Positions 1 through 64,000 of a DNA stretch of 64,000 bases are shown here, one piece after another. How positions within the stretch are numbered: position 1 is the stretch's first letter; the number at the start of each line of letters is the position of its first letter. The notes beneath the pieces are model-generated. The model searched no databases. It worked only from the letters and a program-made list of their open reading frames with translations, and was not told the origin of the DNA. The stretch is from an uncultured Chloroflexia bacterium (GTDB lineage Bacteria > Chloroflexota > Limnocylindria > Limnocylindrales > CSP1-4), in the NCBI GenBank assembly GCA_963829295.1, contig CAWHHU010000003.1, positions 360,157 to 424,156 of the forward strand, in the 5' to 3' direction. Position numbers and translations under genes: made by a program.

Positions 1-658
1 GCGCCTGCACGGCCAGCAGATCGTCGATCGAGGCAATGCCGCCCGACGCGATGATCTGGCCCCGGTCGAGCCCGACCAGCGTCCGGAGCAGCCCGAGATC
101 GGGGCCCTCGAGCTGACCGTCCCGATCGATCGCGGTGACCTCGAACGCCGTGATCCCGGCTTCGGCCAGCATCGTCACGGCTTCGATCGCGGGCAGGCCG
201 GACGCTCCCGGTCGCCAGCCCTCGCCCAGCGCGAGACCGTCGCGCACGTCGATCGAGGCGACCACGCGATCGGGTCCGTAGTGCTCGACGATCGATGCCG
301 CGAAGTCAGGATCGTGCAGCGCGGCCGTGCCCACGGCCACCCTCGCGGCACCGGTGCCGAGCGCGCCCGCGACCGAGACCAGCGTCCGCAGCCCGCCGCC
401 CAGCTCCACGCTGGCTCGACCGTGCACCTCCGCGACCAGCGCAGCCGCGATGTCGAGCTGCCTGGGCTCCCCCACCCGGGCCCCGTCGAGATCGACCACG
501 TGCAGCCAGGTCGCGCCGAGGCCGGCAAACCGGGCGGCGACCGACACCGGTTCCGTCCCGTAGGCGGTCTCGCGCCCGAAGTCGCCCTGCCGGAGCCGCA
601 CGACCGACCCACCCCGCAGGTCGATCGCCGGCAACAGCTCGAACCCCGACACGCTCAC
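1..658 (-). CDS. hisA: HisA/PriA (ProFAR isomerase), 3' end truncated by window edge
   Basis: Minus-strand translation from GTG at 658 gives VSVSGFELLPAIDLRGGSVVRLRQGDF...WLHVVDLDGAR...GGGLR...IIASGGIASIDDL, the canonical HisA (beta/alpha)8 motifs. An in-frame stop lies at 662-664, and the ORF is open to position 1. It is not in the ORF track because it is incomplete. Confidence 0.8.
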   Translation of the reverse strand, partial: MSVSGFELLPAIDLRGGSVVRLRQGDFGRETAYGTEPVSVAARFAGLGATWLHVVDLDGARVGEPRQLDIAAALVAEVHGRASVELGGGLRTLVSVAGALGTGAARVAVGTAALHDPDFAASIVEHYGPDRVVASIDVRDGLALGEGWRPGASGLPAIEAVTMLAEAGITAFEVTAIDRDGQLEGPDLGLLRTLVGLDRGQIIASGGIASIDDLLAVQA

Positions 659-676
659 ACCTCAGTCCAGCCGTGA

Positions 677-694
677 TAGCGTATTAGTACGCTA
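677..694. promoter_or_regulatory. 18-bp palindrome TAGCGTA-TTAG-TACGCTA in an AT-richer divergent hisA/yerC-hisG intergenic region; candidate operator overlapping a GTGATA-17-TATGGT promoter-like element
   Basis: Perfect 7-bp inverted arms read directly from the sequence. It sits between divergent starts at 658 (-) and 763 (+), and local GC is much lower than the surroundings. Confidence 0.35.
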
Positions 695-762
695 CTATGG
701 TAGCATGAGCCTCGGCGGCACCGGCGAACGGCCGTCGATGGAACCTGGAGGCAGTCGAACCG

Positions 763-1095
763 GTGGCCGAGACCTGGCAGACACCCGAGACCGATGCGCT
801 GATCGGTGCCATTCTGCACCTCGACGATGCCGACGAGGCGGGTCGCTTTCTGCGCGACCTGTGCACGCTCGGCGAGCTGCATGCGCTGGCCCAGCGGTGG
901 GCCGTGGTCCGCCTCCTCGACGAAGGGCTGCACTACGCGGAGATCTCGAAGCGCACCGGGGCCAGCACGGCCACGATCACGAGGATCGCCAACTGGCTCA
1001 ACCACGGCGAGGGGGGCTACCGGCTGATGCTCGACCGGCTGCGCGACGGTGCCCGATCGGCGGCTCCGCGCAGCTACCCGACCGGCAGCGAGTGA
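763..1095 (+). CDS. YerC/YecD-family TrpR-like DNA-binding protein
   Basis: LIGAILHLDDADEAGRFLRDLCTLGELHALAQRWAVVRLLDEGLHYAEISKRTGASTATITRIANWL matches the Trp-repressor-like YerC/YecD signature (..LC T.NEL.ALAQR......L..G..Y..IS..TGASTATISR). GTG start at 763. Its stop TGA overlaps the hisG ATG (GTGATG). Confidence 0.8.
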   Translation: MAETWQTPETDALIGAILHLDDADEAGRFLRDLCTLGELHALAQRWAVVRLLDEGLHYAEISKRTGASTATITRIANWLNHGEGGYRLMLDRLRDGARSAAPRSYPTGSE

Positions 1096-1955
1096 TGCGG
1101 GAACGCCTGCGGCTCGCCGTCCCCAACAAGGGCCGCCTGGTGGAGCCGACCCTGAGCCTGCTCCACGACGCCGGCCTGGTGTTCGAAGAACACGATCGAA
1201 GCCTGGTTGCCCGGGTCCAGAACCACCCACTGGACATCCTGTTCGTGCGTACCGGTGACGTGGTCGAGTTCGTCGGCGACAACGTGGCCGATATCGGGAT
1301 CACGGGGATGGACATCCTCCAGGAGACCGGGGCCGAGCTCCCGGTGCTGCACACCCTGGGCTACGGTCACTGCCGGCTGGCCGCCGCCGTCCCCGCCGAC
1401 TCCCCCTACGAGACCATCACCGATCTGGCCGGCGTTCGGGTGGCGACCTCGCACCCCGGCGTGACCCGGCGGTTCTTCGCCAGCCAGGGGGTCGCGGTCG
1501 ACGTCGTGTCGCTGTCGGGAGCCGTCGAGGTCGCGCCACGCCTGGGCCTGGCCGACGCGATCGTCGATCTCGTGTCAACGGGCTCCACGCTGGCCATGAA
1601 CGGGCTGCGGGCGATCGGCGACATCCTCGCCTCGCAGGCCGTCCTGATCGGCAACCCGGTCGCCATCCGGCTACGCGCCGATGAGCTCGACTCGATCGTG
1701 ACCATGCTCGGCTCCGTGATCGCCGCGCGCGGCCGCAAGTACCTGATGATGAACGCCCCGGCCACGCACCTCGCCGAGCTCGAGGCGCTGCTGCCGGGCC
1801 TCGAATCGCCATCTGTGATCCCGCTGGCGCACGCCGGCATGATCGCCATCCATTCCGTGGTCGGCACCGACGAGGTGTGGGGCCTGCTGCCGCGGCTCAA
1901 GGCCGCCGGCGCCTCGGGGATCCTCGTGCTCCCGATCGAGAAGATCCTGCCGTGA
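1095..1955 (+). CDS. hisG: ATP phosphoribosyltransferase, long form with C-terminal regulatory domain
   Basis: MRERLRLAVPNKGRL...LILFVRTGDVVEFVGDNVADIGITGMD...IVDLVSTGSTL are HisG hallmarks. 286 aa. ATG at 1095 lies in the same frame as the track ORF 705..1955. Confidence 0.95.
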   Translation: MRERLRLAVPNKGRLVEPTLSLLHDAGLVFEEHDRSLVARVQNHPLDILFVRTGDVVEFVGDNVADIGITGMDILQETGAELPVLHTLGYGHCRLAAAVPADSPYETITDLAGVRVATSHPGVTRRFFASQGVAVDVVSLSGAVEVAPRLGLADAIVDLVSTGSTLAMNGLRAIGDILASQAVLIGNPVAIRLRADELDSIVTMLGSVIAARGRKYLMMNAPATHLAELEALLPGLESPSVIPLAHAGMIAIHSVVGTDEVWGLLPRLKAAGASGILVLPIEKILP

Positions 1956-3304
1956 CCACGCTCCCCACCGGGACCCCACCGGACCTCCGGTTGCGTCGCC
2001 TCGACCTGCGGTCGGATGACCCGGCGGTCATCCGTGAGCGCGACGCGCTGTTCCGCCGCGGGGCCGTCCCCGATCCCGCCATCCGCGAGGCAGCCCGCTC
2101 CATCCTGGCCGACGTGCGCGAGCGCGGCGCGGTCGCGGTGCGAGAGGCCGGCCGCCGCTTCGGCGGCGGGCGACCCGATGGGCGCCTGATCCTCGGCCGG
2201 GGGGAGCTTCGCGCCGCCCGGGATGCGCTGGGCGCCGCCGAACGGGCCGCGCTCGAGGCCGCGATCGCCAACGTTCGCCGCTTCGCCGAGGCCCAGCTGC
2301 CCCGGTCCGAGACCGTCGAGGTCATCCCCGGCGTCGCTCTCGAGCGTCGATGGCTGCCGTCGGCACGCGTGGGTGCGTACGTGCCCGGCGGATCGGCGCC
2401 CTACGCGTCGTCGCTGGTGATGACCGTCGTGCCAGCGCGCGTGGCCGGGGTCGAGAGCGTCGTGGTCGCCTCGCCGGCGGATGCGAGCGGGGCCAACGAC
2501 CCGGTCCTGCTGGGCGCTGCGGGCATCCTCGATGTCGACGCGCTCCTGGTCGCGGGCGGTGCGCAGGCCATCGGCGCGCTCGCCTACGGGCTGCCGGAGG
2601 AGGGCCTCGATCCCGTCGACCTGATCGTGGGACCGGGCAGCGCGTGGGTCACGGCGGCCAAGGTCGAGGTCGTGGGCGAGGTGGTGATCGACATGCCGGC
2701 GGGCCCGTCCGAGGGTCTGGTCCTCGCCGACGGCACGGCGTCGGTCCGGATCGTCGCCGCGGACCTCATCACCCAGGCCGAGCACGGTGTCGACTCGCCG
2801 GCGATCCTGGTCACCCCCGATGAGGCGCTCGCCGGCGCGGTCGAGGACGAGGTGCGCCGGCGGCTGGCGACCGCGTCGCGTCGCGGCATCCTCGGCCGCG
2901 CGCTCGCCGACCACGGGCTGATCGTGCTGGTGCGCGACATCGATGCCGGCATCGCGTTCGTCAACGGCTACGGACCCGAGCACCTCTCGGTCGAGGTCGA
3001 CGATCCGGAGACGGCGGTGGCGGCGATCCGCAGCGCGGGGTCGATCTTCGTCGGCCGCTGGTCGCCCGAGTCTGCGGGTGACTACGCGTCGGGCGCGAAC
3101 CACGTGTTGCCCACCGGTGGCCTGGCCCGCGGATGCGGACCGCTGGCGGTCGAGACGTTCGGCAGGTACAGCCAGGTCCAGCGGATCACGCGCGAAGGGC
3201 TGGCTGCCCTGCGACCCGCGATCCGCACCCTGGCCGAGGCGGAGGGTCTGCTCGCCCATCGCGACGCCGTCGAGATCCGGTTCGACGAGGAGGCCGGGAG
3301 ATGA
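1952..3304 (+). CDS. hisD: Histidinol dehydrogenase
   Basis: Full-length HisD similarity (…VGAYVPGGSAPYASSLVMTVVPARVAGV…ITQAEHGVDSP…GANHVLPTGG…). GTG at 1952 overlaps the hisG stop (GTGA). Confidence 0.95.
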   Translation: MTTLPTGTPPDLRLRRLDLRSDDPAVIRERDALFRRGAVPDPAIREAARSILADVRERGAVAVREAGRRFGGGRPDGRLILGRGELRAARDALGAAERAALEAAIANVRRFAEAQLPRSETVEVIPGVALERRWLPSARVGAYVPGGSAPYASSLVMTVVPARVAGVESVVVASPADASGANDPVLLGAAGILDVDALLVAGGAQAIGALAYGLPEEGLDPVDLIVGPGSAWVTAAKVEVVGEVVIDMPAGPSEGLVLADGTASVRIVAADLITQAEHGVDSPAILVTPDEALAGAVEDEVRRRLATASRRGILGRALADHGLIVLVRDIDAGIAFVNGYGPEHLSVEVDDPETAVAAIRSAGSIFVGRWSPESAGDYASGANHVLPTGGLARGCGPLAVETFGRYSQVQRITREGLAALRPAIRTLAEAEGLLAHRDAVEIRFDEEAGR

Positions 3305-4455
3305 GCCCCAGCCCCGTCACGACGACGTCGCCGACCGAGCCTGCCTCGTACAGCTGGGAGGCGACCGACGAGGCCGTCGCCGAGCGCTACGGGCTGCCGC
3401 TCGAGCGGATCATCCGGTTCGACCTCAACACCTCCCCTGCCCCGCCGCGGCTCCTCGGGGAGATGCTCGCTGCCGGCACCTTCGAAACCTCGCTGTCCGA
3501 GTACCCGCCGGGAGACTACCGGCGCTTGGTCGCGGCCGCCGCCGCGCGGTACGGCGTGAGCGAGGACGAGGTGGTGCCCGGAGCGGGTGCGGACGAGATT
3601 CTCGACATGTGCGTCAAGGCGTTCCTGCCGGCGGGGCAGAGCGCCGTCGTCCCGGTACCCAGCTATGCCATGTACCGGGTGGTGACCGAGCAGCGCGGCG
3701 GTCGCATGGTCGCCGTCCCTCGTCGCGGTCCGGGCGACGGCTTCGCGATCGATGTCGAAGCCGTCAGGGTCGCCGCCCGAGACGCGGCCATGGTCTGGCT
3801 GTGCAACCCGAACAACCCGACCGGGGCCGAGGAGCCTGCGGGCACGATCGAATCCCTCCTCCGCGCGATCGCCGCCGATTCCGCCGCCGAGGGCCGGGCG
3901 CCTGCGTGGGTCGTCGTCGACGAGGCCTACGCCGAGTTCAGCGGCCACACCTTCATCCCGCTGCGCACCCGCTATCCGAACCTTGCCATCGTGCGCACGG
4001 CGTCCAAGGCGTACGCGCTGGCCGGGCTGCGCGTCGGGTTCGCCGTGGCCGCGCCCACCACGCTGGCCCGGATCGCGCGGTACCGCCCGCCGGGCTCGGT
4101 GGGCACGATCTCAGAAACGGTGGCCACCCGCGCGCTGCGTGACGGCGAGGAGATGCGCGACAACGTCGCCAGGGTCGAACGGGAGCGCACGCGCCTCTCG
4201 AACGCTCTGGCCGCGGCCGGCTTGCGGCCCTACCCGTCGGTGACCAACTTCATCCTCGCGGATCTCGGCTCGCCCGAGCGCGCCGGGGCGACGGCCGGGG
4301 CCCTCATGCGGCGCGGGCTCGTGCCCCGGACGTTCCCCGCCGGGCACCCCCTGGCGGGTTGCCTCCGGGTCACGGTTCGTGCGGCCACCGAGAACGACCG
4401 GCTGCTGGATGCCGTTGGCGAGATCACGAACGCAGATCCGGGAGGGGCGTCATGA
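3301..4455 (+). CDS. hisC: Histidinol-phosphate aminotransferase
   Basis: Class II aminotransferase motifs (NPNNPTG, ...VVVDEAYAEF, TASKAYALAGLRVGFA with the PLP lysine). ATG at 3301 overlaps the hisD stop (ATGA). Confidence 0.9.
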   Translation: MSPSPVTTTSPTEPASYSWEATDEAVAERYGLPLERIIRFDLNTSPAPPRLLGEMLAAGTFETSLSEYPPGDYRRLVAAAAARYGVSEDEVVPGAGADEILDMCVKAFLPAGQSAVVPVPSYAMYRVVTEQRGGRMVAVPRRGPGDGFAIDVEAVRVAARDAAMVWLCNPNNPTGAEEPAGTIESLLRAIAADSAAEGRAPAWVVVDEAYAEFSGHTFIPLRTRYPNLAIVRTASKAYALAGLRVGFAVAAPTTLARIARYRPPGSVGTISETVATRALRDGEEMRDNVARVERERTRLSNALAAAGLRPYPSVTNFILADLGSPERAGATAGALMRRGLVPRTFPAGHPLAGCLRVTVRAATENDRLLDAVGEITNADPGGAS

Positions 4456-5078
4456 CCAGTCCGCTGGGCGGCATCGAGGTGATCGAGCGGTCGCCTCGTC
4501 GGGTACGGGTGGTGCGCCGTACGCGCGAGACCGACGTGACCGTGGCTCTCGACCTCGACGGCAACGGCATCGCCGACGTCACCACCGGAGTGGGGTTCTA
4601 CGACCACCTGCTCTCGTCGATGACCCACCACGGCCTGTTCGACCTCGAGATCCGGGCGACCGGCGATCTCCACGTGGACGAGCACCACAGCGTCGAGGAC
4701 GTCGCGCTCGTCACCGGGGCGGCGTTCGCGGCGGCGCTCGGCGACCGGGCCGGCATCCGGCGCTTCGGCGACAGCTCGGTGCCCATGGACGAGGCGCTGG
4801 CGACGGCCGTGATCGATGTCGGCGGCCGCCCGTATGCCGTGATCGATCTCCCGTTCCGCGCCGAGCGGGCGGGCGCGCTGCCGCTCCAGCTCGTCGAGCA
4901 TGCCCTCGAGGCGTTCGCCCGGACCGCCGGTTTCACCCTCCACTGCCGCGGGGCGGGGCGCAACGACCACCATCTCGCCGAGGCCACGTTCAAGGCCCTC
5001 GGGCGCGCCCTGCGCGAGGCCTGCGAGCTCGACCCGCGGCGGGTGGGCGTGGCCTCGACCAAGGGGACCCTGGGATGA
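4452..5078 (+). CDS. hisB: Imidazoleglycerol-phosphate dehydratase
   Basis: [16 protein letters not shown]...[13 protein letters not shown]...[15 protein letters not shown] are IGPD signature motifs. ATG at 4452 overlaps the hisC stop. Confidence 0.95.
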
Positions 5079-5737
5079 GCGACGGTCCGCTGGCGGCCGT
5101 GGTCGACTACGGGGCCGGCAATCTCGTGTCCATCGGCCAGGCGCTCGCGACGGCGGGTGCCCGCGTCCGGCGGGTCGCGAACGGCGCGGAGATCGATGGC
5201 GCCGATCTCCTGGTGGTGCCCGGCGTCGGAGCCGCGGCACCGGCCATGGAACGTCTGGGGGCGGCGGGGCTCGTCGAGCCGATCCTGCGCTGGATCGCCG
5301 CGGACCGACCGTTCCTGGGGATCTGCCTCGGGCTCCAGCTCCTGTTCCAGGGCAGCGACGAGGACGGAGCGGCGACGCTGGGCGTGCTGGCCGGTCGGAC
5401 GGAGCGGCTCTCCGGCGCCCCGACGCTGCCGCACATCGGCTGGAACCAGGTCACCCGAACGCAGCCGCACCCGGCCTTCGACGGCATCGCCGACGGCGCG
5501 GACTTCTACTTCGTCCATTCCTACATCGGTGTCCCGAGAGACGGACACGACGAGGCGATCCTGGCCCGCACGACGCACGGATCGTCGTTCGTGTCGGCGG
5601 TCGCGCGCGGGCGGCTGCTCGGCGTCCAGTTCCATCCCGAGCGGTCCGGCGTGGACGGCCTGCGGCTGGTGGCCAACGTGGTCGGGCTGGCGGCCACCGC
5701 GCGGTTGCCGGCGACGCCCGGCGCAGGCCCCGCCTGA
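5075..5737 (+). CDS. hisH: Imidazole glycerol phosphate synthase, glutaminase subunit
   Basis: [16 protein letters not shown]...LVVPGVGA...[12 protein letters not shown]...HIGWN...FYFVHSY is a class I glutamine amidotransferase with the catalytic Cys in GICLG. ATG at 5075 overlaps the hisB stop. Confidence 0.95.
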
Positions 5738-6552
5738 TGCTCCGCCGCCGGGTCATCCCGTGCCTCGACGTCGCCCACGGCCGCGTGGTCAAGGGCACCC
5801 GGTTCGTCGACCTCGTCGATGCCGGCGACCCGCCCGAGCTCGCCGAGCGCTACGCGCGCGAGGGGGCGGACGAGCTGGTGTTCCTGGACATCACGGCCGC
5901 CCCCGAGGAGCGCGGCACCCTGCTCGAGGTCGTGGAGCGCACGGCCCGCCGAGCGTTCATCCCGCTCACCGTGGGTGGTGGCGTGCGCAGCGTTGACGAG
6001 ATGCGCGACGTGCTCCGCGCGGGAGCCGACAAGGTCAGCCTCAACACCCGCGCGGTCGCCGAGCCGGAGCTGGTTGGCCGGTGTGCGGCCCGGTTCGGCA
6101 GCCAGGCCGTGGTGGTGGCGATCGACGCGCGACGGGTGGCCGGAGCCGGCCCCGACGATCCGGGCCGGGCCGACGGCGCCTCGGGCTTCGAGGTCGTCGT
6201 GCGCGGTGGCCGGGACCCTGCCGGCCTCGACGCTGTCGCCTGGGCCGTGCGGGCGGTCGAGCTCGGGGCGGGCGAGCTGCTGGTGACCTCGATCGACCGC
6301 GACGGGACCGGGCTGGGCTTCGACACCGATCTCCTGCGCGCGATCACCGATCGGGTGGAGGTCCCGGTGATCGCCTCGGGCGGGGCCGCCGGCCCGGCCG
6401 ACTTCGTGGCCGCCATCCGGCAGGGCGGCGCCGATGCGGTGCTCGCGGCCGGCATCTTCCACCGCCGGGAGGTCTCGATCGCCGACGTCAAGGCGGGGAT
6501 GGCCGCCGCCGGGCTACCGGTGCGAGCCGTCTCACCGGAGGTCGCCGCATGA
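5737..6552 (+). CDS. hisF: Imidazole glycerol phosphate synthase, cyclase subunit
   Basis: [17 protein letters not shown]...[10 protein letters not shown]...ASGGAG are HisF motifs. ATG at 5737 overlaps the hisH TGA (TGATG). There is no hisA between hisH and hisF. Confidence 0.95.
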
Positions 6553-7268
6553 CCGGGGCCGCTGGTCCCGTGGACCTCGATCGCGGGCTCGACCCCGCCC
6601 GCGTCGCCTGGGGCCCGTCCGGCCTTGTCGCAGGCGTGATCCAGGATGCCGGCGACGGCCGGGTGCTGATGGTCGGGTGGCTCGATGTGGAGGCGCTGGC
6701 GGCCACCCTCGCGACCGGCGAGGTGCATTTCCACTCGCGATCGCGAGGCCGCCTGTGGCGCAAGGGCGAGACCTCCGGCAACGTGCTCCGCCTGCGGTCG
6801 CTGGCGCTCGACTGCGACGGTGACGCGCTGCTGATCGGCGTCGACCCGGCTGGCCCCACCTGCCACCGCGGAACCCGCTCCTGCTTCGACGCCGTCGACA
6901 CGTCACCCGCGCTCGGCGCGACCACCAGACCCCAGGGGTTCGCCTGGCTCGAGTCCCTGTGGCTGACGATCACGGAACGCGCCGTCGAACGGCCGCCGGG
7001 CTCCTACACCGTCACCATGCTCGAGGGCGGCGTCGATCTGGTGGGGCGCAAGGTGGCCGAGGAGGCGACCGAGGTCCTGCTCGCCGCCAAGAACGACGAG
7101 GCCGCCGAGGCCGCGAGCTCGGATCGCGACCGGACCCGCGCGCTGCTGGCGAACGAGGCCGGCGATCTCGTGTACCACGCCCTGGTGCTCCTCGCCGAGC
7201 GGGGCATGGAGCCCACGGCCGTCATCGAGGTGCTGCGTGACCGCCACGGTGATGCGGGCCGCGGCTGA
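6549..7268 (+). CDS. hisIE: Bifunctional phosphoribosyl-AMP cyclohydrolase / phosphoribosyl-ATP pyrophosphatase
   Basis: The N-terminal part ...[25 protein letters not shown]...[18 protein letters not shown]...CDGDALL is HisI. The C-terminal part ...[10 protein letters not shown]...[13 protein letters not shown] is HisE. ATG at 6549 overlaps the hisF stop. Confidence 0.9.
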
Positions 7269-7295
7269 GCGGGAGACGGGCATCGAATCGCGGCC

Positions 7296-7316
7296 ACCGG
7301 GTCGCCCCCGGGCCGA
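7296..7316. terminator. Weak hairpin (CCGGG-TCGCC-CCCGG) between convergent hisIE and tyrS
   Basis: Short GC stem read from the sequence. There is no clear U-tract, so this is a low-confidence bidirectional terminator. Confidence 0.2.
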
Positions 7317-7333
7317 ACGCGATCGCGACCTCG

Positions 7334-8650
7334 CTAGGCGCCGCGCCGGACCCGGACGATCGCCCGTTGCCGCTTGCCCACCCGCACCTCGAGCCACTGT
7401 CCGTCGATGGCTGCCGGCGGCGACGCCGCGGCATCGGTGACTCGTTCACCGTTGATCGTGATCGCGCCACCCGCGACCAGCCGCCGGGCCTCGCCGCGCG
7501 AGGGCGTGAGACCCGCCTCGGCCAGCAGCGTCACGACCCCTGCCTCGACGGCCGTGGCAACCACCTCCGGGCCCCGCGTCGCTGCGTGGATGGTCGCGAG
7601 CAGCCCGGGGTCCGTGACTGGCTCGCGGCGGAACAGCGCCTCCGAAACGCGGACGGCCTCGCTCGCCGCCGCGGCTCCGTGGACCCGCGCGGTCACGTCG
7701 AACGCCAGGCGCCGCTGCGCCTCGCGTCCCTCCGGGCGTGCGACGATCTCCGCTTCCAGTGCCTCGATCTCCTCGCGGGACCAGAGGGTGAACCAGCGCA
7801 GGTAGACGGGCACGTCGTGATCGTCCGCCTGGATCCAGTACTGGTAGAAGGCATAGGGCGTCGTCCGCTCCGCATCGAGCCAGACCGACTCGCCTTCGTC
7901 GCTCTTGCCGAACTTGGCGCCCGATGGGGCGAGCAGCAGCTTGTATGCGATCCCGTGGGCCGGGCTCTCATCGCGGTCGGCGGCATGCGTCCGGCGGATG
8001 AGCTCGAGACCGGCGGTGATGTTGCCCCACTGGTCCGCGCCGCCCATCTGCATCTCGACGCCATGCTCCCGGTAGAGGTTGGCGAAGTCGAACGCCTGGA
8101 GCGTCATGTAGCTGAACTCGGTGAACGACAGGCCGCGGTCGAGGCGCTGCTGGACCGAGTCCTTGGCCAGCATGTAGGGGACCGTGAAGTGCTTGCCGAC
8201 ATCGCGCAGATACTCGATCAGCGACAGCTCGCCGAGCCAGTCCATGTTGTTGGCCATCACCGCCTGCGAGGGCCCGGGCGAGAAGTCGAGGAAACGCTCC
8301 AGCTGCCTTCCGATCGCGGCGACATTGCGCTCGATCGTGGCCGCATCGAGCAGGTTGCGCTCGGACGACCGTCCGGAGGGATCGCCGATCATGCCCGTGC
8401 CGCCACCGACCAGTGCGATCGGCCTGCCGCCGCGTTGCTGGAGCCGGATCAGCCCGAACACCGGGACCAGGTGCCCGACGTGGAGCGAATCTGCTGACGG
8501 ATCGAAGCCGTTGTAGGCCGCGATCCTGCGTCCGGTTGCCAGCCGCTCGGCGAGCCCGGGCGTGGTGGCATGCAGGATGCCCCGCCAGTCCAGCTCCTCG
8601 AGCAGCCCGGCGAGGGCCGGCGCATCGCCCTCCGTGGCCTGCCCGCTCAT
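7334..8650 (-). CDS. tyrS: Tyrosyl-tRNA synthetase
   Basis: Class I aaRS HIGH motif (DSLHVGHLVP) and KMSKS-like KFGKS. A C-terminal S4-like domain is present. Start is M 'MSGQATEGD' at 8650 (aa 119 of the longer track ORF). It is divergent from the PBP gene. Confidence 0.9.
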   Translation of the reverse strand: MSGQATEGDAPALAGLLEELDWRGILHATTPGLAERLATGRRIAAYNGFDPSADSLHVGHLVPVFGLIRLQQRGGRPIALVGGGTGMIGDPSGRSSERNLLDAATIERNVAAIGRQLERFLDFSPGPSQAVMANNMDWLGELSLIEYLRDVGKHFTVPYMLAKDSVQQRLDRGLSFTEFSYMTLQAFDFANLYREHGVEMQMGGADQWGNITAGLELIRRTHAADRDESPAHGIAYKLLLAPSGAKFGKSDEGESVWLDAERTTPYAFYQYWIQADDHDVPVYLRWFTLWSREEIEALEAEIVARPEGREAQRRLAFDVTARVHGAAAASEAVRVSEALFRREPVTDPGLLATIHAATRGPEVVATAVEAGVVTLLAEAGLTPSRGEARRLVAGGAITINGERVTDAAASPPAAIDGQWLEVRVGKRQRAIVRVRRGA

Positions 8651-8780
8651 GGTTCCTGTCGCCATCCGAAGCGCTCCCATCGTGGTCGCAGCGTCACAGA
8701 CACGGTGCCGGGACCGTCGTGCGACCGGCCCGGCGGAGGGAACGGGCTTCCATCCCGCGCATGGTATCGTTCCGCCCGCA

Positions 8781-11537
8781 ATGCAGACCAGCCTCGCCCG
8801 GAGGCAGCGGCAGCGCCGGCTTGGCAACCGCCGCCACCGAGGCAGCGGAGCCGCCCGTGCGGCCGCCATCACCCTTCCGCTCTTCCTGTTCGGGACGCTC
8901 GTGCTGCTCGGCGCAGCCGGCGCGATGGGGTCCGTGGCCGCGTACACGTACCTCTCGAAGGACCTGCCGGATCCCAAGCAGGCGTTCGAGCAGATCACGT
9001 TCACCTCGCAATCGGCTGTCTACGACCGCACGGGCAAGGTCCTGCTGGCCAAGCTCGGCGACGACCGCCGCGACGTCGTGACGTTCGACCAGATACCGCC
9101 CGCGCTGATCGATGCCACCACCTCCGTCGAGGACAAGACCTTCTGGAACAACTCCGGGTTCGACCCGCTGGGCTTCGTCTCGGCCGCCATCGACACGATC
9201 AACGGCAACGATCGCGGCGCCTCGACGATCACCCAGCAGCTCGTCCGGGCGCGCCTGCTGCCCGAGAGCGCGTTTGCCGAGGGCGTCTACATCCGCAAGG
9301 CCAAGGAGATCATCCAGTCGATCCGCCTGACCGAGGCGTACCCGGGAACCACCGGCAAGCAGGCGATCATGGAGAACTACCTCAACCAGAACTTCTACGG
9401 CAATCGCAGCTACGGTGTGGCCGCCGCCGCGAAGAGCTACTGGCGCAAGAGCCTCAAGGACCTCGACCTGGCCCAGATGGCGCTGCTCGCGGCCATCCCG
9501 CAGTCGCCGACCCGGTTTGACCTGGTCAAGAACGCCGTGGAGGAGACGTACACCGACGCGAAGGGCAACGAGCAGACGCACCTCGTGGTGTCGCCGACCA
9601 GCGAGGTGGTCCAGCGCCGGAACTTCATCCTCGACCTGATGAAGACCCGCAGCGTGCTGACGTCCCACCCGTTCACGTTCGACGGTCAGGATTACCCGGC
9701 CTACACGGAGGCTGACTTCGAGGCCGCCAAGGCCGAGCCCGTCGTCCTCGCGTCGCAGGCGGCGGACACCTGGCGGGCACCGCAGTTCGTGTGGCAGGCG
9801 CGCGATGAGCTGGGACAGATCCTGTGCGGCGATCCGAACAACTGCCAGAAGATCGACACCGGCGGCTATACGGTCATCACGACCCTCAACTACGACATGC
9901 AGCGCAAGGCCGAGAAGTGGGTCTATGCGTCCGCCATCGCCTCCAGCTCGAAGCATGCGGACACGCTGCTCAAGAACCACGGCGTCCAGCGCAGCCAATG
10001 GTCATGGATCACGGCGCTGCGAAGCCAAAACCTCCACAACGCGGCGGCGGGGGTGGTCGACTACCGGACCGGCCAGGTCCTCGCCTACGCGGGCTCGGCC
10101 CAGTACACAGGCAAGTCGACCAAGAAGTTCCAGCCGCAGTTCGACGTCCTCTCCAACGGCTGGCGCCAGACTGGCTCGGCGATCAAGCCGCTCATCTACT
10201 CGACCGGGATCGAGGATCGCACGTTCACGGCCGCCACGATGTTCATGGAGGTGGTCACGAACTTCGCGCCTTCCGGCGCCAAGCCGTACGAGCCGACCCA
10301 GGATGACGGCCTGGAGCGCGGGCCCGTCCGGCTGCGTGAGGCGCTCCAGTACTCGCTGAACATCCCGGCCGTGAAGGCCGGCATCCTGATCGGGCTCGAC
10401 CGCGAGCTCAGCCGGTTCAGGGACTTCGGGCTCGAGTTCCCCAGCGGAACCGCACCCGTGATCTCGCAGAGCCTCGGGACGCTGGTGACCCATCCGATCG
10501 AGCTGATCAGCGCGTTCGGCGCGATTGCCAATGGCGGGGTGCTGATGCCGCGCACGACGATCCTGAAGATCCTCGACCCCTCCGGCAGCCAGGTATGGCC
10601 GGCGCCCAACACCAAGGTCGCCGGCACCCGCGTGATCTCTCGTCAGACGGCGTACATCGTCACGGACATCCTGTCGGGCAACACCGACCCCAGCGTCAAC
10701 CCCTACTGGGCCAAGTGGAAGGTCACCGACGGCGTGAGCTCGTCGGTCAACCGGCCGGCCGCGTACAAGACGGGCACCACCCAGGATACGCGCGATGTGC
10801 TCGCGGCAGGCTACCTGCCACCGCCCGCCGATCCCTCGCTCCCGGGGCTCGTGGTCGGGGTCTGGATGGGCAACTCGGACAACTCGCCGACCGGCGCCAT
10901 CTCCCTCAAGTCGTCCGCTCCGCTGTGGTCCGCGATCATGTCCGACATCGCGAAAGGGATGCCGATCGACCGGTTCGCGCGAACCAAGCCAAAGGGCCTG
11001 GTGACCGCCAAGGTCGACGCGTTCACGGGCTTCAAGCCCGGTCCGAGCACCACCAGGACCGTCAAAGAGCTGTTCCTGACGGGCACGGGGCCGGCCAGCT
11101 CCACCGGGAACACGGTGACGCTCGACATCGATGCCGCGACCGGCAAGCTGTGGCAGGACGGCTGTGCCGGGCCGATGGAGACCAGGACGTACATCGATCT
11201 CAGCCAGGTGGAGTCGATCAAGTCGTGGCAGAAGGCCGATGCCGCCTGGCAGGCGCGGGCAGCCCGGGGCGTCGGCGTCGCCGGGGGCCCGAAGCACACG
11301 CGAACCTCGTACTTCTACGAGTACTACGGCTTCAAGCCATTCGGCTCATCCTGGGGCGGCCGGTTCGCCCCCACCAAGACCTGTCCGATCGCCCCGCCGT
11401 CGCCGTCGATCTGTGTGTCCACCGACCCACTCTCGCCGTGCCCGTCGCAGCCGGCCATCACCCCGGAGCCGACGCCAACCCCGGCGCCGCCGGGCCACGG
11501 GAACGGCAAGGGCAACCAGCCAACGCCCACGCCCTGA
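8781..11537 (+). CDS. Class A penicillin-binding protein (glycosyltransferase + transpeptidase), Pro-rich C-terminal tail
   Basis: N-terminal TM segment. GT51 motifs (SVEDKTFW, RGASTITQQL). Transpeptidase motifs (SAIKP, SLN, KTGT). ATG is at 8781 (M74 of the track ORF). The C-terminus is PEPTPTPAPPGHGNGKGNQPTPTP. Confidence 0.9.
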   Translation: MQTSLARRQRQRRLGNRRHRGSGAARAAAITLPLFLFGTLVLLGAAGAMGSVAAYTYLSKDLPDPKQAFEQITFTSQSAVYDRTGKVLLAKLGDDRRDVVTFDQIPPALIDATTSVEDKTFWNNSGFDPLGFVSAAIDTINGNDRGASTITQQLVRARLLPESAFAEGVYIRKAKEIIQSIRLTEAYPGTTGKQAIMENYLNQNFYGNRSYGVAAAAKSYWRKSLKDLDLAQMALLAAIPQSPTRFDLVKNAVEETYTDAKGNEQTHLVVSPTSEVVQRRNFILDLMKTRSVLTSHPFTFDGQDYPAYTEADFEAAKAEPVVLASQAADTWRAPQFVWQARDELGQILCGDPNNCQKIDTGGYTVITTLNYDMQRKAEKWVYASAIASSSKHADTLLKNHGVQRSQWSWITALRSQNLHNAAAGVVDYRTGQVLAYAGSAQYTGKSTKKFQPQFDVLSNGWRQTGSAIKPLIYSTGIEDRTFTAATMFMEVVTNFAPSGAKPYEPTQDDGLERGPVRLREALQYSLNIPAVKAGILIGLDRELSRFRDFGLEFPSGTAPVISQSLGTLVTHPIELISAFGAIANGGVLMPRTTILKILDPSGSQVWPAPNTKVAGTRVISRQTAYIVTDILSGNTDPSVNPYWAKWKVTDGVSSSVNRPAAYKTGTTQDTRDVLAAGYLPPPADPSLPGLVVGVWMGNSDNSPTGAISLKSSAPLWSAIMSDIAKGMPIDRFARTKPKGLVTAKVDAFTGFKPGPSTTRTVKELFLTGTGPASSTGNTVTLDIDAATGKLWQDGCAGPMETRTYIDLSQVESIKSWQKADAAWQARAARGVGVAGGPKHTRTSYFYEYYGFKPFGSSWGGRFAPTKTCPIAPPSPSICVSTDPLSPCPSQPAITPEPTPTPAPPGHGNGKGNQPTPTP

Positions 11538-11541
11538 GGAC

Positions 11542-11576
11542 GGTCGGAGGCTGGCGACCGCCGGCCGCCGTCCCGA
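11542..11576. terminator. Inverted repeat GGACGG...CCGTCC between convergent PBP and mutS2 genes
   Basis: A 6-bp perfect stem with a GC-rich interior, seen in the 45-bp convergent gap. Confidence 0.3.
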
Positions 11577-11582
11577 CGACCC

Positions 11583-13970
11583 CTACAGGCGGATGATCGT
11601 CGCGCCGTCCCCGCCTTCGCCGCGCTCCCCCGGCCGGAAGCTCCGGACCAGCGGGTGCGACCCCGCCTGATCCCGGACCGCGTCCCGCAACGCGCCCGTG
11701 CCGAGCCCGTGGATGATGGTCACCTGGTCCATCCCGGCGAGCGCCGCGTCGTCCAGGTAGCGGCCGAGCGCATCGAGGGCCTCGTCCACCCGGGCTCCCC
11801 GCAGGTCGAGCGACGAGGCCACCGTCCGGGCCCGCGAGAGCTGAAGGCTGCCGATGCCCGACGCCGTACCGGCGCCCCTACCCGATGCCGTCCCAGGACC
11901 CGTCCGGGCAGGCGGCGGTCCGCCGCGGCCGCCGCCCGCGTCGATCGCGGGCTCCAGATCCTCGACCCCGACCGACACCCGCATGTCGCCGGCCTCCAGG
12001 GTCGCGCGGGTGCCGCCCCGATCCATCGCCGCGATCCGCCCCTCCCAGCCGCCACTGCGGCTCCGTGCGCGATCGCCCGGCCGCCAGCGGCGGGGGGCCA
12101 CCGGCTGCGGCGCAACGGCCTCCGGCGTCGGCCCCGGCAACCGCTCGAGGGTCCGGTCCGCCCGTGCCAGCGCGGCGTCGATGGCCGGGGCCGTGATCGT
12201 CTCGCGCTCGAGTCGGCGACGGACACCCGCCACGTCCTGGCGCAGCCCGTCCACCAGTCGCTCGGCCTCGACGCGGGCGGCGCGGACGGCGTCGTCCCGC
12301 TCGCGTCTCGCCCGGCGTCGCTCCTCGTCGGCCGCTCGCAGCGCATCCGCCGCCTTCGCATCAGCCGCCCGCGCCCGCTCCACGGCCTCCGCGATCTCGC
12401 CCTCCTGGCGGCGGATCGAGGCCAGCGTCGCCTCGAACGCCTGCTGGTTCTCGGACAGGCGGCTGCGTGCGTCGGCGACGATCGCGTCGGGCAGGCCGAG
12501 CCGCTCGGCGATCGCGAACGCCTGGCTGCCACCCGGCAGCCCGATGCTCAGCCGGTACGTGGGCGTGAGCGTCTCCAGGTCGAACTCGACCGAGGCGTTG
12601 CGCGCGGCCGGCGTCTCGTGCGCATACACCTTGATCTCCGCGTAATGGGTGGTGGCCGCGATCAGCGCGCCCGAGCGGATGAAGTGATCGAGCAGAGCCT
12701 GCGCCAGGGCAGAGCCCTCGGTCGGGTCGGTGCCCGCCCCCAGCTCGTCGAGCAGCACCAGCGTCTCGGGCCCCGCGTGCTCGACGATCCGGATGATCGA
12801 CCGCAGGTGACCCGAGAACGTCGACAGGGACTGCGCGATCGACTGCTCGTCCCCGATGTCGGCGAACACGTCCCGGAACACCGGCAGCCGCGATCCCGCC
12901 TCGGCCGGGACATGCAGCCCGGCCTGGTGCATCAGGGAGAGCAGCCCGAGCGTGCGCAGGGCGACCGTCTTGCCGCCCGTGTTGGGACCGGTGATGACCA
13001 GCGCGCTATACCCGTCGCCCAGACGGACGTCGATCGGGACCACGTGGCCGGTCAGCCCGGGATGACGCGCGGACAGCAGCACGATCTCCGTCCGGTCGGC
13101 AGGCGCCGGACGGATGCCGTCGAGCTCGGCCCCGAGCTGCGCCTTGGCGGCCCAGAAGTCGAACTGGGCGAGGGCGCCGAGCGTCTCGCGCAGCAGCGTG
13201 GCGTTGGCGCCCACCAGCGCCGACAGCTCGTCGAGGATCCGCCCCTCCTCCTCCTCCACCGCGGACTGCGCCTCGCGCCAGGCGTTGCCCAGCTCCACCA
13301 CCACCAGGGGCTCGACGAACAGCGTCTGCCCGCTGCCGGACGCGTCGTGCACGATGCCCTTGACCTTGCCTCGCGCCTCAGCCCGGATGGGAACCACGTA
13401 GCGCCCGTTGCGCAGGGTGATGATCGGTTCCTGCAGCGCGCCTCCGAGCTCCGAACCGACCAGGGAATCGAGCCGGCGGCGGAGCCGGTCGTACGCGACG
13501 CGCACGGCCGCGCGCAGCCCGCCGAGCCGTGGCGAGGCCGTGTCCAGCAGCTCGCCGGCAGGATCGAAGCTCCGGCCGAGCGTGCTGCGGAGCGCGGGCA
13601 GCGGATGGACGCGGCGGCCCAGCTCGCGCAGCAGCGCGCGGCGCTCGTCGGCAAGCCCCGTGGCCAGGCGTGATGCCGCATCGAGCGTCTCACCGATCTC
13701 GAGGAACTGCCCGGCGTCGAGACGCCCGCCTCGGACCGCGCGGCCGACCGACGGGTCGATGTCGTGGGCCGCGCCGATGCCGACTCCCGGCCGCTCCTGG
13801 AGCAGCGCGCGCGCCTGGTCTGTCTCGTCCAGACCGCGTGCGACGAGCACCGGATCGGCCGACGGCTCCAGCGCCCGGGCCAGCCGCTCCGAGGGACCGA
13901 ACGAGGTGTGCCCGGCCAGACGCTCGCGGACGGCGGGGAACTCGAGCAGGGCGATCGAACGTGCGTCCAT
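11583..13970 (-). CDS. mutS2: Endonuclease MutS2 (MutS domains III-V ATPase + C-terminal Smr domain)
   Basis: Walker A GPNTGGKT. MutS signature STFSGHL. DEL box LVLLDELGAGTDP. C-terminal Smr-like LDLRGARVDEALDALGRYLDDAALAGMDQVTIIHGLGTGALR. Start MDARSIALLEF is at 13970. Confidence 0.9.
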   Translation of the reverse strand: MDARSIALLEFPAVRERLAGHTSFGPSERLARALEPSADPVLVARGLDETDQARALLQERPGVGIGAAHDIDPSVGRAVRGGRLDAGQFLEIGETLDAASRLATGLADERRALLRELGRRVHPLPALRSTLGRSFDPAGELLDTASPRLGGLRAAVRVAYDRLRRRLDSLVGSELGGALQEPIITLRNGRYVVPIRAEARGKVKGIVHDASGSGQTLFVEPLVVVELGNAWREAQSAVEEEEGRILDELSALVGANATLLRETLGALAQFDFWAAKAQLGAELDGIRPAPADRTEIVLLSARHPGLTGHVVPIDVRLGDGYSALVITGPNTGGKTVALRTLGLLSLMHQAGLHVPAEAGSRLPVFRDVFADIGDEQSIAQSLSTFSGHLRSIIRIVEHAGPETLVLLDELGAGTDPTEGSALAQALLDHFIRSGALIAATTHYAEIKVYAHETPAARNASVEFDLETLTPTYRLSIGLPGGSQAFAIAERLGLPDAIVADARSRLSENQQAFEATLASIRRQEGEIAEAVERARAADAKAADALRAADEERRRARRERDDAVRAARVEAERLVDGLRQDVAGVRRRLERETITAPAIDAALARADRTLERLPGPTPEAVAPQPVAPRRWRPGDRARSRSGGWEGRIAAMDRGGTRATLEAGDMRVSVGVEDLEPAIDAGGGRGGPPPARTGPGTASGRGAGTASGIGSLQLSRARTVASSLDLRGARVDEALDALGRYLDDAALAGMDQVTIIHGLGTGALRDAVRDQAGSHPLVRSFRPGERGEGGDGATIIRL

Positions 13971-13987
13971 CGGGGTTCGCGGGCCGG

Positions 13988-14815
13988 TCAGCCGTGCCGG
14001 CGCGGCCCGCTCAACGACGGGCTGTCCTCGACGACCAGCCGCCACGGAACGCTGACCCAGGGCTCGCCCGCATAGCTGATCCCGATCCGGGGCGTGGCAG
14101 CGATGCTCGGCGACGGCTCGCCGGCGGGCGGCAGCTCGAGCCGCAGCCGCGAGCGCGGGTCGCACAGGTCGAGGCCGTCGCACGAGCGGTCGATGTCGAA
14201 GGCGGCCGTCATCAGGCCCGGGCCGGCGGCCAATCGAGCGTCGGCGATCAGCCGGGCGGGCGCGACCGGCCGATCGCCTGCCGTCGCCTGACGATGGCCG
14301 TGCCGCGCACGAACCCGAGCCTCGCGCATGGCCGGGATGCCCTCCAGCGGCTCCACCGCGCGGATGAGCAGCGCCGCCGGATGCGAGGCTGGTTCGGTGA
14401 CGACATTGAGACAGTGATACATGCCGTAGACAAGGTACACGTAGGCGACGCCCGGCCGGCCGTACATCACCCGGTTCCGTGCCGTCGGTCCCATCCGCGC
14501 ATGCGACGCGCGATCCTCCTCGCCGATGTAGGCCTCGACCTCCACGATCCGCCCCACCCGCCGGCCGAGGTCACGCGCCGCGGACGCTCCCTGGCCGGGC
14601 GCTCCCTGCCCCGACGCCTCGCCGTCTGGCTCGCGGACGAGCCGTGCGCCGAGCAGTACCCGCGCAGCTGCGAGGGTGGCGCCCGCGAGGAGCTCGCGCG
14701 GGACGATGCGGCCCCTTGCCGGCCCGGGGCCGGTTCGCGGAGGTTGGGCCGCGATCTGCGACGGTCGCGATGACGGGTGGGGCCGAGGGCGACGCCGGGC
14801 TCCGCCGGCCGTCAC
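13988..14815 (-). CDS. mpg: DNA-3-methyladenine glycosylase (AAG/Mpg family) with R/P-rich N-terminal extension
   Basis: GRIVEVEAYIGEEDRASHA...RNRVMYGRPGVAYVYLVYGMYHCLNVV...ALLIRAVEP is the AAG-family core. The only in-frame start upstream of the core is the GTG at 14815, which overlaps the cvpA stop (GTGA). The start is uncertain. Confidence 0.75.
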   Translation of the reverse strand: MTAGGARRRPRPHPSSRPSQIAAQPPRTGPGPARGRIVPRELLAGATLAAARVLLGARLVREPDGEASGQGAPGQGASAARDLGRRVGRIVEVEAYIGEEDRASHARMGPTARNRVMYGRPGVAYVYLVYGMYHCLNVVTEPASHPAALLIRAVEPLEGIPAMREARVRARHGHRQATAGDRPVAPARLIADARLAAGPGLMTAAFDIDRSCDGLDLCDPRSRLRLELPPAGEPSPSIAATPRIGISYAGEPWVSVPWRLVVEDSPSLSGPRRHG

Positions 14816-15399
14816 TTGCCGTACAGGGCTCGCACCGATGCCGGGATGAGGAAGCCCGTGATGGTGATGAACCCCGGGATCAGCGTCCCGTGCAGCAGGG
14901 TGCCGGCGCCCGAGTCGTGGACCGTCTGCCAGAAGGTGCGCAGGAACCCGATCTCGTCGGAGTCCTGGGGCAGGTTCGTGTAGAGGAAGTACTGGTCGAG
15001 GATGATCACCACGAACATCAGCAGCAGGAACCCCTGCAGGACCCCGACCACGCCACCCAGGATCTCGTCGACGACCGGGTAGTCCGTGAACAGGGGGGCC
15101 TTGCGATAGGTGCCCTGGATGATCAGGGTGAACGCGATGACGCCGGCCACGAAGATCGTCAGGAAGCCCAGCATGACCGAGTACTCGCGTGGGAACTGCT
15201 TCCAGTTCTGAGCCAGGAACCCGCCCAGCCACGCGTCGTTGAGCTGCGCCGCCAGGAAGAACGAGAACACGATCGAGGCCGTGCCCACGACCCGCCGGAC
15301 GGTCCCCTGGATGAAGCCAGCGACGAACCAGCCGAACAGGTAGAGCAGGACCACCACGTCGAACACGTTCAACGCGTTGAGGAAGTCCGAGACGTTCAC
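14812..15399 (-). CDS. cvpA: CvpA-family membrane protein (colicin V production protein / B. subtilis YshB-like)
   Basis: A 4-TM small membrane protein (VNVSDFLNALNVFDVVVLLYLFGWFVAGF...) typical of CvpA. GTG at 15399 is preceded by GAGG. Confidence 0.7.
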   Translation of the reverse strand: MNVSDFLNALNVFDVVVLLYLFGWFVAGFIQGTVRRVVGTASIVFSFFLAAQLNDAWLGGFLAQNWKQFPREYSVMLGFLTIFVAGVIAFTLIIQGTYRKAPLFTDYPVVDEILGGVVGVLQGFLLLMFVVIILDQYFLYTNLPQDSDEIGFLRTFWQTVHDSGAGTLLHGTLIPGFITITGFLIPASVRALYGK

Positions 15400-15594
15400 C
15401 CACCCAACCTCGTGACGGCTGCCCCCGATCGCCCGGCCCACGCTCGGTCCAGGCCTGCGTCGAAGGGTAGCAGCGCGCGCTCGGGCCCCGCAATGCATTG
15501 CCGCCGCCTGCGGACGGGCTGTGGTGCGCTCACGCCTACGCAGGACGACCGATCGGGGCTGGATCCGTGCCGTTCCTGCCGGACCTTCGCAGGG

Positions 15595-18093
15595 TCAGGC
15601 TCGGAGCCTGCCACCCAGCACGTGGATCGCGCGAACGACCGCGGCCAGGGCATCGTCCACCTCGACCTCGGTGAGGGTGCGGTCGGGAGCGGCGAACGAC
15701 AACCGGATCGCGAGGCTCTTCTCGTTCTCCCCGAGGGGCGTGCCGCGGTACACGTCGAACAGCCGCGCGCCGCGCAGCAGGGGACCCGCCGCGCCGGCGA
15801 CGGCCTCGGTCACCGCCGCTGCCGTGGCCAATTCGGGAACGACGACCGCCAGATCGCGGCCAAGCTCCGGGAAGCGGCCGATCTCGGGGGCTCGCTCGGC
15901 TTCCAGCCGCCCGGCCGACAGCCCCCGGAGCGCGACCTCGGCGACGATCACCCGCTCCTGTGTCCGCAGGTCCCAGGCATCCACCAGGTCCGGATGGATC
16001 TCGCCGACCAGGGCATCGAGCCGGTCGGGGATGGATGCGCGCGCCGTTCGCCCTGGGTGGAGCCGGGGTTCCCCGGCCTCGGCAACGTAGACCGGGTGTC
16101 CGAGGCCCAGCCGATGTGCGAGCAGCTCGATCAGGCCCTTGGCGTCGTCGAGGTCATACACGCGCCGGCGGCGGTTCCAGGCCGGTGGCTCCGCCGACCC
16201 GGTGAGCGCGAACCCGAGCCGCCACCACTCACGCGGCTGATCGCCCGTTCGCGCGTACCCCTTGCCGACCTCGAACACCGCGATGTCATCGGTCCCGTGC
16301 CGCAGGTTCACGCCGACCACGTCGAGCAGGCTTCCGAGCAGGTTGCGACGGAGGAGCGAATGATCTCGCGACAGCGGGTTCGAGACGGCGATCGGGTCGC
16401 CCCCGGCGATCGGGTCTCCGGCAACCGAGGTCACCTCGTGGTGCAGGGCGAAGGTCTCGATGTGGCGCGGGGACACGAGCGCGGTCGTCACGACCTCGGT
16501 CAGACCCGCCCCGGCGAGGGTGTCCCGCACGAGCTCGCGCACCTCGAGCGGCGACGGGCGGAACGCAGGCATCTCCGTGTCCGGCCGCACCGACGGGACA
16601 AGCTCGTAGCCGTGGACCCTGGCCACCTCCTCGGCCACGTCCGCCTCGATCGCGAGGTCGCGCCGCCAGCTGGGCACCATCGCGGTCACGGCCTCACCGG
16701 CGCCGGCAGCCACGCTCAGGGGCTGCGGATCGAGCGACACGACGACGGCATCCCCGGCTGGCTCGGTATCGACGCCCACCCGCGCCAGCAGCGCGCGCTG
16801 CTCGTCCGCGGACAGCGCCGTTCCCAGCAACCGGTTGACCCGGGCGGGCCGGAAGGCGACCCGCCGCCGTTCGGGCTCGATGGGAGCTGTGTCCACGCGT
16901 CCGGCCGCGATCTCACCTCCCGCCCATGCCCTGACCAGCTCGGCGGTCCGGTCCGCGCCGAGCCGGGCCAATCGCGTCTCCTGGCCCTTCTCGAACCGGG
17001 TGCTGGCCTCGGAGCGCAGGCCCAGTCGCTGCGCGGTGCGGCGGATGCTCACGGGGTCGAAGATGGCGGATTCGATCGCAACCTCAGTCGTTCCCTCGGA
17101 GATCTCGGAATCTGCGCCGCCCATGACACCGGCCAGGCCGAGGGGACCCTCCGGATCGGCGATCAGCAACGTCTCGTCGGTCAGCTCACGATGGACGTGG
17201 TCCAGCGTCTCGAGCCGCTCCCCACTGACGGCACGCCGGACGATGATCCGCGCCCGTCCATCGGCATCGGGGTGCACCCGCCCGCCGTCGAAGGTGTGGA
17301 TCGGCTTGCCCAGCTCGAGCATCACGTAGTTGGACGCGTCCACGACGTTCGAGACGGGCCGCTGCCCCGCCGCAAGCAGGCGCATCTGCACCTGGTCGGG
17401 CGACGGACCGATCGTCACCCCGCTCACCCACCGGCCCACGAACCTTGCACACAGGTCCGGATCGCGCACCTCGACCGCAAGCCGGTCGGCGGTCGATGGC
17501 CCGCTCCCCTCCTCCACCTCGATCACCGGCATCCGCGACTGCCGACGTGTCGCCGCCGCCACCTCGCGTGCCAGGCCAACGATCGAGAGCGCGTCGCCGC
17601 GGTTGGGCTTGACGTCCACGTCGAGCACCACGTCGCCGTACAGGTCGGCCAGCGGCACGCCCAGCGGCGTGTCGCCGGGCAGGATCAGGATGCCGTCCGC
17701 ATCGCCGGTCAGCTGGAGCTCGTCGCCCGAGCACAGCATCCCGTTGGAGACGACGCCCATCTTCTCTGCGCGCTCGATGCGGCGGTTGCCGGGCAGCACC
17801 GCCCCGGGCACGGCGACCGGCACCCGCTGCCCGGGCGCGATGTTGGTGGCCCCGCACACGATCGAGAGTGGCGGCTGACCGTCGCCGAAGGTGACCGTGG
17901 TGAGCGAGAGCCGGTCGGCGCGGGGATGCTTCTCGACCGTCAGCAGCTCGCCGGTGACGACGCTCTGCCAGTCAGCGCCCCAGCGTTCGATGCTGCTGAC
18001 CTCCATGCCCAGCAGGGTCAGCCGCTCGGCCAGCTCGTCGGGCGTCAGATCGACGTCCACGAACTCTCGGAGCCAGGAGAGCGGGACTCTCAT
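15595..18093 (-). CDS. pheT: Phenylalanyl-tRNA synthetase beta subunit
   Basis: Full-length PheT: tRNA-binding N-terminal domain (MRVPLSWLREFVDVDL...), B3/4, B5, catalytic-like and FDX-ACB domains. ATG at 18093 overlaps the pheS stop (ATGA). Confidence 0.95.
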   Translation of the reverse strand: MRVPLSWLREFVDVDLTPDELAERLTLLGMEVSSIERWGADWQSVVTGELLTVEKHPRADRLSLTTVTFGDGQPPLSIVCGATNIAPGQRVPVAVPGAVLPGNRRIERAEKMGVVSNGMLCSGDELQLTGDADGILILPGDTPLGVPLADLYGDVVLDVDVKPNRGDALSIVGLAREVAAATRRQSRMPVIEVEEGSGPSTADRLAVEVRDPDLCARFVGRWVSGVTIGPSPDQVQMRLLAAGQRPVSNVVDASNYVMLELGKPIHTFDGGRVHPDADGRARIIVRRAVSGERLETLDHVHRELTDETLLIADPEGPLGLAGVMGGADSEISEGTTEVAIESAIFDPVSIRRTAQRLGLRSEASTRFEKGQETRLARLGADRTAELVRAWAGGEIAAGRVDTAPIEPERRRVAFRPARVNRLLGTALSADEQRALLARVGVDTEPAGDAVVVSLDPQPLSVAAGAGEAVTAMVPSWRRDLAIEADVAEEVARVHGYELVPSVRPDTEMPAFRPSPLEVRELVRDTLAGAGLTEVVTTALVSPRHIETFALHHEVTSVAGDPIAGGDPIAVSNPLSRDHSLLRRNLLGSLLDVVGVNLRHGTDDIAVFEVGKGYARTGDQPREWWRLGFALTGSAEPPAWNRRRRVYDLDDAKGLIELLAHRLGLGHPVYVAEAGEPRLHPGRTARASIPDRLDALVGEIHPDLVDAWDLRTQERVIVAEVALRGLSAGRLEAERAPEIGRFPELGRDLAVVVPELATAAAVTEAVAGAAGPLLRGARLFDVYRGTPLGENEKSLAIRLSFAAPDRTLTEVEVDDALAAVVRAIHVLGGRLRA

Positions 18094-19130
18094 CGGAAGG
18101 CTCCGAGGAAGCGCAGGTCGTCCTCCATGTACAGGCGCAGGTCGGCGACCCGGTGACGCAGGTTCGCGATCCGCTCCACGCCCATCCCGAACGCGAACCC
18201 CTGGTAGCGCTCGGGGTCGATGCCGCCGTAGCGGAGGACGACCGGATGGACCATCCCCGCACCCAGGATCGTCATCCAGCCCGTCCGCGAGCAGGCCGGG
18301 CACTTCGCACCGTCGCAGATCACGCACAGGATGTCGAACGCGACCGATGGCTCCGTGAACGGGTAGTAGCCGGGGCGGAAGCGGGTAGGCCGATCGATGC
18401 CGAACAGGGCGTGGGCGAACTGGTCGAGCAGGCCCTTGAGGTCGGCCAGCGACGTTCCCTCGTCGACCATCAGCCCCTCGACCTGGAAGAACTCCGAGCC
18501 GTGGCTGGCGTCGACCGCCTCGTACCGGAAGCAGCGGCCCGGCAGCAGCGCCCGGATGGGCGGTCGCTCCTGGTGCATCACACGGATCTGGCCGGGGCTC
18601 GTGTGCGTTCGCAGCAGCCGGCCGTCGACGTCGAGGTAGAGCGTGTCCCACAGGTCCCGGGCCGGGTGATCGGGCGGGATGTTGAGCATCTGGAAGTTGG
18701 TGAGATCGTCCTCGATCTCGGGACCCTCGTACACCACGAAGCCGAACTGGGCGAACACGTCGGCGATCTCGCGCGCCGTCTCCACGATCGGGTGCAGGCT
18801 GCCGCGGCGGATCGGACGGCCCGGGGTGGTGACGTCCACCGCCTCGGCCTCCAGACGGGCCGTCAGCTCGGCGCCACCCAGGCGCCCGCGCGCCCCGGCC
18901 AGTGCCGCCTCGATCGCGGCCTGGACCTGGTTGCCGATCGCGCCCACCCTGGGCCGGTCCTCGGGCGGCAGCGCGCCGATCCCACGCAGGACACCCTTCA
19001 GCTCCCCTTTCTTGCCCAGCACCTCGACCTGGAGCTGGTCGAGCGCGCCCGTATCCGAAGCCGCGGCCGCGGATTCGAGGGCACGGTCCCGGAGCGCGTC
19101 GAGGTCGCGAGTGAGCTGGGCGAGATCCAT
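18090..19130 (-). CDS. pheS: Phenylalanyl-tRNA synthetase alpha subunit
   Basis: Class II aaRS motifs 1-3 (...FRPGYYPFTEPS...GAGMVHP...GFAFGMGVERIA). 346 aa. Confidence 0.95.
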   Translation of the reverse strand: MDLAQLTRDLDALRDRALESAAAASDTGALDQLQVEVLGKKGELKGVLRGIGALPPEDRPRVGAIGNQVQAAIEAALAGARGRLGGAELTARLEAEAVDVTTPGRPIRRGSLHPIVETAREIADVFAQFGFVVYEGPEIEDDLTNFQMLNIPPDHPARDLWDTLYLDVDGRLLRTHTSPGQIRVMHQERPPIRALLPGRCFRYEAVDASHGSEFFQVEGLMVDEGTSLADLKGLLDQFAHALFGIDRPTRFRPGYYPFTEPSVAFDILCVICDGAKCPACSRTGWMTILGAGMVHPVVLRYGGIDPERYQGFAFGMGVERIANLRHRVADLRLYMEDDLRFLGAFR

Positions 19131-19263
19131 CAGGCCGGCGGTCCCTGAATCACGAACCTCCGCCCATCATCGATGCCCTTCGGAGGACCGAGGCGACGCT
19201 CAGGCGAGCCATCGGTCCGAGGATTCCGAAGCGACGATCCGCGGGCCATCGGTCCGAGGATTG

Positions 19264-19614
19264 CTAGGCGCTGCGGGCGACCTCGGCGATGCGGCCGAAG
19301 GTCGTCGCGTCACGAACGGCGATGTCGGCCAGGATCTTCCGATCGAGGTCCACCCTGGCGCGCTTCAGGCCGGCGATCAGCCTGCCGTACGTGATGCCGT
19401 TGAGCCGGGCCGCCGCGTTGATCCGGATGATCCACAGCTCGCGCATGTCGCGCTTGCGCTGCTTCCGGTCCCGGGTCGCGTACGCCAGCGCATGCAGCTG
19501 GGCCTCGCGAGCGGGCTTGATGAGCTTGCGGCGGGTGCCCTTCCGGCCCTCGGCCGCGTTGAGCAGCCGCTTGTGCCGCTTGTGGGCCGTGACACCCCGC
19601 TTGACGCGTGCCAT
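19264..19614 (-). CDS. rplT: 50S ribosomal protein L20
   Basis: MARVKRGVTAHKRHKRLL...GRLIAGL is a near-universal L20 sequence. Confidence 0.95.
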   Translation of the reverse strand: MARVKRGVTAHKRHKRLLNAAEGRKGTRRKLIKPAREAQLHALAYATRDRKQRKRDMRELWIIRINAAARLNGITYGRLIAGLKRARVDLDRKILADIAVRDATTFGRIAEVARSA

Positions 19615-19623
19615 CGATCGCTC

Positions 19624-19821
19624 CTAGAGATACGGCAGCAGCCGGCGAAGCTGCTCCTGGTGCTCGGGACCCACGATGGCCTTGCCCGCGTAGCGGCGGG
19701 TCCGGCGCGACGACTTGATCTCGAGGTGGTGGCCCCGCCAGGACTTCACCCGCACAAACTTGCCACTGCCGGTGACGCCGACGCGCTTCTGCGTCCCCTT
19801 GTGGGTCTTCATCTTCGGCAC
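19624..19821 (-). CDS. rpmI: 50S ribosomal protein L35
   Basis: (V)PKMKTHKGTQKRVGVTGSGKFVRVKSWRGHHLEIKSSRRTRRY is the L35 signature. GTG start at 19821 is preceded by GAGG. 65 aa. The longer track ORF 19624..20172 is a read-through artefact. Confidence 0.9.
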   Translation of the reverse strand: MPKMKTHKGTQKRVGVTGSGKFVRVKSWRGHHLEIKSSRRTRRYAGKAIVGPEHQEQLRRLLPYL

Positions 19822-19828
19822 GCTGGCC

Positions 19829-20638
19829 TCACTCTCCTGCTGGCGACGCCTCGGCCGCCTGGGCCGGTGGCGCTGGCTGCTGAACCGCGGCCGTTGCGGT
19901 CTGGTCGGTGGCTGCTTCGGTCTGGTCGGTGGCTGCTTCGGTCTGAACCGCGGCCGTTGCGGTCTGGTCGGTGGCTGCTTCGGTCTGAACCGCGGCCGTT
20001 GCGGTCTGGTCGGTGGCTGCTTCGGTCTGAACCGCGGCCGTTGCGGTCTGGTCGGTGGCTGCTTCGGTCTGAACCGCGGCCGTTGCGGTCTGGTCGGTGG
20101 CTGCTTCTGGCTCCTCTGGCCTGGGTCCCGGGCTGCGATGCTCGTGGACTCTCGGCTTGTGCACGGAGGCAAGCGTCATGAACATCGACTTGCCCTCGAG
20201 CACCGGTGTGCGGTCGACGGTGCCGTGGTCCTTCACGGCGTCGCCGAACCTCGCGAGGAGGTTCCGCCCGAGCTCCGGATGGGTCAGCTCCCGGCCCCGG
20301 AACCGGACGGTCACCTTGATCCGATCGCCATCCTCGAGGAACTCGATCGCCCGGTGGACCTTGGTCTCGAAGTCACCCGTGCCGATCTTCGGCGAGAGGC
20401 GGACCTCCTTGAACTCAACGGCCCGCTGCTTTCGCTTGGCCTCTTTCTCGCGCTTCGTCAGCTCGTACTTGTACTGCCCGAAATCGAGAAAGCGGACGAC
20501 CGGAGGAGCCGCGGTGGGCGCCACCTCCACGAGGTCGAGCCCCCGGTCCTGCGCCATCGTCATGGCCTGCGGCGTCGGCATGACGCCGAGCTGCGAGCCG
20601 TCCTCGTCGACGACCCGGACCTGAGGGACTCGGATCAT
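19829..20638 (-). CDS. infC: Translation initiation factor IF-3 with ~110-aa repetitive Ala/Thr/Gln-rich C-terminal extension
   Basis: The core is MIRVPQVRVVDEDGSQLGVM...DLVEVAP.A.PPVVRFLDFGQYKYE...EVRLSPKIGTGDFETKV...FLEDGDRIKVTVRFRGRE. It is followed by (EAATDQT/ATAAVQT)n heptad repeats. Confidence 0.9.
   Translation of the reverse strand: MIRVPQVRVVDEDGSQLGVMPTPQAMTMAQDRGLDLVEVAPTAAPPVVRFLDFGQYKYELTKREKEAKRKQRAVEFKEVRLSPKIGTGDFETKVHRAIEFLEDGDRIKVTVRFRGRELTHPELGRNLLARFGDAVKDHGTVDRTPVLEGKSMFMTLASVHKPRVHEHRSPGPRPEEPEAATDQTATAAVQTEAATDQTATAAVQTEAATDQTATAAVQTEAATDQTATAAVQTEAATDQTEAATDQTATAAVQQPAPPAQAAEASPAGE
19876..20108. repeat. About 5.5 copies of a 42-bp (2 x 21 bp) in-frame tandem repeat inside the infC 3' region
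   Basis: Units ggtctggtcggtggctgcttc / ggtctgaaccgcggccgttgc alternate. On the minus strand they encode EAATDQT/ATAAVQT. Confidence 0.85.
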
Positions 20639-20979
20639 CTGATTGACACGCAGGTCTCGGCTGATGACGTGGTCCCTTTGTTAGAACGGTGTTGGGTTTG
20701 CGGCGCGTGCGGGGAAGCACCCGGCGCGGTCGCCGCGGGAGGATAGCACACGCGTTCTCGGGGTCGCAATGAAGCCGACCCCCGTTGAGACGGCGTGCAG
20801 AGCGCTGGCAGGGGCGACTCGCCCGGGCCCGTGGAACCGTATCCTCGGATCCCCTCGTCCTTGCCAGCGTGAGGCAGCCCGGGCGCCGCCGACGTTGCCC
20901 GGCACGAGGAGCCGGCCGCGCTGGCGGCACGTTCTCCGCGTACCGGCTGCGCCTCCATCGTCCCGCCGTTGGCTGATGT

Positions 20980-22848
20980 TCAGCTCAGGCGCCGCTCGCG
21001 CGCCTCATCAGCCAGCCGGGTGGCGAGGTCGGTCCAGCCGACCCCCTGCTCCTGCGAGCCGTCGCGCCGGCGGACGGAGACCGTCCTGGCCTCGACCTCG
21101 CGGTCGCCGAGGATGAGCATGTACGGCACCTTCTGGCCCTGCGCGAGCCGGATCTTGTTCTGCATCCGGTTATCCGAGTCGTCCACCTCGACGAACCGCA
21201 GCCCGGCGGCGCGCAGCGCGTCCGCCAGCTCGCGAGCCGCATCGACGTGGCGATCGGCGATCGGGATCACCACCGCCTGAACCGGCGCGCACCACAGCGG
21301 GAACGCGCCCGCGAAGTGCTCGGTCAGCACCCCGATGAACCGTTCCAGCGAGCCGTACACGGCGCGGTGGATCGCGACCGGCCGCTGCTGCGTGCCGGCC
21401 TCGTCGATGTAGGTCAGGTCGAACCGCTCGGGCAGCATCACCCGGTCCACCTGGATCGTCGCGGTCTGCCACTCACGGCCCAGCGCGTCGGTGATCTGGA
21501 TGTCGATCTTGGGCGCGTAGAAGGCGCCGTCCTTCTCCTTCACGCGATACTGGAGCCCCGAGCGGTCGAGCTCGGTGCGCATGATCGCCTCGGTCTCCGC
21601 CCACACGGCCGGGTCGCCCAGGGCCTTGTCGGGCCGGGTGCCGAAGGTGAGCGTCGGCGTCAGCCCGAACCACGAGTATGCCTCGCGGATCTCGCCCATC
21701 AGCGCCTCGATCTCGGCCGCGATCTGGTCCGGACGCACGAAGATGTGCGCGTCATCGGTCACGAAGTGGCGGACGCGGGTCAGGCCCGACAGCACCCCCG
21801 ACAGCTCGTTGCGGTGGAGGACCCCGTATTCGGACAGGCGCAGCGGCAGGTCGCGGTACGAGCGCAGCCGAGATCGGTACAGGAATGACGACTCGGGGCA
21901 GTTCATCGGCTTGAGGCTGAACCACTGATCCTCGACGTCGACCAGGTACATGTTGTCGCGGTAGAGGTCCCAGTGCCCGGAGCGCTCCCACAGCTTCTGG
22001 TGGACGAGGGGCGGCGTGTAAATTTCGTCGTACCCGCGCCGGTCCTGGAGCTCGCGCATCGCGTCGCGCAGCGTCCGGTACAGCCGCCAGCCCTTGGGAT
22101 GCCAGAAGGCGGCACCCGGTGAGACGTCATGGAAGCTGAACAGGTCGAGCTGGACGCCCAGCTTGCGGTGGTCGCGCTTCCGGGCCTCCTCCCGCTGCCA
22201 CAGGTAGTGATCGAGCGCCTGCTGCGTCTCCCAGACCGTCCCATAGATCCGCTGCAGCGACTGGCGCGACTGATCGCCTCGCCAGTACGCGGCCGAGACC
22301 GCAAGCAGCTTGAAGGGCCCGATCCTGCCGGTGGACTCGACGTGCGGCCCACGGCACAGGTCGCGGAACGGACCGTGTTCGAAGAAGCTGACCGGTGGCA
22401 TCGGCTCACCCGTCTCGGCCGCCCTGCGCGCCAGGTCGTCGAGGATCTCGACCTTGAACGGTTGACCCGCGCGCTCTTCGATCGCACGCCCCTCGTCGAA
22501 CGGGACCTCACGGCGCACGAAGGCGTGATCGGCCGCGATGCTGCTCCGCATCCGCGCCTCGATCGCCTCGAGGTCGTCCGGGGTCAGTGGTCGCGGGAGG
22601 TCGAAGTCGTAGTAGAAGCCGTTCGCGATCGCCGGCCCAATGCCCAGCCTGGCATCCGGGAACAGGTCGAGCACGGCCTCTGCCATCACATGAGCAGCGG
22701 AGTGGCGCATGGCGTCGATGGGCGCCTGCGCGCCGGCGTCGAGCAGCTCGTCGGCCGACCCTCGCGATGATGCCTCGAAGGCCAGCTCCTCGTCGTCATC
22801 GGGCCGCCCGTCCTGGACCTGTGCCTGATCGTCCGTCATGTCATCCAC
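20980..22848 (-). CDS. thrS: Threonyl-tRNA synthetase lacking the N-terminal TGS domain
   Basis: Second additional domain HxxxH (RHSAAHVMAEAV). Class II motifs. Anticodon-binding domain. The RHSxAH motif begins ~45 aa from the start, versus ~70 in E. coli ThrRS. The N-terminus is acidic (MDDMTDDQAQVQDGRPDDDEE). Confidence 0.95.
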   Translation of the reverse strand: MDDMTDDQAQVQDGRPDDDEELAFEASSRGSADELLDAGAQAPIDAMRHSAAHVMAEAVLDLFPDARLGIGPAIANGFYYDFDLPRPLTPDDLEAIEARMRSSIAADHAFVRREVPFDEGRAIEERAGQPFKVEILDDLARRAAETGEPMPPVSFFEHGPFRDLCRGPHVESTGRIGPFKLLAVSAAYWRGDQSRQSLQRIYGTVWETQQALDHYLWQREEARKRDHRKLGVQLDLFSFHDVSPGAAFWHPKGWRLYRTLRDAMRELQDRRGYDEIYTPPLVHQKLWERSGHWDLYRDNMYLVDVEDQWFSLKPMNCPESSFLYRSRLRSYRDLPLRLSEYGVLHRNELSGVLSGLTRVRHFVTDDAHIFVRPDQIAAEIEALMGEIREAYSWFGLTPTLTFGTRPDKALGDPAVWAETEAIMRTELDRSGLQYRVKEKDGAFYAPKIDIQITDALGREWQTATIQVDRVMLPERFDLTYIDEAGTQQRPVAIHRAVYGSLERFIGVLTEHFAGAFPLWCAPVQAVVIPIADRHVDAARELADALRAAGLRFVEVDDSDNRMQNKIRLAQGQKVPYMLILGDREVEARTVSVRRRDGSQEQGVGWTDLATRLADEARERRLS

Positions 22849-23142
22849 TCCCGAGAATCACAGAACCTCTCGTCCCGACAGGACGAGAGGTCCGACCTCC
22901 CGCGGTTCCACCCGCCTTCACGGTGCGGCACCCTGAGGGCCGCCGTTGCCGTGCGCTCGTGCCGCGCTAACGGGCGGATCCCGGGCCGGTTCGCCGGCCG
23001 CTCACGGGTGGTGCCGCCACCGGTCGGATCGGTCGGGGCTCACAGCCGATGGCCCCGGCTCTCTGGCGATCTCGCGGTGGAGCGTGTCCCGCTCAACGCG
23101 TTGCTTCTGTGTCGCTGCCGGCGGCACGCGGCCGACCGACGA
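22849..23142 (-). promoter_or_regulatory. T-box leader (probable Thr specifier) upstream of thrS
   Basis: The minus strand contains the T-box consensus GGGTGGAACCGCGG (forward 22901-22914). It is immediately followed by a terminator hairpin ACCTCTCGTCC-TGTCGG-GGACGAGAGGT (forward 22866-22892) and an AGAGAG GA-motif. ACC triplets lie in the putative stem I region (~23000-23090). Confidence 0.55.
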
Positions 23143-23219
23143 TGGTGGGCGATACTGGACTCGAACCAGTGACCTCATGCATGTCAAGCATGCGCTCTAA
23201 CCAGCTGAGCTAATCGCCC
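23143..23219 (-). tRNA. tRNA-Val (anticodon GAC), CCA encoded
   Basis: The minus strand reads GGGCGATTAGCTCAGCTGGTTAGAGCGCATGCTTGACATGCATGAGGTCACTGGTTCGAGTCCAGTATCGCCCACCA. This gives a cloverleaf with a 7-bp acceptor stem, anticodon stem CATGC/GCATG and loop TTGACAT. Confidence 0.9.
23179..23219. repeat. attL core: 41-nt direct repeat, equal to tRNA-Val nt 1-41
   Basis: Identical to 47769..47815 apart from a 6-nt CTCTAA duplication in the distal copy. Confidence 0.8.
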
Positions 23220-23282
23220 GATGATTTTGTCGAGCTCCTGTTCGGGTTCACCCGATAACTGGTTCTCGACGATCCTGGCCTC

Positions 23283-23311
23283 TTGACCATGGCGCTCGTA
23301 CACCCTATAAC
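23283..23311 (+). promoter_or_regulatory. Sigma70-like promoter TTGACC-17-TATAAC upstream of the integrase gene
   Basis: Near-consensus -35/-10 with 17-bp spacing, ~40 nt upstream of the int ATG. Confidence 0.4.
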
Positions 23312-23350
23312 TAACGTGGTTCCAACCCGCCGATCCGGGGAGCACGAACG

Positions 23351-24337
23351 ATGACCGGTCAAGCGGCCAAGGCCGCGATTGTAGCAACCGAGGGCGACCT
23401 CGGCGCCAACCTCGCCCGCTTCCGGCGCAGCCTGCGCGCCGAGAACGTCAGCCCCAACACGCTCCTCGCCTACGGTGGCGCGGTCGAGCGGCTCGCCGGC
23501 TACCTGACGGCCGAGGCAATGCCGACCGATGTTGGCGCCATTCGCCGCGAGCACATCGAGGCGTTCATCGCGGACGCGCTCGAGCGCTTCAAGCCCGCGA
23601 CCGCCAACCACCGCTTCCGCGGCGTCCAGCGCTTCTTCAACTACCTCGTCGATGAGGGCGAGCTGGCGGCGTCGCCAATGGCCCGGATGCGGCCGCCGCG
23701 CATTCCCGACGACCCGCCCGCGGTCCTGTCCCGGGCCGACCAGGCGCGCCTGCTCACGGCCTGCGAGGGCGCCGACTTCGAGGCGCGGCGCGACCGGGCG
23801 ATCATCAGCGTGTTCCTTGATACCGGGGCCCGTCGGGCCGAGGTGGCCGGTCTGCGCTGGACGCCCGCGGATGACGCGACCAACGACGCCGACCTCGACG
23901 GTCGCGCGATCAGGGTCCTCGGCAAGGGCCGGCGCGAACGGCTGGTCAGGATCGGCCACAAGACCGTCAAGGACCTCGATCGCTACCTCGCCCTGCGGGC
24001 GCGCCACCCGCAGGCGCACCTGGCCGCCCTGTGGATTGGTCGCCGCGGCGCGCTGACCGACTCGGGCATCGGGCAGCTCGTCCAGGAGCGGGGCCGGGCG
24101 GCCGGGCTCGGCGACAACCTCCATCCGCATCAGCTGCGGCACACCTTCGCCCATGAATGGTTGGCGGCCGGCGGAAACGAGGGCGATCTCATGCGGCTCG
24201 CGGGCTGGCGCTCGCGAGCGATGCTCCAGCGCTACGCGGCGTCGACCGCCCAGGACCGCGCGCTCGCTGCCCACGATCGGATCTCAGCCCAAGGATCGCC
24301 TCTGAGGAGACTTGGTCGCTCCGGCCCCGGAACTTAA
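23351..24337 (+). CDS. int: Tyrosine recombinase / phage-type integrase (XerC/XerD-like)
   Basis: N-terminal SAM-like core-binding domain. Catalytic R...HxxR...Y ([28 protein letters not shown]). Confidence 0.9.
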
Positions 24338-24491
24338 GGTCTGGACGATCGTCTTTGTGTCGGGATGGTCCGGCTTACGAAGCGGATGGGGCTGCCCTCG
24401 AGCGTCGACGCGTTAGCGGGCGCTCTTTGACACGGCCCGCTCCTTACGGCACGGAGAGGGACTGGTCAATCGACGCCGCGTGGATCCTCGT

Positions 24492-25304
24492 ATGCGCCTG
24501 ACCATCCGGAAGACCGCGACCCTGCTGGCCGCGATCGGCCTCATCGCCATCATGATGCCGCTCCAAGCTGCCCCGGTCCTGGCATCGGGGTCGTCGCAGT
24601 TCGACACCAACTACAACAACTACTGCATCCATGGATACCACAACGTCGAGCCGTATGGCTATGACTGGGTTCGGGCCGACGCGTCCGGCGACCCGAATGA
24701 TGTCGGCTCGCGCATCCTCGGAGCTCGTGGGAAGATAACCGCTCGCGCCCTCTGGCCGTGCCTCGACGGCGACGGGTTCTATGTGAGCAAGAGCCTGATC
24801 TTGGCGGCCGACATCCAGAGCGACGCGTCGAGAGATGGGGCCTACAACTTCGCCCAAGCGGGCCTTGGCAAGATCAACTACCAGTCTGGCCTCTACCAGT
24901 GTTCCGGCCAGGACCAGATGGTCAACGACCAGACACACTTTATCTACGTGCCCGACCCGACCGACACCGCCAATGGTGGTGGCAATTTCTGTCGCGCGGG
25001 CTTCGTCGACTTCAACAACGATGGCGTACCGGATGATCCAATCGGTGGCCGCCAGTACCTCATCTCGGTATTCGAGCACAACACCTCAAGCGGCGCGAAG
25101 AAATGGCGCTACTGCTTCGAAGACCTGTACACGTTGGCGACCTCATGCAAGAACACGCCACGGACGACGAACAAATGGCGGCGTCTCGGGCCACAATGCA
25201 GCATGGTGGGGATGCGAGATCGGCAACCAGGAGAATGCGCTCGGCACCCCAACCGACGTCAGCGCGACCACGATTTCGCAATCGCAGTACAAGAAGGCGT
25301 CTGA
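24492..25304 (+). CDS. Secreted hypothetical protein (signal peptide; Tyr/Trp/Asn-rich), probably frameshifted and continuing to 25452
   Basis: MRLTIRKTATLLAAIGLIAIMMPLQAAPVLASG is a signal peptide. The region is low-GC. The overlapping frame 24835..25452 carries a protein-like C-terminus (GQWWYTEDSNLVNNPWHTSLGNPWYFTYAQSQAGTGESVTCFTYSHTT). Confidence 0.45.
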   Translation: MRLTIRKTATLLAAIGLIAIMMPLQAAPVLASGSSQFDTNYNNYCIHGYHNVEPYGYDWVRADASGDPNDVGSRILGARGKITARALWPCLDGDGFYVSKSLILAADIQSDASRDGAYNFAQAGLGKINYQSGLYQCSGQDQMVNDQTHFIYVPDPTDTANGGGNFCRAGFVDFNNDGVPDDPIGGRQYLISVFEHNTSSGAKKWRYCFEDLYTLATSCKNTPRTTNKWRRLGPQCSMVGMRDRQPGECARHPNRRQRDHDFAIAVQEGV

Positions 25305-26269
25305 CGGACAATGGTGGTACACCGAAGACAGCAACCTCGTCAACAACCCTTGGCACACCAGCCTGGGCAATCCCTGGTACTTCACCTACGCGCAATCCCA
25401 GGCCGGCACCGGTGAGTCAGTGACCTGCTTCACCTACTCGCACACCACCTGATAGCGGCTCACGCCACCGCAACAAGGGGCCCCGCGGCTTCCCGCGGGG
25501 CCTCCGCGGGCCAGGGCAACTGGCTCATGGCCCGCGCACCGTCGACCTCCTCTTGGGAACAGGGACGGTCGAAGCCCGGCCCCACCCGAGGCTTATGGGG
25601 TCCTGGGAGGGCGTTGGGGTAGTAGCACCAATACCCATCGGCGCCTGCGGTGGCATCGGGTCCGAACGTTTGATACGCGGGCAGGTAGACTGGCGCTGGG
25701 CGGTTCAGGTCCTGAACGAGAACAAGCCCGACTGCCGAGAGCACAACGAGCGCAACGGCCATAGACAGCCTACGCATCGGCGGGCCGCCTCCAGGGAGGA
25801 GCAGAGCCCACGCGAACAGCGCCGACGCGGCCAAGACTACGAGCGGCGCATGGCGAGTGACGGGGTGCGCGAGTCCACCGAGGGCACTTGGGCCCCGCAG
25901 TGCCTCGTGGACCGGGACCGCGACCACCATGGCCGCTGGGGATGGACGGCCGCGACACGATTCGGGGGCCGTGCCGGCCGGCTTGGCTGAAGATGGATTG
26001 CGATGCGATCACTGTTTGGCCGACGCCGGAAATGACGGTGCATAGCCGAAAGTCTTCATCCAAGAATGTTATGCCCTGACTCTCGCCTGCATCTACGGGA
26101 AACCCCGCAAGAAGGCCCTGAGCTGTGCTTGGTTCGACCGAGCCTGCGTCACATTGCAGGAAGATGACGGCCATCGACGCGCCGATCCGTTCCAATGAAC
26201 CGTCACTCCTTCGGTTCGCGCAGGAGCATGCGCAGGGTGGTGACGGTCGGGGTCGGTGTCGGCGGCTAA

Positions 26270-27291
26270 GGGCCTGTGGCCGAATTCTCCCGTTCGGATC
26301 GGCCTGTTGTGACGCCTGAGCTGTCACCGCGGCTCGGCAGACTGCGGGCATGGCGTTCGCGATCGCTCTCTCCGACGAGCAGTGGGAGCTGGTGGCGGAC
26401 CTGTTCGATCCGCCCCGCCGACGCGGTGCGCCGGCCGTGATCCCGCGGCGCCAGATGGTCGACGCGATGCTGTTCATCGGGCGGACCGGGATCCAGTGGC
26501 GCTACCTGCCCGAGCGCTACGGGTCCTGGACCGCCGTCTGGGCCCAGTGGCGCCGCTGGCGCGCCAACGGGGTGTGGGCGGCGGCGATGACGAGGCTCGT
26601 CGCGGTCGTGCGCCGGTTTCACGAGCGCGAGCCGATCCCGTCGATGGTGATGGTCGACGCCCAGACCGTGAAGGGCGCCCGCTACGGGCCGACGTTCCAT
26701 GCGGCCGGCGGCCGGGGTGGCCGGACGATCGCACCAAGCGCACGCTGCTCGTCGAGATCCTGGGCCTGCCTGTCGCCGCGGCGGCCTGCTCGGCCCGGCC
26801 GCATGACGTGGTCGCTGGCCGGGAGCTCCTGCGCGAGCGGATCGACACCCTGCCGCGCCTCCGGGCGATCGTCGGCGACCGTGCCTATCGCGGCCTGGCC
26901 AAGCTCGCTGCCCGCAAGCGGCTCGCGCTCGACATCAAGGCGCCGCCGCCGGGTGCCAGCGGCTTCACCCCGCTGTGGCCGCTGTACAAGGTCGAGCACG
27001 CGATCGCCCAGCCCGGTCGCTGGCGCCGGCTGTCGCGCTGCGACGAGGGCAGCGAGGCGTCCGCCCGGGCGTGGCTCGAGGTCGCCTCGGTCGGCTATCT
27101 CGCCTGGCGCGCCTCGATCTGACCGCACCATCCCATCAGCCCCGGTGCGCGGTCACCTCCACCTGCTCCCGGCCTTGGCACCGACGCCCCACGGCTCACG
27201 CACGCGCGGCTTCGGGGCTTGGTCTCCATGCGTCCAGGACCCAGCCGGTCGCGAGGCTGCCAGCTGGCGTTCCCGAATTCGGCCACAGGCC
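26270..27291. mobile_element. IS5-family (IS427-group-like) insertion sequence, 1022 bp, perfect 18-bp terminal IRs, 3-bp TAA target-site duplication
   Basis: IR-L GGGCCTGTGGCCGAATTC (26270-26287) and IR-R GAATTCGGCCACAGGCCC (27274-27291). Both ends are flanked by TAA (26267-26269 and 27292-27294). Confidence 0.85.
26350..27122 (+). CDS. IS5-family transposase (DDE) in two frames joined by a -1 frameshift (programmed or mutational)
   Basis: Frame A (26350-~26720) has LSDEQWELVADLFDPP....IPRRQMVDAMLFIGRTGIQWRYLPERYGSWTAVWAQWRRWRANGVW...VMVDAQTVKGARYGPTFHAAGG. Frame B (~26700-27122) has DDRTKRTLLVEILGLPVAAAACSARPHDVV...IVGDRAYRG, which is the DDE core. Confidence 0.75.
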
Positions 27292-27742
27292 CTAAGCAAT
27301 TCCGCCGCCCGCTGCCGTGGCGCTGGGCCCGGAGGCGAACGCACTCGACCTCGGCGAGGTCTCGGGACGCGGCGACGTGGACCCGTCGTCGCGCTCGGGC
27401 AAACCAGCCCGGCTCCGTGCGCCGGTCCCTCGAGCGTCCGGGCCAGCAAGTGATCTGCCTGGTTGACATGCGACGGCCGTCGTCGCTCGCAGCGTCAGGC
27501 GGCGCTCGACCGTCGCTTGGCTGGCGCCGCGCAGCGGTTCGGCATCAGGCGACTCGGCCCGGTCGCTCTGGTGTAGGCCCCTGGGCGGCATGGAATCGCA
27601 GAGCGAAGTCGCGTTTCGGGACAGGCCGCTGCCACGCACGTCGCCTGGTCGTGCCGATCGTCGCGAACGGGTCGTGACCAGGTCGCGGCTATCGGTCCTG
27701 GACGCGCCGGGGACGCGACCGTCCGCGCGACACGCGCCCGGC

Positions 27743-28684
27743 TCACTCGACGAACCGCGCCAGCGCCGGGATCGTCGCGAACACGCGCTCGTCGAGCCCG
27801 TCGAGCCCGTCGGGCTCAGCCAGGTGGCCCGGCGTGCGCAGGGGCCACGGATCGCCCGTCCAGTGCGGCGCAAGCTCCGAGGTCCGGGCTCGGTCGCCGA
27901 CGGGTGACGTCCAGATCGCGTGGAGCGGATCGACCGCCAGGGTCGGCTCAGCGATGAGCCAGACGTGAATGGGCTCGCTCGGGTGGTCGCCCCGGGCGAT
28001 CAGCCGCCCGAGCGATGAAGCCCGGCGCGGCGAGTCGACAACGATCCCGACATGGACCGGCAGCTCGTCGCGCTGGCGCGCCAGGGCCGAGCGGTAGCGG
28101 CGGACCTTCTCCGGCAGGACGGCGCCGCGCTCGGTGCCGAGGTCGCGCTCGACGAACAGGACGATCGAGCGCCCGCCAACGCGGATGACGGCGAATGCGT
28201 CCGGCCGGAGCCAGCCGCCGAACAGACGCAGACAGGCGCGCTCGGGCACCCAGGCCGCGATCCCGGTCTCTGACCCAAGATCGGCCGCTCGCAGGAACGC
28301 TGCCAGCAGGTCGTGCGTGGCCAGCCCGTGGATGACGGGCGAGGTGACCTCGACGCCTCCGTCGAGCCGCGGCCGGCCGGAGGGCCAGACCAGCCGCTCG
28401 AGCCCGACGCGGGCGGTCTTGGTCAGCGCGTACGCGTAGCGGCCGCGCGGGCGCTGGCGGTTGGCGGCCCAGCCGCCCGACACCAGGCTGTACTCGGCGA
28501 GCCGAGCGAGCCTGCGCTGGGCGATCCGCCGATGGCCGTAGGCGAGCAGCGCCGCGAGCTCGGCAGTGATCACGTCACCGCCTAGGAGCCACAGCAGGAC
28601 CGCCCGGTCGCGCTCGGGAAGCGCGCTCCAGCCGGCGAGCCCCGGGGCGCTCCGGAGCGGGACGACCCGTGCTGTCGTCCTCAC
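27743..28684 (-). CDS. Replication-relaxation family protein (Replic_Relax-like, HTH N-terminus)
   Basis: LPERDRAVLLWLLGGDVITAELAALLAYGHRRIAQRRLARLAEYSLV resembles the Replic_Relax N-terminal wHTH motif (...RHRLAVLHRLGLV..). 313 aa. Confidence 0.65.
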   Translation of the reverse strand: MRTTARVVPLRSAPGLAGWSALPERDRAVLLWLLGGDVITAELAALLAYGHRRIAQRRLARLAEYSLVSGGWAANRQRPRGRYAYALTKTARVGLERLVWPSGRPRLDGGVEVTSPVIHGLATHDLLAAFLRAADLGSETGIAAWVPERACLRLFGGWLRPDAFAVIRVGGRSIVLFVERDLGTERGAVLPEKVRRYRSALARQRDELPVHVGIVVDSPRRASSLGRLIARGDHPSEPIHVWLIAEPTLAVDPLHAIWTSPVGDRARTSELAPHWTGDPWPLRTPGHLAEPDGLDGLDERVFATIPALARFVE

Positions 28685-29166
28685 GTGCGGCCCTGGCGGC
28701 GTGCCGACCGCGTCCGGCGCGCACGCGCCGAGAGATAGGCGAGCCGCGCGAAATGGGCCGACCGGGCATGGGCAGCGCGGCGCGCCCGCTCCGCCGGCGG
28801 AAGGGCGCCGTCGGGGTCCACAAGTCGCTCAAAGCTGGCGAGGAACGCGGCTCGGCCTGCGGCCGAGGTCTCGCGCGGGTCGTGCGTCGCGTGGAGGCGG
28901 TAGGCGCCGATCCGGCCGCGCAGCGAGCGCTCCGCCCGGCTCGGGCCGTCGTGTGCACCGTCGCGCCGTGCCCGGGTCACGCCGGCGCCTCGTGGATCTC
29001 CTCGTCGCCCCCGTCGCCAAGAACGCCCAGCCAGGCGTCGGTTGCGACTGGCGTCGGGCAGGAGTACGGCGTCGGATCGGTGAGGAGGTCGCCGAGCGCC
29101 GTCCGGTGGCCGCCGGGGAACAAGCAGAGGATCCGCAGGCACGTTCGGTCGCGGGTGCGGAGGCAC
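28681..29166 (-). CDS. Hypothetical small protein, real start probably internal, overlapping a diverged repeat
   Basis: The ORF overlaps the upstream gene's start. The C-terminal ~80 aa look protein-like and the N-terminus is R/P-rich. Confidence 0.2.
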   Translation of the reverse strand: MPPHPRPNVPADPLLVPRRPPDGARRPPHRSDAVLLPDASRNRRLAGRSWRRGRRGDPRGAGVTRARRDGAHDGPSRAERSLRGRIGAYRLHATHDPRETSAAGRAAFLASFERLVDPDGALPPAERARRAAHARSAHFARLAYLSARARRTRSARRQGRT

Positions 29167-29408
29167 CCCGGATGAATGACCAGCAGGCGATCACATGCGG
29201 GAGCGGACACAAACGAACCGATCACCCGTATGGGGTCCCGCGTCGAAGGTGCGCCGAGCACACACGGACCGCGCGGCAGCAGTGGGGCACGCAAGACCCC
29301 ACGGCGCGACCGATCCATCGACCGACCAAACGCGTGTTTGGCGCCGTTCCGGACGATCGCGTTGTTCCGTTTGTGCAACGTCCCGCGTTTCCCAATTCAG
29401 GGCGACCT

Positions 29409-30496
29409 CAACCAGGGGCTTCATCGACCCTCGATTTCGAGGGCGGCCCAGTCCCATCTCCTCTCCGGCGGCACGGCCATGAACCCCGGAGCCACCGATC
29501 GATCCACGCCGCCGTCGCGAGGGGACGGAGCCTTCCGATCGACCGGCCGGCCGCCGGGCCGCACGGTCACGGCGCCGGCCTCGAGGGTGACGACCCGCCA
29601 CGGCGTCTGCGACCGGCAGGGCGACGGCCCCGACCCTGATTGACACGGCGGACGGCTTGCGCTGGCAGCCATGGTTCCGCCGAGACGTCGAGCGGGCGGT
29701 CGACCGCCGAGGTCAGCCGCCGGCTTCGACCCTAGCCACTTCGGCCGTCGCAGGGAACCCGGATTCCGTGCAAGATTCTGTGTATTGTCAGCTCCGCTAC
29801 GTCCCGATTGACACCCAGAATTACGTGTGCGACGCTCCCATCGTGCTCAAGACGAAGCGGACGTACAACCTCAGCCGGCGGACGATCGAGACGGTTCAGG
29901 CGCTCGCGGAGCGGAAGGTCGCGCCGACCCAGGACGCCCTCGTCGAGCTCGCCGTCGACGAGCTCGCCCGCCATGTCCGCGAGACCGACGAAGCGGCCGC
30001 CTGGGCGGGCGCGGCCACCGATCCGGACTTTGTCGCCGAGGCCGCCGAGCTCGAGGCGGCATATGGCGACGCCGACCCGGCCACGTGGCCGAGACCGTAG
30101 GGCTGCCAGCGCTCCGCTGGGCCGTCGTGATCGTCGGACTCGATCCGGTGGAGGGTCACGAGCAGGCCGGTGAGCGGCGGGCGCTGGTCGTGAGCTATGA
30201 GGCGTTCCACCGCTCGGGGCTGCTGACCGTGTGTCCGATCAGCGCCGCCCGCGAGAAGCCGCGCTATCCGGGCGAGGTCGCGATCCCGGCCGGCGAAGGT
30301 GGCCAGACGAAGTCCGGGCTCATCCTGTGCGCCCAGGTCCGGACGATCTCGGTCCGTCGGATCCGGGCGACCGGCATCCTGCCCGGTGGCGGCGTCGCCC
30401 ACCTCACCGACGCCCGGATCCGCTCGGCGGTGCGAGCGGCCCTTCGACACCACCTCGGGCTCGATATCCCAGCCCAGTCGGACGGGGCGGCGAGCG
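29409..30496. repeat. Copy A of a duplicated 1088-bp segment (operator region + RHH antitoxin + MazF toxin)
   Basis: Identical to 40277..41228 except for a 136-bp deletion in copy B. Diverged (~78%) homology extends left, with 28985-29140 matching 39360-39515. Confidence 0.85.
29843..30100 (+). CDS. Ribbon-helix-helix type antitoxin, cognate to the downstream MazF
   Basis: VLKTKRTYNLSRRTIETVQALAERKVAPTQDALVELAV... is an RHH DNA-binding N-terminus with an acidic C-terminal tail. It is located just upstream of the toxin and overlaps it by 16 nt. Confidence 0.5.
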   Translation: MLKTKRTYNLSRRTIETVQALAERKVAPTQDALVELAVDELARHVRETDEAAAWAGAATDPDFVAEAAELEAAYGDADPATWPRP

Positions 30497-30507
30497 GTAG
30501 TGCGTGA
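30085..30507 (+). CDS. mazF: MazF/PemK-family endoribonuclease toxin
   Basis: GLDPVEGHEQAGERRALVVSYEAFHRSGLLTVCPISAAR....SGLILCAQVRTISVRRI matches the PemK/MazF signature (G.EQ.G.RP.lVvS...........P.T.......V.......gl...S..lc.Q.Rt.s..R.). Confidence 0.8.
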   Translation: MAETVGLPALRWAVVIVGLDPVEGHEQAGERRALVVSYEAFHRSGLLTVCPISAAREKPRYPGEVAIPAGEGGQTKSGLILCAQVRTISVRRIRATGILPGGGVAHLTDARIRSAVRAALRHHLGLDIPAQSDGAASGSA

Positions 30508-30578
30508 AGCGCTTCACGCCATCGCGGGTGCCGTCCCCGGTGCACCAACATCGGAGACCACGCAAGGACTCCGTAGGC

Positions 30579-33200
30579 CTACTCGCCGCGAAGCGAGGCG
30601 GCCGGAAGCTCCCGATAGACGTGGGCGAGGGGCACCAGCGCGGCCAGCGTGGTGGCAAGGACAGCGCTCAGGAGCGCGAGCCCGAGGCTCACCGCGAATG
30701 CTATGGGCATGACCCTGAGCACTAGCCCGATCGCCCCGACGATCAGCGTCGCTCCGGTGCCGCCTATGCATCCGATCACGATCGCTTGGATCGTGACAAC
30801 GGTCGCGACAGCCCGCCGTGGCCAGCCCAGGGCGCGAAGCGCCCCGAACTCCGCCTGCCGCTCGACATAGCCGAGGGTGACGATCTCTGCGACGGCCAGC
30901 GCTCCGATCACCAGTGTGACCAACGCAACCACGAAGTTGAACGTTCGTGCGCGGGCAGCGATGTGAACGCCGAGCAACGTGGTGTCCAGCTGCCCCGCGA
31001 ACCCGGCAGCCACGAGCGTGGAGCCGCCGACGAGCACCGCGCCGAGGCCAATGGTCACCGCGCCGAGCAGCGCCTCGGTGCGCCGGCTGCCAAGTACCTC
31101 CCTGAGCCCGAGCCCGGGAACAGACGTGACTCGTCGGACCCGTTCCGGGCCTGTACGCATGGCGCGACCGGCTGACGCCCGTGACGACGCGAGAGCCGGA
31201 ACCAACCCGGCCACCCCCGAGATCGCGAGTGCCAGGGGCACCACGGCTGCAAGCTGCCACGGCTCGATCCGGAGCGCAAGGGCGGCCTGCAACGCAGTGG
31301 CGGCCACCAACCCGATCACGGCGACCACCGCGCCCAGGAGCAGGACCTCGATCTCAACGAGGGCTCCGACACGCCATGCGGGCCAGCCCAGGGCGCGCAG
31401 GACGCCAAACTCGGCAACTCGACGCCGACTGGCCAGGTAGGCCGTCGCTGCCACCAGCACCGTGGCAGCGATCAGCACGACGATCAGGATTGCCAGATCC
31501 TGGGTCGCGAGTGCCTGCGCGAAGCGGATCGCCACCCCCTTGACGGACCATTGCTCGGAGACCGTCAGGGCGGGCCGGCCGAAGTCACCGGCTGGCAGGT
31601 CGACGACCACATGGCGGGGCGACGACCCGGCGACGATGTCGACATCGAGCCCGGTCGCGTCGTGGATGTCGGCGGCCACCTGAGCGAGCCGATCCTGGGC
31701 CTCTTGCCCCGGGTTTTCCGTTCCCGCCACGCGGACGCGGATGGCGCTGATGAATGCCGCACCGGCGGCGCCATCGTAGCGAGATGGATCGGCAAGCCAG
31801 GCTGCCGTCTGGAGCGAGACCAGGATGAGTGGCGGGCTGGTCACGTACGACGCCGGAGACCGGGTCGCGCCGAGCTGCCGGCCATCCGCCACCTGAACGG
31901 CCGGCAGTGAATAGGTCTCGAGTCGCCCGCCTGCCAGGATGTCGAAGCCTGGCACGCAGTCAGGGTTGAACTGACCGATAGGGTCCCAGCGGCTGAACAC
32001 TTCCGACCGGCGCTGCTGGTCATGGCGCACCACCGGCCGGAACCAGGTGTCAGTGGACTCGGGCGGGACGTGGGTCGCGCCGCCCGGGGTGATGGTCACG
32101 CTGGACTCATAGATCGAGGGATCGGTCGGTTGAGCATGGGCGGCGAGGTGATCGGGGCCGAGCAGGTCGTAGCTGACGTCGCCGATCGACCACAGCGGTG
32201 ACGTGTCGTAGAACGATCCGCTGTTGAGGGTCGGCAGGAACGCGCGATACGCGTCGTTTGCGCTCGCCGTGCGGCTGTCGACCGGTTGCCACCCCGAGAG
32301 GGTGTCGACACCGTCCTTGGCGAGCACCTCCGGATTCGCCGCGCGCTCGATCGTCATCGTGAGCGTCTCGTCGAGGAACGAGCGGTCGCTGACGAGGACC
32401 GGCAGGACAGGCTGTGGGCCGGCGGGCGAGCTGACCTCTGTCGGCACGTCGGACGCCTGGAGATAGCGACCCTGGGTCACGCACCGGTCGAGGTCGACGA
32501 GGCTGGCCTCCGCAACCGGATCGATGCCGGCGATGACGAACGGCTCCGGGAAGTTCACGAAGGCGCCCGCTGTCCCTGCCGGCAAGCCGCGGACCGGGAG
32601 TGCGTCGGGCGTCTGACCACCAAAGCAGGTGACCGTCGCGTCGCAGGCGATCTCCAGATCACCGACCTCGAGGTGGGCCGCCCCGACCGCGCTGCGCACG
32701 ACCCGGCCCTGGGGCGCGATCACCAGGTAGCCAGCAGGCTCCGGCGGATACCGACTCAGCCCGGCCTCCGCGGTGATGCTGGTCGTGATCCGAAGAACCG
32801 TGACTCCTGTGCCGTCGGCGAGCGACGAGAGATCCACCGGAATGCCGGCCGGCCATTGCACGAAGCCGGCGACCGCGATCGGCGCGGCGACCTCGACCTC
32901 GGGGACCGCGCGGATGCTCGCGAGCTGCGCCTCGGTGATCCCGCCGTACAGGCCGGAGATGGCATTGGGTCTGACCAGGCCCTGCGCCTGCTCGAGTGCG
33001 GTCGCCGACCCCACCGGGCGAACGAGCAGCTGATACGGTCCGCCCCATGCTCGGGTGATGTCGCCTGTCACGCTCGCCTGCGTCGTGCGGGTCGTCCCGG
33101 CCATCAACACGAACCCAATGACCGCGGTGGCCAGGCCAGCTGTTGCGAGGAGGGTGGCGAATCGCCGGGAAGTGATTTCCTGAACTGCGAGCCTGAGCAT
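30579..33200 (-). CDS. ABC transporter permease with two FtsX domains (MacB-like, 873 aa)
   Basis: N-terminal TM, large extracytoplasmic domain, FtsX TM bundle, second ECD, second FtsX bundle. Immediately downstream of the ABC ATPase. Confidence 0.85.
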   Translation of the reverse strand: MLRLAVQEITSRRFATLLATAGLATAVIGFVLMAGTTRTTQASVTGDITRAWGGPYQLLVRPVGSATALEQAQGLVRPNAISGLYGGITEAQLASIRAVPEVEVAAPIAVAGFVQWPAGIPVDLSSLADGTGVTVLRITTSITAEAGLSRYPPEPAGYLVIAPQGRVVRSAVGAAHLEVGDLEIACDATVTCFGGQTPDALPVRGLPAGTAGAFVNFPEPFVIAGIDPVAEASLVDLDRCVTQGRYLQASDVPTEVSSPAGPQPVLPVLVSDRSFLDETLTMTIERAANPEVLAKDGVDTLSGWQPVDSRTASANDAYRAFLPTLNSGSFYDTSPLWSIGDVSYDLLGPDHLAAHAQPTDPSIYESSVTITPGGATHVPPESTDTWFRPVVRHDQQRRSEVFSRWDPIGQFNPDCVPGFDILAGGRLETYSLPAVQVADGRQLGATRSPASYVTSPPLILVSLQTAAWLADPSRYDGAAGAAFISAIRVRVAGTENPGQEAQDRLAQVAADIHDATGLDVDIVAGSSPRHVVVDLPAGDFGRPALTVSEQWSVKGVAIRFAQALATQDLAILIVVLIAATVLVAATAYLASRRRVAEFGVLRALGWPAWRVGALVEIEVLLLGAVVAVIGLVAATALQAALALRIEPWQLAAVVPLALAISGVAGLVPALASSRASAGRAMRTGPERVRRVTSVPGLGLREVLGSRRTEALLGAVTIGLGAVLVGGSTLVAAGFAGQLDTTLLGVHIAARARTFNFVVALVTLVIGALAVAEIVTLGYVERQAEFGALRALGWPRRAVATVVTIQAIVIGCIGGTGATLIVGAIGLVLRVMPIAFAVSLGLALLSAVLATTLAALVPLAHVYRELPAASLRGE

Positions 33201-33208
33201 CGACGCGG

Positions 33209-33940
33209 CTACTCCGCGTCCAGAACATTGACCACGCCGGGCAGGCCTTCGTCCAGGCGCTCGTCGCTGGTCAGGCGTCCGCTCACCAGGTGCAGCACGC
33301 GATCCGCAGCCGCGGCGACCGCGGGATCGTGGGTGGCGACGACGACCGTCAGGTCACTCTCCTCTCGGAGTTGATCGAGATAGGCCATGAACTCGGTGGT
33401 TCGGTCTGCATCAAGGTTCCCGGTTGGCTCGTCAGCGAGCAGCAGCGCGGGCGCACCCACCATCGCGCGTGCCAGCGAGACCCGCTGGCGCTCGCCACCG
33501 GACAGTCGAGCCGGCGGGAAATCGGTCCGATCGGCCAACCCAAGGGAGGCGAGAAGCGTGCGAGCGCGCGGTTCAAGGCTGCGGCGAGACTCCCACGGCA
33601 AGCGTGCGGCGATGACGTTGTCAAGGGCGCTGAGCCCTGGGAGGAGAAACGGCTCCTGGAACACCAGGCCCATGAGCCTGGCACGGAGCGCCGTGCGTTC
33701 GCGGTCGCTGGCGGCGTCCATCGCTTCGCCCAGAACCTTGACGGTTCCGTGGGTCGGTAGATCGAGCCCAGCGATGAGGTTGAGGAGGGTGGTCTTGCCT
33801 GAGCCCGATGGGCCTGTGATGGCAACCGCCTGACCCTGTTGCACCTCAAGGGTGACGTCCAGCAGGGCGGCCACCTCGGTTGGCCCGACCTGATAGACCC
33901 GGGAGAGTGCCTGGAGCTCGATGGCCGGCAGCAGGCGCAT
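33209..33940 (-). CDS. ABC transporter ATP-binding protein (MacB/LolD-type)
   Basis: Walker A GPSGSGKTTLLN. Signature LSGGERQRVSLARA. Walker B LLLADEPTGNLD. H-loop. Start MRLLPAIELQ at 33940. Confidence 0.9.
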   Translation of the reverse strand: MRLLPAIELQALSRVYQVGPTEVAALLDVTLEVQQGQAVAITGPSGSGKTTLLNLIAGLDLPTHGTVKVLGEAMDAASDRERTALRARLMGLVFQEPFLLPGLSALDNVIAARLPWESRRSLEPRARTLLASLGLADRTDFPPARLSGGERQRVSLARAMVGAPALLLADEPTGNLDADRTTEFMAYLDQLREESDLTVVVATHDPAVAAAADRVLHLVSGRLTSDERLDEGLPGVVNVLDAE

Positions 33941-34497
33941 CAGGCGAGCTTGGCGGACCTCGTGCCCACTCGCCTGCGCGCCCGAGTGCGCGCCACGACC
34001 GCCGATGACGTGTCGTGGATATGGGTGGCCCACCGAAGGTCGGCTTCAGTACGCCGGATCTCGCGGTCGAGGGCGGATTGACCAAAGCCTTCGTCCCCGG
34101 GAATTCCACGTCGGGCGGCTCGAAGCCGATGCAGCTCAACCGTGCGCTCACGGACGACGGTCTCGGCGAGCGCGTCAAATCGATCGGGAATGGCGAGCCT
34201 CGCAACAGCCAGACGCACGACGATCTCGTCGGCCGTGCTCGGTTCCCAGAGCCAGGCCTCTGCAACACGACGACCAGCAGGTGTCAGCGTGAGGAGGTGG
34301 CGATCGGGCCGGCTCACCTGACGGACTCGGCGGGGATCGACCAGCCCATCGCGCTCCATGCGCCCGAGCGTGAGATAGACCTGACTGGTGCGGGTCGACC
34401 AGAGGGGGCCGAGCTCGGCCTCGAGCGTGATCACGAGCTCATAGCCATAGGAGGGTCCCACGAGGAGAAGTGCGGCGATTGCCCCATGCAGGTTCAT
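33940..34497 (-). CDS. PadR-family transcriptional regulator
   Basis: GYELVITLEAELGPLWSTRTSQVYLTLGRMERDGLV is a PadR winged-HTH. It is followed by a C-terminal helical domain. Confidence 0.8.
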   Translation of the reverse strand: MNLHGAIAALLLVGPSYGYELVITLEAELGPLWSTRTSQVYLTLGRMERDGLVDPRRVRQVSRPDRHLLTLTPAGRRVAEAWLWEPSTADEIVVRLAVARLAIPDRFDALAETVVRERTVELHRLRAARRGIPGDEGFGQSALDREIRRTEADLRWATHIHDTSSAVVARTRARRRVGTRSAKLA

Positions 34498-34847
34498 GCT
34501 CGGGCGGTCATCCGGTGGCCCGCAGAGGAGAGCATGGCCAACACCCGAGACAACCCGGCGCCAAGTTGCTGGTCGGCAATTCGACCATCGCGCACCAGGA
34601 ACGTATGCGGAGTGGCCTGCGCCCCGAAGTCGTCTCGCACCCTCCCCTCCCGATCGGTCACACAGGAGGCACCAGGGATTCGGACCAGCTCAGCGAGTGA
34701 GCCATCATTTGGCGTCTCCGGCTCGATTACGATAATCGGCCAGTCTTCTGGCACCACTGCCTCATTGAGCCCTGCCAACAGGTCGCGACAGGGTCGGCGA
34801 TCGAGGTGAGAGGCCACCACGTCGGTCACATTGCCCATTCTGTTCAC
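34494..34847 (-). CDS. Thioredoxin-fold TlpA/MauD-like protein lacking the CXXC motif (degenerate paralogue of 37879..38412)
   Basis: ...TPHTFLVRDGRIADQQLG aligns with ...SPFAIHVRDGVVRAKGV of the MauD-like protein. Only PCRD sits where CGIC is expected. The ORF overlaps the padR start by 4 nt. Confidence 0.45.
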   Translation of the reverse strand: MNRMGNVTDVVASHLDRRPCRDLLAGLNEAVVPEDWPIIVIEPETPNDGSLAELVRIPGASCVTDREGRVRDDFGAQATPHTFLVRDGRIADQQLGAGLSRVLAMLSSAGHRMTARA

Positions 34848-34926
34848 GAAACCCGCCTCCTGATACTCTACTGTAGATTATTCTTCAGTCGTCAAGAGCA
34901 CGCGGGCAGACCTCTTTGGGACCCTG

Positions 34927-35212
34927 GTGGACGTCTGGCAACTCTTCGCTCGGGCCTTCTACATCTCGCTCCTCGTCCTGTCAGTGCGCGTCAAGACACG
35001 AATGATTGAGGTCGCCGAGGTCACCTTGGCCGTCGGCCCTCGTGCTTGTCCGAGGGGCCGTTCCATGGATCGAAACGATCGCGATGTTCGGTGTGTTTTC
35101 GGTGGCTCAGGCCTGGAGTTGGAGGAGAGGCGGAACCCACGGCTGTCATTGCTTCGGCGCAGATGAAATCATCGGGGTGTCACCCTGGGGGGCAGCCTAC
35201 CTCTGGCACTGA
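34927..35212 (+). pseudogene. MauE/DoxX-like membrane protein remnant (frameshifted)
   Basis: IAMFGVFSVAQAWSWRRGGTHGCHCFGADE matches AALFIGFAVVQAFMARRHPGLRCGCYGQLDE of the MauE-like protein at 38415..38906, including the C-x-C-(F/Y)-G motif. The N-terminal portion lies in a different frame (34927 versus 35006). Confidence 0.4.
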
Positions 35213-35539
35213 TCGCGATCGGCACGGTCGTGCTCACACACCGGTGCTCGATCGGCCGGTTGACACCTCCGACGGTCCGTTGTCGTGTCTTTGGCGTCTC
35301 CGCGGTCGACAGCCGCGACCACGTCGCGACCGGTGCGCATTCCGGGGAATCCGATCGCCCATTCCGGGGTTTTCGATCACCCTCGGTCGGAGGCCGCGGA
35401 GCGGCCGACACGAGGGCTGGTTCAGCCCCTGATGGTCACCTCCTCTCGATGGTCTGCGGGTAGTCTGGCACGCCGCCCGTGGTGGACGACGGTGTCGACG
35501 CGTCCGGGGCCGGTGCGACCCCGGCTGGGTCGTCGGGAG

Positions 35540-35732
35540 CCTTGACCGTCCGGCGGCTCGAGTCGCCCTTGAGCTCCAGCCCGTAGGCGTTGTGGACCAG
35601 GCGGTCGAGGATCGCGTCGGCGACGGTGGGCTCGCCCAAGGCCTCGTGCCAGTGCCCGACCGGGAGCCGGCTCGTGACGATGGTCGAGCGCAGGCCTCCG
35701 CGATCCTCGATCACCTCCAGCAGGTCGGCCGC
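35540..35732 (-). pseudogene. IS21-family IstB-like helper ATPase C-terminal fragment
   Basis: ...TSRLPVGHWHEALGEPTVADAILDRLVHNAYGLELKGDSSRR matches the IstB C-terminal signature (TSN...EW.E.FGD...A.AILDRL.HH.....I.GESYR). There is no upstream ATPase core. Confidence 0.45.
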
Positions 35733-36058
35733 CCGGGCGGGAGGCACCGGGGAGAGCCGATCCCGATCAGCGACCCGTGAACGGGCGAGATCCGGGCGGC
35801 GCAGCTGTTCGTGGCGGTGATCGGCGCGTCTTCGTACACGTACGCCGAGGCGACGCCGTCCCAGGAGCTGCCCCACTGGCCTGGGCGCCTTCAAGAAGCG
35901 TGCACGCCGTGGCCAGGGCTGGCCGCTCGCGCGCCGAAGCAGAGCCGAACATCGAAGAGGCTGCGCTCCCCGCCGGCATCATCCCGGGAGGGCTTGAGAA
36001 TGGTCCAGCGAGGAACAGGTGCCGAGCATCCCCTTGCGGCCCAGCGCTGCGCTGCCTG

Positions 36059-36697
36059 TCAGCCAGGTGGGACCTTGTCTCGACCCCCAGTCGAGGGGAC
36101 CCCGGTAACCAAGAAGACATCAACTATCGAGAAGCCGATACCGTCAACTTGGTACGCGAAGCAGCCTGGACCCCCTACCAATGTAAGAGACGGCCATGTT
36201 CGTTCGACGCCAGGGGTCCCTGGAGGGAAGAGGAGTTCGCCGGCTGCCGGCTGGCCGCTCAAGATGAAGGTCACGGAGCCTGGTATGTCGAGTTGAGCTC
36301 CTCGGATCTGAATTGGCCCGGCATACTGAGCCGCAGCAAACCACAGAACCTTGATCTGATAGAGCGAACCAGAGCGCGCTCCAAGGGGTTGGCTTCCCTC
36401 GTTGCCGAACCCAACGGGATACACCGGGCCGACGCCCAGCGCAGGTCCGACGCTCGGCGAGACATCGCTCCCGGTGGAGACCGGGCAGTCATCAAGAGCC
36501 CGATGCAGAGTTAGCAGCCGATTGGGGATCGACGTCAGGTTCGTGTTGCCCGCGCTAGACCCGAGAATTGCACTGGCACCTCCGGACGCGACTAACGTGG
36601 CAAGGATCCCGAGGATGACGATGGCGGTCGCGACAAGAATGCCGACGCGCTGCGTGGAAAGGATCGTATGCAGGCGCGGCGGGCTCGGGCTGCGCAT
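36059..36697 (-). CDS. Membrane-anchored extracytoplasmic hypothetical protein
   Basis: N-terminal signal-anchor ([24 protein letters not shown]) then a ~170-aa domain. Low-GC region. No recognisable family. Confidence 0.4.
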
Positions 36698-36720
36698 GGG
36701 ATCAGACGACGACGGGACCA

Positions 36721-37284
36721 TTAAATCGATCGGGCAATGACGAGCCAAGCCAGGAAGAGCATGGCGAGATCGAGCATCCGAAACAACCTCCACCGCCCAG
36801 TGAAGGCCATTGCTACGCGCGCTGGATCCGTGCGGGTCGACAGGAGGCCAACAAGGAGGGGGACCCATCGTCCTACTCCATATGCGACAGCGGAGAACCC
36901 TGCTAGGTCACCACGCCCAGTCAGCCACCCGATGACGAGAGTCGCCAGCCAGGCGCCATAGGGTGCTTTGGTAGCCAACCCCGTTCCAAGAAAGATCCCA
37001 TATCTCGTGGCGCCGAGCAAAGGGCGCTCACGCATCCATCCTCGTGGCACCTGCCAGCCAGACTGGGGTACCCGGTGCATGAGGCTTGCCAAGAACAAGA
37101 TGCTGACGGCGACAAGCGCGGCGACCGGCCACCATGCAGATCGAGGCGTTACTATACCAATCGCACCGACAGCGACAAATACCGATCCCGCACCGACCAA
37201 TAGCCCACCCAAGTGCAAGATACTTGCTGCTACAACTCTAGGTAGTGATGCCACCTCGACCAGGGGCCTGATCGTCATGATCAT
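36721..37284 (-). CDS. Polytopic membrane protein (4-6 TM, Cys-free), hypothetical
   Basis: Hydrophobic helices throughout. Downstream of the Cys-rich gene, low GC. Confidence 0.45.
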   Translation of the reverse strand: MIMTIRPLVEVASLPRVVAASILHLGGLLVGAGSVFVAVGAIGIVTPRSAWWPVAALVAVSILFLASLMHRVPQSGWQVPRGWMRERPLLGATRYGIFLGTGLATKAPYGAWLATLVIGWLTGRGDLAGFSAVAYGVGRWVPLLVGLLSTRTDPARVAMAFTGRWRLFRMLDLAMLFLAWLVIARSI

Positions 37285-37370
37285 GTTGGCCCCTCACGGC
37301 AACGAGCCGGTCGACACCCCCGCAAATAGCGCAAGCATCACCGCCGTCTCGCCAACGTCCATCGGCGCCC

Positions 37371-37877
37371 TCAGCAGTTTGGATTAACCCCGGTCAGCTT
37401 CCGATCCCTTGGCTGGACAAATACCGGTGAGTCCGGCACGCCCCTTGGGAGGGCATGATTGTCACGATACGCGCAGCCACACGCGTATGTATTGCACGCG
37501 CCTGCTGGGCACCAACAATCACAGCAGTACCAAAGAACGCCATAACAGACAGCAGACCAACAGTTGCCTGGACTCCAGTATTCCGTGTCCGGATAGCACC
37601 CGCCCTGACACGAAGATCCGCTCGATGAACACTTGCTCGACGGGCAATTCACTCCTCCCGGAGGGCTACAGCAGGCAATCGCCTCAACGTCCAGAACGCC
37701 CAAGGCACCTTCGGCCAGTGACGCCGCCGTCGCCGCGAATACGAACTGGAGACCCCTCCGCAAGAGCTGTCTACGATTGCGCCGACGCGCGAACTCCTCC
37801 GCAGCAAGGCCGAATGATCCGGGCTGTGCTTCCCGATCGAACTCCAGTCTGGGCGAGTTCGGATCATCTCCTGTCAT
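37371..37877 (-). CDS. Tat-signal, cysteine-rich (16 Cys, 4 Trp) small secreted protein with local MauA-like (methylamine dehydrogenase light chain) motifs
   Basis: ATG at 37877 has a strong SD (GAGGAGGG) and lies 1 nt after the MauD-like stop. The ~60-aa leader carries RRRNRRQLLRRGLQFVFAATAASLA (twin-arginine). The mature region is IACCSPPGGVNCPSSKCSSSGSSCQGGCYPDTEYWSPGNCWSAVCYGVLWYCCDCWCPAGACNTYACGCAYRDNH. Compare MauA ICDCSGGSLTNCPPGT...ASW57VASCY...YRDCCG. Confidence 0.6.
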   Translation of the reverse strand: MTGDDPNSPRLEFDREAQPGSFGLAAEEFARRRNRRQLLRRGLQFVFAATAASLAEGALGVLDVEAIACCSPPGGVNCPSSKCSSSGSSCQGGCYPDTEYWSPGNCWSAVCYGVLWYCCDCWCPAGACNTYACGCAYRDNHALPRGVPDSPVFVQPRDRKLTGVNPNC

Positions 37878-37878
37878 A

Positions 37879-38412
37879 TCAGCCCTCCTCAGAGCGGGGG
37901 TGTTCCAGGTTCTCAATCCGGAATAGGTCAATCGCGTGGTTTACGACGCCCTTGGCCCTAACCACCCCATCTCTGACATGTATCGCAAAGGGGCTCACTC
38001 GAACCCGAAGCCTCGAGGCCAGATCAGAATCCGTACCGGCAGCCTCCAATCCAGATGCAGCTGCCCAGTAGGGAAGAGCGCCGCCGTCGGTCTGTACGAG
38101 CAGGTGAAGACCAAGGTGGTCAATCTCTTGGCGCTCGAAAGTGCCAAGCTCTTCGATCAAGCTCTCGCAGATCCCGCAGCCGTTCAGACCGAACAACAAG
38201 AGGTGGTTGCCGCTAGAAACATCGATGCTGCCGTCATGTACACGGACTTGATCAAGGCTCGTGCCCACTCGTGGACCATCGCGCGTCGTTGCGCCCCGCG
38301 TGCGCAGATACAGATGACCGAGCTCTCGGTACAGCGACAGCAGTAGCACAAGAATAGCGACGACCACGAGCCAAAGCAGGACGTAGCTGGCGACAAAGAA
38401 ACCTCCGCTCAT
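37879..38412 (-). CDS. MauD-like membrane-anchored thioredoxin-fold thiol-disulfide oxidoreductase (CGIC active site)
   Basis: N-terminal TM anchor, then LLLFGLNGCGICESL (CXXC) and the thioredoxin fold. Located between the MauE-like gene and the Cys-rich gene. Confidence 0.6.
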   Translation of the reverse strand: MSGGFFVASYVLLWLVVVAILVLLLSLYRELGHLYLRTRGATTRDGPRVGTSLDQVRVHDGSIDVSSGNHLLLFGLNGCGICESLIEELGTFERQEIDHLGLHLLVQTDGGALPYWAAASGLEAAGTDSDLASRLRVRVSPFAIHVRDGVVRAKGVVNHAIDLFRIENLEHPRSEEG

Positions 38413-38414
38413 GG

Positions 38415-38906
38415 TCAGGCTACTTCGTAGAAGTGACGCACAGCGCCAAGAATCAGGGCACCAAGCGGAATGATCGCGCCAGCAATGCGAATGGTAATCG
38501 CATCAGCCATGGCTTCTTCTGGAAGCGACTGCCGGCCGAAGCTCAGCCAGATGAGTAGCAACCCCAGAGAGAGGAAGACAACGGCGTGCACGTACGAGTA
38601 CGTGGCAGCTTCGTCCAATTGTCCGTAGCACCCGCAGCGCAGCCCGGGATGGCGGCGCGCCATGAACGCTTGTACGACAGCAAATCCGATGAAGAGCGCC
38701 GCCGCCGGCACCGCAAACGGCTGTGGGCCGAGCAACAGCAGGCCGGCGAAGACCTCAGCGAGGACGAGAGTCCCAATCAGCGTTGCGCGACGTCGGTCCG
38801 TTGGCCACGCGACGTCCGCCGTCCCACGCATCAACTTGCCTGCAGCGGCCCCGAGAAGGATCCAACCCCCGCCAAATGCGGCGACCCAGTAGAGGCTCGA
38901 ATCCAT
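38415..38906 (-). CDS. MauE/DoxX-family membrane protein
   Basis: A 4-TM, ~160-aa protein with RCGCYG in TM3, as in methylamine-utilisation MauE-like proteins. Its stop lies 2 nt before the MauD-like start. Confidence 0.55.
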   Translation of the reverse strand: MDSSLYWVAAFGGGWILLGAAAGKLMRGTADVAWPTDRRRATLIGTLVLAEVFAGLLLLGPQPFAVPAAALFIGFAVVQAFMARRHPGLRCGCYGQLDEAATYSYVHAVVFLSLGLLLIWLSFGRQSLPEEAMADAITIRIAGAIIPLGALILGAVRHFYEVA

Positions 38907-39352
38907 AGACGCCTCACCCCCACTTCCTTCGCGAGCATTATCGGCGTCGGTGTCAAGGGTCCGAGGTAATCAAGTGCAAGGACGATCGGCCAATCGACCG
39001 TGATGTTCGGCGCGAGATCCTCAGGCCCAGTAGGTCACGATGGCCGCGGGGAGGCGGATCTGAAAGGCTCACAGCCTCACACTTGATAGCGGGGTCCGCG
39101 AGGCACGCCACGCCAGCGAGCTCGAGCGGCGCGGATCGCCTGAGTTGACCGGAGATTGGCGGCCCGCTTCAGCAACTCCCCGTCGGGAAGGTCGGGATGC
39201 AGGCGGCGGGCCTCGACGATGAACCGATCACCAGCTGCCGCCCTCGCGGCCGCGGTCGCGGCCGTTCGATCGCGCACCCGCGCCCCAGCGTTCGTGGGCC
39301 GCGAGCCGTGCGATCGTGGCTCGACAGAGGGAGTGGCGCGGCTTCGATCCGC

Positions 39353-40120
39353 TCACCGGAGCGCCTCGTCACGCTCCTCGTCGCCGCCCTCACCGAGCAG
39401 GTGTAGCCACCCCTCGGTGGCACCTGGCGTCGGACAATGCCGCGGCATCGGATGGGCAAGGAGGTCGCCGAGCGCCGACCGGTGGCCGCCGGGGAACAGC
39501 GGCCCGATGCTGGTCCCGAGCCCTGCCCTCCGGAGCTCGCCGAGCCCGAGCGCCCAGGCCCGACCGGCGAGCTCAGGGTGACCGCCGTCCCGCCGGACGA
39601 CCCGGGCGAGGAAGCCGACCCGCTCTCGACCCGGAGCCACGAACAGGACATGCGAGCCCTGCCGGCGAGCGCGGTGGCGTAGCGGGCGAGCTTGTCGCGG
39701 CTGTCGGGTCGGTGCTCGGTGCCCTCGTCGATCTCGAGGCACAGGACGCCCGACGCCGTCGACTCCCGCAGGACGACGATGCTGGCGGGGTAGACGCCGG
39801 CGAGGAGTTGGGTCGCGTTGCCCTCCGGGTGCTAGAGCTGGACGATCGGTTCGGCGGTGGGCTCCGAGCGGACGAGGGCGCAGATGCTCTCGACGACGTT
39901 GAGCGAGTGGCCCAGTTGCGTGCCGGCGCGGAAATGGGTGAGCGACTTGTGGCCGAGACTTGTAGCCGAGACGGCGGCGACCGCGGGCCGAGACGCGGAA
40001 GGCGAGCGACGCACAACCGCGCGTCTGTGGTGGGAGGACGGCGCGATCGACGTAGCCGAGGCGGTGGAGGACCGCGAGACGCTGCTGGGCGGTCTGCCGG
40101 CGGCGGTTGACGAGGGTCAC
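39353..40120 (-). pseudogene. Replication-relaxation family pseudogene (paralogue of 27743..28684; frameshifts and internal stop)
   Basis: The N-terminus QRLAVLHRLGYVDRAVL is the Replic_Relax HTH. Homology to copy A continues in a second frame (LNVVESICALV..PASIVVLRES...EIDEGTEH...KLARYATALAGR) through a TAG at 39832-39834. Confidence 0.5.
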
Positions 40121-40276
40121 AAGCTGAGCGGTCGTGGCAACGTCGCAGCGGCAGAGAATCCGCGGGCGGGCCCGGTCACGGGTGCGGAGGCACCCCGGAT
40201 CGATGACTAGCCGGCGATCACATGCGGGAGCGGATCATGACGAGGCCCAGATCTCGCACGCGTTCGAGGACATGCT

Positions 40277-41228
40277 CAACCAGGGGCTTCATCGACCCTC
40301 GATTTCGAGGGCGGCCCAGTCCCATCTCCTCTCCGGCGGCACGGCCATGAACCCCGGAGCCACCGATCGATCCACGCCGCCGTCGCGAGGGGACGGAGCC
40401 TTCCGATCGACCGGCCGGCCGCCGGGCCGCACGGTCACGGCGCCGGCCTCGAGGGTGACGACCCGCCACGGCGTCTGCGACCGGCAGGGCGACGGCCCCG
40501 ACCCTGATTGACACGGCGGACGGCTTGCGCTGGCAGCCATGGTTCCGCCGAGACGTCGAGCGGGCGGTCGACCGCCGAGGTCAGCCGCCGGCTTCGACCC
40601 TAGCCACTTCGGCCGTCGCAGGGAACCCGGATTCCGTGCAAGATTCTGTGTATTGTCAGCTCCGCTACGTCCCGATTGACACCCACGATGACGTGTGCAA
40701 CGCTCCCATCGTGCTCAAGACGAAGCGGCCGCCTGGGCGGGCGCGGCCACCGATCCCGACTTTGTCGGCGAGGCCGCCGAGCTCGAGGCGGCATATGGCG
40801 ACGCCGAGCCGGCCACGTGGCCGAGACCGTAGGGCTGCCAGCGCTCCGCTGGGCCGTCGTGATCGTCGGACTCGATCCGGTGGAGGGTCACGAGCAGGCC
40901 GGTGAGCGGCGGGCGCTGGTCGTGAGCTATGAGGCGTTCCACCGCTCGGGGCTGCTGACCGTGTGTCCGATCAGCGCCGCCCGCGAGAAGCCGCGCTATC
41001 CGGGCGAGGTCGCGATCCCGGCCGGCGAAGGTGGCCAGACGAAGTCCGGGCTCATCCTGTGCGCCCAGGTCCGGACGATCTCGGTCCGTCGGATCCGGGC
41101 GACCGGCATCCTGCCCGGTGGCGGCGTCGCCCACCTCACCGACGCCCGGATCCGCTCGGCGGTGCGAGCGGCCCTCCGACACCACCTCGGGCTCGATATC
41201 CCAGCCCAGTCGGACGGGGCGGCGAGCG
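40277..41228. repeat. Copy B of the duplicated TA segment, with an internal 136-bp deletion
   Basis: Identical to 29409..30496 minus the 136 bp between two GACGAAGCGG direct repeats (A: 29851-29860 and 29987-29996). Confidence 0.85.
40711..40832 (+). pseudogene. RHH antitoxin remnant (RHH domain deleted, downstream frame shifted)
   Basis: VLKTKR is followed directly by the post-deletion sequence. The 136-nt deletion is not a multiple of 3. Confidence 0.5.
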
Positions 41229-41353
41229 CGATAGGGGTTGACCTGGCGCAGCGCGAAGACGGGACCGTCACGAAGCCCGAGCGACCCGAGGGTGAAGCCA
41301 TGACGCCGTCGCCCGGCGTGTCAGACGACCGGCAGCCAACAGAAAGGAGGTGA
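40817..41353 (+). CDS. mazF: MazF/PemK-family toxin, copy 2 (intact core, divergent C-terminus)
   Basis: Identical to copy A through ...DIPAQSDGAAS, then a different 40-aa tail. Confidence 0.7.
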   Translation: MAETVGLPALRWAVVIVGLDPVEGHEQAGERRALVVSYEAFHRSGLLTVCPISAAREKPRYPGEVAIPAGEGGQTKSGLILCAQVRTISVRRIRATGILPGGGVAHLTDARIRSAVRAALRHHLGLDIPAQSDGAASAIGVDLAQREDGTVTKPERPEGEAMTPSPGVSDDRQPTERR

Positions 41354-41811
41354 TCGTCAGGGGGTGAAGAGCGCCCAGGTGTCAGGCGCTGCGCGGCCTC
41401 CGACGCCGAGTGATCGAAAACTCCAGACTGACTGATCACTTTCGCCGGGATACGCATCATCGTCCAGTCCCGCTGAGTCGCTGCCGTGGCTGGCACACGG
41501 CGGAGTAGGTGTCAGCGGGATCTCCCGTCCGTTGTCCGTTTGGGAAGGAGATTTTCCCACGCGATTTGACGAGGGCTCGGCTCCACGGCGCAGTCATCGG
41601 TGTGGGCGGCGGCGCTCCTCGAGCCGTCGGCCGACGACGCGACCCGTCCCCGATCTCGTGGCGCCCATCGCGGTTCGCGACCTCGTCAACCCTGCCGCGT
41701 TTCGGGGCGGCCGTCCGGACCGAGCTCGAGGCGACGCGCGGGTGCTCTGGTGGAACGTCTTGCCCGTGCCCGTTACCTCCGGCTCGTTCTGACGCCTCGG
41801 TCGCTGATGGC

Positions 41812-42369
41812 CTACTCGACAACCAGCTCCCGGATCTCCATCACGGCTCCCTTGACCGCGAAGTCCACGTCCCACACGAGGACTGCTTCGACCGGCTCGA
41901 CCCCGGCGACGCGAGGACGATCCCATGCGACATCAGTGAACGGCGGAGCGCCCGCGACGAGCGAGCGGAACTCGACACGTGTCCCCGCAACTCGATAGAC
42001 GTCGACATCGCCGTTCACGATCCTGAATGACGTGCTGGAGTGAACACCCTCCGCGAACGCGAGGTGGCCGATGACGAGCTCATGGTGGCCGACGCCGCCG
42101 ACCGGGACCGACAGCGCGTCGATCCGTAGCGGCGTGCCCTTGGCCCGGTTCTCCGGATCGAGCGTCGGATACGGCGTGCCGCACGGTCCATCCTCAGTCT
42201 CGCAAGGGGCGTCGCCCGTATCCGGCCACGCCAGGAAGGGTTGGTTCCACTCATAGGTGGCGTGGCCCGCGACTGCGTTGAGTGGTGACGGAGTGGGCTG
42301 GGTCGCGCATCCAGCAACGACCAAGGCTAGGACGATGACCTCCGCGAGGCCACGAACCGGTCGACTCAT
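41812..42369 (-). CDS. Lipoprotein, hypothetical
   Basis: Signal peptide with lipobox LVVAGC (MSRPVRGLAEVIVLALVVAGCATQ). Confidence 0.5.
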   Translation of the reverse strand: MSRPVRGLAEVIVLALVVAGCATQPTPSPLNAVAGHATYEWNQPFLAWPDTGDAPCETEDGPCGTPYPTLDPENRAKGTPLRIDALSVPVGGVGHHELVIGHLAFAEGVHSSTSFRIVNGDVDVYRVAGTRVEFRSLVAGAPPFTDVAWDRPRVAGVEPVEAVLVWDVDFAVKGAVMEIRELVVE

Positions 42370-42380
42370 TGGACCCCTAT

Positions 42381-43280
42381 TCAGTGCAGCGAAGTCCAGG
42401 CTTCCACGCTGTCGCCCTGTGACACTACGGTCTTGATCTGACAGTGATACCAGGAAGGGGCCGGATCATGTCGGCATCCACCCTGATTATTGTAATCGTA
42501 CGGAGCTGGTTCATTTCCCATACCATTTCGGACGAACCACGTCGAGGAATTCTCTCGCCGATACTGCAGCCACCGCAGGCTAATGTTGCCCGTGTTGGTG
42601 TGGCCTATCGCATCCATCGTGTTCTTCGTCTCATTCACCCACCAAGCTAGCTTCGCATAGTGGCTCCACGTTCGCGATATGTAGGTGCAGACGTACGACT
42701 CACCGTTGCTCTTATTTCGAATACAGATCTGCCACTCTGGACGTGGGTAGGGCTCCGAAGTATAGACGCCCTGAATGCGGAATCTGTAGACGCAGGTCGT
42801 GCACACGGCATTGCCGCTGTGATACCAGGTTGCAACTGCAAGTTGGCCGGATTGGTAGCTTCCAGTGCCGTGGTCAAATGGGGTGTAGACCATTATGGTG
42901 CTGTCCATCGACGAGTCTTCGTAGAAGCCAACCTGGACGAGTCCGCCGTTGGTCAAGTTCTCTTGGAGATTCGCCGGGAGGACTGCCGAAAAGCCGGAGT
43001 GACTCGAAGACGCGCCGTAACAGGTCGCGCGGTCCCTGGCGTAGCCTTCACCAATGACGCCATTGAACTCATCGGTGTCAATATTTGTCTCTTTGTGGAC
43101 ATACATGTGGTACTGGCTGGCGGCCTGCTGGCCTAGGTCGCAGTCGTACGTGTAGTGGGAGCTCGCCTGCGCGGCCCGAGGCATGAACGCCAAAGCCAAG
43201 ATCAGGGAAAGGGCGACCGACCATGCAGGCTTCCCTGGTCGCCTTCGTGGAGAGCTCACAATGCCGCGGTCCGCGTGCAT
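42381..43280 (-). CDS. Secreted Tyr/Trp-rich hypothetical protein (low GC)
   Basis: Signal peptide ...AWSVALSLILALAFMPRAAQA. ~280-aa mature protein with many W/Y/N/T residues and 6 Cys. The start at M16 (43280) versus 43325 is uncertain. Confidence 0.5.
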   Translation of the reverse strand: MHADRGIVSSPRRRPGKPAWSVALSLILALAFMPRAAQASSHYTYDCDLGQQAASQYHMYVHKETNIDTDEFNGVIGEGYARDRATCYGASSSHSGFSAVLPANLQENLTNGGLVQVGFYEDSSMDSTIMVYTPFDHGTGSYQSGQLAVATWYHSGNAVCTTCVYRFRIQGVYTSEPYPRPEWQICIRNKSNGESYVCTYISRTWSHYAKLAWWVNETKNTMDAIGHTNTGNISLRWLQYRRENSSTWFVRNGMGNEPAPYDYNNQGGCRHDPAPSWYHCQIKTVVSQGDSVEAWTSLH

Positions 43281-43422
43281 GGCCGGTGTCTTCGGCGTCA
43301 CCGTGCTCACAGCATGTACATCCATGCCGACAAGTCAAGTCATCTACGGTGAAGGGTTCAGTTTCCCGATTCCGGCTCCTCTGTACCGGTAGCATGCGAT
43401 CCCCCTGCAGACGAGGAGATCC

Positions 43423-43700
43423 ATGCTGTTCTCGCTCGTGTACTTCGCGCCCTGCCGTCTCCTCGGAGCCGGAGGCCGCCAACAGGTCGAGAGGGACATC
43501 GAGCTCCTCGTGCTCCGCCACCAGGTGAAGGTGCTCCAGCGGCGGGTCAAGCGTCCCAGGCTCAACCGTCTCGACCGGGTCCTGCTCGCGGCCGCGAGCA
43601 CCGGGTTGCCGAGAGGCAGCTGAATGTCGTTCATGGTGCGGCCGGAGACCCTGCTGCGGTGGCACCGGGAGCTCGTCCGGAGGAAGTGGACGTAACCAGG
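43423..43700 (+). pseudogene. N-terminal fragment (~90 aa) of an integrase-core-type transposase (IS remnant)
   Basis: DIELLVLRHQVKVLQRRVKRPRLNRLDRVLLAAAS...(frame change)...MVRPETLLRWHRELVRRKWT matches the conserved N-terminal region of actinobacterial DDE transposases. The catalytic domain is absent. Confidence 0.45.
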
Positions 43701-44426
43701 CTTGCGGGCCAGGATCTCGAGATAGTGGTCGAGGAGGAGGGTCTGGCTGCCCCGGACCGTGCTCCGCTCGTGACGGGACAACGACCGATCCGGCATCGGT
43801 GACCTCGATCGCGGTACCCCCGATGCGCGCGACGAGCGTCCGCCCCACGTACCGCGCCGGGACCGAGTAGAAGCACTGGCGGACGCACACCCGTGATCGG
43901 GCGTCACCTTGACCGGGGTCATCCGCGCGAAGTCAAAGGGTTCCGCCGGCAGCGGGTGCAGGGCCGCCCCGGTCGGCCTCGCCCATGGCGCCGACCGTGG
44001 CCCGACGGCTGCCGATGTGGCGCGGCTGCAGAGGGTGTTGATCCGCCGGATCTTGACAACGGCCCTTCTTCATAGTGGTGGCGGGCCGCTGGCGCGGCCA
44101 CCCGAGACCGATGAAAGTAGGCGCGCGCCCCGGAGCCGGGCCATCAGCACCTCGCCTGATCCGGGCGGCGCCAGCGAACAGTGCTCAGCCTTCGAGCGAT
44201 GTCGGGGTTCCAACTGGCTAGGCGATCCCCTGCCACTGGACCCTTGAATTCGAGCACCCCACGCCGACCGTGCTGCTAGGCGTCCACGTAGGGGGGATCA
44301 GCCGATGAGCGAGTGATGCGGCCGCGGTGGAATGGCTTGGCCGCTCCCTGTTACGTCTCCGGCGGCCCCGTAACCAGCGCTAGCCGTGCCACCCCTAGGA
44401 TGAGACTGCCGTAAGGGGGTTCACAC

Positions 44427-45317
44427 GTGCGACGATTCCTCTTGGCGACCACGCTCGCATTTCTGGTCGTCAGCATTGTCTGCAACTCCGTATCCGCGAG
44501 TGTCTGGACGGGCGCCCGCGGGATCTGGACCAACATCAACGCATTCAAGTCTCCATGCCTCGGGTTCGACGACGCCTACCCGGCAGAGATGCGGAAGCAG
44601 GCGAAGGACGGGCTCGATGCCATCGGCTGGTATGCCGGGTACAACGTTTCGGGCGCCGACTTCACTAAAAGCGCGTTCCTCAACGCGCTCACGTCCGTGA
44701 AGAACGAGACGTACGGCGAAGGTGCCGTCTACGTCCACAGCCACGGCGACGTCTACCGGAGTTCAAGTATCCGGGCTGCGTTCCTCACGGATCCTGGCGT
44801 CGGCGACTGCAATGATTGGTCGACCGACAACATCTCCAACTTCGCGATCAAAGCCAAGTTCGATGCCTCGCCGACCCAAGAGGGCCCGACCCCGATCGTG
44901 ATCATGTCGACGTGCTGGCTTGGCGCTGCTACGCATCCAGTCAAGGATCTCGAGAACAAGATGCCCGAGGCATTCGGGATCGCCAAGAACAAAACCCAGA
45001 ACGACGGCTTCTACATGGGCTACAAGTGGGAGACGTACGACTCGGCCCAGTACAAGTTCGAAGGGCGGTTCTTCGACTACATCGACGCCAACCCAGCCTA
45101 CCGTACCTTCAAGCAGGCATTTACCTACGCGAAGAACCTAGGCGGATACTCTGCGCCGTCCGGCAATCCCGTTCGTCCCGAACTGGTTCGGATCGCCGTA
45201 CGATTGAAAGGGGGGAAGCTGGATGAACGCGATCGCGAAGAGTATTGCGTCGGTGGCACTTGTCGTGCTGCTGACGTCCAGCATCACAGGCGACATCGGG
45301 GCAGTGTCCGCCGTTGA
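44427..45317 (+). CDS. Secreted protein, possible clan-CD-like cysteine peptidase (His...Cys dyad); C-terminus uncertain
   Basis: Signal peptide VRRFLLATTLAFLVVSIVCNSVSASVW (GTG start). VYVHSHGD and ...IVIMSTCWLGAA lie ~55 aa apart, as in caspase-like H/C dyads. Low GC. Confidence 0.4.
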   Translation: MRRFLLATTLAFLVVSIVCNSVSASVWTGARGIWTNINAFKSPCLGFDDAYPAEMRKQAKDGLDAIGWYAGYNVSGADFTKSAFLNALTSVKNETYGEGAVYVHSHGDVYRSSSIRAAFLTDPGVGDCNDWSTDNISNFAIKAKFDASPTQEGPTPIVIMSTCWLGAATHPVKDLENKMPEAFGIAKNKTQNDGFYMGYKWETYDSAQYKFEGRFFDYIDANPAYRTFKQAFTYAKNLGGYSAPSGNPVRPELVRIAVRLKGGKLDERDREEYCVGGTCRAADVQHHRRHRGSVRR

Positions 45318-46104
45318 TCAGTCAGTCGGTGCCGCAGTCGATCCAGGGGCGGTCGCCGCCCTCTCGGACGACGACCTGCGCACCGAGCACGATCGCATGC
45401 GGGACGCGCTCGGTTTCCCTCGCGGTCGGACCACGACGGTAAGCCGCTTGGTCGGCCGCGGCCACCTGAATGACCAGGTCGAGGAGACCGACCAGCGAGG
45501 CCATCCGGTCGTACTCTCCGAGTTCGCCCCGGGCCAGTCTCTCGTCGCCTCGATGCGGCTCGACCAGGGTCCGTCCGAAGCCCGCTTGGTAACCGCGTCC
45601 ACGGCGGCTGCAAACGCACGGAGTGCTCGCGCTGCGCTCGGGTTCGGCGACTCGGCGCCGGACCAAATCTGGGATGACGACTCTACGGGCGGCTGGGGCG
45701 TCGCCTGGGGTCGCACCGAGGCCGGTTACGCGGTCCGCGGTGACGGAACCATCGTCTACGTCTGGCCGGACGGCCGGATCCAGAGCTTCGCCAACCAGGC
45801 TCGCACACTCGCGGCGGCCCCCGGTGCGCGGATCAGCTCCGGAGAAGCGATCATGCTGTCGCAGGCGTTCATCACCTCGCCGGGCCGACAGGGACCGACG
45901 TTCGTCATAGCCAAACCGAGACTCGAATGGGTCAGCCCCAACGGCGCCTTCGATTCCGCACTGCCTGCGGACGGCCTGCCTGTCTTGCGGCTCGCCTGGG
46001 TCGTCGATGCGCAATCGGAGGACGAGAACGCAGTGCCGTGGCTGGTCACCGTGTTCCTTGACGCCGGCAGCAGCCAGACCCTCGGCGGCGAGGTAGTCGA
46101 GTAG
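45223..46104 (+). CDS. Secreted hypothetical protein
   Basis: Signal peptide MNAIAKSIASVALVVLLTSSITGDIGAVSAV. GGGGGG-AAGCTGG-ATG (SD-like). Overlaps the previous ORF by 95 nt in another frame. Confidence 0.45.
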   Translation: MNAIAKSIASVALVVLLTSSITGDIGAVSAVDQSVGAAVDPGAVAALSDDDLRTEHDRMRDALGFPRGRTTTVSRLVGRGHLNDQVEETDQRGHPVVLSEFAPGQSLVASMRLDQGPSEARLVTASTAAANARSARAALGFGDSAPDQIWDDDSTGGWGVAWGRTEAGYAVRGDGTIVYVWPDGRIQSFANQARTLAAAPGARISSGEAIMLSQAFITSPGRQGPTFVIAKPRLEWVSPNGAFDSALPADGLPVLRLAWVVDAQSEDENAVPWLVTVFLDAGSSQTLGGEVVE

Positions 46105-46222
46105 CCAGCGAAGTCTGCGGGCCGGCCACCACATCGAGTGGAGCCGGCCCGCCATCGAGACTGCTGGCGGCATCACGATCATTACCCGAGAAGTCACGCC
46201 TCGTGGAAAGGGAAATGCGCAG

Positions 46223-47398
46223 ATGAGCGGACGATGGCGCTGGAGCGTGTTGGCGGCGCTCATCGTGCTCGGTGCGACCGGCTGCTCGGATAATCAGCCG
46301 GGCGCTGTCCGGCCTTCCGTGGCGTCGGCATCGAGGCCTTCGTCGGATGTCCCGACCACGGCCCAGATCTCCAGCCCAGTCTCAACGTCGACCGTGAACG
46401 AAGCGTCGCGCGGCCGGTTCCGTCCGACCGGGGCGCCCATGATCGCGCGGGCCGAGGCGCTCGCAGCGCCGCTGCCCGATGGTCGCGTCCTTGTCGTCGG
46501 CGGCTGCGCCTGTGCGGACGCCGAGGTCTACGATCCGGCTATTGGGACATTCTCCGCGACGGGCCCCGTCTCGCACGTTCGCGCTCAGGGCGAGACCTTG
46601 ACACCACTTCCAGATGGGCGCGTCCTGCTCGCGGGCGGCTGGTCACCCTCTGGCCTTGGGGTTCCCGAGGCCGAGGTCTACCATCCCGCGTCGGGCTCCT
46701 TCGCCGACGTCGGCGACCTCATTGTCCCGGTCGCGTTCCATGCCGCGATCACCCTCGCGAACGGGCGCGTGCTCCTCGCGGGCGGCGCTGACGACGAAGG
46801 CGACCGGCTTGTTGTCACCCAGGTCTTCGACCCTGCGACGAACACGTTCTTCCGCGGCCAGGACCTGCCCGGCGCGCGTGCCGGGGCAGCCACCGCGACA
46901 CTGGAGGATGGTGCCCTGATCGTCGGCGGTGCCGGGTCCTGCACTCGCGACGACCCGCTCCCTGATGCGCTCCGCGTGAACGACACCGGCTTGGTCACCT
47001 CGGTCGCCACGCTGATCACGCCCCGCACGGGTGCCACCGCGGTCGGGCTCGTCGGCGACAGCGTGGTCGTGGTCGCCGGCAGCACGAGCTGTCGCACCGA
47101 AGAGCCGATCGGCAAGGCGGAGATCCTCGCTTCGGGCGCGGCGGCGTTCGCGTCCGCGGGCGAAACGGCCCCCATGCTGGCCGCGGCGGCGGTCCTGCTC
47201 GACAACGGATCCGTCCTCGTGCTAGGTGATGGCACTCCCGCCTCGGTCCTATACGAGATGCCGGCGGGCGTCCTCGTTCCGGGCCCCGATTTGACGCATG
47301 CCCGGTTCCGGCCGGCGATGGTCGGGCTCGACGACGGGAGCATTCTCGTGGTTGGCGGGAGTGACGAGCGGATCGCAGCCGAGATATACGAGCCCTGA
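46223..47398 (+). CDS. Kelch-repeat beta-propeller lipoprotein
   Basis: Lipobox LGATGC. A disordered S/P/T linker. Seven repeats of the L(P)DGRVL(V/L)(A/V)GG...(E)VYDP type. Confidence 0.65.
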   Translation: MSGRWRWSVLAALIVLGATGCSDNQPGAVRPSVASASRPSSDVPTTAQISSPVSTSTVNEASRGRFRPTGAPMIARAEALAAPLPDGRVLVVGGCACADAEVYDPAIGTFSATGPVSHVRAQGETLTPLPDGRVLLAGGWSPSGLGVPEAEVYHPASGSFADVGDLIVPVAFHAAITLANGRVLLAGGADDEGDRLVVTQVFDPATNTFFRGQDLPGARAGAATATLEDGALIVGGAGSCTRDDPLPDALRVNDTGLVTSVATLITPRTGATAVGLVGDSVVVVAGSTSCRTEEPIGKAEILASGAAAFASAGETAPMLAAAAVLLDNGSVLVLGDGTPASVLYEMPAGVLVPGPDLTHARFRPAMVGLDDGSILVVGGSDERIAAEIYEP

Positions 47399-47768
47399 TC
47401 CTACTGTCGCCTCTTGAGTGCCGTCCTGCGGAAATCCCGTACGGGAATATGCTCGTGTGACTCATCCGCTGACCGAGGAGTGGATCGTCATTCCGACCTG
47501 TGGGCTGCACTGTTCGCCGAACCGACCATCGTGGCCGCCCCCTCCCACCGGGAGGGCCACCAGCGGCGTCCAAGCGAACAGACGCTCGAGCGCCTCGCGG
47601 CCGCCATGTCTTTGTCGATGTTGCTGGTCACAGTCCAGGCCGGTCCGCTGCGAGGCCGCCTCTGCTCCGCTGTTGCCCGCTAGGGCAGTCTAGAGCACTT
47701 CACTGGGCACGAACGGAAGCCCCTCCCATGCACGGGAGGGGCCGATTCCATGGCGCTTGCGACCGGCC

Positions 47769-47815
47769 GCATGTCAAGCATGCGCTCTAACTCTAACCAG
47801 CTGAGCTAATCGCCC
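47769..47815. repeat. attR core: 5' 41 nt of tRNA-Val with a 6-nt CTCTAA internal duplication (tRNA fragment, non-functional)
   Basis: GCATGTCAAGCATGCGCTCTAAC[TCTAAC]CAGCTGAGCTAATCGCCC matches 23179..23219. There is no D/T-arm completion and no 3' half. Confidence 0.8.
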
Positions 47816-47944
47816 TTCGGGCGCGGAGAATAGCACCAACCCCCGGGCGCCCCGACGCTGACCTGCGGGCTTCGCGCGGCTCCGGCAGCGCCGATGGAGC
47901 TCGCCACCTCCGGGGCCGCGGACACGCCTCGGAAGGGCGCTGCC

Positions 47945-49858
47945 CTACGCGGCCGTCCTTCGGCTCCTCGAGCGCTCCGACTGCGCCGACTGCTTGCCGC
48001 CCTTGCCCGCGGGCTTGTTGCGGTCATGGGTCGCCTCTGCCTCGCCTTTGCGCTTGCGCCCGGACGACTTCGGGCGCGCGTCCTGCTTCGCCGGCGTCGG
48101 CGTCCTGCCGGCTGCAGGGGTCGTGGCGCCGGAGCCCTGGCTGGGATCGAGGTTCGCAGGGGTCGGCCGCGCCTGGCTGGCTGTGCCGGTGCTCTTGGGC
48201 CGGGCCGCCCGCGTCCGCCCGGCCGGACCTGGCGTTCCGGATGCACCAGCGGCAGGCAGAGACGGTTCTCGTCGCACGGGCGCAGCGGGCCGGGCCGGGG
48301 GCCGTGTTGATGGCGCAGGATCCGCGGCGCGGCCTCGGGCCGCCGGAACGGTGTCGGGCCGTGCAGCGGGGGCCACTGCGGTGCGCCTCAACGGCTCGGC
48401 TGGCGCCGGAGGCGTCGTCGCGGACGCGGCGATCGCGTGGTCGTCGTTCCCCGCCGGGGCTGGCGCCGGAGGCGTCGTCGCGGACGCGGCGCTCGCGTGG
48501 TCGTCGTGCGTGGCTGTCGCCTGGTCGTCGTGCGTGGCTGAGACCTTGGCGGTCTGCAGCCCGGAGCGGACGCGCCCAGAGGTGGCGGCAGCCGGGCCGG
48601 CCGTCCGCCGTACGGTCCTGGGGGTCACGGCACGGCTGGGGGCGGCGGCTGGATCAGATACCGGAGCCGGCTCATGCGCGGCGGCGGTGCGCCAGGGCGC
48701 ATCGGGAGCTGGCTCGCCGCTCGGATGGGCCATCCGGGTGCGTGCGACATCGCCCTGTGGCGCCGCCTCCTCCACTGCCGGGCCCACGACCGACATCGCC
48801 ACCATGTATCGAGCACAGTCCCTATGCGCAGCCGTCAGGCAGCGTGTCCGCTGCTGCGCGGCCGTGATGACCTGGTTTCGACCGGCCCCGGATCGACCGG
48901 TGAGGCGACGGCGCAGGAAGCCGAGCGGCGTCGAACCGCCCGATGGAACGGCATGGCACAGGTTCCTGGGATCGGCGAAGTCGTACCAGGTCGACGGATC
49001 CTCCTCCATCCCGAGGAACGGGCAGATCGAGAGGCCAGCTCGCGGCCCTCCCGCACTCGCCCACTCGGCGCCTGCCGGCCCCGACGCGCCAGCGGCCACC
49101 GGCACACCAGCGGGCGGCGGCGCCGCGATGGTGGGATGTTGCGGTAAGGGCGGCGAGACGGGAAGCGGTCGCTCGGCGGCCCGGCGCGGCCCGGCGATAT
49201 TGCCCCTCCGCCCACTCATCGACCGGTCCGGCGCGCGCCGGATCCCGTCGGCGCGAGTGAACCCGCGCTCCGGTTCATCGGGACTCAGCCTCGAGTGCTC
49301 GGTCACGCGGGCCGCGTTTCCAGTCGCCTGGCCCGGATCGGCCGCGCCGAGGCGAGCCACGGTGGCCAGCACTGCGGGCGTCCTCGCCTGTCCGGCGCGG
49401 CTTAAAGTGACGGCCGGCGCCCGATCATCTGCCCTCGCCACCGCCTCGCCCTCCGCAGCCTCCACCTCCGGATGCGCGAGCATTGCCGGTGTCGCCTCCA
49501 GCCACGCCGGATCCCGCTGCGCGATCGCATCCGCCATGACCGGGACCATGTCCGTGGACGGCGCCAGGCCGGGCTCCCGCATGGCTTCATCCTGGGCGGT
49601 GCGGCATCCGTAGCATCGCCCCGCGTCGCGCCGGTTCAGCGACTTGCACACGCCACAGACCCAGAACCCGTACTGGGCGACCAGCGCCTGAACCTCCTCG
49701 GTCCCCGGCCGTGGCCCTGCCGAATCGAGCTCCGTACCGGCTCGCGTCTCACGGCGGAAGGTTTCGCGCCGGCCGCGGACCAGCTGAAGCAGCAGCCAGA
49801 TCGCCGTAGGCCCCCACAGGAGCGCGACGATGGTTAGCAACGCCAGTTCGGGACTCAT
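47945..49858 (-). CDS. Membrane protein with N-terminal TM helix, C4 zinc-ribbon (CGVC...CYGC) and a long Pro/Ala/Thr-rich repetitive disordered region ending in a Lys/Arg-rich tail
   Basis: Start MSPELALLTIVALLWGPTAIWLLLQLV at 49858 (M79 of the track ORF). VCGVCKSLNRRDAGRCYGC. Repeats ATHDDQATATHDDHASAASATTPPAPA. C-terminus KRKGEAEATHDRNKPAGKGGKQSAQSERSRSRR. Confidence 0.45.
   Translation of the reverse strand: MSPELALLTIVALLWGPTAIWLLLQLVRGRRETFRRETRAGTELDSAGPRPGTEEVQALVAQYGFWVCGVCKSLNRRDAGRCYGCRTAQDEAMREPGLAPSTDMVPVMADAIAQRDPAWLEATPAMLAHPEVEAAEGEAVARADDRAPAVTLSRAGQARTPAVLATVARLGAADPGQATGNAARVTEHSRLSPDEPERGFTRADGIRRAPDRSMSGRRGNIAGPRRAAERPLPVSPPLPQHPTIAAPPPAGVPVAAGASGPAGAEWASAGGPRAGLSICPFLGMEEDPSTWYDFADPRNLCHAVPSGGSTPLGFLRRRLTGRSGAGRNQVITAAQQRTRCLTAAHRDCARYMVAMSVVGPAVEEAAPQGDVARTRMAHPSGEPAPDAPWRTAAAHEPAPVSDPAAAPSRAVTPRTVRRTAGPAAATSGRVRSGLQTAKVSATHDDQATATHDDHASAASATTPPAPAPAGNDDHAIAASATTPPAPAEPLRRTAVAPAARPDTVPAARGRAADPAPSTRPPARPAAPVRREPSLPAAGASGTPGPAGRTRAARPKSTGTASQARPTPANLDPSQGSGATTPAAGRTPTPAKQDARPKSSGRKRKGEAEATHDRNKPAGKGGKQSAQSERSRSRRTAA
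48396..48545. repeat. Imperfect ~63-bp tandem repeats inside 47945..49858
   Basis: ggctggcgccggaggcgtcgtcgcggacgcggcg(a/c)tcgcgtggtcgtcgt... occurs twice, then shorter tggtcgtcgtgcgtggctg repeats. Confidence 0.6.
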
Positions 49859-50106
49859 TCGACTTCGGGGGGCCCTCCGGCGACAGCATAGCCCACGGTC
49901 AGCGGATCGCCTTCCGATGCGACTTCGTCCGTGGTGCGCCGATGCGCCGCTGCGGTGGGTCACAAAGCGGGGGCCTACTGGCCGTGCGGCCCGACGCCGG
50001 TCCTCTCGGCCTCCCCTCTCGGCCCCGGCCCGCATCGACCGGCCGGCGCCAGCAGTGTGCACGCCCCGGTCGCGCAGCGGCCAGGTGCGCATGCGACCAT
50101 GCCTTC

Positions 50107-50925
50107 ATGTCTGATCTCGAGCTCCTGGATTGTGGCGACGGCCGCCGGCTGGAGCGGTTCGCCGACATCGTGGTCGACCGGCCGGCACCCGGAGCGGACC
50201 GTCCACGTCGGGACCCCGCGGTCTGGAGCCAACCGCAGCTGGAGTTCCGGCGCAGCGCATGGGTGCGGGGGGCGGCCCGCGACCCCTGGCACGTCCGGGC
50301 TGCCGGGCTCACGTTCGAGTGCCGGCCCGCAACCGGTGGTCAGGTTGGGCTGTTTCCGGAGCACGCGTCCATCTGGCCGTGGCTGACGGGCGCGTGCGAG
50401 GCGGCCCTCGATCGGCTGGGCCGGCCGCCCGAGGTGCTGTCCCTGTTTGCGTACACGGGTGGCTCCTCGCTGGCCTGCGCGCGCGGCGGGGCACGGGTCG
50501 CACACGTCGATGCGTCGCGGCCGGCCCTCGCCTGGGCTCGGCGCAACGCGGAGCTGTCCACGCTTGCGGACAGCCCGATTCGCTGGCTTCCGGACGACGC
50601 TCGGGCGTTCTTGCGGCGTGAGCGACGCCGGGGCCGACGGTACGACGCAGTCGTCCTCGATCCACCTTCGTACGGCCACGGGCCGGGGACCTGGCGCATC
50701 GACGACGACCTTGCCCCCCTGCTCGACGACCTCGCTGCGCTCCTCGGGCCATCGCCAGCCTTCATCCTGCTGACAGCCCACACGCCGGGCTACGACGGCG
50801 ACCGCCTGGCCGGCCTCGTGCGCGAGCACTTCAACGTCCCTGCCAGCGGGAGGACGATGACGCTCGCCGCGCGGTCGGGCGCGTCGCTCGATGCCGGGGC
50901 GCTCGCACGCTCCGATCCGCGCTGA
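50107..50925 (+). CDS. Class I SAM-dependent RNA methyltransferase (RlmI/YccW-like catalytic domain, no PUA)
   Basis: VLSLFAYTGGSSLACARGGARVAHVDAS (motif I-like) and DAVVLDPPSYG (the (D/N)PP(Y/F) motif IV). ATG at 50107. Confidence 0.75.
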   Translation: MSDLELLDCGDGRRLERFADIVVDRPAPGADRPRRDPAVWSQPQLEFRRSAWVRGAARDPWHVRAAGLTFECRPATGGQVGLFPEHASIWPWLTGACEAALDRLGRPPEVLSLFAYTGGSSLACARGGARVAHVDASRPALAWARRNAELSTLADSPIRWLPDDARAFLRRERRRGRRYDAVVLDPPSYGHGPGTWRIDDDLAPLLDDLAALLGPSPAFILLTAHTPGYDGDRLAGLVREHFNVPASGRTMTLAARSGASLDAGALARSDPR

Positions 50926-50957
50926 CTGCCCCCCTCTCGACCTGCGACGATTGGGCC

Positions 50958-51803
50958 ATGGCGATCCCGATCCTCACCAGCACCCGCAACCCTCGGGTTC
51001 GCGCTGCCGCGGAGCTGCGGGATCGCCGCCATCGTGACGAGACGGGTCTGACGCTGGTCGACGGCGTGCGCGAGCTCACCCGGGCGCTCGACGGCGGGGC
51101 GCAGGTGACCGAGCTGTTTGCCGTCGTCGAACCCGCGCCTGCGGCACGCGACGTCATCGGTCGCGCTGCGTCGGCCGGCGCGACGATCGTCACGGTCGAG
51201 CCACGCGTGGTCGAGCACCTCGCCTACGGAGCACGATCCGAGGGTCTCGTCGCGGTCGTGCGAACGCCGGCCACGGCCATCGGTGACATCCCGCTGCCGG
51301 CCGATCCGCTGCTGGTGGTGGTCGAAGGCATCGAGAAGCCCGGCAACCTCGGCGCCGTGTTGCGCAGCGCGGACGCTGCGGCGGCCTCGGGGGTGGTGGC
51401 TGCCGATGCCGGCACCGACCTGTTCAACCCCAACGCGATCCGGGCGTCGCTGGGTACCGTGTTCACGCTGCCGGTCGCAGCGGCCACATCGGAGGTCGTT
51501 CGAGCCTGGCTGCGCGATGCCCGCGTGGGAATCGTGGCCGCACGGGTCGACGGCGACGTCGAGTACACCGAGGCCGATCTCCGCGGCCCCACGGCGATCA
51601 TCCTGGGCAGCGAGGCCCGGGGCCTGACGCCCACCTGGTCCGGCGGCGACGTGCGCAGCGTACGGCTCCCGATGCTGGGTGTCGCCGACAGCCTCAACGT
51701 GTCGATCACCGCCGCCGTGCTGCTGTTCGAGGCTCGCCGCCAACGGACGAAGGAAGCCGATGGCCCGGAGGCCCGGCCAGCGCAGCCAGATCCCGCCTCT
51801 TGA
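50958..51803 (+). CDS. TrmH/SpoU-family RNA 2'-O-methyltransferase (RlmB-like)
   Basis: SPOUT motifs VVVEGIEKPGNLGAVLRSADAAAASGVV, AIILGSEARGL and LNVSITAAVLLFE. N-terminal substrate-binding domain present. Confidence 0.85.
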   Translation: MAIPILTSTRNPRVRAAAELRDRRHRDETGLTLVDGVRELTRALDGGAQVTELFAVVEPAPAARDVIGRAASAGATIVTVEPRVVEHLAYGARSEGLVAVVRTPATAIGDIPLPADPLLVVVEGIEKPGNLGAVLRSADAAAASGVVAADAGTDLFNPNAIRASLGTVFTLPVAAATSEVVRAWLRDARVGIVAARVDGDVEYTEADLRGPTAIILGSEARGLTPTWSGGDVRSVRLPMLGVADSLNVSITAAVLLFEARRQRTKEADGPEARPAQPDPAS

Positions 51804-51816
51804 CCGTGCGAGGACG

Positions 51817-53198
51817 ATGACCGACATGCAAACCTTTGACTTCGTGGTGATCGGGGCCGGTCCGGCCGGCGAGGCAACCGCACACAAGGCGCGAGCGCTG
51901 GGCGCCAGCGTCGCCATCATCGACCGTCGCTGGTTCGGCGGCTCGTGCCCGCATATCGGCTGCGTGCCGTCGAAGGCGCTCCTCCACGCCGCCGAGCGTC
52001 ACGCGAGCGGCGCCGATTACCCTTGGCCGCGAGCCTCGGCCCGGCGCGACTACATGGTCAACCGCGCCCCCGATGCCGCCGATCCGGACGACACGTCCCA
52101 CGTGAAGGCGCTCGAGTCCGACGGTGCCATCGTCTACCGGGGCGAGGGCCGGATCGTCGGCCGGGGGCGGGTCGCGGTGACGCACGACGGCGTCAGCCAT
52201 GAGATCGCCGGGCGCAATGTGGTCGTCGCCGTCGGATCGTCGTCGAAGGTCCCGCCGATCGAGGGCCTCGCCGACGCCCATCCCTGGTCAAACCGCGAGG
52301 CGACCCTCACCCGCGAGCTGCCGCGGAGCCTGCTCGTGCTGGGCGGCGGACCCACCGGCTGCGAGCTGGCCCAGGTCTATGCGCGGTTCGGCGTGCCCAC
52401 GACCATCGTCCAGTCCGGCCCAAGGCTGGTGCCGACCGATCATCCCCGGAATTCTGAGGCGATCCGGTTTGCGCTCGAGCGCGATGGCGTCACGGTCCGG
52501 ACCGGGGTCCGGGCGATCCGTGCCCATGCCGGCGCCGGGTCGGACGGAGCCCATGTCATCGACCTCAACGACGGCTCCACCGCCGATGGGCACGCGATCC
52601 TGCTGGCGGTCGGCCGCCAGTTCCCGCTGGCCGATCTGGGCCTCGAGCGCTACGGGGTCGCCGTGTCCGGCCCCGACGCCTACCGCCGGGATGGCCGGCT
52701 GCGCCTCGCCGACGGTCTGTGGATGGCGGGTGATCCGGCGGGCCCCGAGCTCCACACCCACCAGGCCCACTACCAGGGCGAGCTGGTGGTCCGGATGGCG
52801 CTGGGCGAAGACGCTCGTGCCCGACTACCGCGCGCTGCCGCGCGCAACCTACATGGATCCCGAGGCGGCCTCGGTGGGCCTGACGCTCGACCAGGCCACG
52901 GAGCGCGGGCCTGGACGCCTTCGAGTGCACGACCGACTTCACGCGATCGGCGAAGGGATACTCGGTCGAGGCAGAGACGGGGCACGTCACCATCACGGTG
53001 GACCGCGGCACCCGCGAGCTGGTCGGAGCCGCGATGGCCTGCCCGGACGCATCGGCGGCGATCCACGAGTGCGTGCTCGCGATCAAGGCGCGAACCAAGG
53101 TCGATCTGCTGGCCGAGACGATCCACGCGTTCCCGTCGACCTCGCGGATCTTCAACGGGCTGTTTGCGGAGGCGCTGGCCCGGCTCGATGCCGGCTGA
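51817..53198 (+). pseudogene. FAD-dependent pyridine nucleotide-disulfide oxidoreductase (Lpd/MerA/mycothione-reductase-like) interrupted by two +1 frameshifts
   Basis: FDFVVIGAGPAGEATAHKA...GGSCPHIGCVPSKAL (redox Cys pair) runs in frame 1 up to ...HYQGELVVRMALGE (~52806). KTLVPDYRALPRATYMDPEAASVGLTLDQATERG follows in frame 2 up to ~52905. LDAFECTTDF...TIHAFPSTSR (dimerisation domain) follows in frame 3. Confidence 0.7.
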
Positions 53199-53291
53199 CA
53201 CCAGAAGGACATGCCGGTACGTCGTACTCGTTGCGCGACTGGCGTCGCGGGGACGCGGCGCCGGGCGGGGCGCCGCGGCACGGTGATCCGG

Positions 53292-54869
53292 CTACCGGCG
53301 CCCCCGGGGCGGCTTGAACTCGGCCACCCGCCGCTTGCCTGCCGCTTTCGCCTCGTACATCGCGGCGTCGGCCTCCCCGATCAGCGCATCGACGGTGACG
53401 CCCTGCACGGTGCGGAAGGCCACGCCGATCGAGAGCATGGCTGTGACGGTCTCGCCGGCGAGCTCGATCGGAGCCGCGACGGCGGCGATGGCCCGCTCGG
53501 CGATGGCGATTGCGTCGGCCTCGGTTGGGAGCTCCTCGAGCAGCAGCCCGAATTCGTCACCACCGAGGCGAGCGACGGTGTCCTCCGGGCGGGCGGCCGC
53601 GCGGAGACGATCCGCCACGATCGCGAGCAGCCGGTCGCCCGCGGCGTGGCCGAGCCGGTCGTTCACGACCTTGAAGTCGTCGAGATCGCCGAACAGGACG
53701 GCAACGGTCGCGCCCTCCCGGCGCGCCAACCGCTCCAGGGCGTGTCCGACCCGGTCGTGGAACAGGCTCGCGTTGGCGAGGCCGGTGAGCGGGTCGTGAA
53801 GCGCGCGGCGGCGCATCTCCTGGTATAGCCGCCCGTTCTCGATCGCCATCGCCGCCTCGAACGCCAGCGTGCGCAGGAGCGCGATCCGGCGCTCGTCGAG
53901 CGGGTGACGTTTGGTTGTCGTCAGCTCGGCGACACCCACGGGCCCGGTCGGCGCGATGAGCGGCAGGTCGAGCATGGTCTCGCGACCGAGGCGCCGCAGG
54001 CGGGCCTGGCCATCTGGATCACCCGACCTGCCCTCGACATCGGTCAGGGCGCGGGTCCGATCGCGGAGGACGCGTGCGAGCACCGGCCGCTGCGCAATGG
54101 ACTCGGGAGCGGTCTCGAGCGCCCGCTCGACCGGGTACGACCCGAACGGGACCAGCCGACCGGTCTCCGCCTCGAGCGCGTAGAGGATGCACTCGTCGTA
54201 CTCGATCGCCTCCGCCAGGTGCCGCGCGACGACCGTGCCGAGGACCGCCGGATCGCTCGTCTCGGCAAGGTCGGATGACAGCCGGACGAGACGGTTGAAC
54301 TCGTGGCCCGATGTCTTGAGGCGCTCGCTCGAGCGGTACATCAGGAACGTCACGGCACCGAGGACGATCAGCAGCGACGCATACCGCATGAGCTCGATCG
54401 CCGCTGCCGGCGTCCCCTTGTCTCCGGGGAGAAAGCCCGCAAGCGCGCTCACGATCATGGCCACCATTGCGAAGGCCATCATCCTGCGCAGCCGCCGGCC
54501 CTCGAGATACGGCAGCGCGAGGGTGATCGGGGTCAGCATTGAGGTCGCCACGACGAAGGCAAGGAATGGCTCGAGGATGGCCATGACCACGGCGGCGAGG
54601 ATGATCCCGGATGCCGTCAGGGTCACGATCCCGGCCGCGTTGCTGTTGCTGGTCATCCTCAACGGGACCACGATCGCCCAGGCGACCAGCACGAAGATCA
54701 GCACCGACCCGGCCAGCCACCGCACGCTGCCAACCAAGCCGGCTCCGAGGAGCTGGAGCACGGCGGCGGTCATGCCGATGGCGATCATGCCCACCAGCAA
54801 CCGCCGGACCTGATCGCGCTGGGTTGCCTCATCCGGGCTGGGGATCGCGTGCGGCTCGCCTTCAAGCAT
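53292..54869 (-). CDS. Membrane-anchored GAF-GGDEF diguanylate cyclase
   Basis: About 6 TM helices at the N-terminus, then a GAF-like domain. The GGDEF domain contains RLGGDEFGLLL and the DLDDFKVVND inhibitory-site context. Start M121 of the track ORF, at 54869. Confidence 0.85.
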   Translation of the reverse strand: MLEGEPHAIPSPDEATQRDQVRRLLVGMIAIGMTAAVLQLLGAGLVGSVRWLAGSVLIFVLVAWAIVVPLRMTSNSNAAGIVTLTASGIILAAVVMAILEPFLAFVVATSMLTPITLALPYLEGRRLRRMMAFAMVAMIVSALAGFLPGDKGTPAAAIELMRYASLLIVLGAVTFLMYRSSERLKTSGHEFNRLVRLSSDLAETSDPAVLGTVVARHLAEAIEYDECILYALEAETGRLVPFGSYPVERALETAPESIAQRPVLARVLRDRTRALTDVEGRSGDPDGQARLRRLGRETMLDLPLIAPTGPVGVAELTTTKRHPLDERRIALLRTLAFEAAMAIENGRLYQEMRRRALHDPLTGLANASLFHDRVGHALERLARREGATVAVLFGDLDDFKVVNDRLGHAAGDRLLAIVADRLRAAARPEDTVARLGGDEFGLLLEELPTEADAIAIAERAIAAVAAPIELAGETVTAMLSIGVAFRTVQGVTVDALIGEADAAMYEAKAAGKRRVAEFKPPRGRR

Positions 54870-55739
54870 GCGCGTCACCAATCCGTCACCCGGGCTGGAT
54901 CGCCCCGACGGACGAGACCCGGCAAGCCCGAAGCCCGACCGCACTGGCGGACGGGGCTCCGAACCACGCTCCGACCTCGCCGGTCGTCGTTGGTCCCGAG
55001 CCGGGGCGCGGCATTGCCCTTCATGGGCAGGCACCCGGCAGGAACGCGCGCAGGGTCGCCGAACCGCTGACCTAGCCCGCGAGCACGAGCAGGCCTCGCC
55101 GCGATCGCGGCGAGGGCGGGGAGCAGGGCGCGGAACGCGACGAGGGTAAGCCGCGAGATCTGGCCGACATCCACGTGCCTGGCACCGCCCGTCATCGGCG
55201 GATCCTGGGCGCGCGGCGAGGGCGGCCACTTGAGCTCTCGCAGGTCCTCGCGCACGCGATCCTCGGGGACGAGCCCCTCGCCATGGCCGCCCAGGCAGGC
55301 GGCGAGGTCAAGACGGGCAGACACACCCAGACTTGACGGTAGGGCACGAGGGGCTGGCGATCATGACGAACCGTCATGCCTCGGCGGGTGCGGCCGGACA
55401 TAATCCGGCGAGCGCCACGGAGAGGCGGACGTCCGACGTGTGGCGTAGTGGCCTCGCCTGCACCGAGCCTGGCTCTGCCCGGGACCGTATCGATCGATGC
55501 CCGGACAGCCAGCTCGCCTCGCTCGCAGCCGACCAGCCATTCCCTCGTCCCATGTCGCCAGTGGAACGTCGTCCGTTCACTCAAGCGGCGCGTTGGCGGC
55601 CGCACCGCCGCCTGGAACGGTGCGCGGACCATTCCGCGGTCGTGTTCCACCCCAACTGCCTGGTGCACGCGAGGCATGCCACCGCGAGGCCGAACCGCTG
55701 CAGTGAACGCGCCAGGATCCAGGGTGATCGGCCGGCGGA

Positions 55740-57440
55740 TCAGCTGCCGGCGACGATCTCGCCGTCCATCAGGACCAGCCTCGGGCGGGCGTGCCACAGC
55801 GCGCCATCCGGCTCGACCGGCTCGCCGACCGCCGCCGCGCCCAGGACGATCAGGTCAGCGCGACATCCGGGGACGAGCCGGCCGCGGTCGAGCTCGCCGG
55901 CGGTGACGACCGGACCGACGCACGCGGCCCGGATCGCGCGCCACAGCGACACCGCCTGGGTTTGTCCCAGCGGCTCCGTGCCGGCCGGCCAGGTGGGCGC
56001 CCGTCGGGTGACCGCACAGGCCACTCCGGGCCACGGATCGATGGGCTCGACCGGGGCGTCGGTACCGATGGCGAGGACGGCACCGGCGTTCGCCAGGGCG
56101 GCCATCGGAAAGGCGCGCGCATCGGCCCGGCTGCCCCACAACCGCCGCGCCTTGCCGGCGTCGGATCGGATGTGGACGGGCTGCATCGAGGCGGCGATGC
56201 CGAGCTCGGCGAAGCGCGGGATGTCGAGCTCCTCGACGAGCTGGGCGTGCTCGACCCGCGGCATCAGGGCCGTCAGGCCCACGGTGGGCGCCAGGGCATC
56301 GAGCGCCGCCCTGACGGCCGCGTCGCCGATCGCATGGATCTGGGTTGCGATCCCGACCCGGGCCGCGCCCGCCGCCTGGTCGGCCAGGGCCTCGGGCGTC
56401 AGCAGCCAGATGCCACGGTCGTCGGTGCCGCTCCCCCACCCCGGGACACCATCGGCCCGGCCGCGCTCGATCGGGGCCAGCAGCGCGGCCGTTCGCGATC
56501 CGAGCGATCCATCGGCGAAGGTTTTGAGCCAGCCGAGCCTGAGCCGGTCCAGCGGGTCCGGGCCCAGCGGCTCACCGCTGCGCAGCCCGTGCCCGGTGGC
56601 CGTCTCGAGCTGCTCCGGACGCAGGCACACGTGGACGCGAACACCGAGCCGCCCGGCCGCCGCCAGGCCGCGGTAGGCGGCGAACGGTCCCCCGAGTCCC
56701 GCCTGGATGGAGAGCCCGCCGGGATCGTGGACGGCGACCACGCCGAGCGCCACCAGCTCGGCTGTCAGGGGCCCGAGCGCCGCAGCGATGGCCTCCACGG
56801 TTGGCGCCGGGACCAGGTCGGCCACCAGCCGCGCAGCGTTCTCGTGGAGCACGCCGGTCGGTGTGCCGTCGTCGCTGCGCCGGATCACCCCGCCGGCCGG
56901 ATCACGCCGACCAGCATCGATGCCTGCGGCCTCGAGCGAGGCGCGGCTCGCGAGCAGCGCGTGGTGATCGTGTGCCCAGAGGGCCACCAGCCGGCCGGGT
57001 GCGGCGCGATCCAGATCGTCGGCGGTGGGCCAGCGACCGAGCGCGTCCACATCCCAGCCGCCACCCTCGATCCAGGTTGGCGGGCCGTCCGCAACGCTCG
57101 TCCCGGACCGGATCCTCCCGAGGAGCTCCTCCATGTCGGACGAGCCCTCGAGGTCCACCCGGGCCCGCGCCAGGGCGGCCTCGACGAGGTGGAGATGCGC
57201 GTCGGTGAGCCCCGGCAGCGCCACCTCGTCCGGCGCGAGATCCAGACGGCGCGTTCCCGGACCGGCCAGCCGCACGACCTCCGTCCGTCGTCCTCCCGCC
57301 ACCACCCGGCCGCCGGCGACCGCGATCGCCTCGACCCAGCCGGCTCCCGCATCGCCCGCGAGGCTGGCGATCCTGCCGGTCACCACGAGGTCGGGCCATG
57401 CCCGTTGGCGGGACGGAGCGCCGGGCCTGACCTCGGTCAC
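55740..57440 (-). CDS. Metal-dependent amidohydrolase (Amidohydro_3 family)
   Basis: LPGLTDAHLHL (metal-binding HxH), ...VAVHDPGG..., ...IGTDAPVEP. GTG at 57440 is preferred over the long R/P-rich N-terminus. The start is uncertain. Confidence 0.7.
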   Translation of the reverse strand: MTEVRPGAPSRQRAWPDLVVTGRIASLAGDAGAGWVEAIAVAGGRVVAGGRRTEVVRLAGPGTRRLDLAPDEVALPGLTDAHLHLVEAALARARVDLEGSSDMEELLGRIRSGTSVADGPPTWIEGGGWDVDALGRWPTADDLDRAAPGRLVALWAHDHHALLASRASLEAAGIDAGRRDPAGGVIRRSDDGTPTGVLHENAARLVADLVPAPTVEAIAAALGPLTAELVALGVVAVHDPGGLSIQAGLGGPFAAYRGLAAAGRLGVRVHVCLRPEQLETATGHGLRSGEPLGPDPLDRLRLGWLKTFADGSLGSRTAALLAPIERGRADGVPGWGSGTDDRGIWLLTPEALADQAAGAARVGIATQIHAIGDAAVRAALDALAPTVGLTALMPRVEHAQLVEELDIPRFAELGIAASMQPVHIRSDAGKARRLWGSRADARAFPMAALANAGAVLAIGTDAPVEPIDPWPGVACAVTRRAPTWPAGTEPLGQTQAVSLWRAIRAACVGPVVTAGELDRGRLVPGCRADLIVLGAAAVGEPVEPDGALWHARPRLVLMDGEIVAGS

Positions 57441-57480
57441 GTTCGGCCGGCGCTCAGGCACGCATCGGTCGAGCCGCGGG

Positions 57481-59026
57481 TCAGTCCGCGTCCCCGGGTC
57501 GCGTTTGCCCGGGTTGCGGCTGGGGCGGATCGTCGGGCCGCTGGCCAGGGTGCCAGCCACCGGCCTCGAGCTCGGACGCAGTCACCACCGCGACCATGTC
57601 GATCCCGGCCGGCTGGCCGTGAACCGGGGGGCCCGCGTGCTGCTCGGCGGCCTTGAGCGGACCACGGGTGAAGATCGACAGCAGGCCCGCGGCCATGATC
57701 AGCAGCGCCACGAAGAGCAGCACGGTCGTCGTCCCGATCAGGTCCGACACGGGCCCCACGATGATGATCGGCGCGAAGCTTGAGACCGACACCAGCATGT
57801 TCAGGACGCCGAACACCCGACCCCGGACGTCCTCGGGCAGGTCCTCCTGAAGCTGGGTCTGGGCCGGGATCGCGACGAACCCATAGGCCATGCCCGCCAG
57901 CAGCGCGACGAACACGACGATCCCGAGCAGCGACGTGAAGTCGGCGAGCGACACCAGACCGGTCGCGGTCTCCGCGCGCTGGAGGAACCGGGCGATGGGA
58001 CCGGCCACCGCCAGGATCGCGAGCAGCAGCCCCAGGGCCACCAGGCCGCCCTCGATGATCCGGCGCCGGGGCAGCAGGTGGCCGAACGAGTTGAGCATGA
58101 GGATCCCGGTCACGATCCCGAACCCCAGCGGCAGGACCACGACCACGAAGTCCTTGGGCTCGAGCCCCAGGGAGTCCGACGCGAAGTCGGGACCCAGGAC
58201 CCCGAGCACGCCGATCAGCGAGGCGGCAATCCCGAGATACAGCAGCGACCAGCTGATCATCCGGTGATCCCGGATGAACGCGATCCCCTCGCGCAGCTGG
58301 GCGAACGTCGAGCCCATCGCGCGCTCGGCATCGGCGGCCATGCTCCGGGCCGGCTCCCCGTCCCGTGCCACCGACGGCGGCGCGGACGGCAGCGTCCAGC
58401 AGAAGCCGGCGGCAATGAGGTAGCAGGTGGCGACCAGCAGGATCAGGGCCGGAGCGCCGAACAGGGTGACCACGATCGGACCCAGAAGCGCAAAGCCGAG
58501 CGCGAACGCCGCGTTGAGCGTGAGCGTGAACACCCCGTTCGCCGCCAGCAGCTGGCGGCGCGGGACGAGGAACGGGATCATCGCGAGCTCGGCCGGCGCG
58601 AAGAACACCGTGATCGTGGACACGGCGATGTTGAGCACCAGGATCGCGGGCACGAACCCGCCGGCCAGGAAGATCAGCACGAACGCGGCTGACCGGAGCA
58701 GGTTGGTGATGACCAGGATCACCCGTCGATCGGCACGGTCCACGTACACCCCGGCGACTGCCGAGAACAGGACGGCGGGTCCGAGGAAGGTCAGGATCAG
58801 GAGACTGACCGCCGTGTTGGACGAGGTCGCCTCGAGGATGATCACGGTCAGCCCGTAGATCACCATGTTGCCGCCGATCTGGGTGAACGCCTGGCTCAGC
58901 CAGAGCAGCAGGAACGGGCGGTTGCGAAAGACGTCGACGGCGCTCGCGCTCTCGACCTCGGCTGCGATCAGGTCGCCTTCGTCGATCCGCGGTGCGGGCG
59001 AGCCGCGGGTGCTCACGATGGGCGTG
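57481..59026 (-). CDS. MFS transporter
   Basis: About 12 TM helices and MFS motif-A-like GVYVDRADRRVIL. The N-terminal boundary is uncertain (GTG at 59026 versus upstream). Confidence 0.75.
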
Positions 59027-59252
59027 GTCCAACAGCGGCGCTGATCGCGGCATCCCCGCGGCGCATGAACTCGACGCTGCGGCGCTCCAGCGCCGCTCGC
59101 TCCAGCAGGACATGGCGGTTGCACGTCTCGCAACGCAGCCCGATGTCAGCCCCGAGGCGGTCGATCAGCCAGGTGTCACCGCCGCACGGATGGCGTCGCC
59201 GCAGCCGGACGACATCGCCGAGGAGCAGCTCGAGCACCCGCTGGCCTGGCAT
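59013..59252 (-). CDS. Small hypothetical Cys-containing protein
   Basis: 79-aa ORF with HPCGG...LRCETCNRH. Overlaps the MFS 5' end. Weak support. Confidence 0.25.
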   Translation of the reverse strand: MPGQRVLELLLGDVVRLRRRHPCGGDTWLIDRLGADIGLRCETCNRHVLLERAALERRSVEFMRRGDAAISAAVGPRPS

Positions 59253-59355
59253 GCTTCGAGCGTAGCAGAGGCGTCACACGGCCCGGACCGGAGGCCGGGC
59301 ACCCGGAACCCGCTTGCGGCAGCGCCCACCCGCTTGGGGCAGCGCCCCCCGGCGG

Positions 59356-60030
59356 TCAGAGCCTTGGGTGACCCAGCACCGGGACGAGCGAGCGGTCCGT
59401 GGCGGGAGTCGTCACCTCGTCCTCGGCCGTCACGGTGATCATCACGTCGGGGAACCGGGCGGCAAGCTGGGCGATCGGCCCGCCGGCCCTGGTCAGCGAT
59501 CCCGCCAGCGTCTGCGGCTGCCCGATGGCGACCAGGTTCACCGGGTTGTCGAGCGCCCGGCCGCCCACCAGGACGTCCCCGGCCGGGCCGCCGGCCACGA
59601 CACCCGCCACCACCCGAATGTCGTCGATCGCGATCGCTTCGGCGCCCGCGTTCCGAAGCTCGTTGAGCAGCAGCTCCACCGCATCTCCCGGGACCGGGCC
59701 GACGATCGTGACCTCCACGCCCGATCCGACCACCGCCATCGCCCCCGACCAGCCCTCGATCCGGTTGAGGTCGGCCCGGATCTGGACAGCCGAGGTGTCA
59801 CCTCGCTGCACGTCCAACTGGACCACCTCGCGCTGCAGCTCGAGCGTCCGGATCTCGTCACGCAGCTCGTTGTTGCGCGTGGTCACATTGGCGACCAGCT
59901 CCGTGAGGTCCTGGACCGACAGAGCGGCCAGACCCTGATCGGTCGCCTGCGACCGCGCCTGGGCGACGACCAGGAACCCGAGCAGGAACAGCACCGCGCC
60001 CACGACCAGGCGACCCGACGAGCGGCGCAT
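59356..60030 (-). CDS. DUF881-domain membrane protein (YlxW/Rv0012-like)
   Basis: N-terminal TM, coiled coil, then ...VEVTIVGPVPGDAVELLLNELRNAGAEAIAIDDIRVV, typical of DUF881. ATG at 60030 overlaps the upstream paralogue's stop. Confidence 0.75.
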   Translation of the reverse strand: MRRSSGRLVVGAVLFLLGFLVVAQARSQATDQGLAALSVQDLTELVANVTTRNNELRDEIRTLELQREVVQLDVQRGDTSAVQIRADLNRIEGWSGAMAVVGSGVEVTIVGPVPGDAVELLLNELRNAGAEAIAIDDIRVVAGVVAGGPAGDVLVGGRALDNPVNLVAIGQPQTLAGSLTRAGGPIAQLAARFPDVMITVTAEDEVTTPATDRSLVPVLGHPRL

Positions 60031-60839
60031 CAGGGACGCGGCCCCGGCAGGAGGGTATGGCTCGGACCGGCCGTCGGCGCGAGGGTCGGCGGCGCCGTCG
60101 GCGCGACGTGCCCGTAGCGAAGGGTGACGGATCCGGCGTAGGCGGGCAGATCCACCTCGTCGAGCGTCGCGTAATCGACGCCGATCCCGAACGTCTCGGC
60201 CCGGGTTCGAATGAAGTCCACGAAGCCCACTGCGCTTGTCAGCCGGTCGAACATCTCCGGCGGTCCGATCGCGCTCACCTGGTAGGGCGGTGCGAGGTAG
60301 GCTGAGTTGACGAGGACCGACCCACCGATATCGACGATCGCAGTGGCCCCCGTCACCCGCTCGGTGTTCACCGCCACCCCCTCCGCGCCGGCCAGCCACA
60401 GCTCCTCGACGACGGTTCGGACATCGGAGCCCGATACGAGATAGTCACGTTCGTCGCCGTCCTGGGGCACCGGCAGCCCCGAGTCCGAGAGGCGGATCAC
60501 CAGACCCGGACCCGCCAGGGCCACCAGGCCGGCGGAGACCTGGGCGAGCTGGAGCCGGTCGTTGAGCGACTTGGTGACGGCGGTGCCGCCCTGGCCGGCC
60601 GCCTCCAGGTCCTTGATGCTGGACCGCAGGTCGAGCACCTGCTGCTTGAGGCTCTCCTGCTGGGCCTGGAGATCGAGCGCCGTCTCCACCAGCGGTGTCC
60701 GTTCCTGGCTGGTGATCCGGATCCGGGGGCCCTCCGACGCCAGCTGGGCGGCGACCAGAAACCCCAGCACCAGCAGCGCGCCGCCGAGGGTGACCTGCCA
60801 GCTCGGGATGGCCCGGATCCGGCTGACAACGATGCTCAT
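60030..60839 (-). CDS. DUF881-domain membrane protein, second tandem paralogue
   Basis: MSIVVSRIRAIPSWQVTLGGALLVLGFLVAAQ..., coiled coil, then ...LVIRLSDSG...TVVEELWLAGAEGVAVNTERV. Confidence 0.75.
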   Translation of the reverse strand: MSIVVSRIRAIPSWQVTLGGALLVLGFLVAAQLASEGPRIRITSQERTPLVETALDLQAQQESLKQQVLDLRSSIKDLEAAGQGGTAVTKSLNDRLQLAQVSAGLVALAGPGLVIRLSDSGLPVPQDGDERDYLVSGSDVRTVVEELWLAGAEGVAVNTERVTGATAIVDIGGSVLVNSAYLAPPYQVSAIGPPEMFDRLTSAVGFVDFIRTRAETFGIGVDYATLDEVDLPAYAGSVTLRYGHVAPTAPPTLAPTAGPSHTLLPGPRP

Positions 60840-62287
60840 GGCCGGGAGACGCGGCGCCGGGAGCGGAGCGTGAGACCGGCCATCGCGCCCAGCACGACGA
60901 TCAGTGCCACCAGCCCGACCATGAGCAGGCCCGGATCGAATCCTCCGCCGGCGTCCGCCGGCGCGCCTGCCGGGCTCCCCGTCTGGCCCGGGGCGCCGTT
61001 GACGGGCGTGGCCGCCGCGCCGGGACCCGCGGCCGACGTCCCGGGCGCCGACTCGGGAGAGCTGACCGGGCCCGACGGCAGCGGGCCGGACCAGCCGTCG
61101 GGCAGGGGTCCCGACGGTGCCGGCACGGGACCGTACCTGTGGGGCGGCTGGGCGCCGAGCTCGGTGAGCCAGCCGTCCTGGAAGGCGGCGAGGCTCTCGC
61201 CCAGCGCGCGTGTGAATGCCTCGTCGTCGGTCAGGCCGTCCTTGTACGCCGTCACCAGCCGGACCAGGGCGCCCTGGTCGAAGGTCCGGACCAGGTAGTC
61301 GATCGCGGACACCGACTCGGCGTAGGCGAGGTACGTCCGGTCGGCCTCGGTCGGGAACTGGCCGGTCAGGGCATCGAGCGGCATCAGGTCGCCGCCCGAC
61401 ACCGCCCCCGAAACGAGGCTCTGGTTGCTCTGCGAGTACCCCTCGCTGAGGTAGACCGCCAATCCCTCGTTGAGCCAGCGGGGCGGGAAGCGGTACGGAT
61501 TCTTCACCGCCGTGTCGAACACAAGGTGGACGAGCTCGTGCGGGATCACCGTGCCGACCCACGGATCGTTGATCTCGGACGGCGTGATCAACGCGAACAG
61601 GGTCCGGATATCGGCGTGGGCCTGGCCGCCGACGTTCTCGCGGGTCCCCGGTCCGAGCGCGTCCCGGAACGCCGCATCGTCCGCGTAGATGAAGAAGTCA
61701 ACCGGTCGCGTCTCGGTCACCCCGAGCAGGTCTGCCGTCTTGCGGATGGCGTCCTCACCGATGTTGAGGGCCTTGGTCGCGAACGACTGGCCCCCCTGGT
61801 ACCAGTGGACGGTCACGATGGCGCCCTTCACGGTCCGCCAGTCATGCGTCGTGTCCTGGTAGTCGACGTCGATCGTCCGGCTCGTGATCGGGTCGCTGGC
61901 CGGCGACTCGTACGCGGCCCATGTCGCCTGAAAGCGGGTGTTCGGCACCAGGTGCCCGCTGCCGGTAAGGTCGAGCGTGTAGCGCAGGGTCCGGGTCCCG
62001 GATCCGACGGGATCCGGCACGCTGACCACGTAGGGCCCGATCGTGTCGGGAAACCGGAGCCAGAGCTCGACGCGCGCAAGGTGGTCCGAGGTCACCGGCA
62101 CCGTGAAGTCGATCGACTGGTCGTAGGTGGCGCTGGCGGTGGGCTTCCCGAACGAGGTCGACGCGGCGTGCGCCGGGGACGCAGCCGGCAGCACGACGAG
62201 CGTCGCCATCACCATCGCCAGCAGGGCGGAGCGCGCCAGATCCGCCGTCCGCTGCCGGGCTGCCGTTGCGGCCGTCCGGGCGCTCAT
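60836..62287 (-). CDS. Secreted/membrane-anchored zinc metallopeptidase, MA clan (Peptidase_MA_2-like HExxH...NEGLA)
   Basis: Signal peptide MSARTAATAARQRTADLARSALLAMVMATLVVLPAASPAHAAS. IPHELVHLVF and NEGLAVYLSEGY. Pro/Gly-rich linker and C-terminal TM anchor. Confidence 0.7.
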   Translation of the reverse strand: MSARTAATAARQRTADLARSALLAMVMATLVVLPAASPAHAASTSFGKPTASATYDQSIDFTVPVTSDHLARVELWLRFPDTIGPYVVSVPDPVGSGTRTLRYTLDLTGSGHLVPNTRFQATWAAYESPASDPITSRTIDVDYQDTTHDWRTVKGAIVTVHWYQGGQSFATKALNIGEDAIRKTADLLGVTETRPVDFFIYADDAAFRDALGPGTRENVGGQAHADIRTLFALITPSEINDPWVGTVIPHELVHLVFDTAVKNPYRFPPRWLNEGLAVYLSEGYSQSNQSLVSGAVSGGDLMPLDALTGQFPTEADRTYLAYAESVSAIDYLVRTFDQGALVRLVTAYKDGLTDDEAFTRALGESLAAFQDGWLTELGAQPPHRYGPVPAPSGPLPDGWSGPLPSGPVSSPESAPGTSAAGPGAAATPVNGAPGQTGSPAGAPADAGGGFDPGLLMVGLVALIVVLGAMAGLTLRSRRRVSRP

Positions 62288-63882
62288 TGTCCGCTGGCCC
62301 ACGCAAGCCCCGCCAGCCGCAGGATCCCCAGCCCGTTCTGGCTGGCACCCAGCAGGCCGTCGCGTACCAGCGAGAACGACGTGCCGTAGCTGACCGGGAC
62401 CACCGGTGCCTGGTCGCGCACGAAGGCCTCGGCGCGGGCGTATCCGGCCATGGCGTCGGCGGGGCTGGCAGCGGACGTCGCGTCCGCGATCGCCGCGTCG
62501 AACGCCGTGGATGTCCAGCGGCCCTGGTTGGCGGTCGACCCGGACCCGAGCAGCACGCCCAGGAAGTCGTTGGGGCCCGGGAAGTCCGCGATCCACGACA
62601 GGCTCCACAGCTGCGGCGGGTCGCTGGCGAGACGCGCCTGGTAGGCGTCGAAGTCCATGGTCGCGTACGAGATCGTGACCCCCAGGTTGTCCTCGAGCAT
62701 GGCCACGATCCCCTCGTCGTAGCCGCCACCGCTGGCGATGAACGAGATCGGTCCCAGCGATGCGCCGGTCGGGTAGCCCGCCTCGGCCAGGAGCTGCTTC
62801 GCGCCCGCCGGGTCGTACGGTGGCAGGTAGTCGCCCTCGGGTGCACCCGGCATGCCGGCCGGTACCAGGCCCGTGGCCGGCACCGACGAGCCGGGCTCGT
62901 CGAGCTGGGCCAGGCGCCGCCAGTCGACCGCCTCCGCGAACGCCTGCCGGACGCGCACGTCGTCGAACGGCGGCCGGGTGGTGTCGAACCCGTAGTAGGT
63001 GACCGACAGCGAGGGATCGCTGCGAAGCGACGGACCCAGCGTGCGGTCGTAGGCGATCCAGCCCGCATCAATGAACCCGATCGGAGCGTAATCCACGTCG
63101 CCCGCGGAGAACGCATCCACCGGGCTCTGGCCCTGGAGGGTGGTGAGCATCCGCACGGTACCGATCGCGGGCGGACCCGCCCAGTAGTGCGGGTTGGCGG
63201 TGAGCACCCACGTGTCGCCGTCGATACTCGAGAGCAGGTATCCCCCGCTGCCGACCATGTGGCCCGGGTCGAGGCTGATCTCCGCGTCGCCGACGCTCGG
63301 CGGCACGATCGCGAACGGCGCGCTGGAGACGATCGCCGGCAGGTCCCCCCCGCCACGCTCCAGGTCCACCACGACGCGCTGGCTCCCATCCGCTCGCACG
63401 CCCAGGGTGGTGACGTCGGTCGAGGCGCCGGAGAGGAGGTCTCGGGCACCCACCACGTCCGCGATCAGGGAGGCGAGTGGCGAGGGGTTGCCGGGTGTGA
63501 ACAGGCGCCGCCAGCTGTGGACCACGTCGGCTGCCGTCAACGGCGTCCCGTCGCTGAACGCGAGGCCGTCGCGCAGCGTGAACACGACGCGCGTGCCGCC
63601 GTCCTCGATGGTCCACGACTGCGCCAGCGCGGGACGGATCGCGAGCGAGGCATCGACCGCGGTCAGCGACTCGTACAGCTGGCTCACGTACGAGGCGCTG
63701 CCCAGGTCACCGTGATGGGCAGGATCGATCGAGGCGGGTGCACCGGCAAGGATCGTCACCGTTCCCGGGTGGGACGCGGCACCCACGGCGAGCCGCGGCG
63801 ACTCGCCCGGCGACCCGAGCCAGGCCGGCATCAGCTGGATCACCATCGCCAGCACGACCAGCGCCGCGATCAATCCGATCAC
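62284..63882 (-). CDS. ABC transporter substrate-binding protein, family 5 (peptide/nickel type)
   Basis: SBP_bac_5-like throughout. GTG at 63882 with a signal-peptide-like VIGLIAALVVLAMVIQLMPAW. No in-frame stop upstream to the window edge (Pro-rich), so the gene may start beyond 64000. Confidence 0.8.
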   Translation of the reverse strand: MIGLIAALVVLAMVIQLMPAWLGSPGESPRLAVGAASHPGTVTILAGAPASIDPAHHGDLGSASYVSQLYESLTAVDASLAIRPALAQSWTIEDGGTRVVFTLRDGLAFSDGTPLTAADVVHSWRRLFTPGNPSPLASLIADVVGARDLLSGASTDVTTLGVRADGSQRVVVDLERGGGDLPAIVSSAPFAIVPPSVGDAEISLDPGHMVGSGGYLLSSIDGDTWVLTANPHYWAGPPAIGTVRMLTTLQGQSPVDAFSAGDVDYAPIGFIDAGWIAYDRTLGPSLRSDPSLSVTYYGFDTTRPPFDDVRVRQAFAEAVDWRRLAQLDEPGSSVPATGLVPAGMPGAPEGDYLPPYDPAGAKQLLAEAGYPTGASLGPISFIASGGGYDEGIVAMLEDNLGVTISYATMDFDAYQARLASDPPQLWSLSWIADFPGPNDFLGVLLGSGSTANQGRWTSTAFDAAIADATSAASPADAMAGYARAEAFVRDQAPVVPVSYGTSFSLVRDGLLGASQNGLGILRLAGLAWASGQ

Positions 63883-64000
63883 GAGCTGCCGGCGTCGCGA
63901 CGGGGCCTCCGGCGCGGACCAGCCGGCCGGCTGCGACCAGCCCGGATCGGGACCCGGCCAGCCGGCAAGCGGCGGCGGCGGAGGCTGCGGCGGCGGGGCC

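Follow-up and report, generated by a model that had tools for sequence, protein, structure and literature searches.

The histidine genes of an uncultured Chloroflexia bacterium (Limnocylindrales, Chloroflexota) are very probably under the control of a HisR orthologue that, with histidine, represses two divergent units, hisA and the hisR-hisGDCBHF(IE) operon, through boxes in the spacer between them. The window analyzed here is a 64-kb stretch of DNA with these genes at its start. The conclusion is carried by the family membership and fold of the regulator, by synteny, by conservation of the spacer element, and by the agreement of its boxes with a HisR motif that was derived independently. The mechanism itself is ordinary; new are the Chloroflexota lineage, the proteobacterial-type box, the sharing of one element with a divergent hisA, and perhaps tandem binding as in TrpR. 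The initial annotation had regarded a YerC-like gene heading a histidine operon as an unusual regulatory arrangement, but YerC is HisR, an already described histidine-dependent repressor of the TrpR family, and this type of layout is known (Ashniev et al. 2022, PMC9413887).

Organization of the histidine genes

Gene identities were assigned using Pfam and NCBIfam profiles and agree with those first proposed for the eight plus-strand genes and for hisA. The hisR gene (763-1095, plus strand; GTG start, GGAGG at 747-751) encodes a YerC/YecD-type TrpR-family regulator of 110 aa. It is followed on the same strand by a long-form hisG including the C-terminal regulatory domain (1095-1955; TIGR00070, 203 bits; HisG_C), hisD (1952-3304; TIGR00069, 442.6 bits), hisC (3301-4455; best match TIGR01141 with 247.8 bits, under the cut-off of 276.55, and also PF00155), a hisB encoding the dehydratase (IGPD) only (4452-5078; PF00475, 192 bits; NF002111, 239.8 bits, cut-off 231), hisH (5075-5737; TIGR01855, 188.5 bits), hisF (5737-6552; TIGR00735, 325.4 bits), and hisIE (6549-7268; NF002747, 212.5 bits). 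As noted previously, hisA is missing between hisH and hisF, hisH running straight into hisF. The gene for the ProFAR isomerase lies instead on the minus strand (1-652), where its 5' part is present and the remainder is cut off by the window start. The 219 aa available score 179.8 bits with PF00977 and 178 bits with TIGR00007, and full-length orthologues reach 203-211 bits with the latter model (cut-off 229).

All eight plus-strand genes overlap by 1 or 4 nt at every junction, as had been observed. The hisR/hisG junction is GTGATG (1 nt is shared if hisG starts at ATG 1095, 4 nt if it starts at GTG 1092), hisG/hisD is GTGA, hisH/hisF is TGATG, and the hisD/hisC, hisC/hisB, hisB/hisH, and hisF/hisIE junctions are ATGA. 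Start/stop overlaps are frequent in compact high-GC operons; those seen here are compatible with translational coupling and do not prove that it is strict, as had been claimed.

The divergent intergenic region, given earlier as 100 bp, spans 110 bp (653-762) when hisA begins at the GTG at 652, a start assigned through homology to hisA of locus L004; an alternative GTG is located at 658. The spacer is indeed AT-richer than its surroundings, with a GC content of 0.61 at 659-762 and 0.49 at 670-712 versus 0.70 for the whole window.

The HisR protein and its probable effector

The hisR product scores 89.5 bits with the YerC/YecD model TIGR02531 (cut-off 42.2) and 87.5 bits with PF01371 (cut-off 27). 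Assignment to TrpR proper (TIGR01321) was rejected, the score of 27.3 bits being far from the equivalog cut-off of 67.25. The nearest solved structures are those of the HisR-type proteins PDB 3FRW, 3G1C, and 3KOR (E-values of 1e-17 to 1e-19). A DNA-binding helix-turn-helix had been expected for this protein, and the AlphaFold2 model (pLDDT 87.8, six helices) is in agreement with this expectation, the predicted structure being an all-helical HisR/TrpR fold with a conserved recognition helix of the type TGASTATI[ST]R. In a Foldseek search the model superimposes on 3FRW with a TM-score of 0.92 and an rmsd of 1.2 A and on 3G1C with a TM-score of 0.84, and E. coli TrpR ranks after 3FRW. The recognition helix TGASTATITRI is invariant in 28 homologues of the lineage.

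Histidine is the probable effector, judging from homology to the Ruminococcus gnavus protein, the only assayed member of the family, which binds its box in vitro solely with histidine (PMC9413887). This assignment is not certain given the changes among the acidic residues of helix 2. Compared with 3G1C, itself regarded as HisR (PMC9413887), the DEA motif, D32, E38, and E54 are kept, and FFED and RFEV are changed to FLRD and RWAV, respectively, so that two of the six acidic positions conserved in HisR are replaced; a role of these residues in histidine recognition has been proposed (PMC9413887). Together with the switch of some HisR paralogues to tyrosine or tyramine genes (PMC9413887), these replacements could indicate that the protein binds the boxes in response to another pathway intermediate, or even acts as an activator. 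We consider this quite unlikely, since the gene is invariably joined to the histidine operon, the one assayed relative uses histidine, and the boxes overlap the probable -10 and start region, a geometry expected of a repressor.

HisR boxes in the hisA/hisR spacer

The window was scanned with a weight matrix derived from 31 HisR sites published for proteobacteria (training-site range 15.7-37 bits). Against a mean score of -56 (sd 13.5), just three positions in the 64 kb score at least 0, and the two that exceed 5 bits are both in the spacer. The top match, candidate box 1 (CGTGATAGCGTATTAGTACG, 672-691, axis 681.5), reaches 23.3 bits, inside the training range. The second, candidate box 2 (CGTATTAGTACGCTACTATG, 680-699, axis 689.5), reaches 13.4 bits, slightly under the weakest training site. 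A 20-bp palindromic box of the HisR type is thus present upstream of the histidine genes, and the two boxes overlap with a stagger of 8 bp, as in the tandem operators of TrpR. The status of a weak third register (TACGCTACTATGGTAGCATG, 688-707, axis 697.5) is uncertain: it is the best match in the window of the actinobacterial HisR matrix (8.3 bits) and scores about -5 bits with the proteobacterial matrix, compared with an off-register median of -20. No second HisR target that would define a regulon was found within the 64-kb window.

The initial annotation had placed the operator elsewhere, at the palindrome TAGCGTA-TTAG-TACGCTA, which is present at 677-694 as described. The sequence occurs once in the window, even with three mismatches permitted. 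Taken alone, the palindrome is within chance expectation: the window holds 18 perfect inverted repeats of the same 7-N4-7 form, and 6% of shuffled spacers yield a perfect inverted repeat whose arms measure 7 bp. What makes the palindrome significant is conservation, along with the agreement with the HisR motif. That the operator is exactly this 18-bp unit (axis 685.5), bound by one dimer, would fit its perfect symmetry in the window and the good conservation of its 6-bp arms TAGCGT and ACGCTA (83.5% of cells paired across 13 orthologues), but is unlikely on several grounds. While six of the seven pairs are conserved, the innermost is unpaired in 8 of the 13 orthologues; the left arm is eroded in five loci (L003, L009, L011, L012, and L019) in which the 680-699 register still scores at least 10 bits; the 20-bp frame on axis 685.5 resembles no published HisR or TrpR consensus; and the published matrix selects the frames displaced from it by 4 bp in each direction. 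Axis 685.5 falls halfway between the axes of boxes 1 and 2, and a pair of palindromic boxes with an 8-bp shift produces such symmetry automatically. The palindrome is therefore the symmetry made by two staggered HisR boxes. The proposal of a YerC-like autoregulator or histidine-responsive repressor acting on an operator shared with hisA is supported by homology, fold, synteny, and the motif match, and fails in taking the 18-bp palindrome for the operator unit.

Conservation of the element in Chloroflexota

Sixteen non-redundant orthologous loci were retrieved via the protein from assemblies of Limnocylindrales and other Chloroflexota. All sixteen contain a palindromic element of about 30 bp (675-707, dyad 689.5; lineage consensus from 677, TAGCGTnTTAgCACGCTAcTACGnTAGCATG), with a mean information of 1.53 bits per column, compared with 0.37 and 0.38 for the sequences on either side. 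The previously described palindrome is part of this larger conserved element, six of its seven pairs being kept. The one register maintained throughout the lineage is 680-699, which scores at least 10 bits in 16/16 loci (median 18.7). In L011 this box reads CGTTTTAGCACGCTAATACG, to be compared with tgtattagcacgctaataca for a published Pseudoxanthomonas site.

A strong box 1 register is confined to the clade of the window itself, where paired boxes score 23.3 + 13.4 bits (window), 12.8 + 12.3 bits (L004), and 16.5 + 12.3 bits (L005); the remaining 13 orthologous loci have one strong box each. Two boxes 8 bp apart (24.6 + 27.7 bits) were also found upstream of a stand-alone hisR on an unrelated contig with a GC content near 50% (L060).

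The association with histidine genes is also conserved. A divergent hisA faces hisR-hisG-hisD-hisC in every locus where the genes on both sides are called intact, the layout being kept wherever both sides have enough sequence, and tblastn placed HisA on one side of the site and HisR on the other in 22 additional metagenome loci.

Candidate promoters and alternative roles of the element

The element probably also holds the extended -10s of the promoters of both units. A candidate extended -10 of the hisR operon, TGaTAGCGT, is located at 674-682 on the plus strand, with a weak -35-like CTCACA, a poor match, at 654-659. Among 40 loci, TG precedes TAGCGT in 34, and a -35-like hexamer (at least 4/6 matches) occurs 16-19 nt upstream in 25, compared with 2-9 in control registers. 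The candidate extended -10 of hisA, TGCTACCAT (697-705, minus strand), mirrors 674-682; among the 40 loci, element positions 28-29 (CA) and 25-26 (TA) hardly vary. No conserved -35 was found for the hisA promoter in these loci, and a strict sigma-70 scan found no promoter.

Conservation of TGnTAnnnT on both strands and the suitable distance of the hisR-side -35-like hexamer could suggest that the element is a symmetric bidirectional promoter and nothing else, the YerC-like protein acting at another place or not at all here. This explanation is very unlikely, as TTAGCACGCTA, the invariant core at positions 8-18 of the element, falls outside both -10 hexamers, is under much tighter constraint than a spacer or start-site region requires, and matches a HisR matrix derived from another phylum; moreover, the regulator gene is attached to the operon in every locus.

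In other lineages his operons are regulated by T-boxes and leader-peptide attenuators (PMC9413887), and the palindrome could fold into a stem of 7 bp closed by a loop of 4 nt. Control at the RNA level, with the palindrome as a hairpin in the leader of hisR (acting as an attenuator or T-box, or like a riboswitch), was also considered. It is extremely improbable. No Rfam match at E<=1 was found on either strand of 560-1150, covariation in the palindrome is no better than in shuffles (0.059 vs 0.059; 267/500 shuffles as high), folding of the leader at 686-765 shows no structure beyond shuffles (z-score 0.21), and no terminator-like site was found in 600-7600. Neither CAC nor CAT occurs as a codon in any frame of the spacer, which therefore could not encode a His-rich leader peptide. 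Finally, the element probably overlaps a -10 and the transcription start, and half of the stem would therefore stay untranscribed.

Proposed mechanism of regulation

The preferred reading thus remains repression by HisR. A HisR dimer with histidine as co-repressor would bind, between hisA and hisR, a 20-bp box that conforms to yGTAnTAG-N4-CTAnTACr. The window has two such boxes, 672-691 and 680-699, and they may be occupied together in the tandem style of TrpR. Both lie within the ~30-bp element and overlap the two likely -10s, so that RNA polymerase would be obstructed at either promoter once the repressor has bound. With plentiful histidine all nine genes would be switched off, hisR included; HisR is autoregulated in roughly half the genomes surveyed (PMC9413887).

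A more elaborate version of this scheme is possible, and we advance it tentatively. The element may be a symmetric bidirectional module, in which extended -10s face each other across the dyad at 689.5 and both starts fall within 1-2 bases of it, with two or three HisR dimers bound, as in TrpR, to boxes staggered by 8 bp (axes 681.5, 689.5, and 697.5), the box type and layout having been acquired by transfer from the proteobacterial HisR branch or through shared ancestry with it. From one compact site, such a module would co-repress hisA and the hisR operon in a cooperative and graded way.

These results leave the current understanding of histidine regulation unchanged. They extend the HisR regulon to the Limnocylindrales, an abundant uncultured lineage of soil and freshwater, and offer a functional reading for thousands of metagenome entries named "YerC/YecD family TrpR-related protein". 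The presence of a proteobacterial TrpR-like box rather than one of the Gram-positive type bears on the co-evolution or transfer of regulators and their sites, and a compact palindromic element serving two divergent units makes a neat candidate system for work on overlapping promoters and on tandem binding by members of the TrpR family.

Comparison with known systems

HisR-controlled his operons of proteobacteria are known in Xanthomonadales, Legionellales, Francisella, and Caulobacterales (Ashniev et al. 2022, PMC9413887). As in those operons, a 20-bp palindromic box is located directly upstream, and its sequence is near-identical, as seen from the published tgtattagcacgctaataca, CGTTTTAGCACGCTAATACG of L011, and CGTATTAGTACGCTACTATG of the window. 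The differences are that the phylum is Chloroflexota, with no Limnocylindrales among the roughly 500 HisR genomes of the published survey (PMC9413887); that hisA is placed outside the operon and diverges from the same element; that the box is nested in a palindrome of about 30 bp; that a second box overlaps it 8 bp away in the clade of the window; and that the outermost bases of the box are C/G, not T/A.

The HisR proteins of Firmicutes and Actinobacteria (B. subtilis YerC, the R. gnavus protein, 3G1C, 3FRW, and 3KOR) belong to the same family and share the fold, with 39-44% identity and target-normalized TM-scores of 0.80-0.92 in structural alignments. The box core TAG-N4-CTA and the target pathway are also the same, whereas the flanks differ (cacTTTA...TAAAgtg), the actinobacterial matrix giving only 8.3 bits in the window. 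In those phyla hisR is mostly unlinked to the his genes, unlike here, and the regulons often include transporters (hisXYZ*, yuiF), none of which was seen here.

E. coli TrpR (PDB 1TRO, 1TRR) has the same superfamily fold, but its tryptophan-contacting residues are not conserved in HisR (PMC9413887). The window protein fails the TrpR equivalog model, and effector and target pathway differ. Nevertheless, the TrpR operator shares the 20-bp palindromic form GTAnTAG-N4-CTAnTAC. TrpR dimers reportedly bind in tandem at 8-bp spacing (Lawson and Carey 1993); the boxes of the window repeat at the same stagger, and tandem occupancy is predicted here. Finally, in the E. coli bioA/bioBFCD system a single palindromic BirA operator covers two overlapping opposed promoters and controls both. 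The repressor family there is unrelated to HisR, and the corresponding promoter geometry of the hisA/hisR spacer is deduced from its sequence.

Organization of the histidine locus

Comparison with Pfam and NCBIfam bears out the gene identities given for the first 7.3 kb in the initial annotation, which was made by a model from the sequence alone. On the plus strand, hisR, encoding a YerC/YecD-type protein of 110 aa (763-1095; GTG start, GGAGG at 747-751), is followed by the long form of hisG with the C-terminal domain (1095-1955), hisD (1952-3304), hisC (3301-4455), a dehydratase-only hisB (4452-5078), hisH (5075-5737), hisF (5737-6552), and hisIE (6549-7268). The junctions GTGATG, GTGA, ATGA (four times), and TGATG are confirmed, the overlaps being 1 or 4 nt. 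As also recognized initially, no hisA lies between hisH and hisF. The gene is found on the minus strand, where it runs off the start of the window and begins with GTG at 652 (alternatively, GTG at 658), the start being assigned by homology with a 251-aa orthologue in the related locus L004. The hisA/hisR spacer (653-762, 110 bp) is AT-richer, as claimed, with a GC content of 0.61 (over 659-762) vs. 0.70 for the window.

The HisA orthologues of two related loci, L004:2201-2956 and L017:2146-2898 (equivalent to window 1-652), score 203-211 bits with the TIGR00007 model, slightly below its cut-off of 229, suggesting that the divergently transcribed gene encodes a somewhat diverged HisA. A bifunctional HisA/TrpF (PriA-like) enzyme was considered as a reason for the split-off hisA; the hisA-trpF model gives 168-174 bits, far below its cut-off of 306, and such a dual role is therefore unsupported. 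The sole pathway step missing from the locus is histidinol-phosphate phosphatase, no gene for which was found in 1-7268; this enzyme, encoded elsewhere, is an obvious candidate for an additional HisR box. A tyrosyl-tRNA-synthetase-like ORF (7334-9004), with a long N-terminal extension as listed, is convergent with hisIE at a distance of 66 nt; the gap between them (7269-7333) contains no terminator-like site and folds like its shuffled versions (z = 0.5).

Homologues of the window HisR are numerous in metagenomes (5,606 at E<=1e-5), and the named ones, with 68-76% identity, come from assemblies of 'Candidatus Limnocylindrales bacterium' and 'uncultured Chloroflexia bacterium'. We collected 16 non-redundant orthologous loci via the protein rather than the motif (the window, L001-L005, L008-L014, L016, L017, and L019). 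Wherever the gene calls are intact, an EF-G-like gene is followed by hisA on the minus strand and then by hisR-hisG-hisD-hisC on the plus strand; the yerC-hisG synteny, singled out initially for comparison, is thus kept, and the constant order of hisA facing hisR points to the divergent placement of hisA as a stable feature of the lineage. In the long contigs of L008, L010-L014, L016, and L019, which come from one ENA study (ERZ250395xx), hisG, hisD, and the EF-G-like gene are called in pieces, which probably reflects frameshift errors of long-read assembly and not pseudogenes.

Conserved palindromic element in the hisA/hisR spacer

The palindrome TAGCGTA-TTAG-TACGCTA is present at 677-694, as checked by reading and by sequence search (a repeat finder applied to 640-780 was silent, the arms being below its threshold). 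By itself this palindrome is unremarkable: perfect inverted repeats of the 7-N4-7 type number 18 in the window, and a perfect one with 7-bp arms occurs in 6% of shuffled spacers. A conserved block with the consensus TAGCGTnTTAgCACGCTAcTACGnTAGCATG (position 1 corresponding to 677) is observed in all 16 orthologous loci, with mean information of 1.53 bits per column vs. 0.37 and 0.38 in the 25-nt flanks, and with fourteen invariant positions. The element is a palindrome of about 30 bp with its dyad at position 13.5 (window 689.5). In particular, it holds the hexamer ACGCTA three times (inverted at 1-6, direct at 13-18 and 21-26), and xTAG/CTAx tetramers recur in it with an 8-bp period, represented in the window by ATAG (676-679), TTAG (684-687), CTAC (692-695), and GTAG (700-703). 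Conservation of the 18-bp palindrome in the orthologous spacers extends to six of its seven pairs, the innermost being unpaired in 8 of 13 loci.

That the palindrome or the hisR leader acts at the RNA level is unlikely. Rfam yields no match at E<=1, the hisR leader folds no better than shuffled sequences (z = 0.21), covariation in the putative stem equals that of shuffles (0.059 vs. 0.059), and terminator-like sites are absent from 600-7600. Moreover, the spacer lacks a histidine codon in any frame and therefore encodes no His-rich leader peptide.

Identification of a predicted HisR box

To place the operator, we used a symmetrised weight matrix constructed from 31 proteobacterial HisR sites, e.g. 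tgtattagcacgctaataca (Additional file 3, PMC9413887), with a 70% GC background; on this scale the training sites score 15.7-37 bits, and the window has a mean of -56 (sd 13.5). The scan of 64 kb revealed only three positions with scores >= 0, namely 672 (23.3 bits), 680 (13.4), and 42818 (2.2). The published matrix thus selects the frames 672-691 and 680-699 instead of the 18-bp palindrome initially taken for the operator. The centre of that palindrome, at 685.5, falls halfway between the box axes 681.5 and 689.5, as any pair of palindromic boxes 8 bp apart must have a symmetry axis midway between them.

In each of the 16 loci, the counterpart of 680-699 reaches 10 bits or more (median 18.7). 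A strong counterpart of 672-691 is confined to the window, L004, and L005, with weakly positive scores in nine other loci, and the remaining frames have a median of -20. The constancy of the 680-699 frame argues for yGTnTTAGCACGCTAnTACG as the predicted HisR box of the lineage, essentially the proteobacterial TrpR-like box, and the overlap of two predicted boxes would be a feature of the window's clade. A matrix derived from 44 actinobacterial sites gives a weak match at 688-707 (8.3 bits), one further 8-bp step rightward. E. coli TrpR dimers bind in tandem at an 8-bp stagger. The window boxes share this stagger, and two dimers may occupy 672-699 at once; PDB entry 1TRR, 'tandem binding in crystals of a trp repressor/operator half-site complex', is among the fold matches.

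The double-box design recurs in locus L060 (2986-3013; contig Ga0210051_1031597, GC 0.50), which belongs to an independent lineage. Here, two strong boxes 8 bp apart (24.6 and 27.7 bits on the proteobacterial matrix) directly precede a stand-alone hisR-like gene, whose 93-aa product is 47% identical to the window protein. Another lineage is represented by L070 (1874-1893; contig Ga0316187_10026086, GC 0.64), where hisA is divergent from hisR-hisG-hisD and HisR is 57% identical; its single box TGTATTAGCGTGCTAAAACG (28.9 bits) agrees with a published site of Maricaulis, tgtattagcgcgctaaaacg, at all but one base.

The HisR protein and its effector

The window protein scores 89.5 bits with the YerC/YecD model (cut-off 42.2) and fails the TrpR equivalog (27.3 bits vs. 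67.25). Its closest solved structures are 3FRW, 3G1C, and 3KOR (E 1e-17 to 1e-19). The AlphaFold model (pLDDT 87.8) has six helices and superposes best on 3FRW (TM 0.92, rmsd 1.2 A), followed by 3G1C (TM 0.84) and then E. coli TrpR (TM about 0.6). The stretch TGASTATITRI, which forms the turn and recognition helix, is conserved in comparison with the solved relatives and invariant in 28 homologues of the lineage. The possibility, raised initially, that the YerC-like protein lacks a DNA-binding HTH finds no support, the domain being conserved in both the alignment and the model.

The window protein has other residues at two of the acidic helix-2 positions for which a role in histidine recognition has been proposed, and the effector may thus be other than histidine. 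On the other hand, the hisR gene is fixed in fusion to the his operon, and in view of this association histidine is by far the likeliest ligand.

Candidate promoters and proposed regulation

As the strict scans for consensus sigma-70 promoters and terminators found nothing, the proposed promoters are based on counts across loci. In 34 of 40 non-redundant loci, a TG stands one base ahead of TAGCGT (a TAnnnT), and a -35-like hexamer with at least 4/6 matches to TTGACA is located 16-19 nt upstream in 25, vs. 2-9 in eight control registers; it is a perfect TTGACA in five of the 40. The window has the extended -10 TGaTAGCGT (674-682) and a poor -35, CTCACA (654-659). A mirror image of this -10 on the minus strand, TGCTACCAT (705-697; consensus TGnTAnCGT), has no conserved -35 and could serve hisA.

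Use of both -10 sequences would place the two transcription starts no more than a base or two from the dyad, near 689 and 690. Both starts, together with the half of each -10 that faces the dyad, would then lie under the central box, and this would explain both the conservation of the whole 30 bp and two-way control, a single repressor acting on hisA in one direction and on the hisR operon in the other. A function of the element as a promoter only does not explain the data, since it leaves unaccounted for both the invariant centre TTAGCACGCTA and the match of this centre to the HisR motif of another phylum.

Other occurrences of the motif

No second site was detected in the window with either the lineage's own element matrix (next best 3.8 bits vs. 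at least 26.9 for the real sites) or the published matrix. In search of further regulon members, we scanned metagenomes for TAGCGTNKTANNACGCTA and obtained at least 120 loci. The matches listed include 26 his loci, 22 of them with HisA and HisR flanking the site; the non-his matches listed are mostly unrelated palindromes that adjoin DUF6788 or RteC genes or lie in low-GC contigs, and they gave no convincing candidate for another target within the lineage. For now, the predicted regulon comprises the local pair of transcription units.

Several other matches deserve mention. In L059 (165-192), L097 (88-115), and L124 (1809-1836), contigs with GC about 0.5-0.55, a three-hexamer element with the HisR-like box CGTAGTAGCACGCTAAAGCG (about 8.5 bits) precedes a gene for a solute-binding protein of family 3 (SBP_bac_3, 108 bits); by analogy with the published hisXYZ*, this may be a HisR-controlled amino-acid ABC transporter of another lineage. 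A 115-aa ORF without a Pfam match in L134, a 2.9-kb contig (GC 0.69) without his genes, is preceded at 728-760 by the three-hexamer element TAGCGTGCTACTACGCTACCACGCTA, whose opposite strand contains a perfect TTGACA-N17-TAGCGT; a HisR-like protein could have a second target here, or the element may be just a promoter with TAGCGT as its -10. L106 (GC 0.72) carries, between a 201-aa ORF and the gene for a MaoC-like dehydratase, ACG(T/C)GCTAA-like repeats in an array (3454-3513) that includes two boxes (14.8 and 11.7 bits).

On contigs of ~0.58 GC, a gene for a Cys/His-rich DUF6788 protein of 132-133 aa is repeatedly found with a longer palindrome, (cc)TAGCGTAnTAnTACGCTA(gg), directly in front of it (L049, L061, L075, L077, L079, L096, L102, L115, L031, and L107; also L076, L108, L116, L132, and L137), with a transposase-like ORF nearby in L077; this palindrome has no HisR matrix match and is unrelated to histidine genes. 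Finally, the 18-bp pattern recurs in conserved low-GC (0.35-0.41) contexts in L069, L080, and L111, as well as L022, L037, L038, L050, L052, L054, L078, L112, L114, L117, and L133. It adjoins an RteC-like gene (36 bits) in L069 and L111 and looks like part of a Bacteroidota-type mobile element unrelated to HisR.

Comparison with known HisR systems

YerC of B. subtilis has been identified as HisR, a member of the TrpR family that represses genes for the biosynthesis and uptake of histidine, and 20-bp palindromic HisR boxes have been predicted in 492 genomes; histidine is required for DNA binding by HisR of Ruminococcus gnavus (Ashniev et al. 2022, PMC9413887). The hisR/his-operon arrangement also holds in all analysed Peptococcaceae, most Selenomonadales and Acidaminococcales, and Elusimicrobium, and is therefore not unusual; a box upstream of about half of hisR genes implies autoregulation, and in Exiguobacterium one HisR site, listed in both orientations, is assigned to two divergent units, his and hisJ (PMC9413887). 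Thus, the initial interpretation of a YerC-type regulator acting on a shared operator appears right in substance, except for the register of the operator and the description of the arrangement as unusual.

The above analysis suggests that the his operon of Limnocylindrales (Chloroflexota) is under HisR control, a type of control that is itself already known. Chloroflexota are outside the phyla surveyed in PMC9413887, where the name appears in the reference list only, and our literature search found no other paper on HisR in this phylum. The likely lineage-specific features are the split-off hisA sharing the control element and the proteobacterial-type box placed inside a palindrome. Compared with the published proteobacterial HisR-his operons, the window adds the divergent hisA, the 30-bp palindrome, and the overlap of predicted boxes.

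Follow-up and report, generated by a model that had tools for sequence, protein, structure and literature searches.

A fast-evolving, repeat-built C-terminal tail on initiation factor IF3 in Limnocylindrales-like Chloroflexota

Initiation factor IF3 of uncultured Limnocylindrales-like Chloroflexota carries a long C-terminal tail which, as judged from sequence comparison, is a trait of the whole lineage and not a peculiarity of the genome described here. The tail was analysed in a 64-kb stretch of genomic DNA (hereafter the window), in which the infC open reading frame continues for about 111 residues beyond the ...MTLAS peptide and contains an array of 42-bp tandem units. Comparative evidence points to translation of the tail in frame with the IF3 core. 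Its amino-acid sequence evolves almost neutrally, with the frame and the composition being kept. Confidence in the reading favoured below is high as regards the anatomy of the tail and low as regards its function.

The infC gene lies on the minus strand of the window in the order thrS (20980–22848), infC, rpmI, rplT, pheS and pheT, which is the classical order and is identical in the relative L001. In the version given by the ORF finder, infC extended from 20638 to 19829 of the minus strand and encoded 269 aa. The comparison of 81 loci, 80 of them obtained by scanning species-representative genomes of Limnocylindrales-type Chloroflexota and the remaining one being the window, indicated that the start codon is the ATC at 20665 and not the ATG at 20638, which gives a protein of 278 aa with nine residues preceding the IF3 N-domain. 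The start codon was ATC in 71 and ATA in nine of these loci, with an AAGGGA Shine–Dalgarno motif ahead of it, and the peptide I(S/A)RDLR(V/I)NQ was kept upstream of the internal ATG. Annotations that begin infC at the ATG are incorrect for this lineage, in which AUC or AUA is kept as the start codon. In E. coli, the AUU start codon of infC is the basis of IF3 autoregulation. With its conserved ATC/ATA codon, the gene described here belongs to the same AUU class of non-canonical starts, the autoregulation being only putative.

Apart from the tail, the product is an otherwise normal bacterial IF3, as indicated by the presence of both domains in order, the equivalog score and the operon context. 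The NCBIfam infC equivalog TIGR00168 matched residues 4–167 with a score of 198 bits (cut-off 60), the PF00707 match spanned positions 1–84 of the 86 positions of the model, and both IF3 domains were folded in an AlphaFold model run with an alignment of 40 sequences. The basic segment VHKPRVHEHR hardly varied among 120 homologues or among the majority of the 81 loci. The GTG start of the downstream rpmI gene and the MPKMK beginning of its product were conserved across the loci as well. The coordinates of all features are collected in Table 1.

Table 1. Positions in the window of infC, its tail and repeat array, and the neighbouring features.
Feature	Position	Strand	Remarks
infC (IF3) coding sequence with stop codon	19829..20665	-	278 aa from the non-canonical ATC start
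IF3 N-terminal domain	20438..20635	-	Pfam PF05198 IF3_N, E 4.9e-27, residues 2-67 of the 269-aa ORF
IF3 C-terminal domain	20168..20419	-	Pfam PF00707 IF3_C, E 1.4e-31, residues 74-157 of the 269-aa ORF
Basic proximal segment VHKPRVHEHR	20135..20164	-	directly after the C-domain
Variable acidic low-complexity tail	19832..20134	-	101 aa, net charge -15
Four perfect 42-bp units (EAATDQT-ATAAVQT each)	19940..20107	-	exact-pattern search, zero mismatches
Extra 21-bp half unit (EAATDQT)	19919..19939	-	read from the sequence; between the perfect units and the terminal unit
Terminal unit, 39/42 identical (EAATDQT-ATAAVQQ)	19877..19918	-	exact-pattern search
Last 16 codons of infC (QPAPPAQAAEASPAGE)	19832..19879	-	3' part also serves as translation-initiation region of rpmI
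Purine tract AGGAGAGUGAGG, rpmI Shine–Dalgarno region	19827..19838	-	contains the infC stop TGA (19829-19831)
rpmI (L35)	19624..19821	-	GTG start, MPKMKTHKG...; Pfam PF01632, E 3.8e-16
rplT (L20)	19264..19614	-	Pfam PF00453, E 2.1e-38
500-aa antisense ORF	18679..20181	+	opposite pheS, rplT, rpmI and the infC tail

The preliminary description, made from the sequence of the window alone, had reported an in-frame extension of about 110 residues on IF3, encoded by some 5.5 copies of a 42-bp unit. Both the length and the copy number were confirmed. Tandem Repeats Finder identified a 42-bp period at 19918–20107 with 4.5 copies, 100% matches and a score of 380, together with a 21-bp sub-period (70%). 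An exact-pattern search located the perfect 42-mers at 20107–20066, 20065–20024, 20023–19982 and 19981–19940, with a chance expectation of 0 matches (100 shuffles), and the half unit and the slightly diverged terminal unit make up the rest of the 5.5 copies. The full array is 231 bp long (19877–20107, minus strand) and encodes 11 heptads, six of the EAATDQT and five of the ATAAVQ(T/Q) type. The two 21-bp halves of the 42-bp unit are identical to each other at 14 of 21 positions. The 7-mer CAGACCG is common to both types of unit junction and is a plausible slippage microhomology, also for the odd step of half a unit. Its near-perfect units follow one another head to tail and are divisible by 3 bp in length, which makes the array VNTR-like. 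No other large tandem repeat occurs within the window, and the infC tail is the sole Ala/Pro/Glu/Thr-rich low-complexity stretch in its six frames.

The 500-aa frame on the opposite strand, regarded as spurious from the outset, gave no Pfam match at E values up to 1 and overlaps four conserved genes of the minus strand, and it was rejected as a gene. Alternative frames of the high-GC tail DNA seldom contain stops.

The perfect units imply a recent expansion, as had been proposed from the sequence. The three closest loci, 94–95% identical to the window in the DNA of the infC core, are without its array, which places the amplification after the split from those lineages. The 3' flank of the array, DQTATAAV..QQP.PPAQAAE, is common to these three loci, and an alignment with L001, L003, L004 and L083 showed DQTATAAV..QQP to be present in sister species without the array; the second half of the last unit thus represents the ancestral copy. 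A 30-mer from the repeat matched no metagenome contig, the cluster of the window's protein had one member, the exact protein was absent from the gene-position index, and a second sample of the window's array was not found in the collections searched.

A stop codon directly after the IF3 core, which would leave the repeats untranslated, was looked for in the 80 related loci and found in none of them. A tail of 41–177 residues after ...MTLAS was present in all 80 related species-level genomes, corresponding to 31–167 aa when measured after HEHR, an about 5-fold range between species. The protein search returned 120 close homologues of 192 to 322 aa, some of them named Candidatus Limnocylindrales, and in nearly all of these ...SVHKPRVHEHR was followed by a stretch rich in Ala, Pro, Glu and Thr. 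The protein ended with Gly-Glu or Gly-Asp before the stop in 73 of the 81 loci, and in 72 of these 73 the infC stop was located exactly 7 nt before the start position of L35 (MPKMK). The distance from the core to the stop was in those loci always a multiple of three despite its about 5-fold variation, which is not the pattern expected of unselected indels. The alignment with related IF3 sequences, suggested in the preliminary description, hence speaks for an extension translated in frame.

The eight exceptions among the 81 loci were frameshifts or early stops, two of which read as IF3–L35 fusions. All frameshifted loci came from MFD MAGs built from long reads (8 of 47, compared with none of the 33 others; Fisher p = 0.018). 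In L003, the shift was due to a 7-nt insertion inside an 18-bp repeat, with the sequence downstream being intact. The eight frameshifts are probably consensus errors, and the Arg-rich IF3 tails and IF3–L35 fusions found in public protein sets of long-read MAGs are probably frameshift artefacts of this kind.

Between species, the tails could not be aligned outside their two ends. Unrelated in-frame repeats were detected at the tail position in many relatives, such as three copies of EAPEVA (L004), three copies of QPEAAK (L071), units of the EEAAEV type (L001), a 14-aa unit in four copies (L072) and others (L073 and L074), and independent repeat families occurred in sister species 94–97% identical in the DNA of the infC core. 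Differences in copy number were also observed between nearly identical sequences. The metagenome contig L083 has one 18-bp EEAAEV unit more than L082, the IF3 being otherwise identical, and the proteins P0009 (241 aa) and P0007 (260 aa) are identical except for one extra 19-aa unit in P0007. This unit is present in one copy in P0009, in two copies in P0007 and in three copies in the related P0047 (279 aa). Copy-number polymorphism was thus seen at the tail position for other arrays of the relatives, and the earlier suggestion of a slippage hotspot holds for the tail region.

The evolutionary rates were estimated by pooling 24 close species pairs of equal tail length, which are phylogenetically non-independent and selected for alignability. 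For these pairs, dN/dS equalled 0.11 in the core, 0.89 in the middle of the tail and 0.37 in the last 16 codons.

The variable tail had no Pfam match. Disorder prediction, proposed earlier for what was thought to be a flexible appendage, gave a consistent picture: residues 160–269 were modelled by AlphaFold as coil with pLDDT of 40–57 (10-residue block means), and the tail is predicted to be intrinsically disordered. The tails of the lineage consist of 29% Ala, 19% Pro, 11.5% Glu and 10% Thr. The Arg content was 2.1%, whereas the nucleotide composition of the tail DNA predicts 18.3%, an about 8-fold depletion; Glu was about 3-fold enriched and Gly 3-fold depleted, and the frequency of Phe, Tyr, Trp and Cys rounded to 0.000. 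The other two frames of the tail DNA would encode 25–37% Arg. Past ...SPGPRPEEPE, the tail of the window's protein is devoid of Lys and Arg, so that trypsin would leave a single peptide of about 95 residues. The net charge was negative in 68 of 73 tails, and in the window's protein it was -15 in the tail versus +6 in the core, a contrast that is suggestive of autoinhibition. The tails of more distant relatives (L078–L081) were roughly neutral in charge and IF3 tails in other phyla are often basic, which indicates that acidity is not a universal requirement.

A different kind of constraint was found at the very end of the gene. The infC stop TGA at 19829–19831 is situated 7 nt ahead of the rpmI GTG, and the purine tract AGGAGAGUGAGG was nucleotide-invariant across the 73 loci. 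In a subset of 33 species, all twelve positions of the tail-end codons CCA GCA GGA GAG, encoding PAGE, were invariant, and GGA GAG varied hardly at all across the 73 loci. The codons CCA, GCA and GGA account for only 3%, 8% and 7% of the Pro, Ala and Gly codons, respectively, in the IF3 core of these genomes, where invariant four-fold codons have on average 0.85 bits of third-position entropy. The synonymous conservation reached about 16 codons upstream of the infC stop in the 33-species subset. Such invariant rare codons point to a nucleotide-level constraint from the rpmI ribosome-binding site, and PAGE, overlapping the rpmI Shine–Dalgarno tract, was rejected as a protein motif.

RNA elements were searched for in the same region. 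With the gathering score, the only Rfam match in the whole window was a tRNA, and a permissive scan of 18900–21200 (E up to 5) yielded chance-level matches to microRNA and lncRNA families; an L20 leader, having no Rfam match at either threshold, was rejected. RNAalifold, applied to 63 distinct junction sequences, revealed no consensus helix near the rpmI Shine–Dalgarno tract, and a hairpin sequestering this tract was rejected on these grounds. Single-sequence folds of the junction were mutually inconsistent. Long-range base pairing of the rpmI leader with the body of infC, of the type known from the pseudoknot of E. coli, was also considered; duplex folding without restrictions gave long, scattered and inconsistent duplexes, which are uninformative at about 70% GC. 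As no conserved sequestering hairpin was found, coupling of the two genes would need reinitiation alone.

Taking these data together, we consider it rather probable that the tail is a translated, disordered and acidic appendage prone to slippage, whose frame, stop, composition and minimum length are under selection and which may temper the binding of IF3 to the 30S subunit. The DNA between the IF3 C-domain and the rpmI ribosome-binding site would turn over rapidly as short repeats are added or deleted in frame, and in the window the 42-bp unit, with CAGACCG on either side, has recently been amplified to some 5.5 copies, presumably through slipped replication or unequal recombination. Selection would keep the reading frame, so that infC ends at the TGA inside the rpmI Shine–Dalgarno tract, a geometry of the infC stop and the rpmI GTG that would permit termination–reinitiation coupling of L35/L20 to IF3 synthesis. 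It would also keep a composition with much Ala, Pro, Glu and Thr, hardly any Arg and no aromatic residues, and would hold the tail above a minimum of about 30 residues. As in Euglena IF3chl, a flexible negative appendage would most likely weaken the attachment of the basic body of IF3 to the 30S subunit or RNA.

The dN/dS of about 0.9 in the middle of the tail and the 5-fold variation in length would also fit a translated spacer without any protein function, the stretch being the equivalent of the infC–rpmI spacer/operator region of other bacteria. It would then be kept open to let ribosomes terminate where rpmI translation begins, at its ribosome-binding site, or for the sake of the RNA, and the composition bias would merely avoid a basic, sticky or hydrophobic, hence toxic, product. 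In agreement with this explanation, the tails of 31 to 167 aa are unalignable between species, their sole strongly conserved part is kept as nucleotide sequence and lies across the rpmI Shine–Dalgarno tract, and the rpmI operator of E. coli likewise covers the 3' part of infC and the intergenic sequence (PMC1888825). However, none of the 73 lineages has fewer than 31 residues after HEHR, though a deletion would also bring the stop beside rpmI, the depletion of Arg and the enrichment of Glu persist despite the complete turnover of the sequence, and neither an Rfam L20 leader nor a consensus RNA structure was found. We therefore regard the spacer explanation as possible but rather doubtful. A combination of the two accounts, in which the RNA ties L35/L20 to IF3 synthesis, the acidic tail tunes the affinity for 30S and slippage serves as a dial of initiation stringency, seems unlikely.

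It is also quite improbable that the array or its copy number was made by the assembler, or that the true sequence has a stop or frameshift. Perfect repeats are classic sites of collapse and expansion, the window's protein is known from a single occurrence on one contig, and eight related long-read MAG loci are frameshifted in the tail region, with L003 resembling a garbled 18-bp repeat. Consensus errors would, in contrast, yield imperfect or out-of-frame units, whereas the array is perfectly periodic and in frame and leads back exactly into the ancestral sequence with its conserved stop, and comparable repeat variation was observed in short-read assemblies of the relatives. The array of 231 bp is also shorter than typical long reads, although the read type of the source assembly may differ. 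The least probable explanation, to which very little credence is given, is that of a tunable module, in which progressively longer acidic tails weaken the binding of IF3 to 30S or shift the initiation stringency and tail lengths are selected by the niche. The series of one, two and three units, the one-unit difference between near-identical sequences and the independent repeat families at the same position in sister species would suit it, as would the shift in binding ascribed to the Euglena IF3chl extensions (about 100-fold; PMC2241858). Nevertheless, nothing was shown to correlate with the tail length, units that are multiples of 3 bp allow no on/off switching, and near-neutral evolution needs no adaptive story. 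The slippage-prone acidic tail tempering 30S binding remains the preferred reading.

On this preferred reading, an essential and conserved translation factor tolerates a fast-evolving, repeat-built appendage, predicted to be disordered, across an order of abundant uncultured Chloroflexota of soil and freshwater. The tails, ranging from about 30 to 170 residues, form a natural length series for testing the effects of C-terminal extensions on bacterial IF3. The by-products of the analysis are arguably more useful than the tail itself. These are the correction of the infC start to AUC/AUA, the recognition of probable frameshift artefacts among proteins of public long-read MAGs, and the observation that a C-terminal protein "motif" such as PAGE can be the shadow of the Shine–Dalgarno sequence of the next gene.

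Extended IF3 proteins were also encountered outside this lineage. The search with the core alone covered 1.84 billion cluster representatives and gave a sample biased towards the relatives of the query, with 106 near-full-length IF3s at 43–58% identity among the matches listed. At least 30 extra residues past the core were present in 59 of them, at least 60 in 31 and at least 100 in 12. Most of these extensions were of low complexity, acidic or basic, and a few resembled frameshift artefacts. One long-tailed representative from another lineage belonged to an Actinomycetota bacterium. The preliminary description had held a tail of this kind to be unusual for IF3, a view contradicted by these counts and by the 80 tailed genomes out of 80 in the lineage itself. 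The literature search found no paper on tails of this kind in Chloroflexota. The effects of C-terminal extensions on IF3 have so far been addressed in one bacterium (Myxococcus) and in organelles.

The IF3 of Myxococcus xanthus (Dsg) has a C-terminal extension of more than 60 aa, reported to be dispensable for viability (PMC2241858). As in Dsg, a normal two-domain bacterial IF3 core is followed here by a long C-terminal appendage, and the roughly 111 residues found after the Pfam IF3_C domain exceed the 60 residues beyond the C-domain that characterize the Dsg type. Unlike Dsg, the tail described here occurs in a different phylum, is made of newly expanded tandem units and shows a 5-fold range of lengths among species. 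The Dsg tail of Myxococcus is reportedly linked to development, and to our knowledge no developmental cycle is known for these Chloroflexota. Since the tails are unalignable even within this order, a shared ancestry of the two appears unlikely.

[quoted passage not shown] Lineage-specific extensions at both ends of mitochondrial IF3, as in mammalian IF3mt and yeast Aim23p, are described as modulating the interactions with the ribosome (PMC2241858; PMC6321546), and those of yeast Aim23p are proposed to adapt the core of IF3 to the mitoribosome (PMC6321546). The tail described here is similarly a lineage-specific extension flanking a conserved IF3 core. In contrast to organellar-type IF3s with both extensions, it is present at the C-terminus only, the N-domain being preceded by nine residues. 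Unlike Aim23p, it is essentially unconstrained in sequence, and the dN/dS of 0.89 argues against a specific docking site.

The junction with rpmI may be compared with the rpmI–rplT operator of E. coli, as the operator for L20 spans there the 3' part of infC and the intergenic sequence (PMC1888825). In both cases, the sequence just upstream of rpmI is constrained at the RNA level, here overlapping infC. The E. coli operator differs in that the Chloroflexota junction showed no Rfam L20 leader and no conserved structure, and in that the whole interval is here apparently translated, with an intergenic gap of 7 nt.

The tail is a real feature, and IF3 C-terminal extensions are as a kind already known. 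The array itself is like the coding VNTR-like arrays in low-complexity linkers of bacterial proteins, with perfect in-frame units and microhomology at the junctions, and differences in copy number between close relatives were seen for other arrays at the same position. It differs from the VNTRs of surface and contingency genes in that its host gene encodes an essential single-copy translation factor, and from phase-variable repeats in that its unit is a multiple of 3 bp, so that no phase variation would result.

The infC reading frame, which encodes IF3, contains an in-frame ATG in its start region, preceded by a non-canonical ATC. In the comparison of 81 loci (80 relatives and the window), the position of the upstream codon was occupied by ATC in 71 and by ATA in nine, and an AAGGGA Shine–Dalgarno motif preceded this ATC/ATA codon. 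The peptide I(S/A)RDLR(V/I)NQ, encoded 5' of the ATG, was also conserved among the compared loci. In one relative (L028), the internal ATG was replaced by ACG. These sequence comparisons identify the ATC, rather than the ATG, as the true start of infC; database entries and gene callers therefore begin this IF3 nine codons late.

At the opposite end of the gene, unusually strong synonymous-site conservation was detected in the last 16 codons (33 loci), extending further 5' than the rpmI Shine–Dalgarno tract requires. A consensus RNA structure was looked for in these 16 codons and none was found. The conserved stretch may belong to an L20 operator or act as a standby site.

Among the 47 loci from long-read MFD metagenome-assembled genomes, eight (L003, L006, L008, L013, L035, L039, L051 and L077) had an IF3 tail with a frameshift or a truncation; none of the 33 other loci did. 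In L006 and L039, the resulting reading was an IF3–L35 fusion. The Arg-rich ends of some database IF3 proteins (e.g., P0006, P0010, P0022 and P0085) are probably consensus errors in the GC-rich repeat region.

Features of the window and their coordinates
Feature	Window position	Strand	Description
infC start region	20636-20665	-	ATC at 20665; in-frame ATG at 20638
Last 16 infC codons	19832-19879	-	High synonymous-site conservation, homologous positions in 33 loci
37-bp tandem duplication	19188-19262		rplT-pheS spacer; 2.0 copies, 86% matches
pheT, ORF-list version	15595-18651	-	1018 aa, GTG start
tRNA-Val (anticodon GAC)	23143-23219	-	Upstream of thrS; Rfam
Second, small tandem repeat	48493-48540		2.0 copies of a 24-bp unit, 95% matches

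The tRNA-Val gene was the only match at the Rfam gathering score in the 64 kb. GC content was 0.64–0.67 at about 36000–48000 and about 0.72 across most of the window; the low-GC stretch might be an island or a gene block of different composition.

The duplication in the rplT–pheS spacer was absent from the relatives examined, and folding of this spacer was not significant (z = -1.4). A hairpin followed by GGGTTCGTGATTCAGG, immediately 5' of pheS, was kept in most relatives examined. The ORF-list version of pheT overlapped pheS by ~560 nt. Translation more probably begins close to MRVPLSWLREF, and the pheT call in the related locus L001 was 834 aa long.

Follow-up and report, generated by a model that had tools for sequence, protein, structure and literature searches.

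Comparative evidence for a threonine T-box leader between tRNA-Val(GAC) and thrS in a high-GC genome of the Chloroflexota

Organisation of the locus

On the minus strand of the window, i.e. the complete stretch of 64,000 nt from contig CAWHHU010000003.1 analysed here, about 250 nt of structured sequence with a GC content of 71% separate thrS from the spacer that follows a tRNA-Val gene. The question raised by this arrangement is whether the sequence represents a threonine-specific T-box leader controlling thrS, and whether tRNA, leader and thrS are transcribed together. Very probably, the region 22853-23099 (-) comprises a canonical threonine T-box that controls thrS and is located inside an ancient tRNA-Val(GAC)-thrS unit, which is most likely made as one transcript. 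Unless indicated otherwise, all features described in the following lie on the minus strand.

The tRNA-Val gene (anticodon GAC, CCA encoded; 23143-23219) was recognised by ARAGORN and reached 72.1 bits with the Rfam tRNA model, while thrS, extending from the ATG at 22839 to the stop at 20980, matched TIGR00418 with 634 bits. Both gene identities proposed in a first-pass annotation of this DNA were thereby reproduced. The start of thrS (ATG-ACG-GAC) is conserved with the related locus L001, and infC and pheS are found further downstream. The spacer from the CCA of the tRNA to Stem I of the leader comprises 43 nt (23100-23142). It forms a GC-rich hairpin (approximately 23117-23140, -15.8 kcal/mol) and includes no U tract, no TAnnnT hexamer and not even a TA dinucleotide.

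Relatives of thrS were searched among 185,579 species genomes. The closest thrS loci all originate from Chloroflexota MAGs of the class Ca. Limnocylindria and showed amino acid identities from 84% to 65%, with 84% for L001 and 73% to 65% for L002 to L007; a metagenome scan added about 25 further loci of the Limnocylindria clade. Since the closest loci all belong to Ca. Limnocylindria, the genome of the window is not actinobacterial, and the comparison with Actinobacteria in the first-pass annotation was misplaced. The 'Terrabacteria affinity' suggested there is correct only loosely, in that the Chloroflexota belong to this group. The occurrence of T-boxes in Chloroflexi is already documented (PMC2494555; PMC3766115; TBDB preprint); in Herpetosiphon, Chloroflexus and Roseiflexus, one of the threonine type has been catalogued before (Cagg_2512-)thrS (Sun et al. 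2013, PMC3766115, Additional file 2). The riboswitch itself is textbook biology; new is a divergent high-GC member of the T-box family, in a phylum for which threonine T-boxes on thrS are already recorded.

Structure and conservation of the leader

All T-box modules are present in order in the window. Stem I (23000-23099), assigned by the RF00230 alignment and by a hand-written structure with pair counts, comprises a K-turn (GC-GUUGAG-CGGG / CCCG-UGA-GC), the specifier loop, an AG bulge (CCAGAGAG, 23066-23059) with AGAGAG at 23064-23059, and a distal loop (23052-23039). Based on the RF00230 alignment and on the comparison of thrS leaders, the specifier triplet is ACC (Thr, 23010-23012), followed by the purine A at 23009. 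AGAGAG and ACC triplets had already been pointed out from the letters of the sequence, and one ACC does occupy the specifier position (23012-23010). Stem II (GGCCGG-CGAA-CCGGCC, 22984-22999), the Stem IIA/B pseudoknot element (22961-22983) with the F-box CCGUUA (22973-22968), and Stem III (22919-22953) follow.

The antiterminator (22877-22916) consists of helix A1 (GGCGGG/CCUGUC), the 7-nt bulge UGGAACC and helix A2 (GCGGGAGGU/ACCUCUCGU), and contains the T-box core GGGTGGAACCGCGG (22913-22900). The one mismatch to the consensus that had been attributed to this core is the variable N of UGGN, so that the match is in fact perfect. The intrinsic terminator (22853-22893) is formed by a hairpin of 13 bp (22893-22863), which includes the arms CCTCTCGTCC (22890-22881) and GGACGAGAGG (22875-22866) of the terminator recognised before, and by a U-rich tail directly 3' of it. 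A distance of 23 nt separates the hairpin from the ATG of thrS, and the Shine-Dalgarno sequence GGGAG (22852-22848) in this interval is not part of the hairpin.

For a comparison of these elements, the structure was written by hand for the sequence of the window, and its pairs were then counted on an alignment of 18 leaders from related thrS loci, which was made with MAFFT and not fitted to any structure. All 18 leaders aligned across the whole length. In this alignment, 83% to 84% of the cells were paired, compared to 38% to 50% when the 3' partners were slid by one to three columns, and 31 to 36 pairs showed changes on both sides; the observed values were reached by none of 500 shuffles. The helices flanking the K-turn, AG bulge and distal loop of Stem I were 96% to 100% paired with compensatory changes, Stem II was 97% paired with compensatory GC/AU changes, and Stem IIA was 94% paired, with one pair of the IIA/B pseudoknot changed from C-G to U-A in two sequences. 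The outer helix of Stem III showed 93% to 94% pairing and compensatory changes in four to five of its five pairs, and the terminator 97% pairing with five compensatory pairs. The antiterminator was 99% to 100% paired, and its two helices showed only one-sided changes that preserve the pair (G-U to A-U or G-C). Among the 18 leaders, the UGA/GA residues, AGAGAG and GGCUGnGA are invariant or nearly so, and the F-box CCGUUA is invariant in the leader alignment.

Three weak helices of the hand-written structure are located in parts of variable length and were misaligned by MAFFT. They were re-aligned with a covariance model of the clade (R1), which detected 48 leaders in the fetched loci. In the resulting alignment, 90.5% of the cells were paired compared to 37% to 48% after sliding, and 41 of 48 pairs were compensatory; since this alignment was fitted to the model, these values lean towards the structure. 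Altogether, every T-box element is retained by the homologous leaders of more than 40 thrS loci related to that of the window. With the clade model, no second T-box was found in the window, for example before pheS, where the upstream gap comprises only about 130 nt. A long-range pairing of CCACCCG with CGGGUGG, connecting the specifier region to the T-box core, was proposed by RNAalifold on the MAFFT alignment. Its columns are all invariant, so that it has no covariation support, and it was rejected as an artefact of two motifs containing CGGG.

The specifier was ACC in nearly all aligned thrS leaders and ACU in two, and the next base was A, C or G. The T-box bulge was UGGAACC or UGGGACC, i.e. 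the N of UGGN was A or G in all thrS leaders. An internal control for this reading is provided by L081, where an extra T-box downstream of thrS combines UUC with UGGUACC, as expected of a phenylalanine (pheS) leader. No tRNA-Thr gene that would allow a comparison of the discriminator base was present in the window or in the 160 fetched loci.

Like the threonine class of RF00230, known from thrS and thrZ of Bacillus subtilis and from thrS of Chloroflexi, the leader has a Stem I in which K-turn, AG bulge and distal loop accompany a specifier loop with ACC and a following purine. Also in common are Stem II and Stem III, the IIA/B pseudoknot with its F-box, the T-box core of 14 nt with UGGN bulge, and the competition of antiterminator and terminator. 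The leader also lies directly upstream of thrS, in a phylum with a documented family. In contrast to this class, it has a GC content of 71% and does not come near the Rfam gathering score, its Stem II comprises no more than a 6-bp hairpin with a tetraloop, and it abuts a tRNA-Val gene and not a promoter. In addition, the S-turn (loop E) consensus AGUA/GAA of the specifier loop cannot be made out in the Limnocylindria leaders, that of the window included, which counts against the assignment; they show ACRCGCY / GRCGGC instead, while the Anaerolineae leaders L018, L040 and L118 retain AGUA/GAA.

Scores with the Rfam model

A scan of the whole window with RF00230 at the gathering score (93 bits) gave no match. 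In a permissive scan of 701 nt, the leader was found with 23.0 bits (E = 0.0056), and this match carries a composition-bias term of 26 bits. The alignment nevertheless covers the full length of the model (positions 1-219) and places each T-box module sensibly. A score below the threshold had been named in the first-pass annotation as the result that would speak against a T-box, and by this measure the leader falls short (23.0 compared to 93 bits). The same value could point to a chance resemblance in a GC-rich sequence, the region being an ordinary 5' UTR, and the missing gathering-level match in the window would fit such an explanation.

However, full-length matches at the homologous site reached 107 bits in L124, 89 bits in L040, 77 bits in L134, 60 bits in L008, 57 bits in L018, 55 bits in L006 and 27 bits in L002; L001 was absent from the matches listed. 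Over the window and its relatives, the score climbs from 23 to 107 bits with falling GC content. The low value of the window marks the lower end of a graded series that is due to GC content and divergence and gives no sign of absence, and taking the sub-gathering result as a decisive negative was overruled by the comparative data. A chance resemblance would also have to account for modules that are conserved and covary over their full length in the more than 40 loci, for a nearly invariant ACC specifier and for helices that exclude each other. It is refuted by these comparisons, and we assign it practically no weight.

Due to conservation and covariation in the relatives, the leader is more than a product of chance, and the region 22863-23099 (-) is confirmed, as far as sequence comparison allows, as a complete transcription-attenuating T-box leader with the specifier ACC (Thr) between tRNA-Val(GAC) and thrS. 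The score threshold was too strict for a divergent leader with 71% GC, and the element is accepted as real on comparative grounds. At the gathering score of Rfam, an entire clade of high-GC T-box leaders goes undetected, as can be seen for the window (23 bits), L002 (27 bits) and the unlisted L001. In consequence, annotation pipelines will under-call T-boxes in uncultured Chloroflexota.

Terminator, antiterminator and mode of control

For the 3' domain of the window, the terminator fold was calculated with -35.9 kcal/mol, compared to -23.8 kcal/mol for the fold in which the antiterminator was enforced. Terminator and antiterminator share the strand CUCGUCC and are therefore mutually exclusive. 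Together with the conserved helices, this bears out the earlier proposal of a threonine-specific T-box on thrS with alternative terminator and antiterminator pairing. The 14-nt T-box sequence GGGUGGAACCGCGG (22913-22900) is conserved and forms the 7-nt bulge UGGNACC in the antiterminator.

The hairpin is followed by a U-rich tail in all relatives, which reads TTTTTTT in L008, while the U tract of the window is interrupted (UUCUGUGAUUCUC, 7 U in 13 nt). Since Shine-Dalgarno sequence and ATG lie outside the hairpin and the U-rich tail is found in all relatives, the mode of control is likely to be transcription attenuation and not sequestration of the Shine-Dalgarno sequence. The second mode is known from the translational T-boxes on ileS of Actinobacteria, which combine it with a shortened Stem I. 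The leader of the window resembles these by its high-GC host and by its position on an aminoacyl-tRNA synthetase gene outside the Firmicutes; as those leaders are generally known, it differs from them in its full Stem I, its terminator with U-rich tail and its Shine-Dalgarno sequence outside the hairpin.

A translational T-box of this kind, with a 3' hairpin that sequesters the ribosome-binding site and without any transcription terminator, would agree with the high-GC genome, the imperfect U tract and the distance of only about 11 nt from the hairpin to the Shine-Dalgarno sequence. Nonetheless, we consider it very unlikely, given that GGGAG and ATG are located wholly outside of 22893-22863, that the tail is conserved up to the TTTTTTT of L008, and that the full-length Stem I is accompanied by Stem II and IIA/B, unlike the reduced ileS type of the Actinobacteria.

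Under transcription attenuation, the ACC in the specifier loop of Stem I would pair with the GGU anticodon of tRNA-Thr, and the platform formed by AG bulge and distal loop would stack on the elbow of the tRNA. In the case of uncharged tRNA-Thr, the free NCCA end would pair with UGGA in the 7-nt T-box bulge and stabilise the antiterminator. Taken alone, the antiterminator is predicted to be about 12 kcal/mol weaker than the terminator; stabilised by the tRNA, it would allow the RNA polymerase to enter thrS. With charged tRNA-Thr, the 13-bp terminator and its U-rich tail would form, and transcription would halt 23 nt before the ATG. From the conserved elements, we infer that the leader binds tRNA and acts by antitermination in this manner.

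Synteny of tRNA-Val and thrS and their probable co-transcription

A tRNA-Val(GAC) gene on the same strand and at most 900 nt upstream of thrS was found in 52 of the 137 loci with enough upstream sequence. These belong to Chloroflexota, Methylomirabilota, Chlorobiaceae and Ignavibacteriales, but also to Desulfovibrionaceae, Geobacteraceae, Syntrophobacteraceae, Chromatiales and Ectothiorhodospiraceae. A T-box is missing from most of these loci, and Firmicutes loci with a T-box on thrS lack tRNA-Val, so that the adjacency reads as an old synteny. Judged from this distribution, it is ancient, widespread and shared across phyla, and no peculiarity of the genome of the window. In part of the Chloroflexota, the T-box sits between tRNA-Val and thrS.

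The spacer, measured from the encoded CCA to the first pair of Stem I, comprised 9 to 13 nt in L006, L085, L086, L088, L090 and L100, and also in L092 and L096, where the tRNA is cut by the end of the contig. Longer spacers were determined for L001 (31 nt), the window (43 nt), L081 (44 nt), L008 (47 nt), L108 (48 nt) and L002 (67 nt). According to the first-pass annotation, the leader begins within a few nucleotides of the tRNA. This holds true for the relatives with 9 to 13 nt, but not for the window, where the Rfam alignment begins 37 nt and Stem I 43 nt after the CCA.

A scan of 22700-23500 for sigma-70 consensus promoters gave none on either strand, the scan being too strict to be informative, and one weak terminator-like site on the plus strand. 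It was replaced by a survey of TAnnnT, the minimal -10 signature, across the loci. Where the tRNA lay at most 48 nt away, as in the window, this survey found no TAnnnT before Stem I in any locus, while the signature was present before every leader without an adjacent intact tRNA and also in L002, where the tRNA is 67 nt away. Examples are TATAGT in L101, TATGCT before the truncated tRNA of L005, and TATACT in L083 and TAGACT in L094, in both of which an insertion of 1.1 to 1.5 kb parts the tRNA from the leader. Upstream of the tRNA, 9 of 13 loci showed TAnnnT at a distance of 11 to 20 nt from the 5' end, often as an extended -10 element TGnTAnnnT. In L097 and L007, close relatives that have no T-box, the CCA and the ATG of thrS are only 28 and 40 nt apart, respectively, with just a Shine-Dalgarno sequence in between. 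Finally, the nucleotide homology between the window and L001 (83%) starts exactly at nucleotide 1 of the tRNA and continues through thrS.

The position of Stem I 9 to 13 nt after the CCA in relatives, without a -10 element, strongly suggests that tRNA-Val, leader and thrS are co-transcribed in this lineage. Together with the spacing in the relatives without T-box, the TAnnnT upstream of the tRNA and the homology beginning at its first nucleotide, it makes co-transcription the best-supported reading. The corresponding idea of the first-pass annotation is well supported by these short distances (9 to 13 nt without -10, 28 to 40 nt without T-box), and co-transcription remains probable by comparison. 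A single transcript would start at a promoter upstream of tRNA-Val and run through leader and thrS, and RNase P and 3'-end processing would free the tRNA from it. Because the tRNA would be cut out of a shared transcript, RNA processing and not transcription initiation would define where the riboswitch RNA begins.

The 43-nt spacer of the window itself speaks against co-transcription in this genome, as its stable hairpin (-15.8 kcal/mol) could act as a partial stop. It would also be compatible with a T-box that is real and belongs, with thrS, to a transcription unit separate from the tRNA. [quoted passage not shown] The spacers of 31 to 48 nt in the window, L001, L081, L108 and L008, in all of which the CCA is directly followed by a GC hairpin, could be taken in this sense, as could TATCCT 22 nt before Stem I in L002 with its 67-nt spacer and TATATT in the 16-nt spacer of L124. 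Moreover, the promoter rules of Chloroflexota are little known, and the native upstream promoter of the window is displaced by an island. On the other hand, the spacer hairpins lack a U tract, neither their sequence nor their presence is conserved, six to eight loci leave just 9 to 13 nt between CCA and Stem I, the spacer of the window is free of any TA dinucleotide, and the relatives without T-box have only 28 to 40 nt from tRNA to ATG. Separate units are judged rather unlikely.

Mixed operons of tRNA and mRNA are known from thrU-tyrU-glyT-thrT-tufB of E. coli, where the tRNAs are excised by RNase P and 3' processing. Similar to this operon, a tRNA gene is located upstream of a gene for a protein of the translation apparatus, with co-transcription presumed in the present case. 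In contrast, a riboswitch lies here between tRNA and open reading frame, and attenuation would decouple the expression of the protein from the output of tRNA. The combination of tRNA-Val(GAC)-thrS synteny and T-box gives units of tRNA, riboswitch and mRNA with spacers too short for a promoter, which may offer a natural system for T-box function with a 5' end made by RNA processing. Within the limited collection of papers searched, no description was found of a T-box downstream of a tRNA gene, of a tRNA-Val/thrS/infC synteny or of T-boxes in Limnocylindria.

The island in the tRNA-Val gene

An insert of about 24.6 kb (23220-47768) is located in the 5' part of the tRNA-Val gene, as indicated by direct repeats, gene content, an empty site in L001 and the synteny of the far flank. 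Exact direct repeats of 41 nt (23179-23219 and 47769-47815) flank the 24.6 kb. The repeat at the far end belongs to a displaced 5' fragment of tRNA-Val (47815-47769), which comprises nucleotides 1-41 through the anticodon stem and a duplication of 6 nt. Before this fragment, the native extended -10 element TGcTATTCT (47835-47827) has remained; together with its downstream context, it is common to the region before the intact tRNA-Val in L001, L083 and L002. In L001, promoter and tRNA are uninterrupted, and the promoter with the first approximately 40 nt of the tRNA matches 47839-47769 (-) of the window. Past 50.1 kb, the gene order follows the one found upstream of tRNA-Val in L006, L083, L091, L086 and L002.

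A phage-type tyrosine integrase (Phage_integrase, 23351-24337, plus strand) adjoins tRNA-Val. The other content includes a Replic_Relax protein, an ABC/FtsX pair, an IstB fragment, a MazF-like toxin and internal repeats of 100% identity, and the GC content is heterogeneous (0.59-0.74). Three features identify the insert as an integrative island: the tyrosine integrase at one end, the duplicated tRNA segment bordering it on either side, and the empty site in a relative. Its attP carried the 5' part of the tRNA gene. A related integrase occurs at the same place in L082, where CAAATCAyC just before the tRNA is in common with the window.

According to this structure, the island lies upstream of the restored tRNA, and the unit of tRNA, leader and thrS remains intact but is parted from its native promoter by 24.6 kb. 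The tRNA is now preceded by 131 nt of island sequence, in which no convincing promoter of the sigma-70 type was found; the only candidate is TAGGGT (23307-23302), which has no -35 element. Like the displacement of the native promoter, this counts against the favoured reading for the window. A farther-reaching proposal would be that the threonine T-box of Limnocylindria and other Chloroflexota occurs obligatorily inside a precursor RNA of tRNA-Val and thrS, with a 5' end generated by tRNA 3' processing 9 to 13 nt upstream of Stem I. Folding and stability of the leader and the output of thrS would then be coupled to the maturation of tRNA-Val, and in the window the island would have taken over the transcription of a tRNA and an essential synthetase. 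This is put forward as a speculation that is more likely wrong than right by a wide margin.

[quoted passage not shown] The position of the present island on the unusual upstream side fits this published idea of a selection against insertions between a tRNA and its co-transcribed genes. As in the arg2A-VII class of Klebsiella islands described in the same study, an island with a tyrosine integrase lies 5' of an intact tRNA gene, and a displaced 5' fragment of the tRNA marks the far end. In contrast to that class, the host belongs to another phylum, the target is tRNA-Val with an identity block of nucleotides 1-41 through the anticodon stem, and the target tRNA heads an essential, riboswitch-controlled thrS unit.

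Integrative island at the tRNA-Val gene

An integrative island of 24.6 kb (23220-47768), which is bounded by direct repeats at 23179-23219 and 47769-47815, has integrated within the 5' region of the tRNA-Val gene. The 5' portion of the present tRNA is provided by the island, which is the unusual side for such an insertion, while the displaced 5' tRNA fragment is found at the far island end together with the native promoter, whose -10 element lies beyond this end on the minus strand (47835-47827). The cargo of the island comprises a tyrosine integrase (23351-24337), Replic_Relax, an ABC/FtsX pair, an IstB fragment and MazF. On the plus strand at 23265-23300, a good promoter of the sigma-70 type (TTGACC-N17-TATAAC) was also observed, which faces the integrase gene and is divergent from the tRNA. 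Within the island, two blocks of at least 300 nt (29407-30286 and 40275-41018), about 10.8 kb apart, showed an identity of 99-100%, and adjoining repeats of 84-138 nt showed an identity of 78-87%. This pair of blocks resembles a small segment, mobile or duplicated, that is present twice.

Altered arrangements of tRNA-Val and T-box in related thrS loci

In L005 (520-600), the tRNA-Val upstream of the T-box has lost its 5' half, and the remnant (GGGCG...CGGCTGGTTCGAGTCCAGCGCCGCCCACCA), which is preceded by the -10-like hexamer TATGCT, could fold into an acceptor/T-arm minihelix. In L083 (761-2238) and L094 (398-1460), tRNA-Val and the thrS T-box are held apart by inserts of 1.1-1.5 kb, and it is exactly in these insertion-split loci that a -10-like hexamer was gained just upstream of Stem I (TATACT and TAGACT, respectively).

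A shortened leader was found in L082 (456-663), a close relative with a ThrRS identity of 76%, in which a related integrase sits immediately upstream of tRNA-Val. Only 52 nt lie between tRNA-Val (465-541) and the T-box core (594); the leader retains Stem III, this core and the terminator but has neither Stem I nor Stem II nor IIA/B. Decay of the riboswitch, a role as constitutive terminator or a faulty assembly could each account for this leader.

Additional T-box leaders

Four loci with a ThrRS identity of about 47% (L077, L157, L158 and L160) likewise carry full-length T-box-like leaders, located some 120 nt 5' of the thrS match. These leaders comprise an ACC specifier and a UGGGACC bulge and reach 46 bits with the clade covariance model. 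The record of L077 is labelled 'Escherichia coli ... cleanbin'; since E. coli thrS is not known to carry a T-box, the MAG has probably been mis-binned or mislabelled.

Downstream of thrS, second T-box leaders were observed in two loci (L081:5779-6046 and L063:5798-6107), for which no counterpart was found in the window. Based on its UUC specifier and UGGUACC bulge, the second leader of L081 is probably a pheS(T) T-box. Furthermore, in the closest relative, L001, thrS and infC are separated by about 1.9 kb of sequence (5824-7746) that is absent from the window (20778-20980), and the thrS-infC junction thus differs among close relatives.

Follow-up and report, generated by a model that had tools for sequence, protein, structure and literature searches.

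A 24.6-kb island bounded by the 5' part of a tRNA-Val(GAC) gene and carrying a Xer-like integrase in an uncultured Chloroflexota bacterium

A tyrosine-integrase island of M. loti is said to lie in a tRNA gene and to have left a displaced fragment of its 5' end, and the attP sites of tRNA-targeting tyrosine integrases reportedly include sites in the anticodon loop. The Islander catalogue records a 5' fragment in 159 of 3919 islands and an anticodon-loop attP ("A" sublocation) in 2083, and it filters out the Xer subclass of integrases. One review describes the 5'-fragment arrangement as seldom seen in bacteria, and the reversed cases cited in reviews are Zhao & Williams (2002) and the archaeal pTN3 (Badel et al., 2021, PMC8371274). 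In Thermococcales, the attB of pTN3-like integrases is described as the tRNA 5' half and the rebuilt tRNA as expressed from element DNA (Cossu et al., 2017; Badel et al., 2021, PMC8371274); these archaeal enzymes are called "suicidal," since their gene is split on integration and the tRNA is then read from the integrase promoter. The locus described below is a new case of this catalogued, uncommon class, so the novelty implied by the original prediction was overstated.

The window, by which we mean the whole 64,000-nucleotide stretch analyzed, comes from an uncultured member of the Chloroflexota (Ca. Limnocylindria). ARAGORN found a single tRNA in it, tRNA-Val(GAC), at 23143-23219 on the minus strand. 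The 5' 41 nt of this gene (attL, 23179-23219, minus strand) are repeated in the same orientation at 47769-47815 (attR), as exact blocks of 23 nt and 25 nt that overlap through a 6-nt CTCTAA tandem duplication. The 41-mer had zero matches in any shuffled window. Since no second copy of the tRNA-Val 3' half occurs anywhere in the window, we rejected an island of the usual orientation with a hidden 3'-half repeat, and the predicted boundaries, formed by a duplication of the tRNA 5' half, were borne out. We conclude, with a probability of about 0.88, that a 24.6-kb island (23220-47768 plus one 41-nt att copy) entered the chromosomal tRNA-Val(GAC) gene through the action of its own Xer-like integrase. 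This explains the orphan half-tRNA of this genome and fixes the island ends to the nucleotide.

The locus has the features by which Islander recognizes an island. The intact tRNA lies at one end and the cognate fragment, in matching orientation, at the other; the fragment (nt 1-41) is on the correct side, upstream on the tRNA strand; a tyrosine integrase gene (23351-24337) lies inside; and the length of 24.6 kb is within the 2- to 200-kb range. In addition, the segment is missing from the same site in relatives, as judged by comparison between species. The orientation is reversed, in that the 5' part of the gene comes from attP, and the fragment was displaced together with the native upstream region. 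The GC content is 67.4% in the island versus 71 to 72% in the flanks.

To the left of the island, the host gene 3' of the tRNA is thrS (20980-22848, minus strand), identified as threonyl-tRNA synthetase by the Pfam domains tRNA-synt_2b, HGTP_anticodon, and tRNA_SAD. Of 80 relatives from Ca. Limnocylindria, nearly all have tRNA-Val(GAC) upstream of thrS. In six of these (L002, L003, L004, L007, L008, and L011), the DNA upstream of the tRNA-Val-thrS pair is homologous to window positions 50.1 to 63.7 kb, and L007 additionally aligns to 47769-47842 and 48806-49894. The right-flank host ORF at 47945-50092 (minus strand), which had no Pfam or NCBIfam match, also has a homolog upstream of tRNA-Val in L007. 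As homologs of the 50- to 64-kb region stand directly upstream of tRNA-Val in several relatives, 23220-47768 is an insertion; the comparison is between species and not strains, thrS of the nearest relative being only 86% identical. The comparison with related genomes proposed in the original prediction thus revealed unoccupied sites. Furthermore, the tRNA in the window, whose 3' part is host derived and whose 5' part (nt 1 to about 39) comes from the element, is 100% identical to the uninterrupted tRNA of L002, L004, and L007.

As far as the papers citing it describe the M. loti island, it has the same layout, with an intact tRNA at one end and a 5' fragment upstream in the same orientation, and there too the element restores the 5' part and must bring upstream signals. 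Our island differs in its host, an uncultured member of the Chloroflexota, and in its short, Xer-like integrase. With the anticodon-loop class it shares an identity block running to one end of the gene and would share a crossover segment at the 7-nt loop in a palindromic stem; it is the mirror image of that class, since the block reaches nt 1 and not the 3' end.

The integrase (23351-24337, plus strand) is a protein of 328 amino acids with Pfam Phage_integrase and SAM-like N-terminal domains, that is, a core-binding SAM-like domain and a catalytic domain without an arm-binding domain. The family alignment (A1) shows no variation at the catalytic residues R161, K192, H260, R263, W286, and Y295. 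The best PDB matches are XerD and XerA, and the dimer resolvases XerC, XerD, and XerA, which are likewise two-domain proteins of about 300 amino acids, are its best sequence matches. Its scores against the corresponding NCBIfam models were nevertheless far under the cut-offs, and we rejected its assignment as XerC or XerD at 148 and 131 bits versus equivalog cut-offs of 335 and 330. Unlike these resolvases, the integrase is borne on an island, lies beside its own att site in a tRNA, and is missing at this locus in relatives. The gene starts 131 nt from the tRNA 5' end and is divergent from the tRNA. In suicidal elements of the pTN3/SSV type, attP lies inside the integrase gene, which integration therefore splits; we rejected such an element here, because int is uninterrupted, is separated from the att block by 131 nt, and reads away from the tRNA.

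We propose that recombination takes place in the anticodon stem-loop, where the 7-nt loop TTGACAT (tRNA nt 33 to 39) would be the likely overlap region and the palindromic anticodon stem would give two core binding sites. The attP of the element would hold the 5' part of the tRNA (nt 1 to 41) and not the usual 3' part. Integration would join the host 3' part to the element-supplied 5' part beside int, yielding the intact tRNA at 23143-23219, and would leave the original 5' part of the host gene, along with the native promoter, as a dead remnant at a distance of 24.6 kb (47769-47842), where it later acquired the 6-nt duplication. The rebuilt tRNA would then be transcribed from element DNA in or past the 131-nt spacer between int and the tRNA.

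The upstream regions at the two ends agree with this exchange. The native tRNA upstream region (47816-47842, minus strand), left attached to the fragment, contains a -10-like motif, TGCTATTCT, at 47827-47835, which matches GTGCTATCCTCCGCGCCCGAA upstream of the intact tRNA-Val in L004, L007, L012, L018, L024, and L037; relatives share a conserved -10-like motif, TGCTATCCT, placed 12 nt upstream of the tRNA. In the window, this native TGCTATYCT motif adjoins the displaced fragment and the working tRNA has unrelated element DNA upstream, confirming that the island sits on the promoter side of the tRNA. Just within the island end, directly 3' of the displaced fragment, lies a 10-bp G+C hairpin (47717-47746, minus strand). 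The RNA fold of 47690-47770 on the minus strand has an energy of -38.6 kcal/mol (z = -2.3); the hairpin fails the criteria of a terminator scan, and it may stop read-in from the native tRNA promoter.

At the other end, the element-derived spacer (P arm, 23220-23350) contains the integrase promoter on the plus strand, with TTGACC (23283-23288) and TATAAC (23306-23311) separated by 17 nt, and two direct ATAACT(G/A) motifs (23254-23262 and 23306-23314). The spacer motifs are conserved in related elements on Val, Gly, Thr, and Phe tRNAs and in relatives of the usual orientation. The promoter search suggested in the original prediction failed: a sigma-70 consensus scan found zero sites on either strand of 23220-23350 and zero on the native side (47816-47944), with a scanner that demands T at position 6 and so also misses the evident integrase promoter TTGACC-N17-TATAAC. 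No TAnnnT hexamer stands at a sensible distance on the tRNA strand of the spacer, and inspection by eye of 31 reversed spacers revealed conserved boxes, none of them a credible, suitably spaced -10. Neither a sigma-70-like promoter nor a well-placed TAnnnT was thus found to account for expression of the rebuilt tRNA. Its promoter would have to sit in 23220-23350 or further into the element, and the conserved GAGCACGAAAC and ATAACTG boxes of the spacer are a candidate for the expression signal. The prediction had invoked either an element promoter or read-through from island transcripts; the element must indeed give the upstream sequence, and, since the neighboring integrase gene runs on the other strand, island genes are unlikely to provide read-through.

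A Replic_Relax protein (27743-28684, minus strand; Pfam PF13814, 7e-19) is encoded by the only gene for plasmid-like replication or mobilization that we detected. It was predicted to be present twice, and Pfam together with tblastn of the protein against the window detected this one gene. Other expected cargo was found: FtsX permease, ABC ATPase (ABC_tran), and PadR regulator genes (Pfam; 30579-34497, minus strand), a MauE match, and, for the two MazEF modules, two PemK/MazF toxin genes; a Kelch protein was matched as well. Searches of the unannotated island ORFs with PHROGs and NCBIfam returned nothing but a weak PHROG match of Replic_Relax to "replication initiation by nicking." No excisionase, conjugation, or phage genes were detected in island ORFs, and about 40 ORFs contained no transfer genes (FtsK/Tra translocase or type IV secretion system) by Pfam, NCBIfam, and PHROGs, a negative result limited by imperfect ORF calling in this high-GC DNA. 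With Replic_Relax alone found among these ORFs, we rejected an integrative conjugative element or an actinomycete-type AICE.

Such an inventory raises the question of whether the island is a fixed relic that has lost the ability to excise, its rebuilt tRNA now being a host gene with a captured upstream region. The 6-nt duplication in attR, the lack of a detected recombination directionality factor, transfer gene, or phage gene, and the disruption of the interior by an insertion sequence (IS) all favor such a loss, and the attP junction of the excised circle had no exact match among viral contigs in one exact-match scan of IMG/VR. Against it, the integrase ORF is intact with all catalytic residues present, the 23 nt of attR closest to the crossover are unaltered, the int promoter module is conserved, and another sample (L001, an independent sequencing run) contains the int end of the island at 99.94% identity. 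We consider a fixed relic a serious possibility, if on balance a doubtful one; the duplication in the fragment and the IS and duplications inside mean that the island may be old and immobile.

The interior is a mosaic: besides the inserted IS, it contains a remnant of IS21, a 1.1-kb duplication of recent date, and cargo genes for toxin-antitoxin systems and transporters. The IS belongs to the IS5 family (26265-27297; DUF4096) and has 23-nt inverted repeats that are 96% matched, with CTAAG on both sides; elsewhere in the island is an IstB fragment with 143-nt inverted repeats. The 1.1-kb duplication comprises 29407-30496 and 40275-41228 (both plus strand), which are 99% identical and each carry one of the PemK toxin genes. 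As predicted, GC content swings inside the island, from 53.8% to 77% in 500-nt windows. Moreover, only the int-proximal 1.1 kb and the segment 28509-28938 are common to the islands of L082 and L086, in which the 5' region of Replic_Relax is conserved beside int. All of these observations would suit an accretion of two or more elements that entered separately, by tandem site-specific insertion or by transposition, in which the att pair would not bound one mobile unit. Yet mosaic interiors are normal in single islands, the scanned ORFs of the island revealed one integrase gene only, and no third tRNA fragment occurs within the island, even at E = 10 with 7-nt words. The last result leaves no trace of tandem att-mediated accretion and led us to reject tandem islands with extra internal att remnants; accretion in general we regard as improbable.

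Integration by a single island-borne integrase is further supported by its recurrence among related integrases. Homologs that are 37 to 51% identical lie divergently, 67 to 268 nt upstream of tRNA-Val, in nine other species, and closer homologs (62 to 86% identical) are placed likewise at Val, Gly, and Thr tRNAs. Three more complete reversed islands were delimited, at tRNA-Pro (L094; nt 1-39, 4.2 kb), tRNA-Met (L110; nt 1-38, 7.9 kb), and tRNA-Gly (L112; nt 1-40, 2.9 kb), and in each the fragment retains an upstream TAnnnT hexamer. BLAST and a Hamming scan found no 5' fragment in the 10-kb flanks of L082, L083, and L084, so those islands either exceed 10 kb or have lost the fragment. The identity block ends 0 to 2 nt beyond the anticodon loop in 4/4 complete reversed islands, that of the window included. 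The crossover had been predicted on the 3' side of the loop; from sequence comparison, the block ends place it better in the 7-nt loop itself, within which strand exchange would probably occur. Fragments of usual orientation begin at nt 28 to 30 (L133 and the 3' fragment of L112) and the reversed blocks end just past the loop; thus, the segment common to both is the anticodon stem-loop. One might still suppose that the 5' fragment is a tRNA pseudogene or a partial duplication of local origin, in which the integrase had no part, and that the island came by another route. The internal 6-nt slippage duplication does show replication errors at the fragment, but this reading is very improbable, since the fragment bears native upstream sequence that adjoins the intact gene in relatives and a block from nt 1 to the loop, ending at the anticodon loop every time, bounds the three other islands, which encode related integrases and occupy different tRNAs.

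Among the 80 closest metagenomic relatives of the integrase, the tRNA 5' end faces int in 20 and the 3' end in 18, and the two orientations are interleaved on the integrase tree. L132 and L133, a sister pair (68% identical), lie at the same tRNA-Asn in opposite orientations, with the fragment (nt 28-75) in hand for L133 only, and the tRNA-Gly of L112 is flanked by a 5' fragment and, on its opposite side, by a degenerate 3' fragment. Such integrases are seen in Chloroflexota and also in Saccharimonadales, to judge from the name that one source gives a homolog. We consider it evenly balanced whether the integrase belongs to a large, mostly uncultured clade of short Xer-like integrases that readily switch the tRNA half carried by attP.

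Reversed tRNA integration is thus real here and already documented as a rare class. For the host, it creates an entanglement with the element: the codon read by the rebuilt tRNA is GUC, which a GC3 of 77 to 94% in the genes called in the window presumably makes the most frequent one for valine, and transcription of this tRNA would now rely on element DNA. If the proposed clade is real, reversed integration would be a routine option for anticodon-loop recombinases with symmetric cores and no rare curiosity, catalogues may under-count it because Xer-like proteins are filtered out, and the elements would bring with them a compact, portable signal that can drive expression of tRNAs across many phyla. 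A family with near-equal orientations would be a good system for studying how attP sites swap the half of the target gene and what minimal promoter an element brings along. Finally, short integrases with 38- to 41-nt identity blocks in tRNA genes are candidates for use as targeted-insertion tools in lineages of soil and freshwater that are uncultured.

The only tRNA gene of the window, a tRNA-Val(GAC) called by ARAGORN (23143-23219, minus strand), is read leftward, its 5' end (23219) pointing toward an ORF starting at 23351. The first 41 nt of the tRNA (23179-23219) have a second copy in the same orientation at 47769-47815, which consists of two exact matches, 23 nt and 25 nt long, whose overlap is a 6-nt CTCTAA tandem duplication. 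The original prediction was correct in its coordinates and description of both the tRNA and this 5' repeat. A check for dispersed repeats found no other copy of the 41-mer within the window at ≤3 mismatches, and none was found in 100 shuffles. A second copy of the tRNA 3' half was not found within the window either.

Downstream of the tRNA lies thrS (20980-22848, minus strand), which we used as a probe to collect related loci. The 80 best genome loci all belonged to Chloroflexota MAGs labelled Ca. Limnocylindria or Limnocylindrales (top identity, 86%), and almost all carried tRNA-Val(GAC) ∼300 to 400 nt upstream of thrS. Since the pairing is kept in almost all relatives, the tRNA 3' part and thrS represent the ancestral chromosome. 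Six of these loci (L002, L003, L004, L007, L008, and L011) offer a comparison with related genomes without the island: upstream of tRNA-Val, they have a homolog of the window's 50.1- to 63.7-kb region, with L007 additionally matching 48806-49894 and 47769-47842, and none of them showed homology to 23220-47768. The rebuilt tRNA of the window matches its uninterrupted counterparts in L002, L004, and L007 with 100% identity. In relatives, the 21 nt directly upstream of the intact tRNA are conserved (GTGCTATCCTCCGCGCCCGAA) and contain a TG-extended, -10-like TATCCT. The window counterpart of this motif, GGTGCTATTCTCCGCGCCCGAA, is found beside the second copy, at 47816-47837, and the DNA upstream of the working tRNA is unrelated to it. 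Since the native motif accompanies the fragment at 47769-47815 and not the working tRNA, this fragment represents the old 5' half, moved away together with the promoter region native to it, and the unrelated upstream DNA implies that the element brought in the 5' half now used by the working gene. At the level of comparative anatomy, we consider the insertion mechanism established.

In the two species whose integrases are most similar to that of the window, 1.5 to 4.7 kb of extra DNA, which the window does not have, separates thrS from the tRNA-Val 3' end (L082, 8273-9795; L086, 5028-9794); the 3' side of the same tRNA-Val may also serve as an insertion point. Locus L027 contains two extra tRNA-Val 5' halves (7922-7954 and 8725-8765) upstream of the intact gene (9602-9678). 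These are in tandem, ∼800 bp apart, both end at nt 41, and each is preceded by a separate promoter-like TAnnnT sequence; no integrase is present, and they may be decayed or cis-mobilizable mini-elements. The host flanks of the window also contain coding tandem repeats, at 20000-20125 (21/42-nt period, inside ORF 19829-20638) and at 48398-48507 (60-nt unit with 98% identity, within ORF 47945-50092, which has no family).

The ORF facing the tRNA (int, 23351-24337, plus strand) encodes a 328-aa tyrosine recombinase with SAM-like core-binding and catalytic domains. Its best matches are XerC, XerD, and XerA, at less than half of the NCBIfam cutoffs, and, in the PDB, it is closest to XerD and XerA. 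Residues R161, K192, H260, R263, W286, and Y295 do not vary across 16 aligned homologs, and >4000 database proteins, mostly metagenomic, match the integrase at E < 1e-20. A 3.3-kb Logan contig from an independent run, ERR11718636 (L001), is 99.94% identical to window positions 23191-26511.

The reversed layout, in which the tRNA 5' end faces int and a 5' fragment is displaced, recurs elsewhere. Nine other Limnocylindria species have integrase homologs (37 to 51% identical) divergent from tRNA-Val(GAC) and 67 to 268 nt upstream of it, and, on long contigs, homologs with 62 to 86% identity are placed likewise relative to tRNA-Val(GAC), tRNA-Gly(CCC), and tRNA-Thr(CGT). Scanning metagenomes with the integrase family alignment gave 80 loci. 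Of these, 38 carry a tRNA no more than ∼200 nt upstream of int, with 20 presenting the tRNA 5' end to int and 18 presenting the 3' end, as in the usual orientation. Besides the window, both ends are in hand for three reversed islands, at tRNA-Pro (L094; fragment nt 1-39; 4.2 kb), tRNA-Met (L110; nt 1-38; 7.9 kb), and tRNA-Gly (L112; nt 1-40; 2.9 kb), and for one usual island at tRNA-Asn (L133; nt 28-75; 7.7 kb). In the window, L094, L110, and L112, identity begins exactly at nt 1 and ends 0 to 2 nt past the 7-nt anticodon loop, and a TAnnnT hexamer is kept upstream of the displaced fragment in every reversed case, window included. At the tRNA-Gly(CCC) of L112 (3179-3224, 9752-9827, and 12637-12676), a reversed integrase island occupies the 5' side, and a degenerate 3' fragment (nt 30-75) lies 6.5 kb away on the 3' side; the two fragments overlap at nt 30-40, the anticodon loop region. 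Use has been made of both sides of this one tRNA-Gly. As the anticodon stem-loop is the segment common to both orientations, we read the site, from sequence comparison, as a classical anticodon-loop attachment site in mirror image. The crossover, which had been predicted on the 3' side of the loop, is better placed in the loop itself, at the inner end of the identity block. Many contigs among the integrase-homolog loci (L087 to L165) begin just 200 to 330 nt before the start of int, and the tRNA itself is where some thrS contigs begin (L013 and L035), a pattern expected if assemblies break at the tRNA owing to island polymorphism in the sampled populations.

The spacer between int and the tRNA (23220-23350) contains, on the int strand, a conserved module composed of TTGACC (23283-23288), 17 nt, and TATAAC (23306-23311), with the ACAGCGCTC/ATGGCGCTC segment between the two hexamers. 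This module is common to reversed and usual-orientation relatives, and we read it as a putative integrase promoter. The motif ATAACT(G/A) occurs twice in direct orientation in the window spacer (23254-23262 and 23306-23314), the second copy overlapping the integrase -10, and relatives of both orientations have ATAACTG in two or three direct copies. Furthermore, the 10-mer CCATGGCGCT is present in both arms of the predicted attP (int-proximal, 23287-23296; far, 47748-47757). We infer that these repeats are candidate protein-binding sites.

How the rebuilt tRNA would be transcribed was less apparent. A consensus promoter scan of 22850-23400 gave no match, and inspection by eye of the tRNA strand of the spacer showed no TAnnnT hexamer suitably spaced from the gene; a tRNA promoter proposed near 23220-23350 was accordingly not found. 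Immediately before the tRNA, many reversed spacers contain a box resembling GAGCACGAAAC, which is not -10-like. Read-through from island transcripts, the other proposed source, is unlikely, since the tRNA is encoded on the strand opposite to int and the ORF that follows it. The genes called have a GC3 of 77 to 94%, and GUC is presumably the commonest valine codon here; as the tRNA reads this codon, expression of the rebuilt tRNA-Val is very likely. The native promoter at the displaced fragment (47827-47835) is now directed into the island, where a 10-bp G+C hairpin (47717-47746), not a canonical terminator, lies just inside the island end and directly in its path.

The island contains an IS5-family IS (26265-27297) with a DUF4096 transposase N terminus and 23-nt inverted repeats, bordered on either side by CTAAG; contig L001 terminates within this IS. 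We found a single Replic_Relax gene where two had been claimed. A 1.1-kb duplication with 99% identity (29407-30496 and 40275-41228) carries a PemK/MazF toxin gene in each copy, and weaker similarity (78 to 87%) was seen upstream of it (28985-29207 versus 39361-40234). Further cargo comprises FtsX, ABC ATPase, PadR, and MauE genes, a Kelch-repeat protein, and many family-less ORFs. An IstB (IS21 helper) C-terminal fragment with a 143-nt inverted repeat pair of 75% identity (35334-35894 and 41314-41456) is probably IS21 debris. Phage, conjugation, or excisionase genes were not detected in the island. The mean GC content is 67.4%, versus 71 to 72% in the flanks, and the predicted internal swings were confirmed (local extremes, 54% and 77%). 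Of the window island, nothing but its int end and a short segment close to Replic_Relax reappears in the islands of L082 and L086, indicating that the cargo turns over, but the island has just one pair of att sites and no att remnant in its interior. Cargo wholly unlike that of the window was seen in related reversed islands at tRNA-Thr(CGT) (L084, 11009-20957; SNF2/DEAD helicases and DpdG, a Dpd-like DNA modification defense) and tRNA-Val(GAC) (L082, 13280-20957; a 2545-aa RHS/YD-repeat protein).

In Islander, a 3' fragment marks 3760 islands and a 5' fragment marks 159, and its integrase search explicitly leaves out Xer-subclass recombinases. Rebuilt bacterial tRNA genes keep their original promoter, with very few exceptions (Badel et al. 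2021, PMC8371274). The window island is a cleanly bounded addition to an already known, uncommon class and, in itself, is of moderate to low interest. Altogether, the original observation is confirmed, and its interpretation, once corrected, has support.

In a neighbor-joining tree of the surveyed integrases, reversed and usual orientations are intermingled. The sister integrases L132 (reversed) and L133 (usual) are 68% identical, come from the same metagenome, and both lie beside tRNA-Asn(GTT) (L132, 38-110; L133, 47-121 and 7785-7832), with a fragment in hand only for L133 (3', nt 28-75). For integrases on viral contigs, which are more distantly related, the usual orientation is commoner (8 versus 2). 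From limited evidence, namely a distance-based tree, contigs of short length, and five islands for which the two ends are known, this pattern suggests that the carried tRNA half may switch often in the clade nearest the window's integrase, and this family-level orientation pattern is of somewhat more interest than the island itself.
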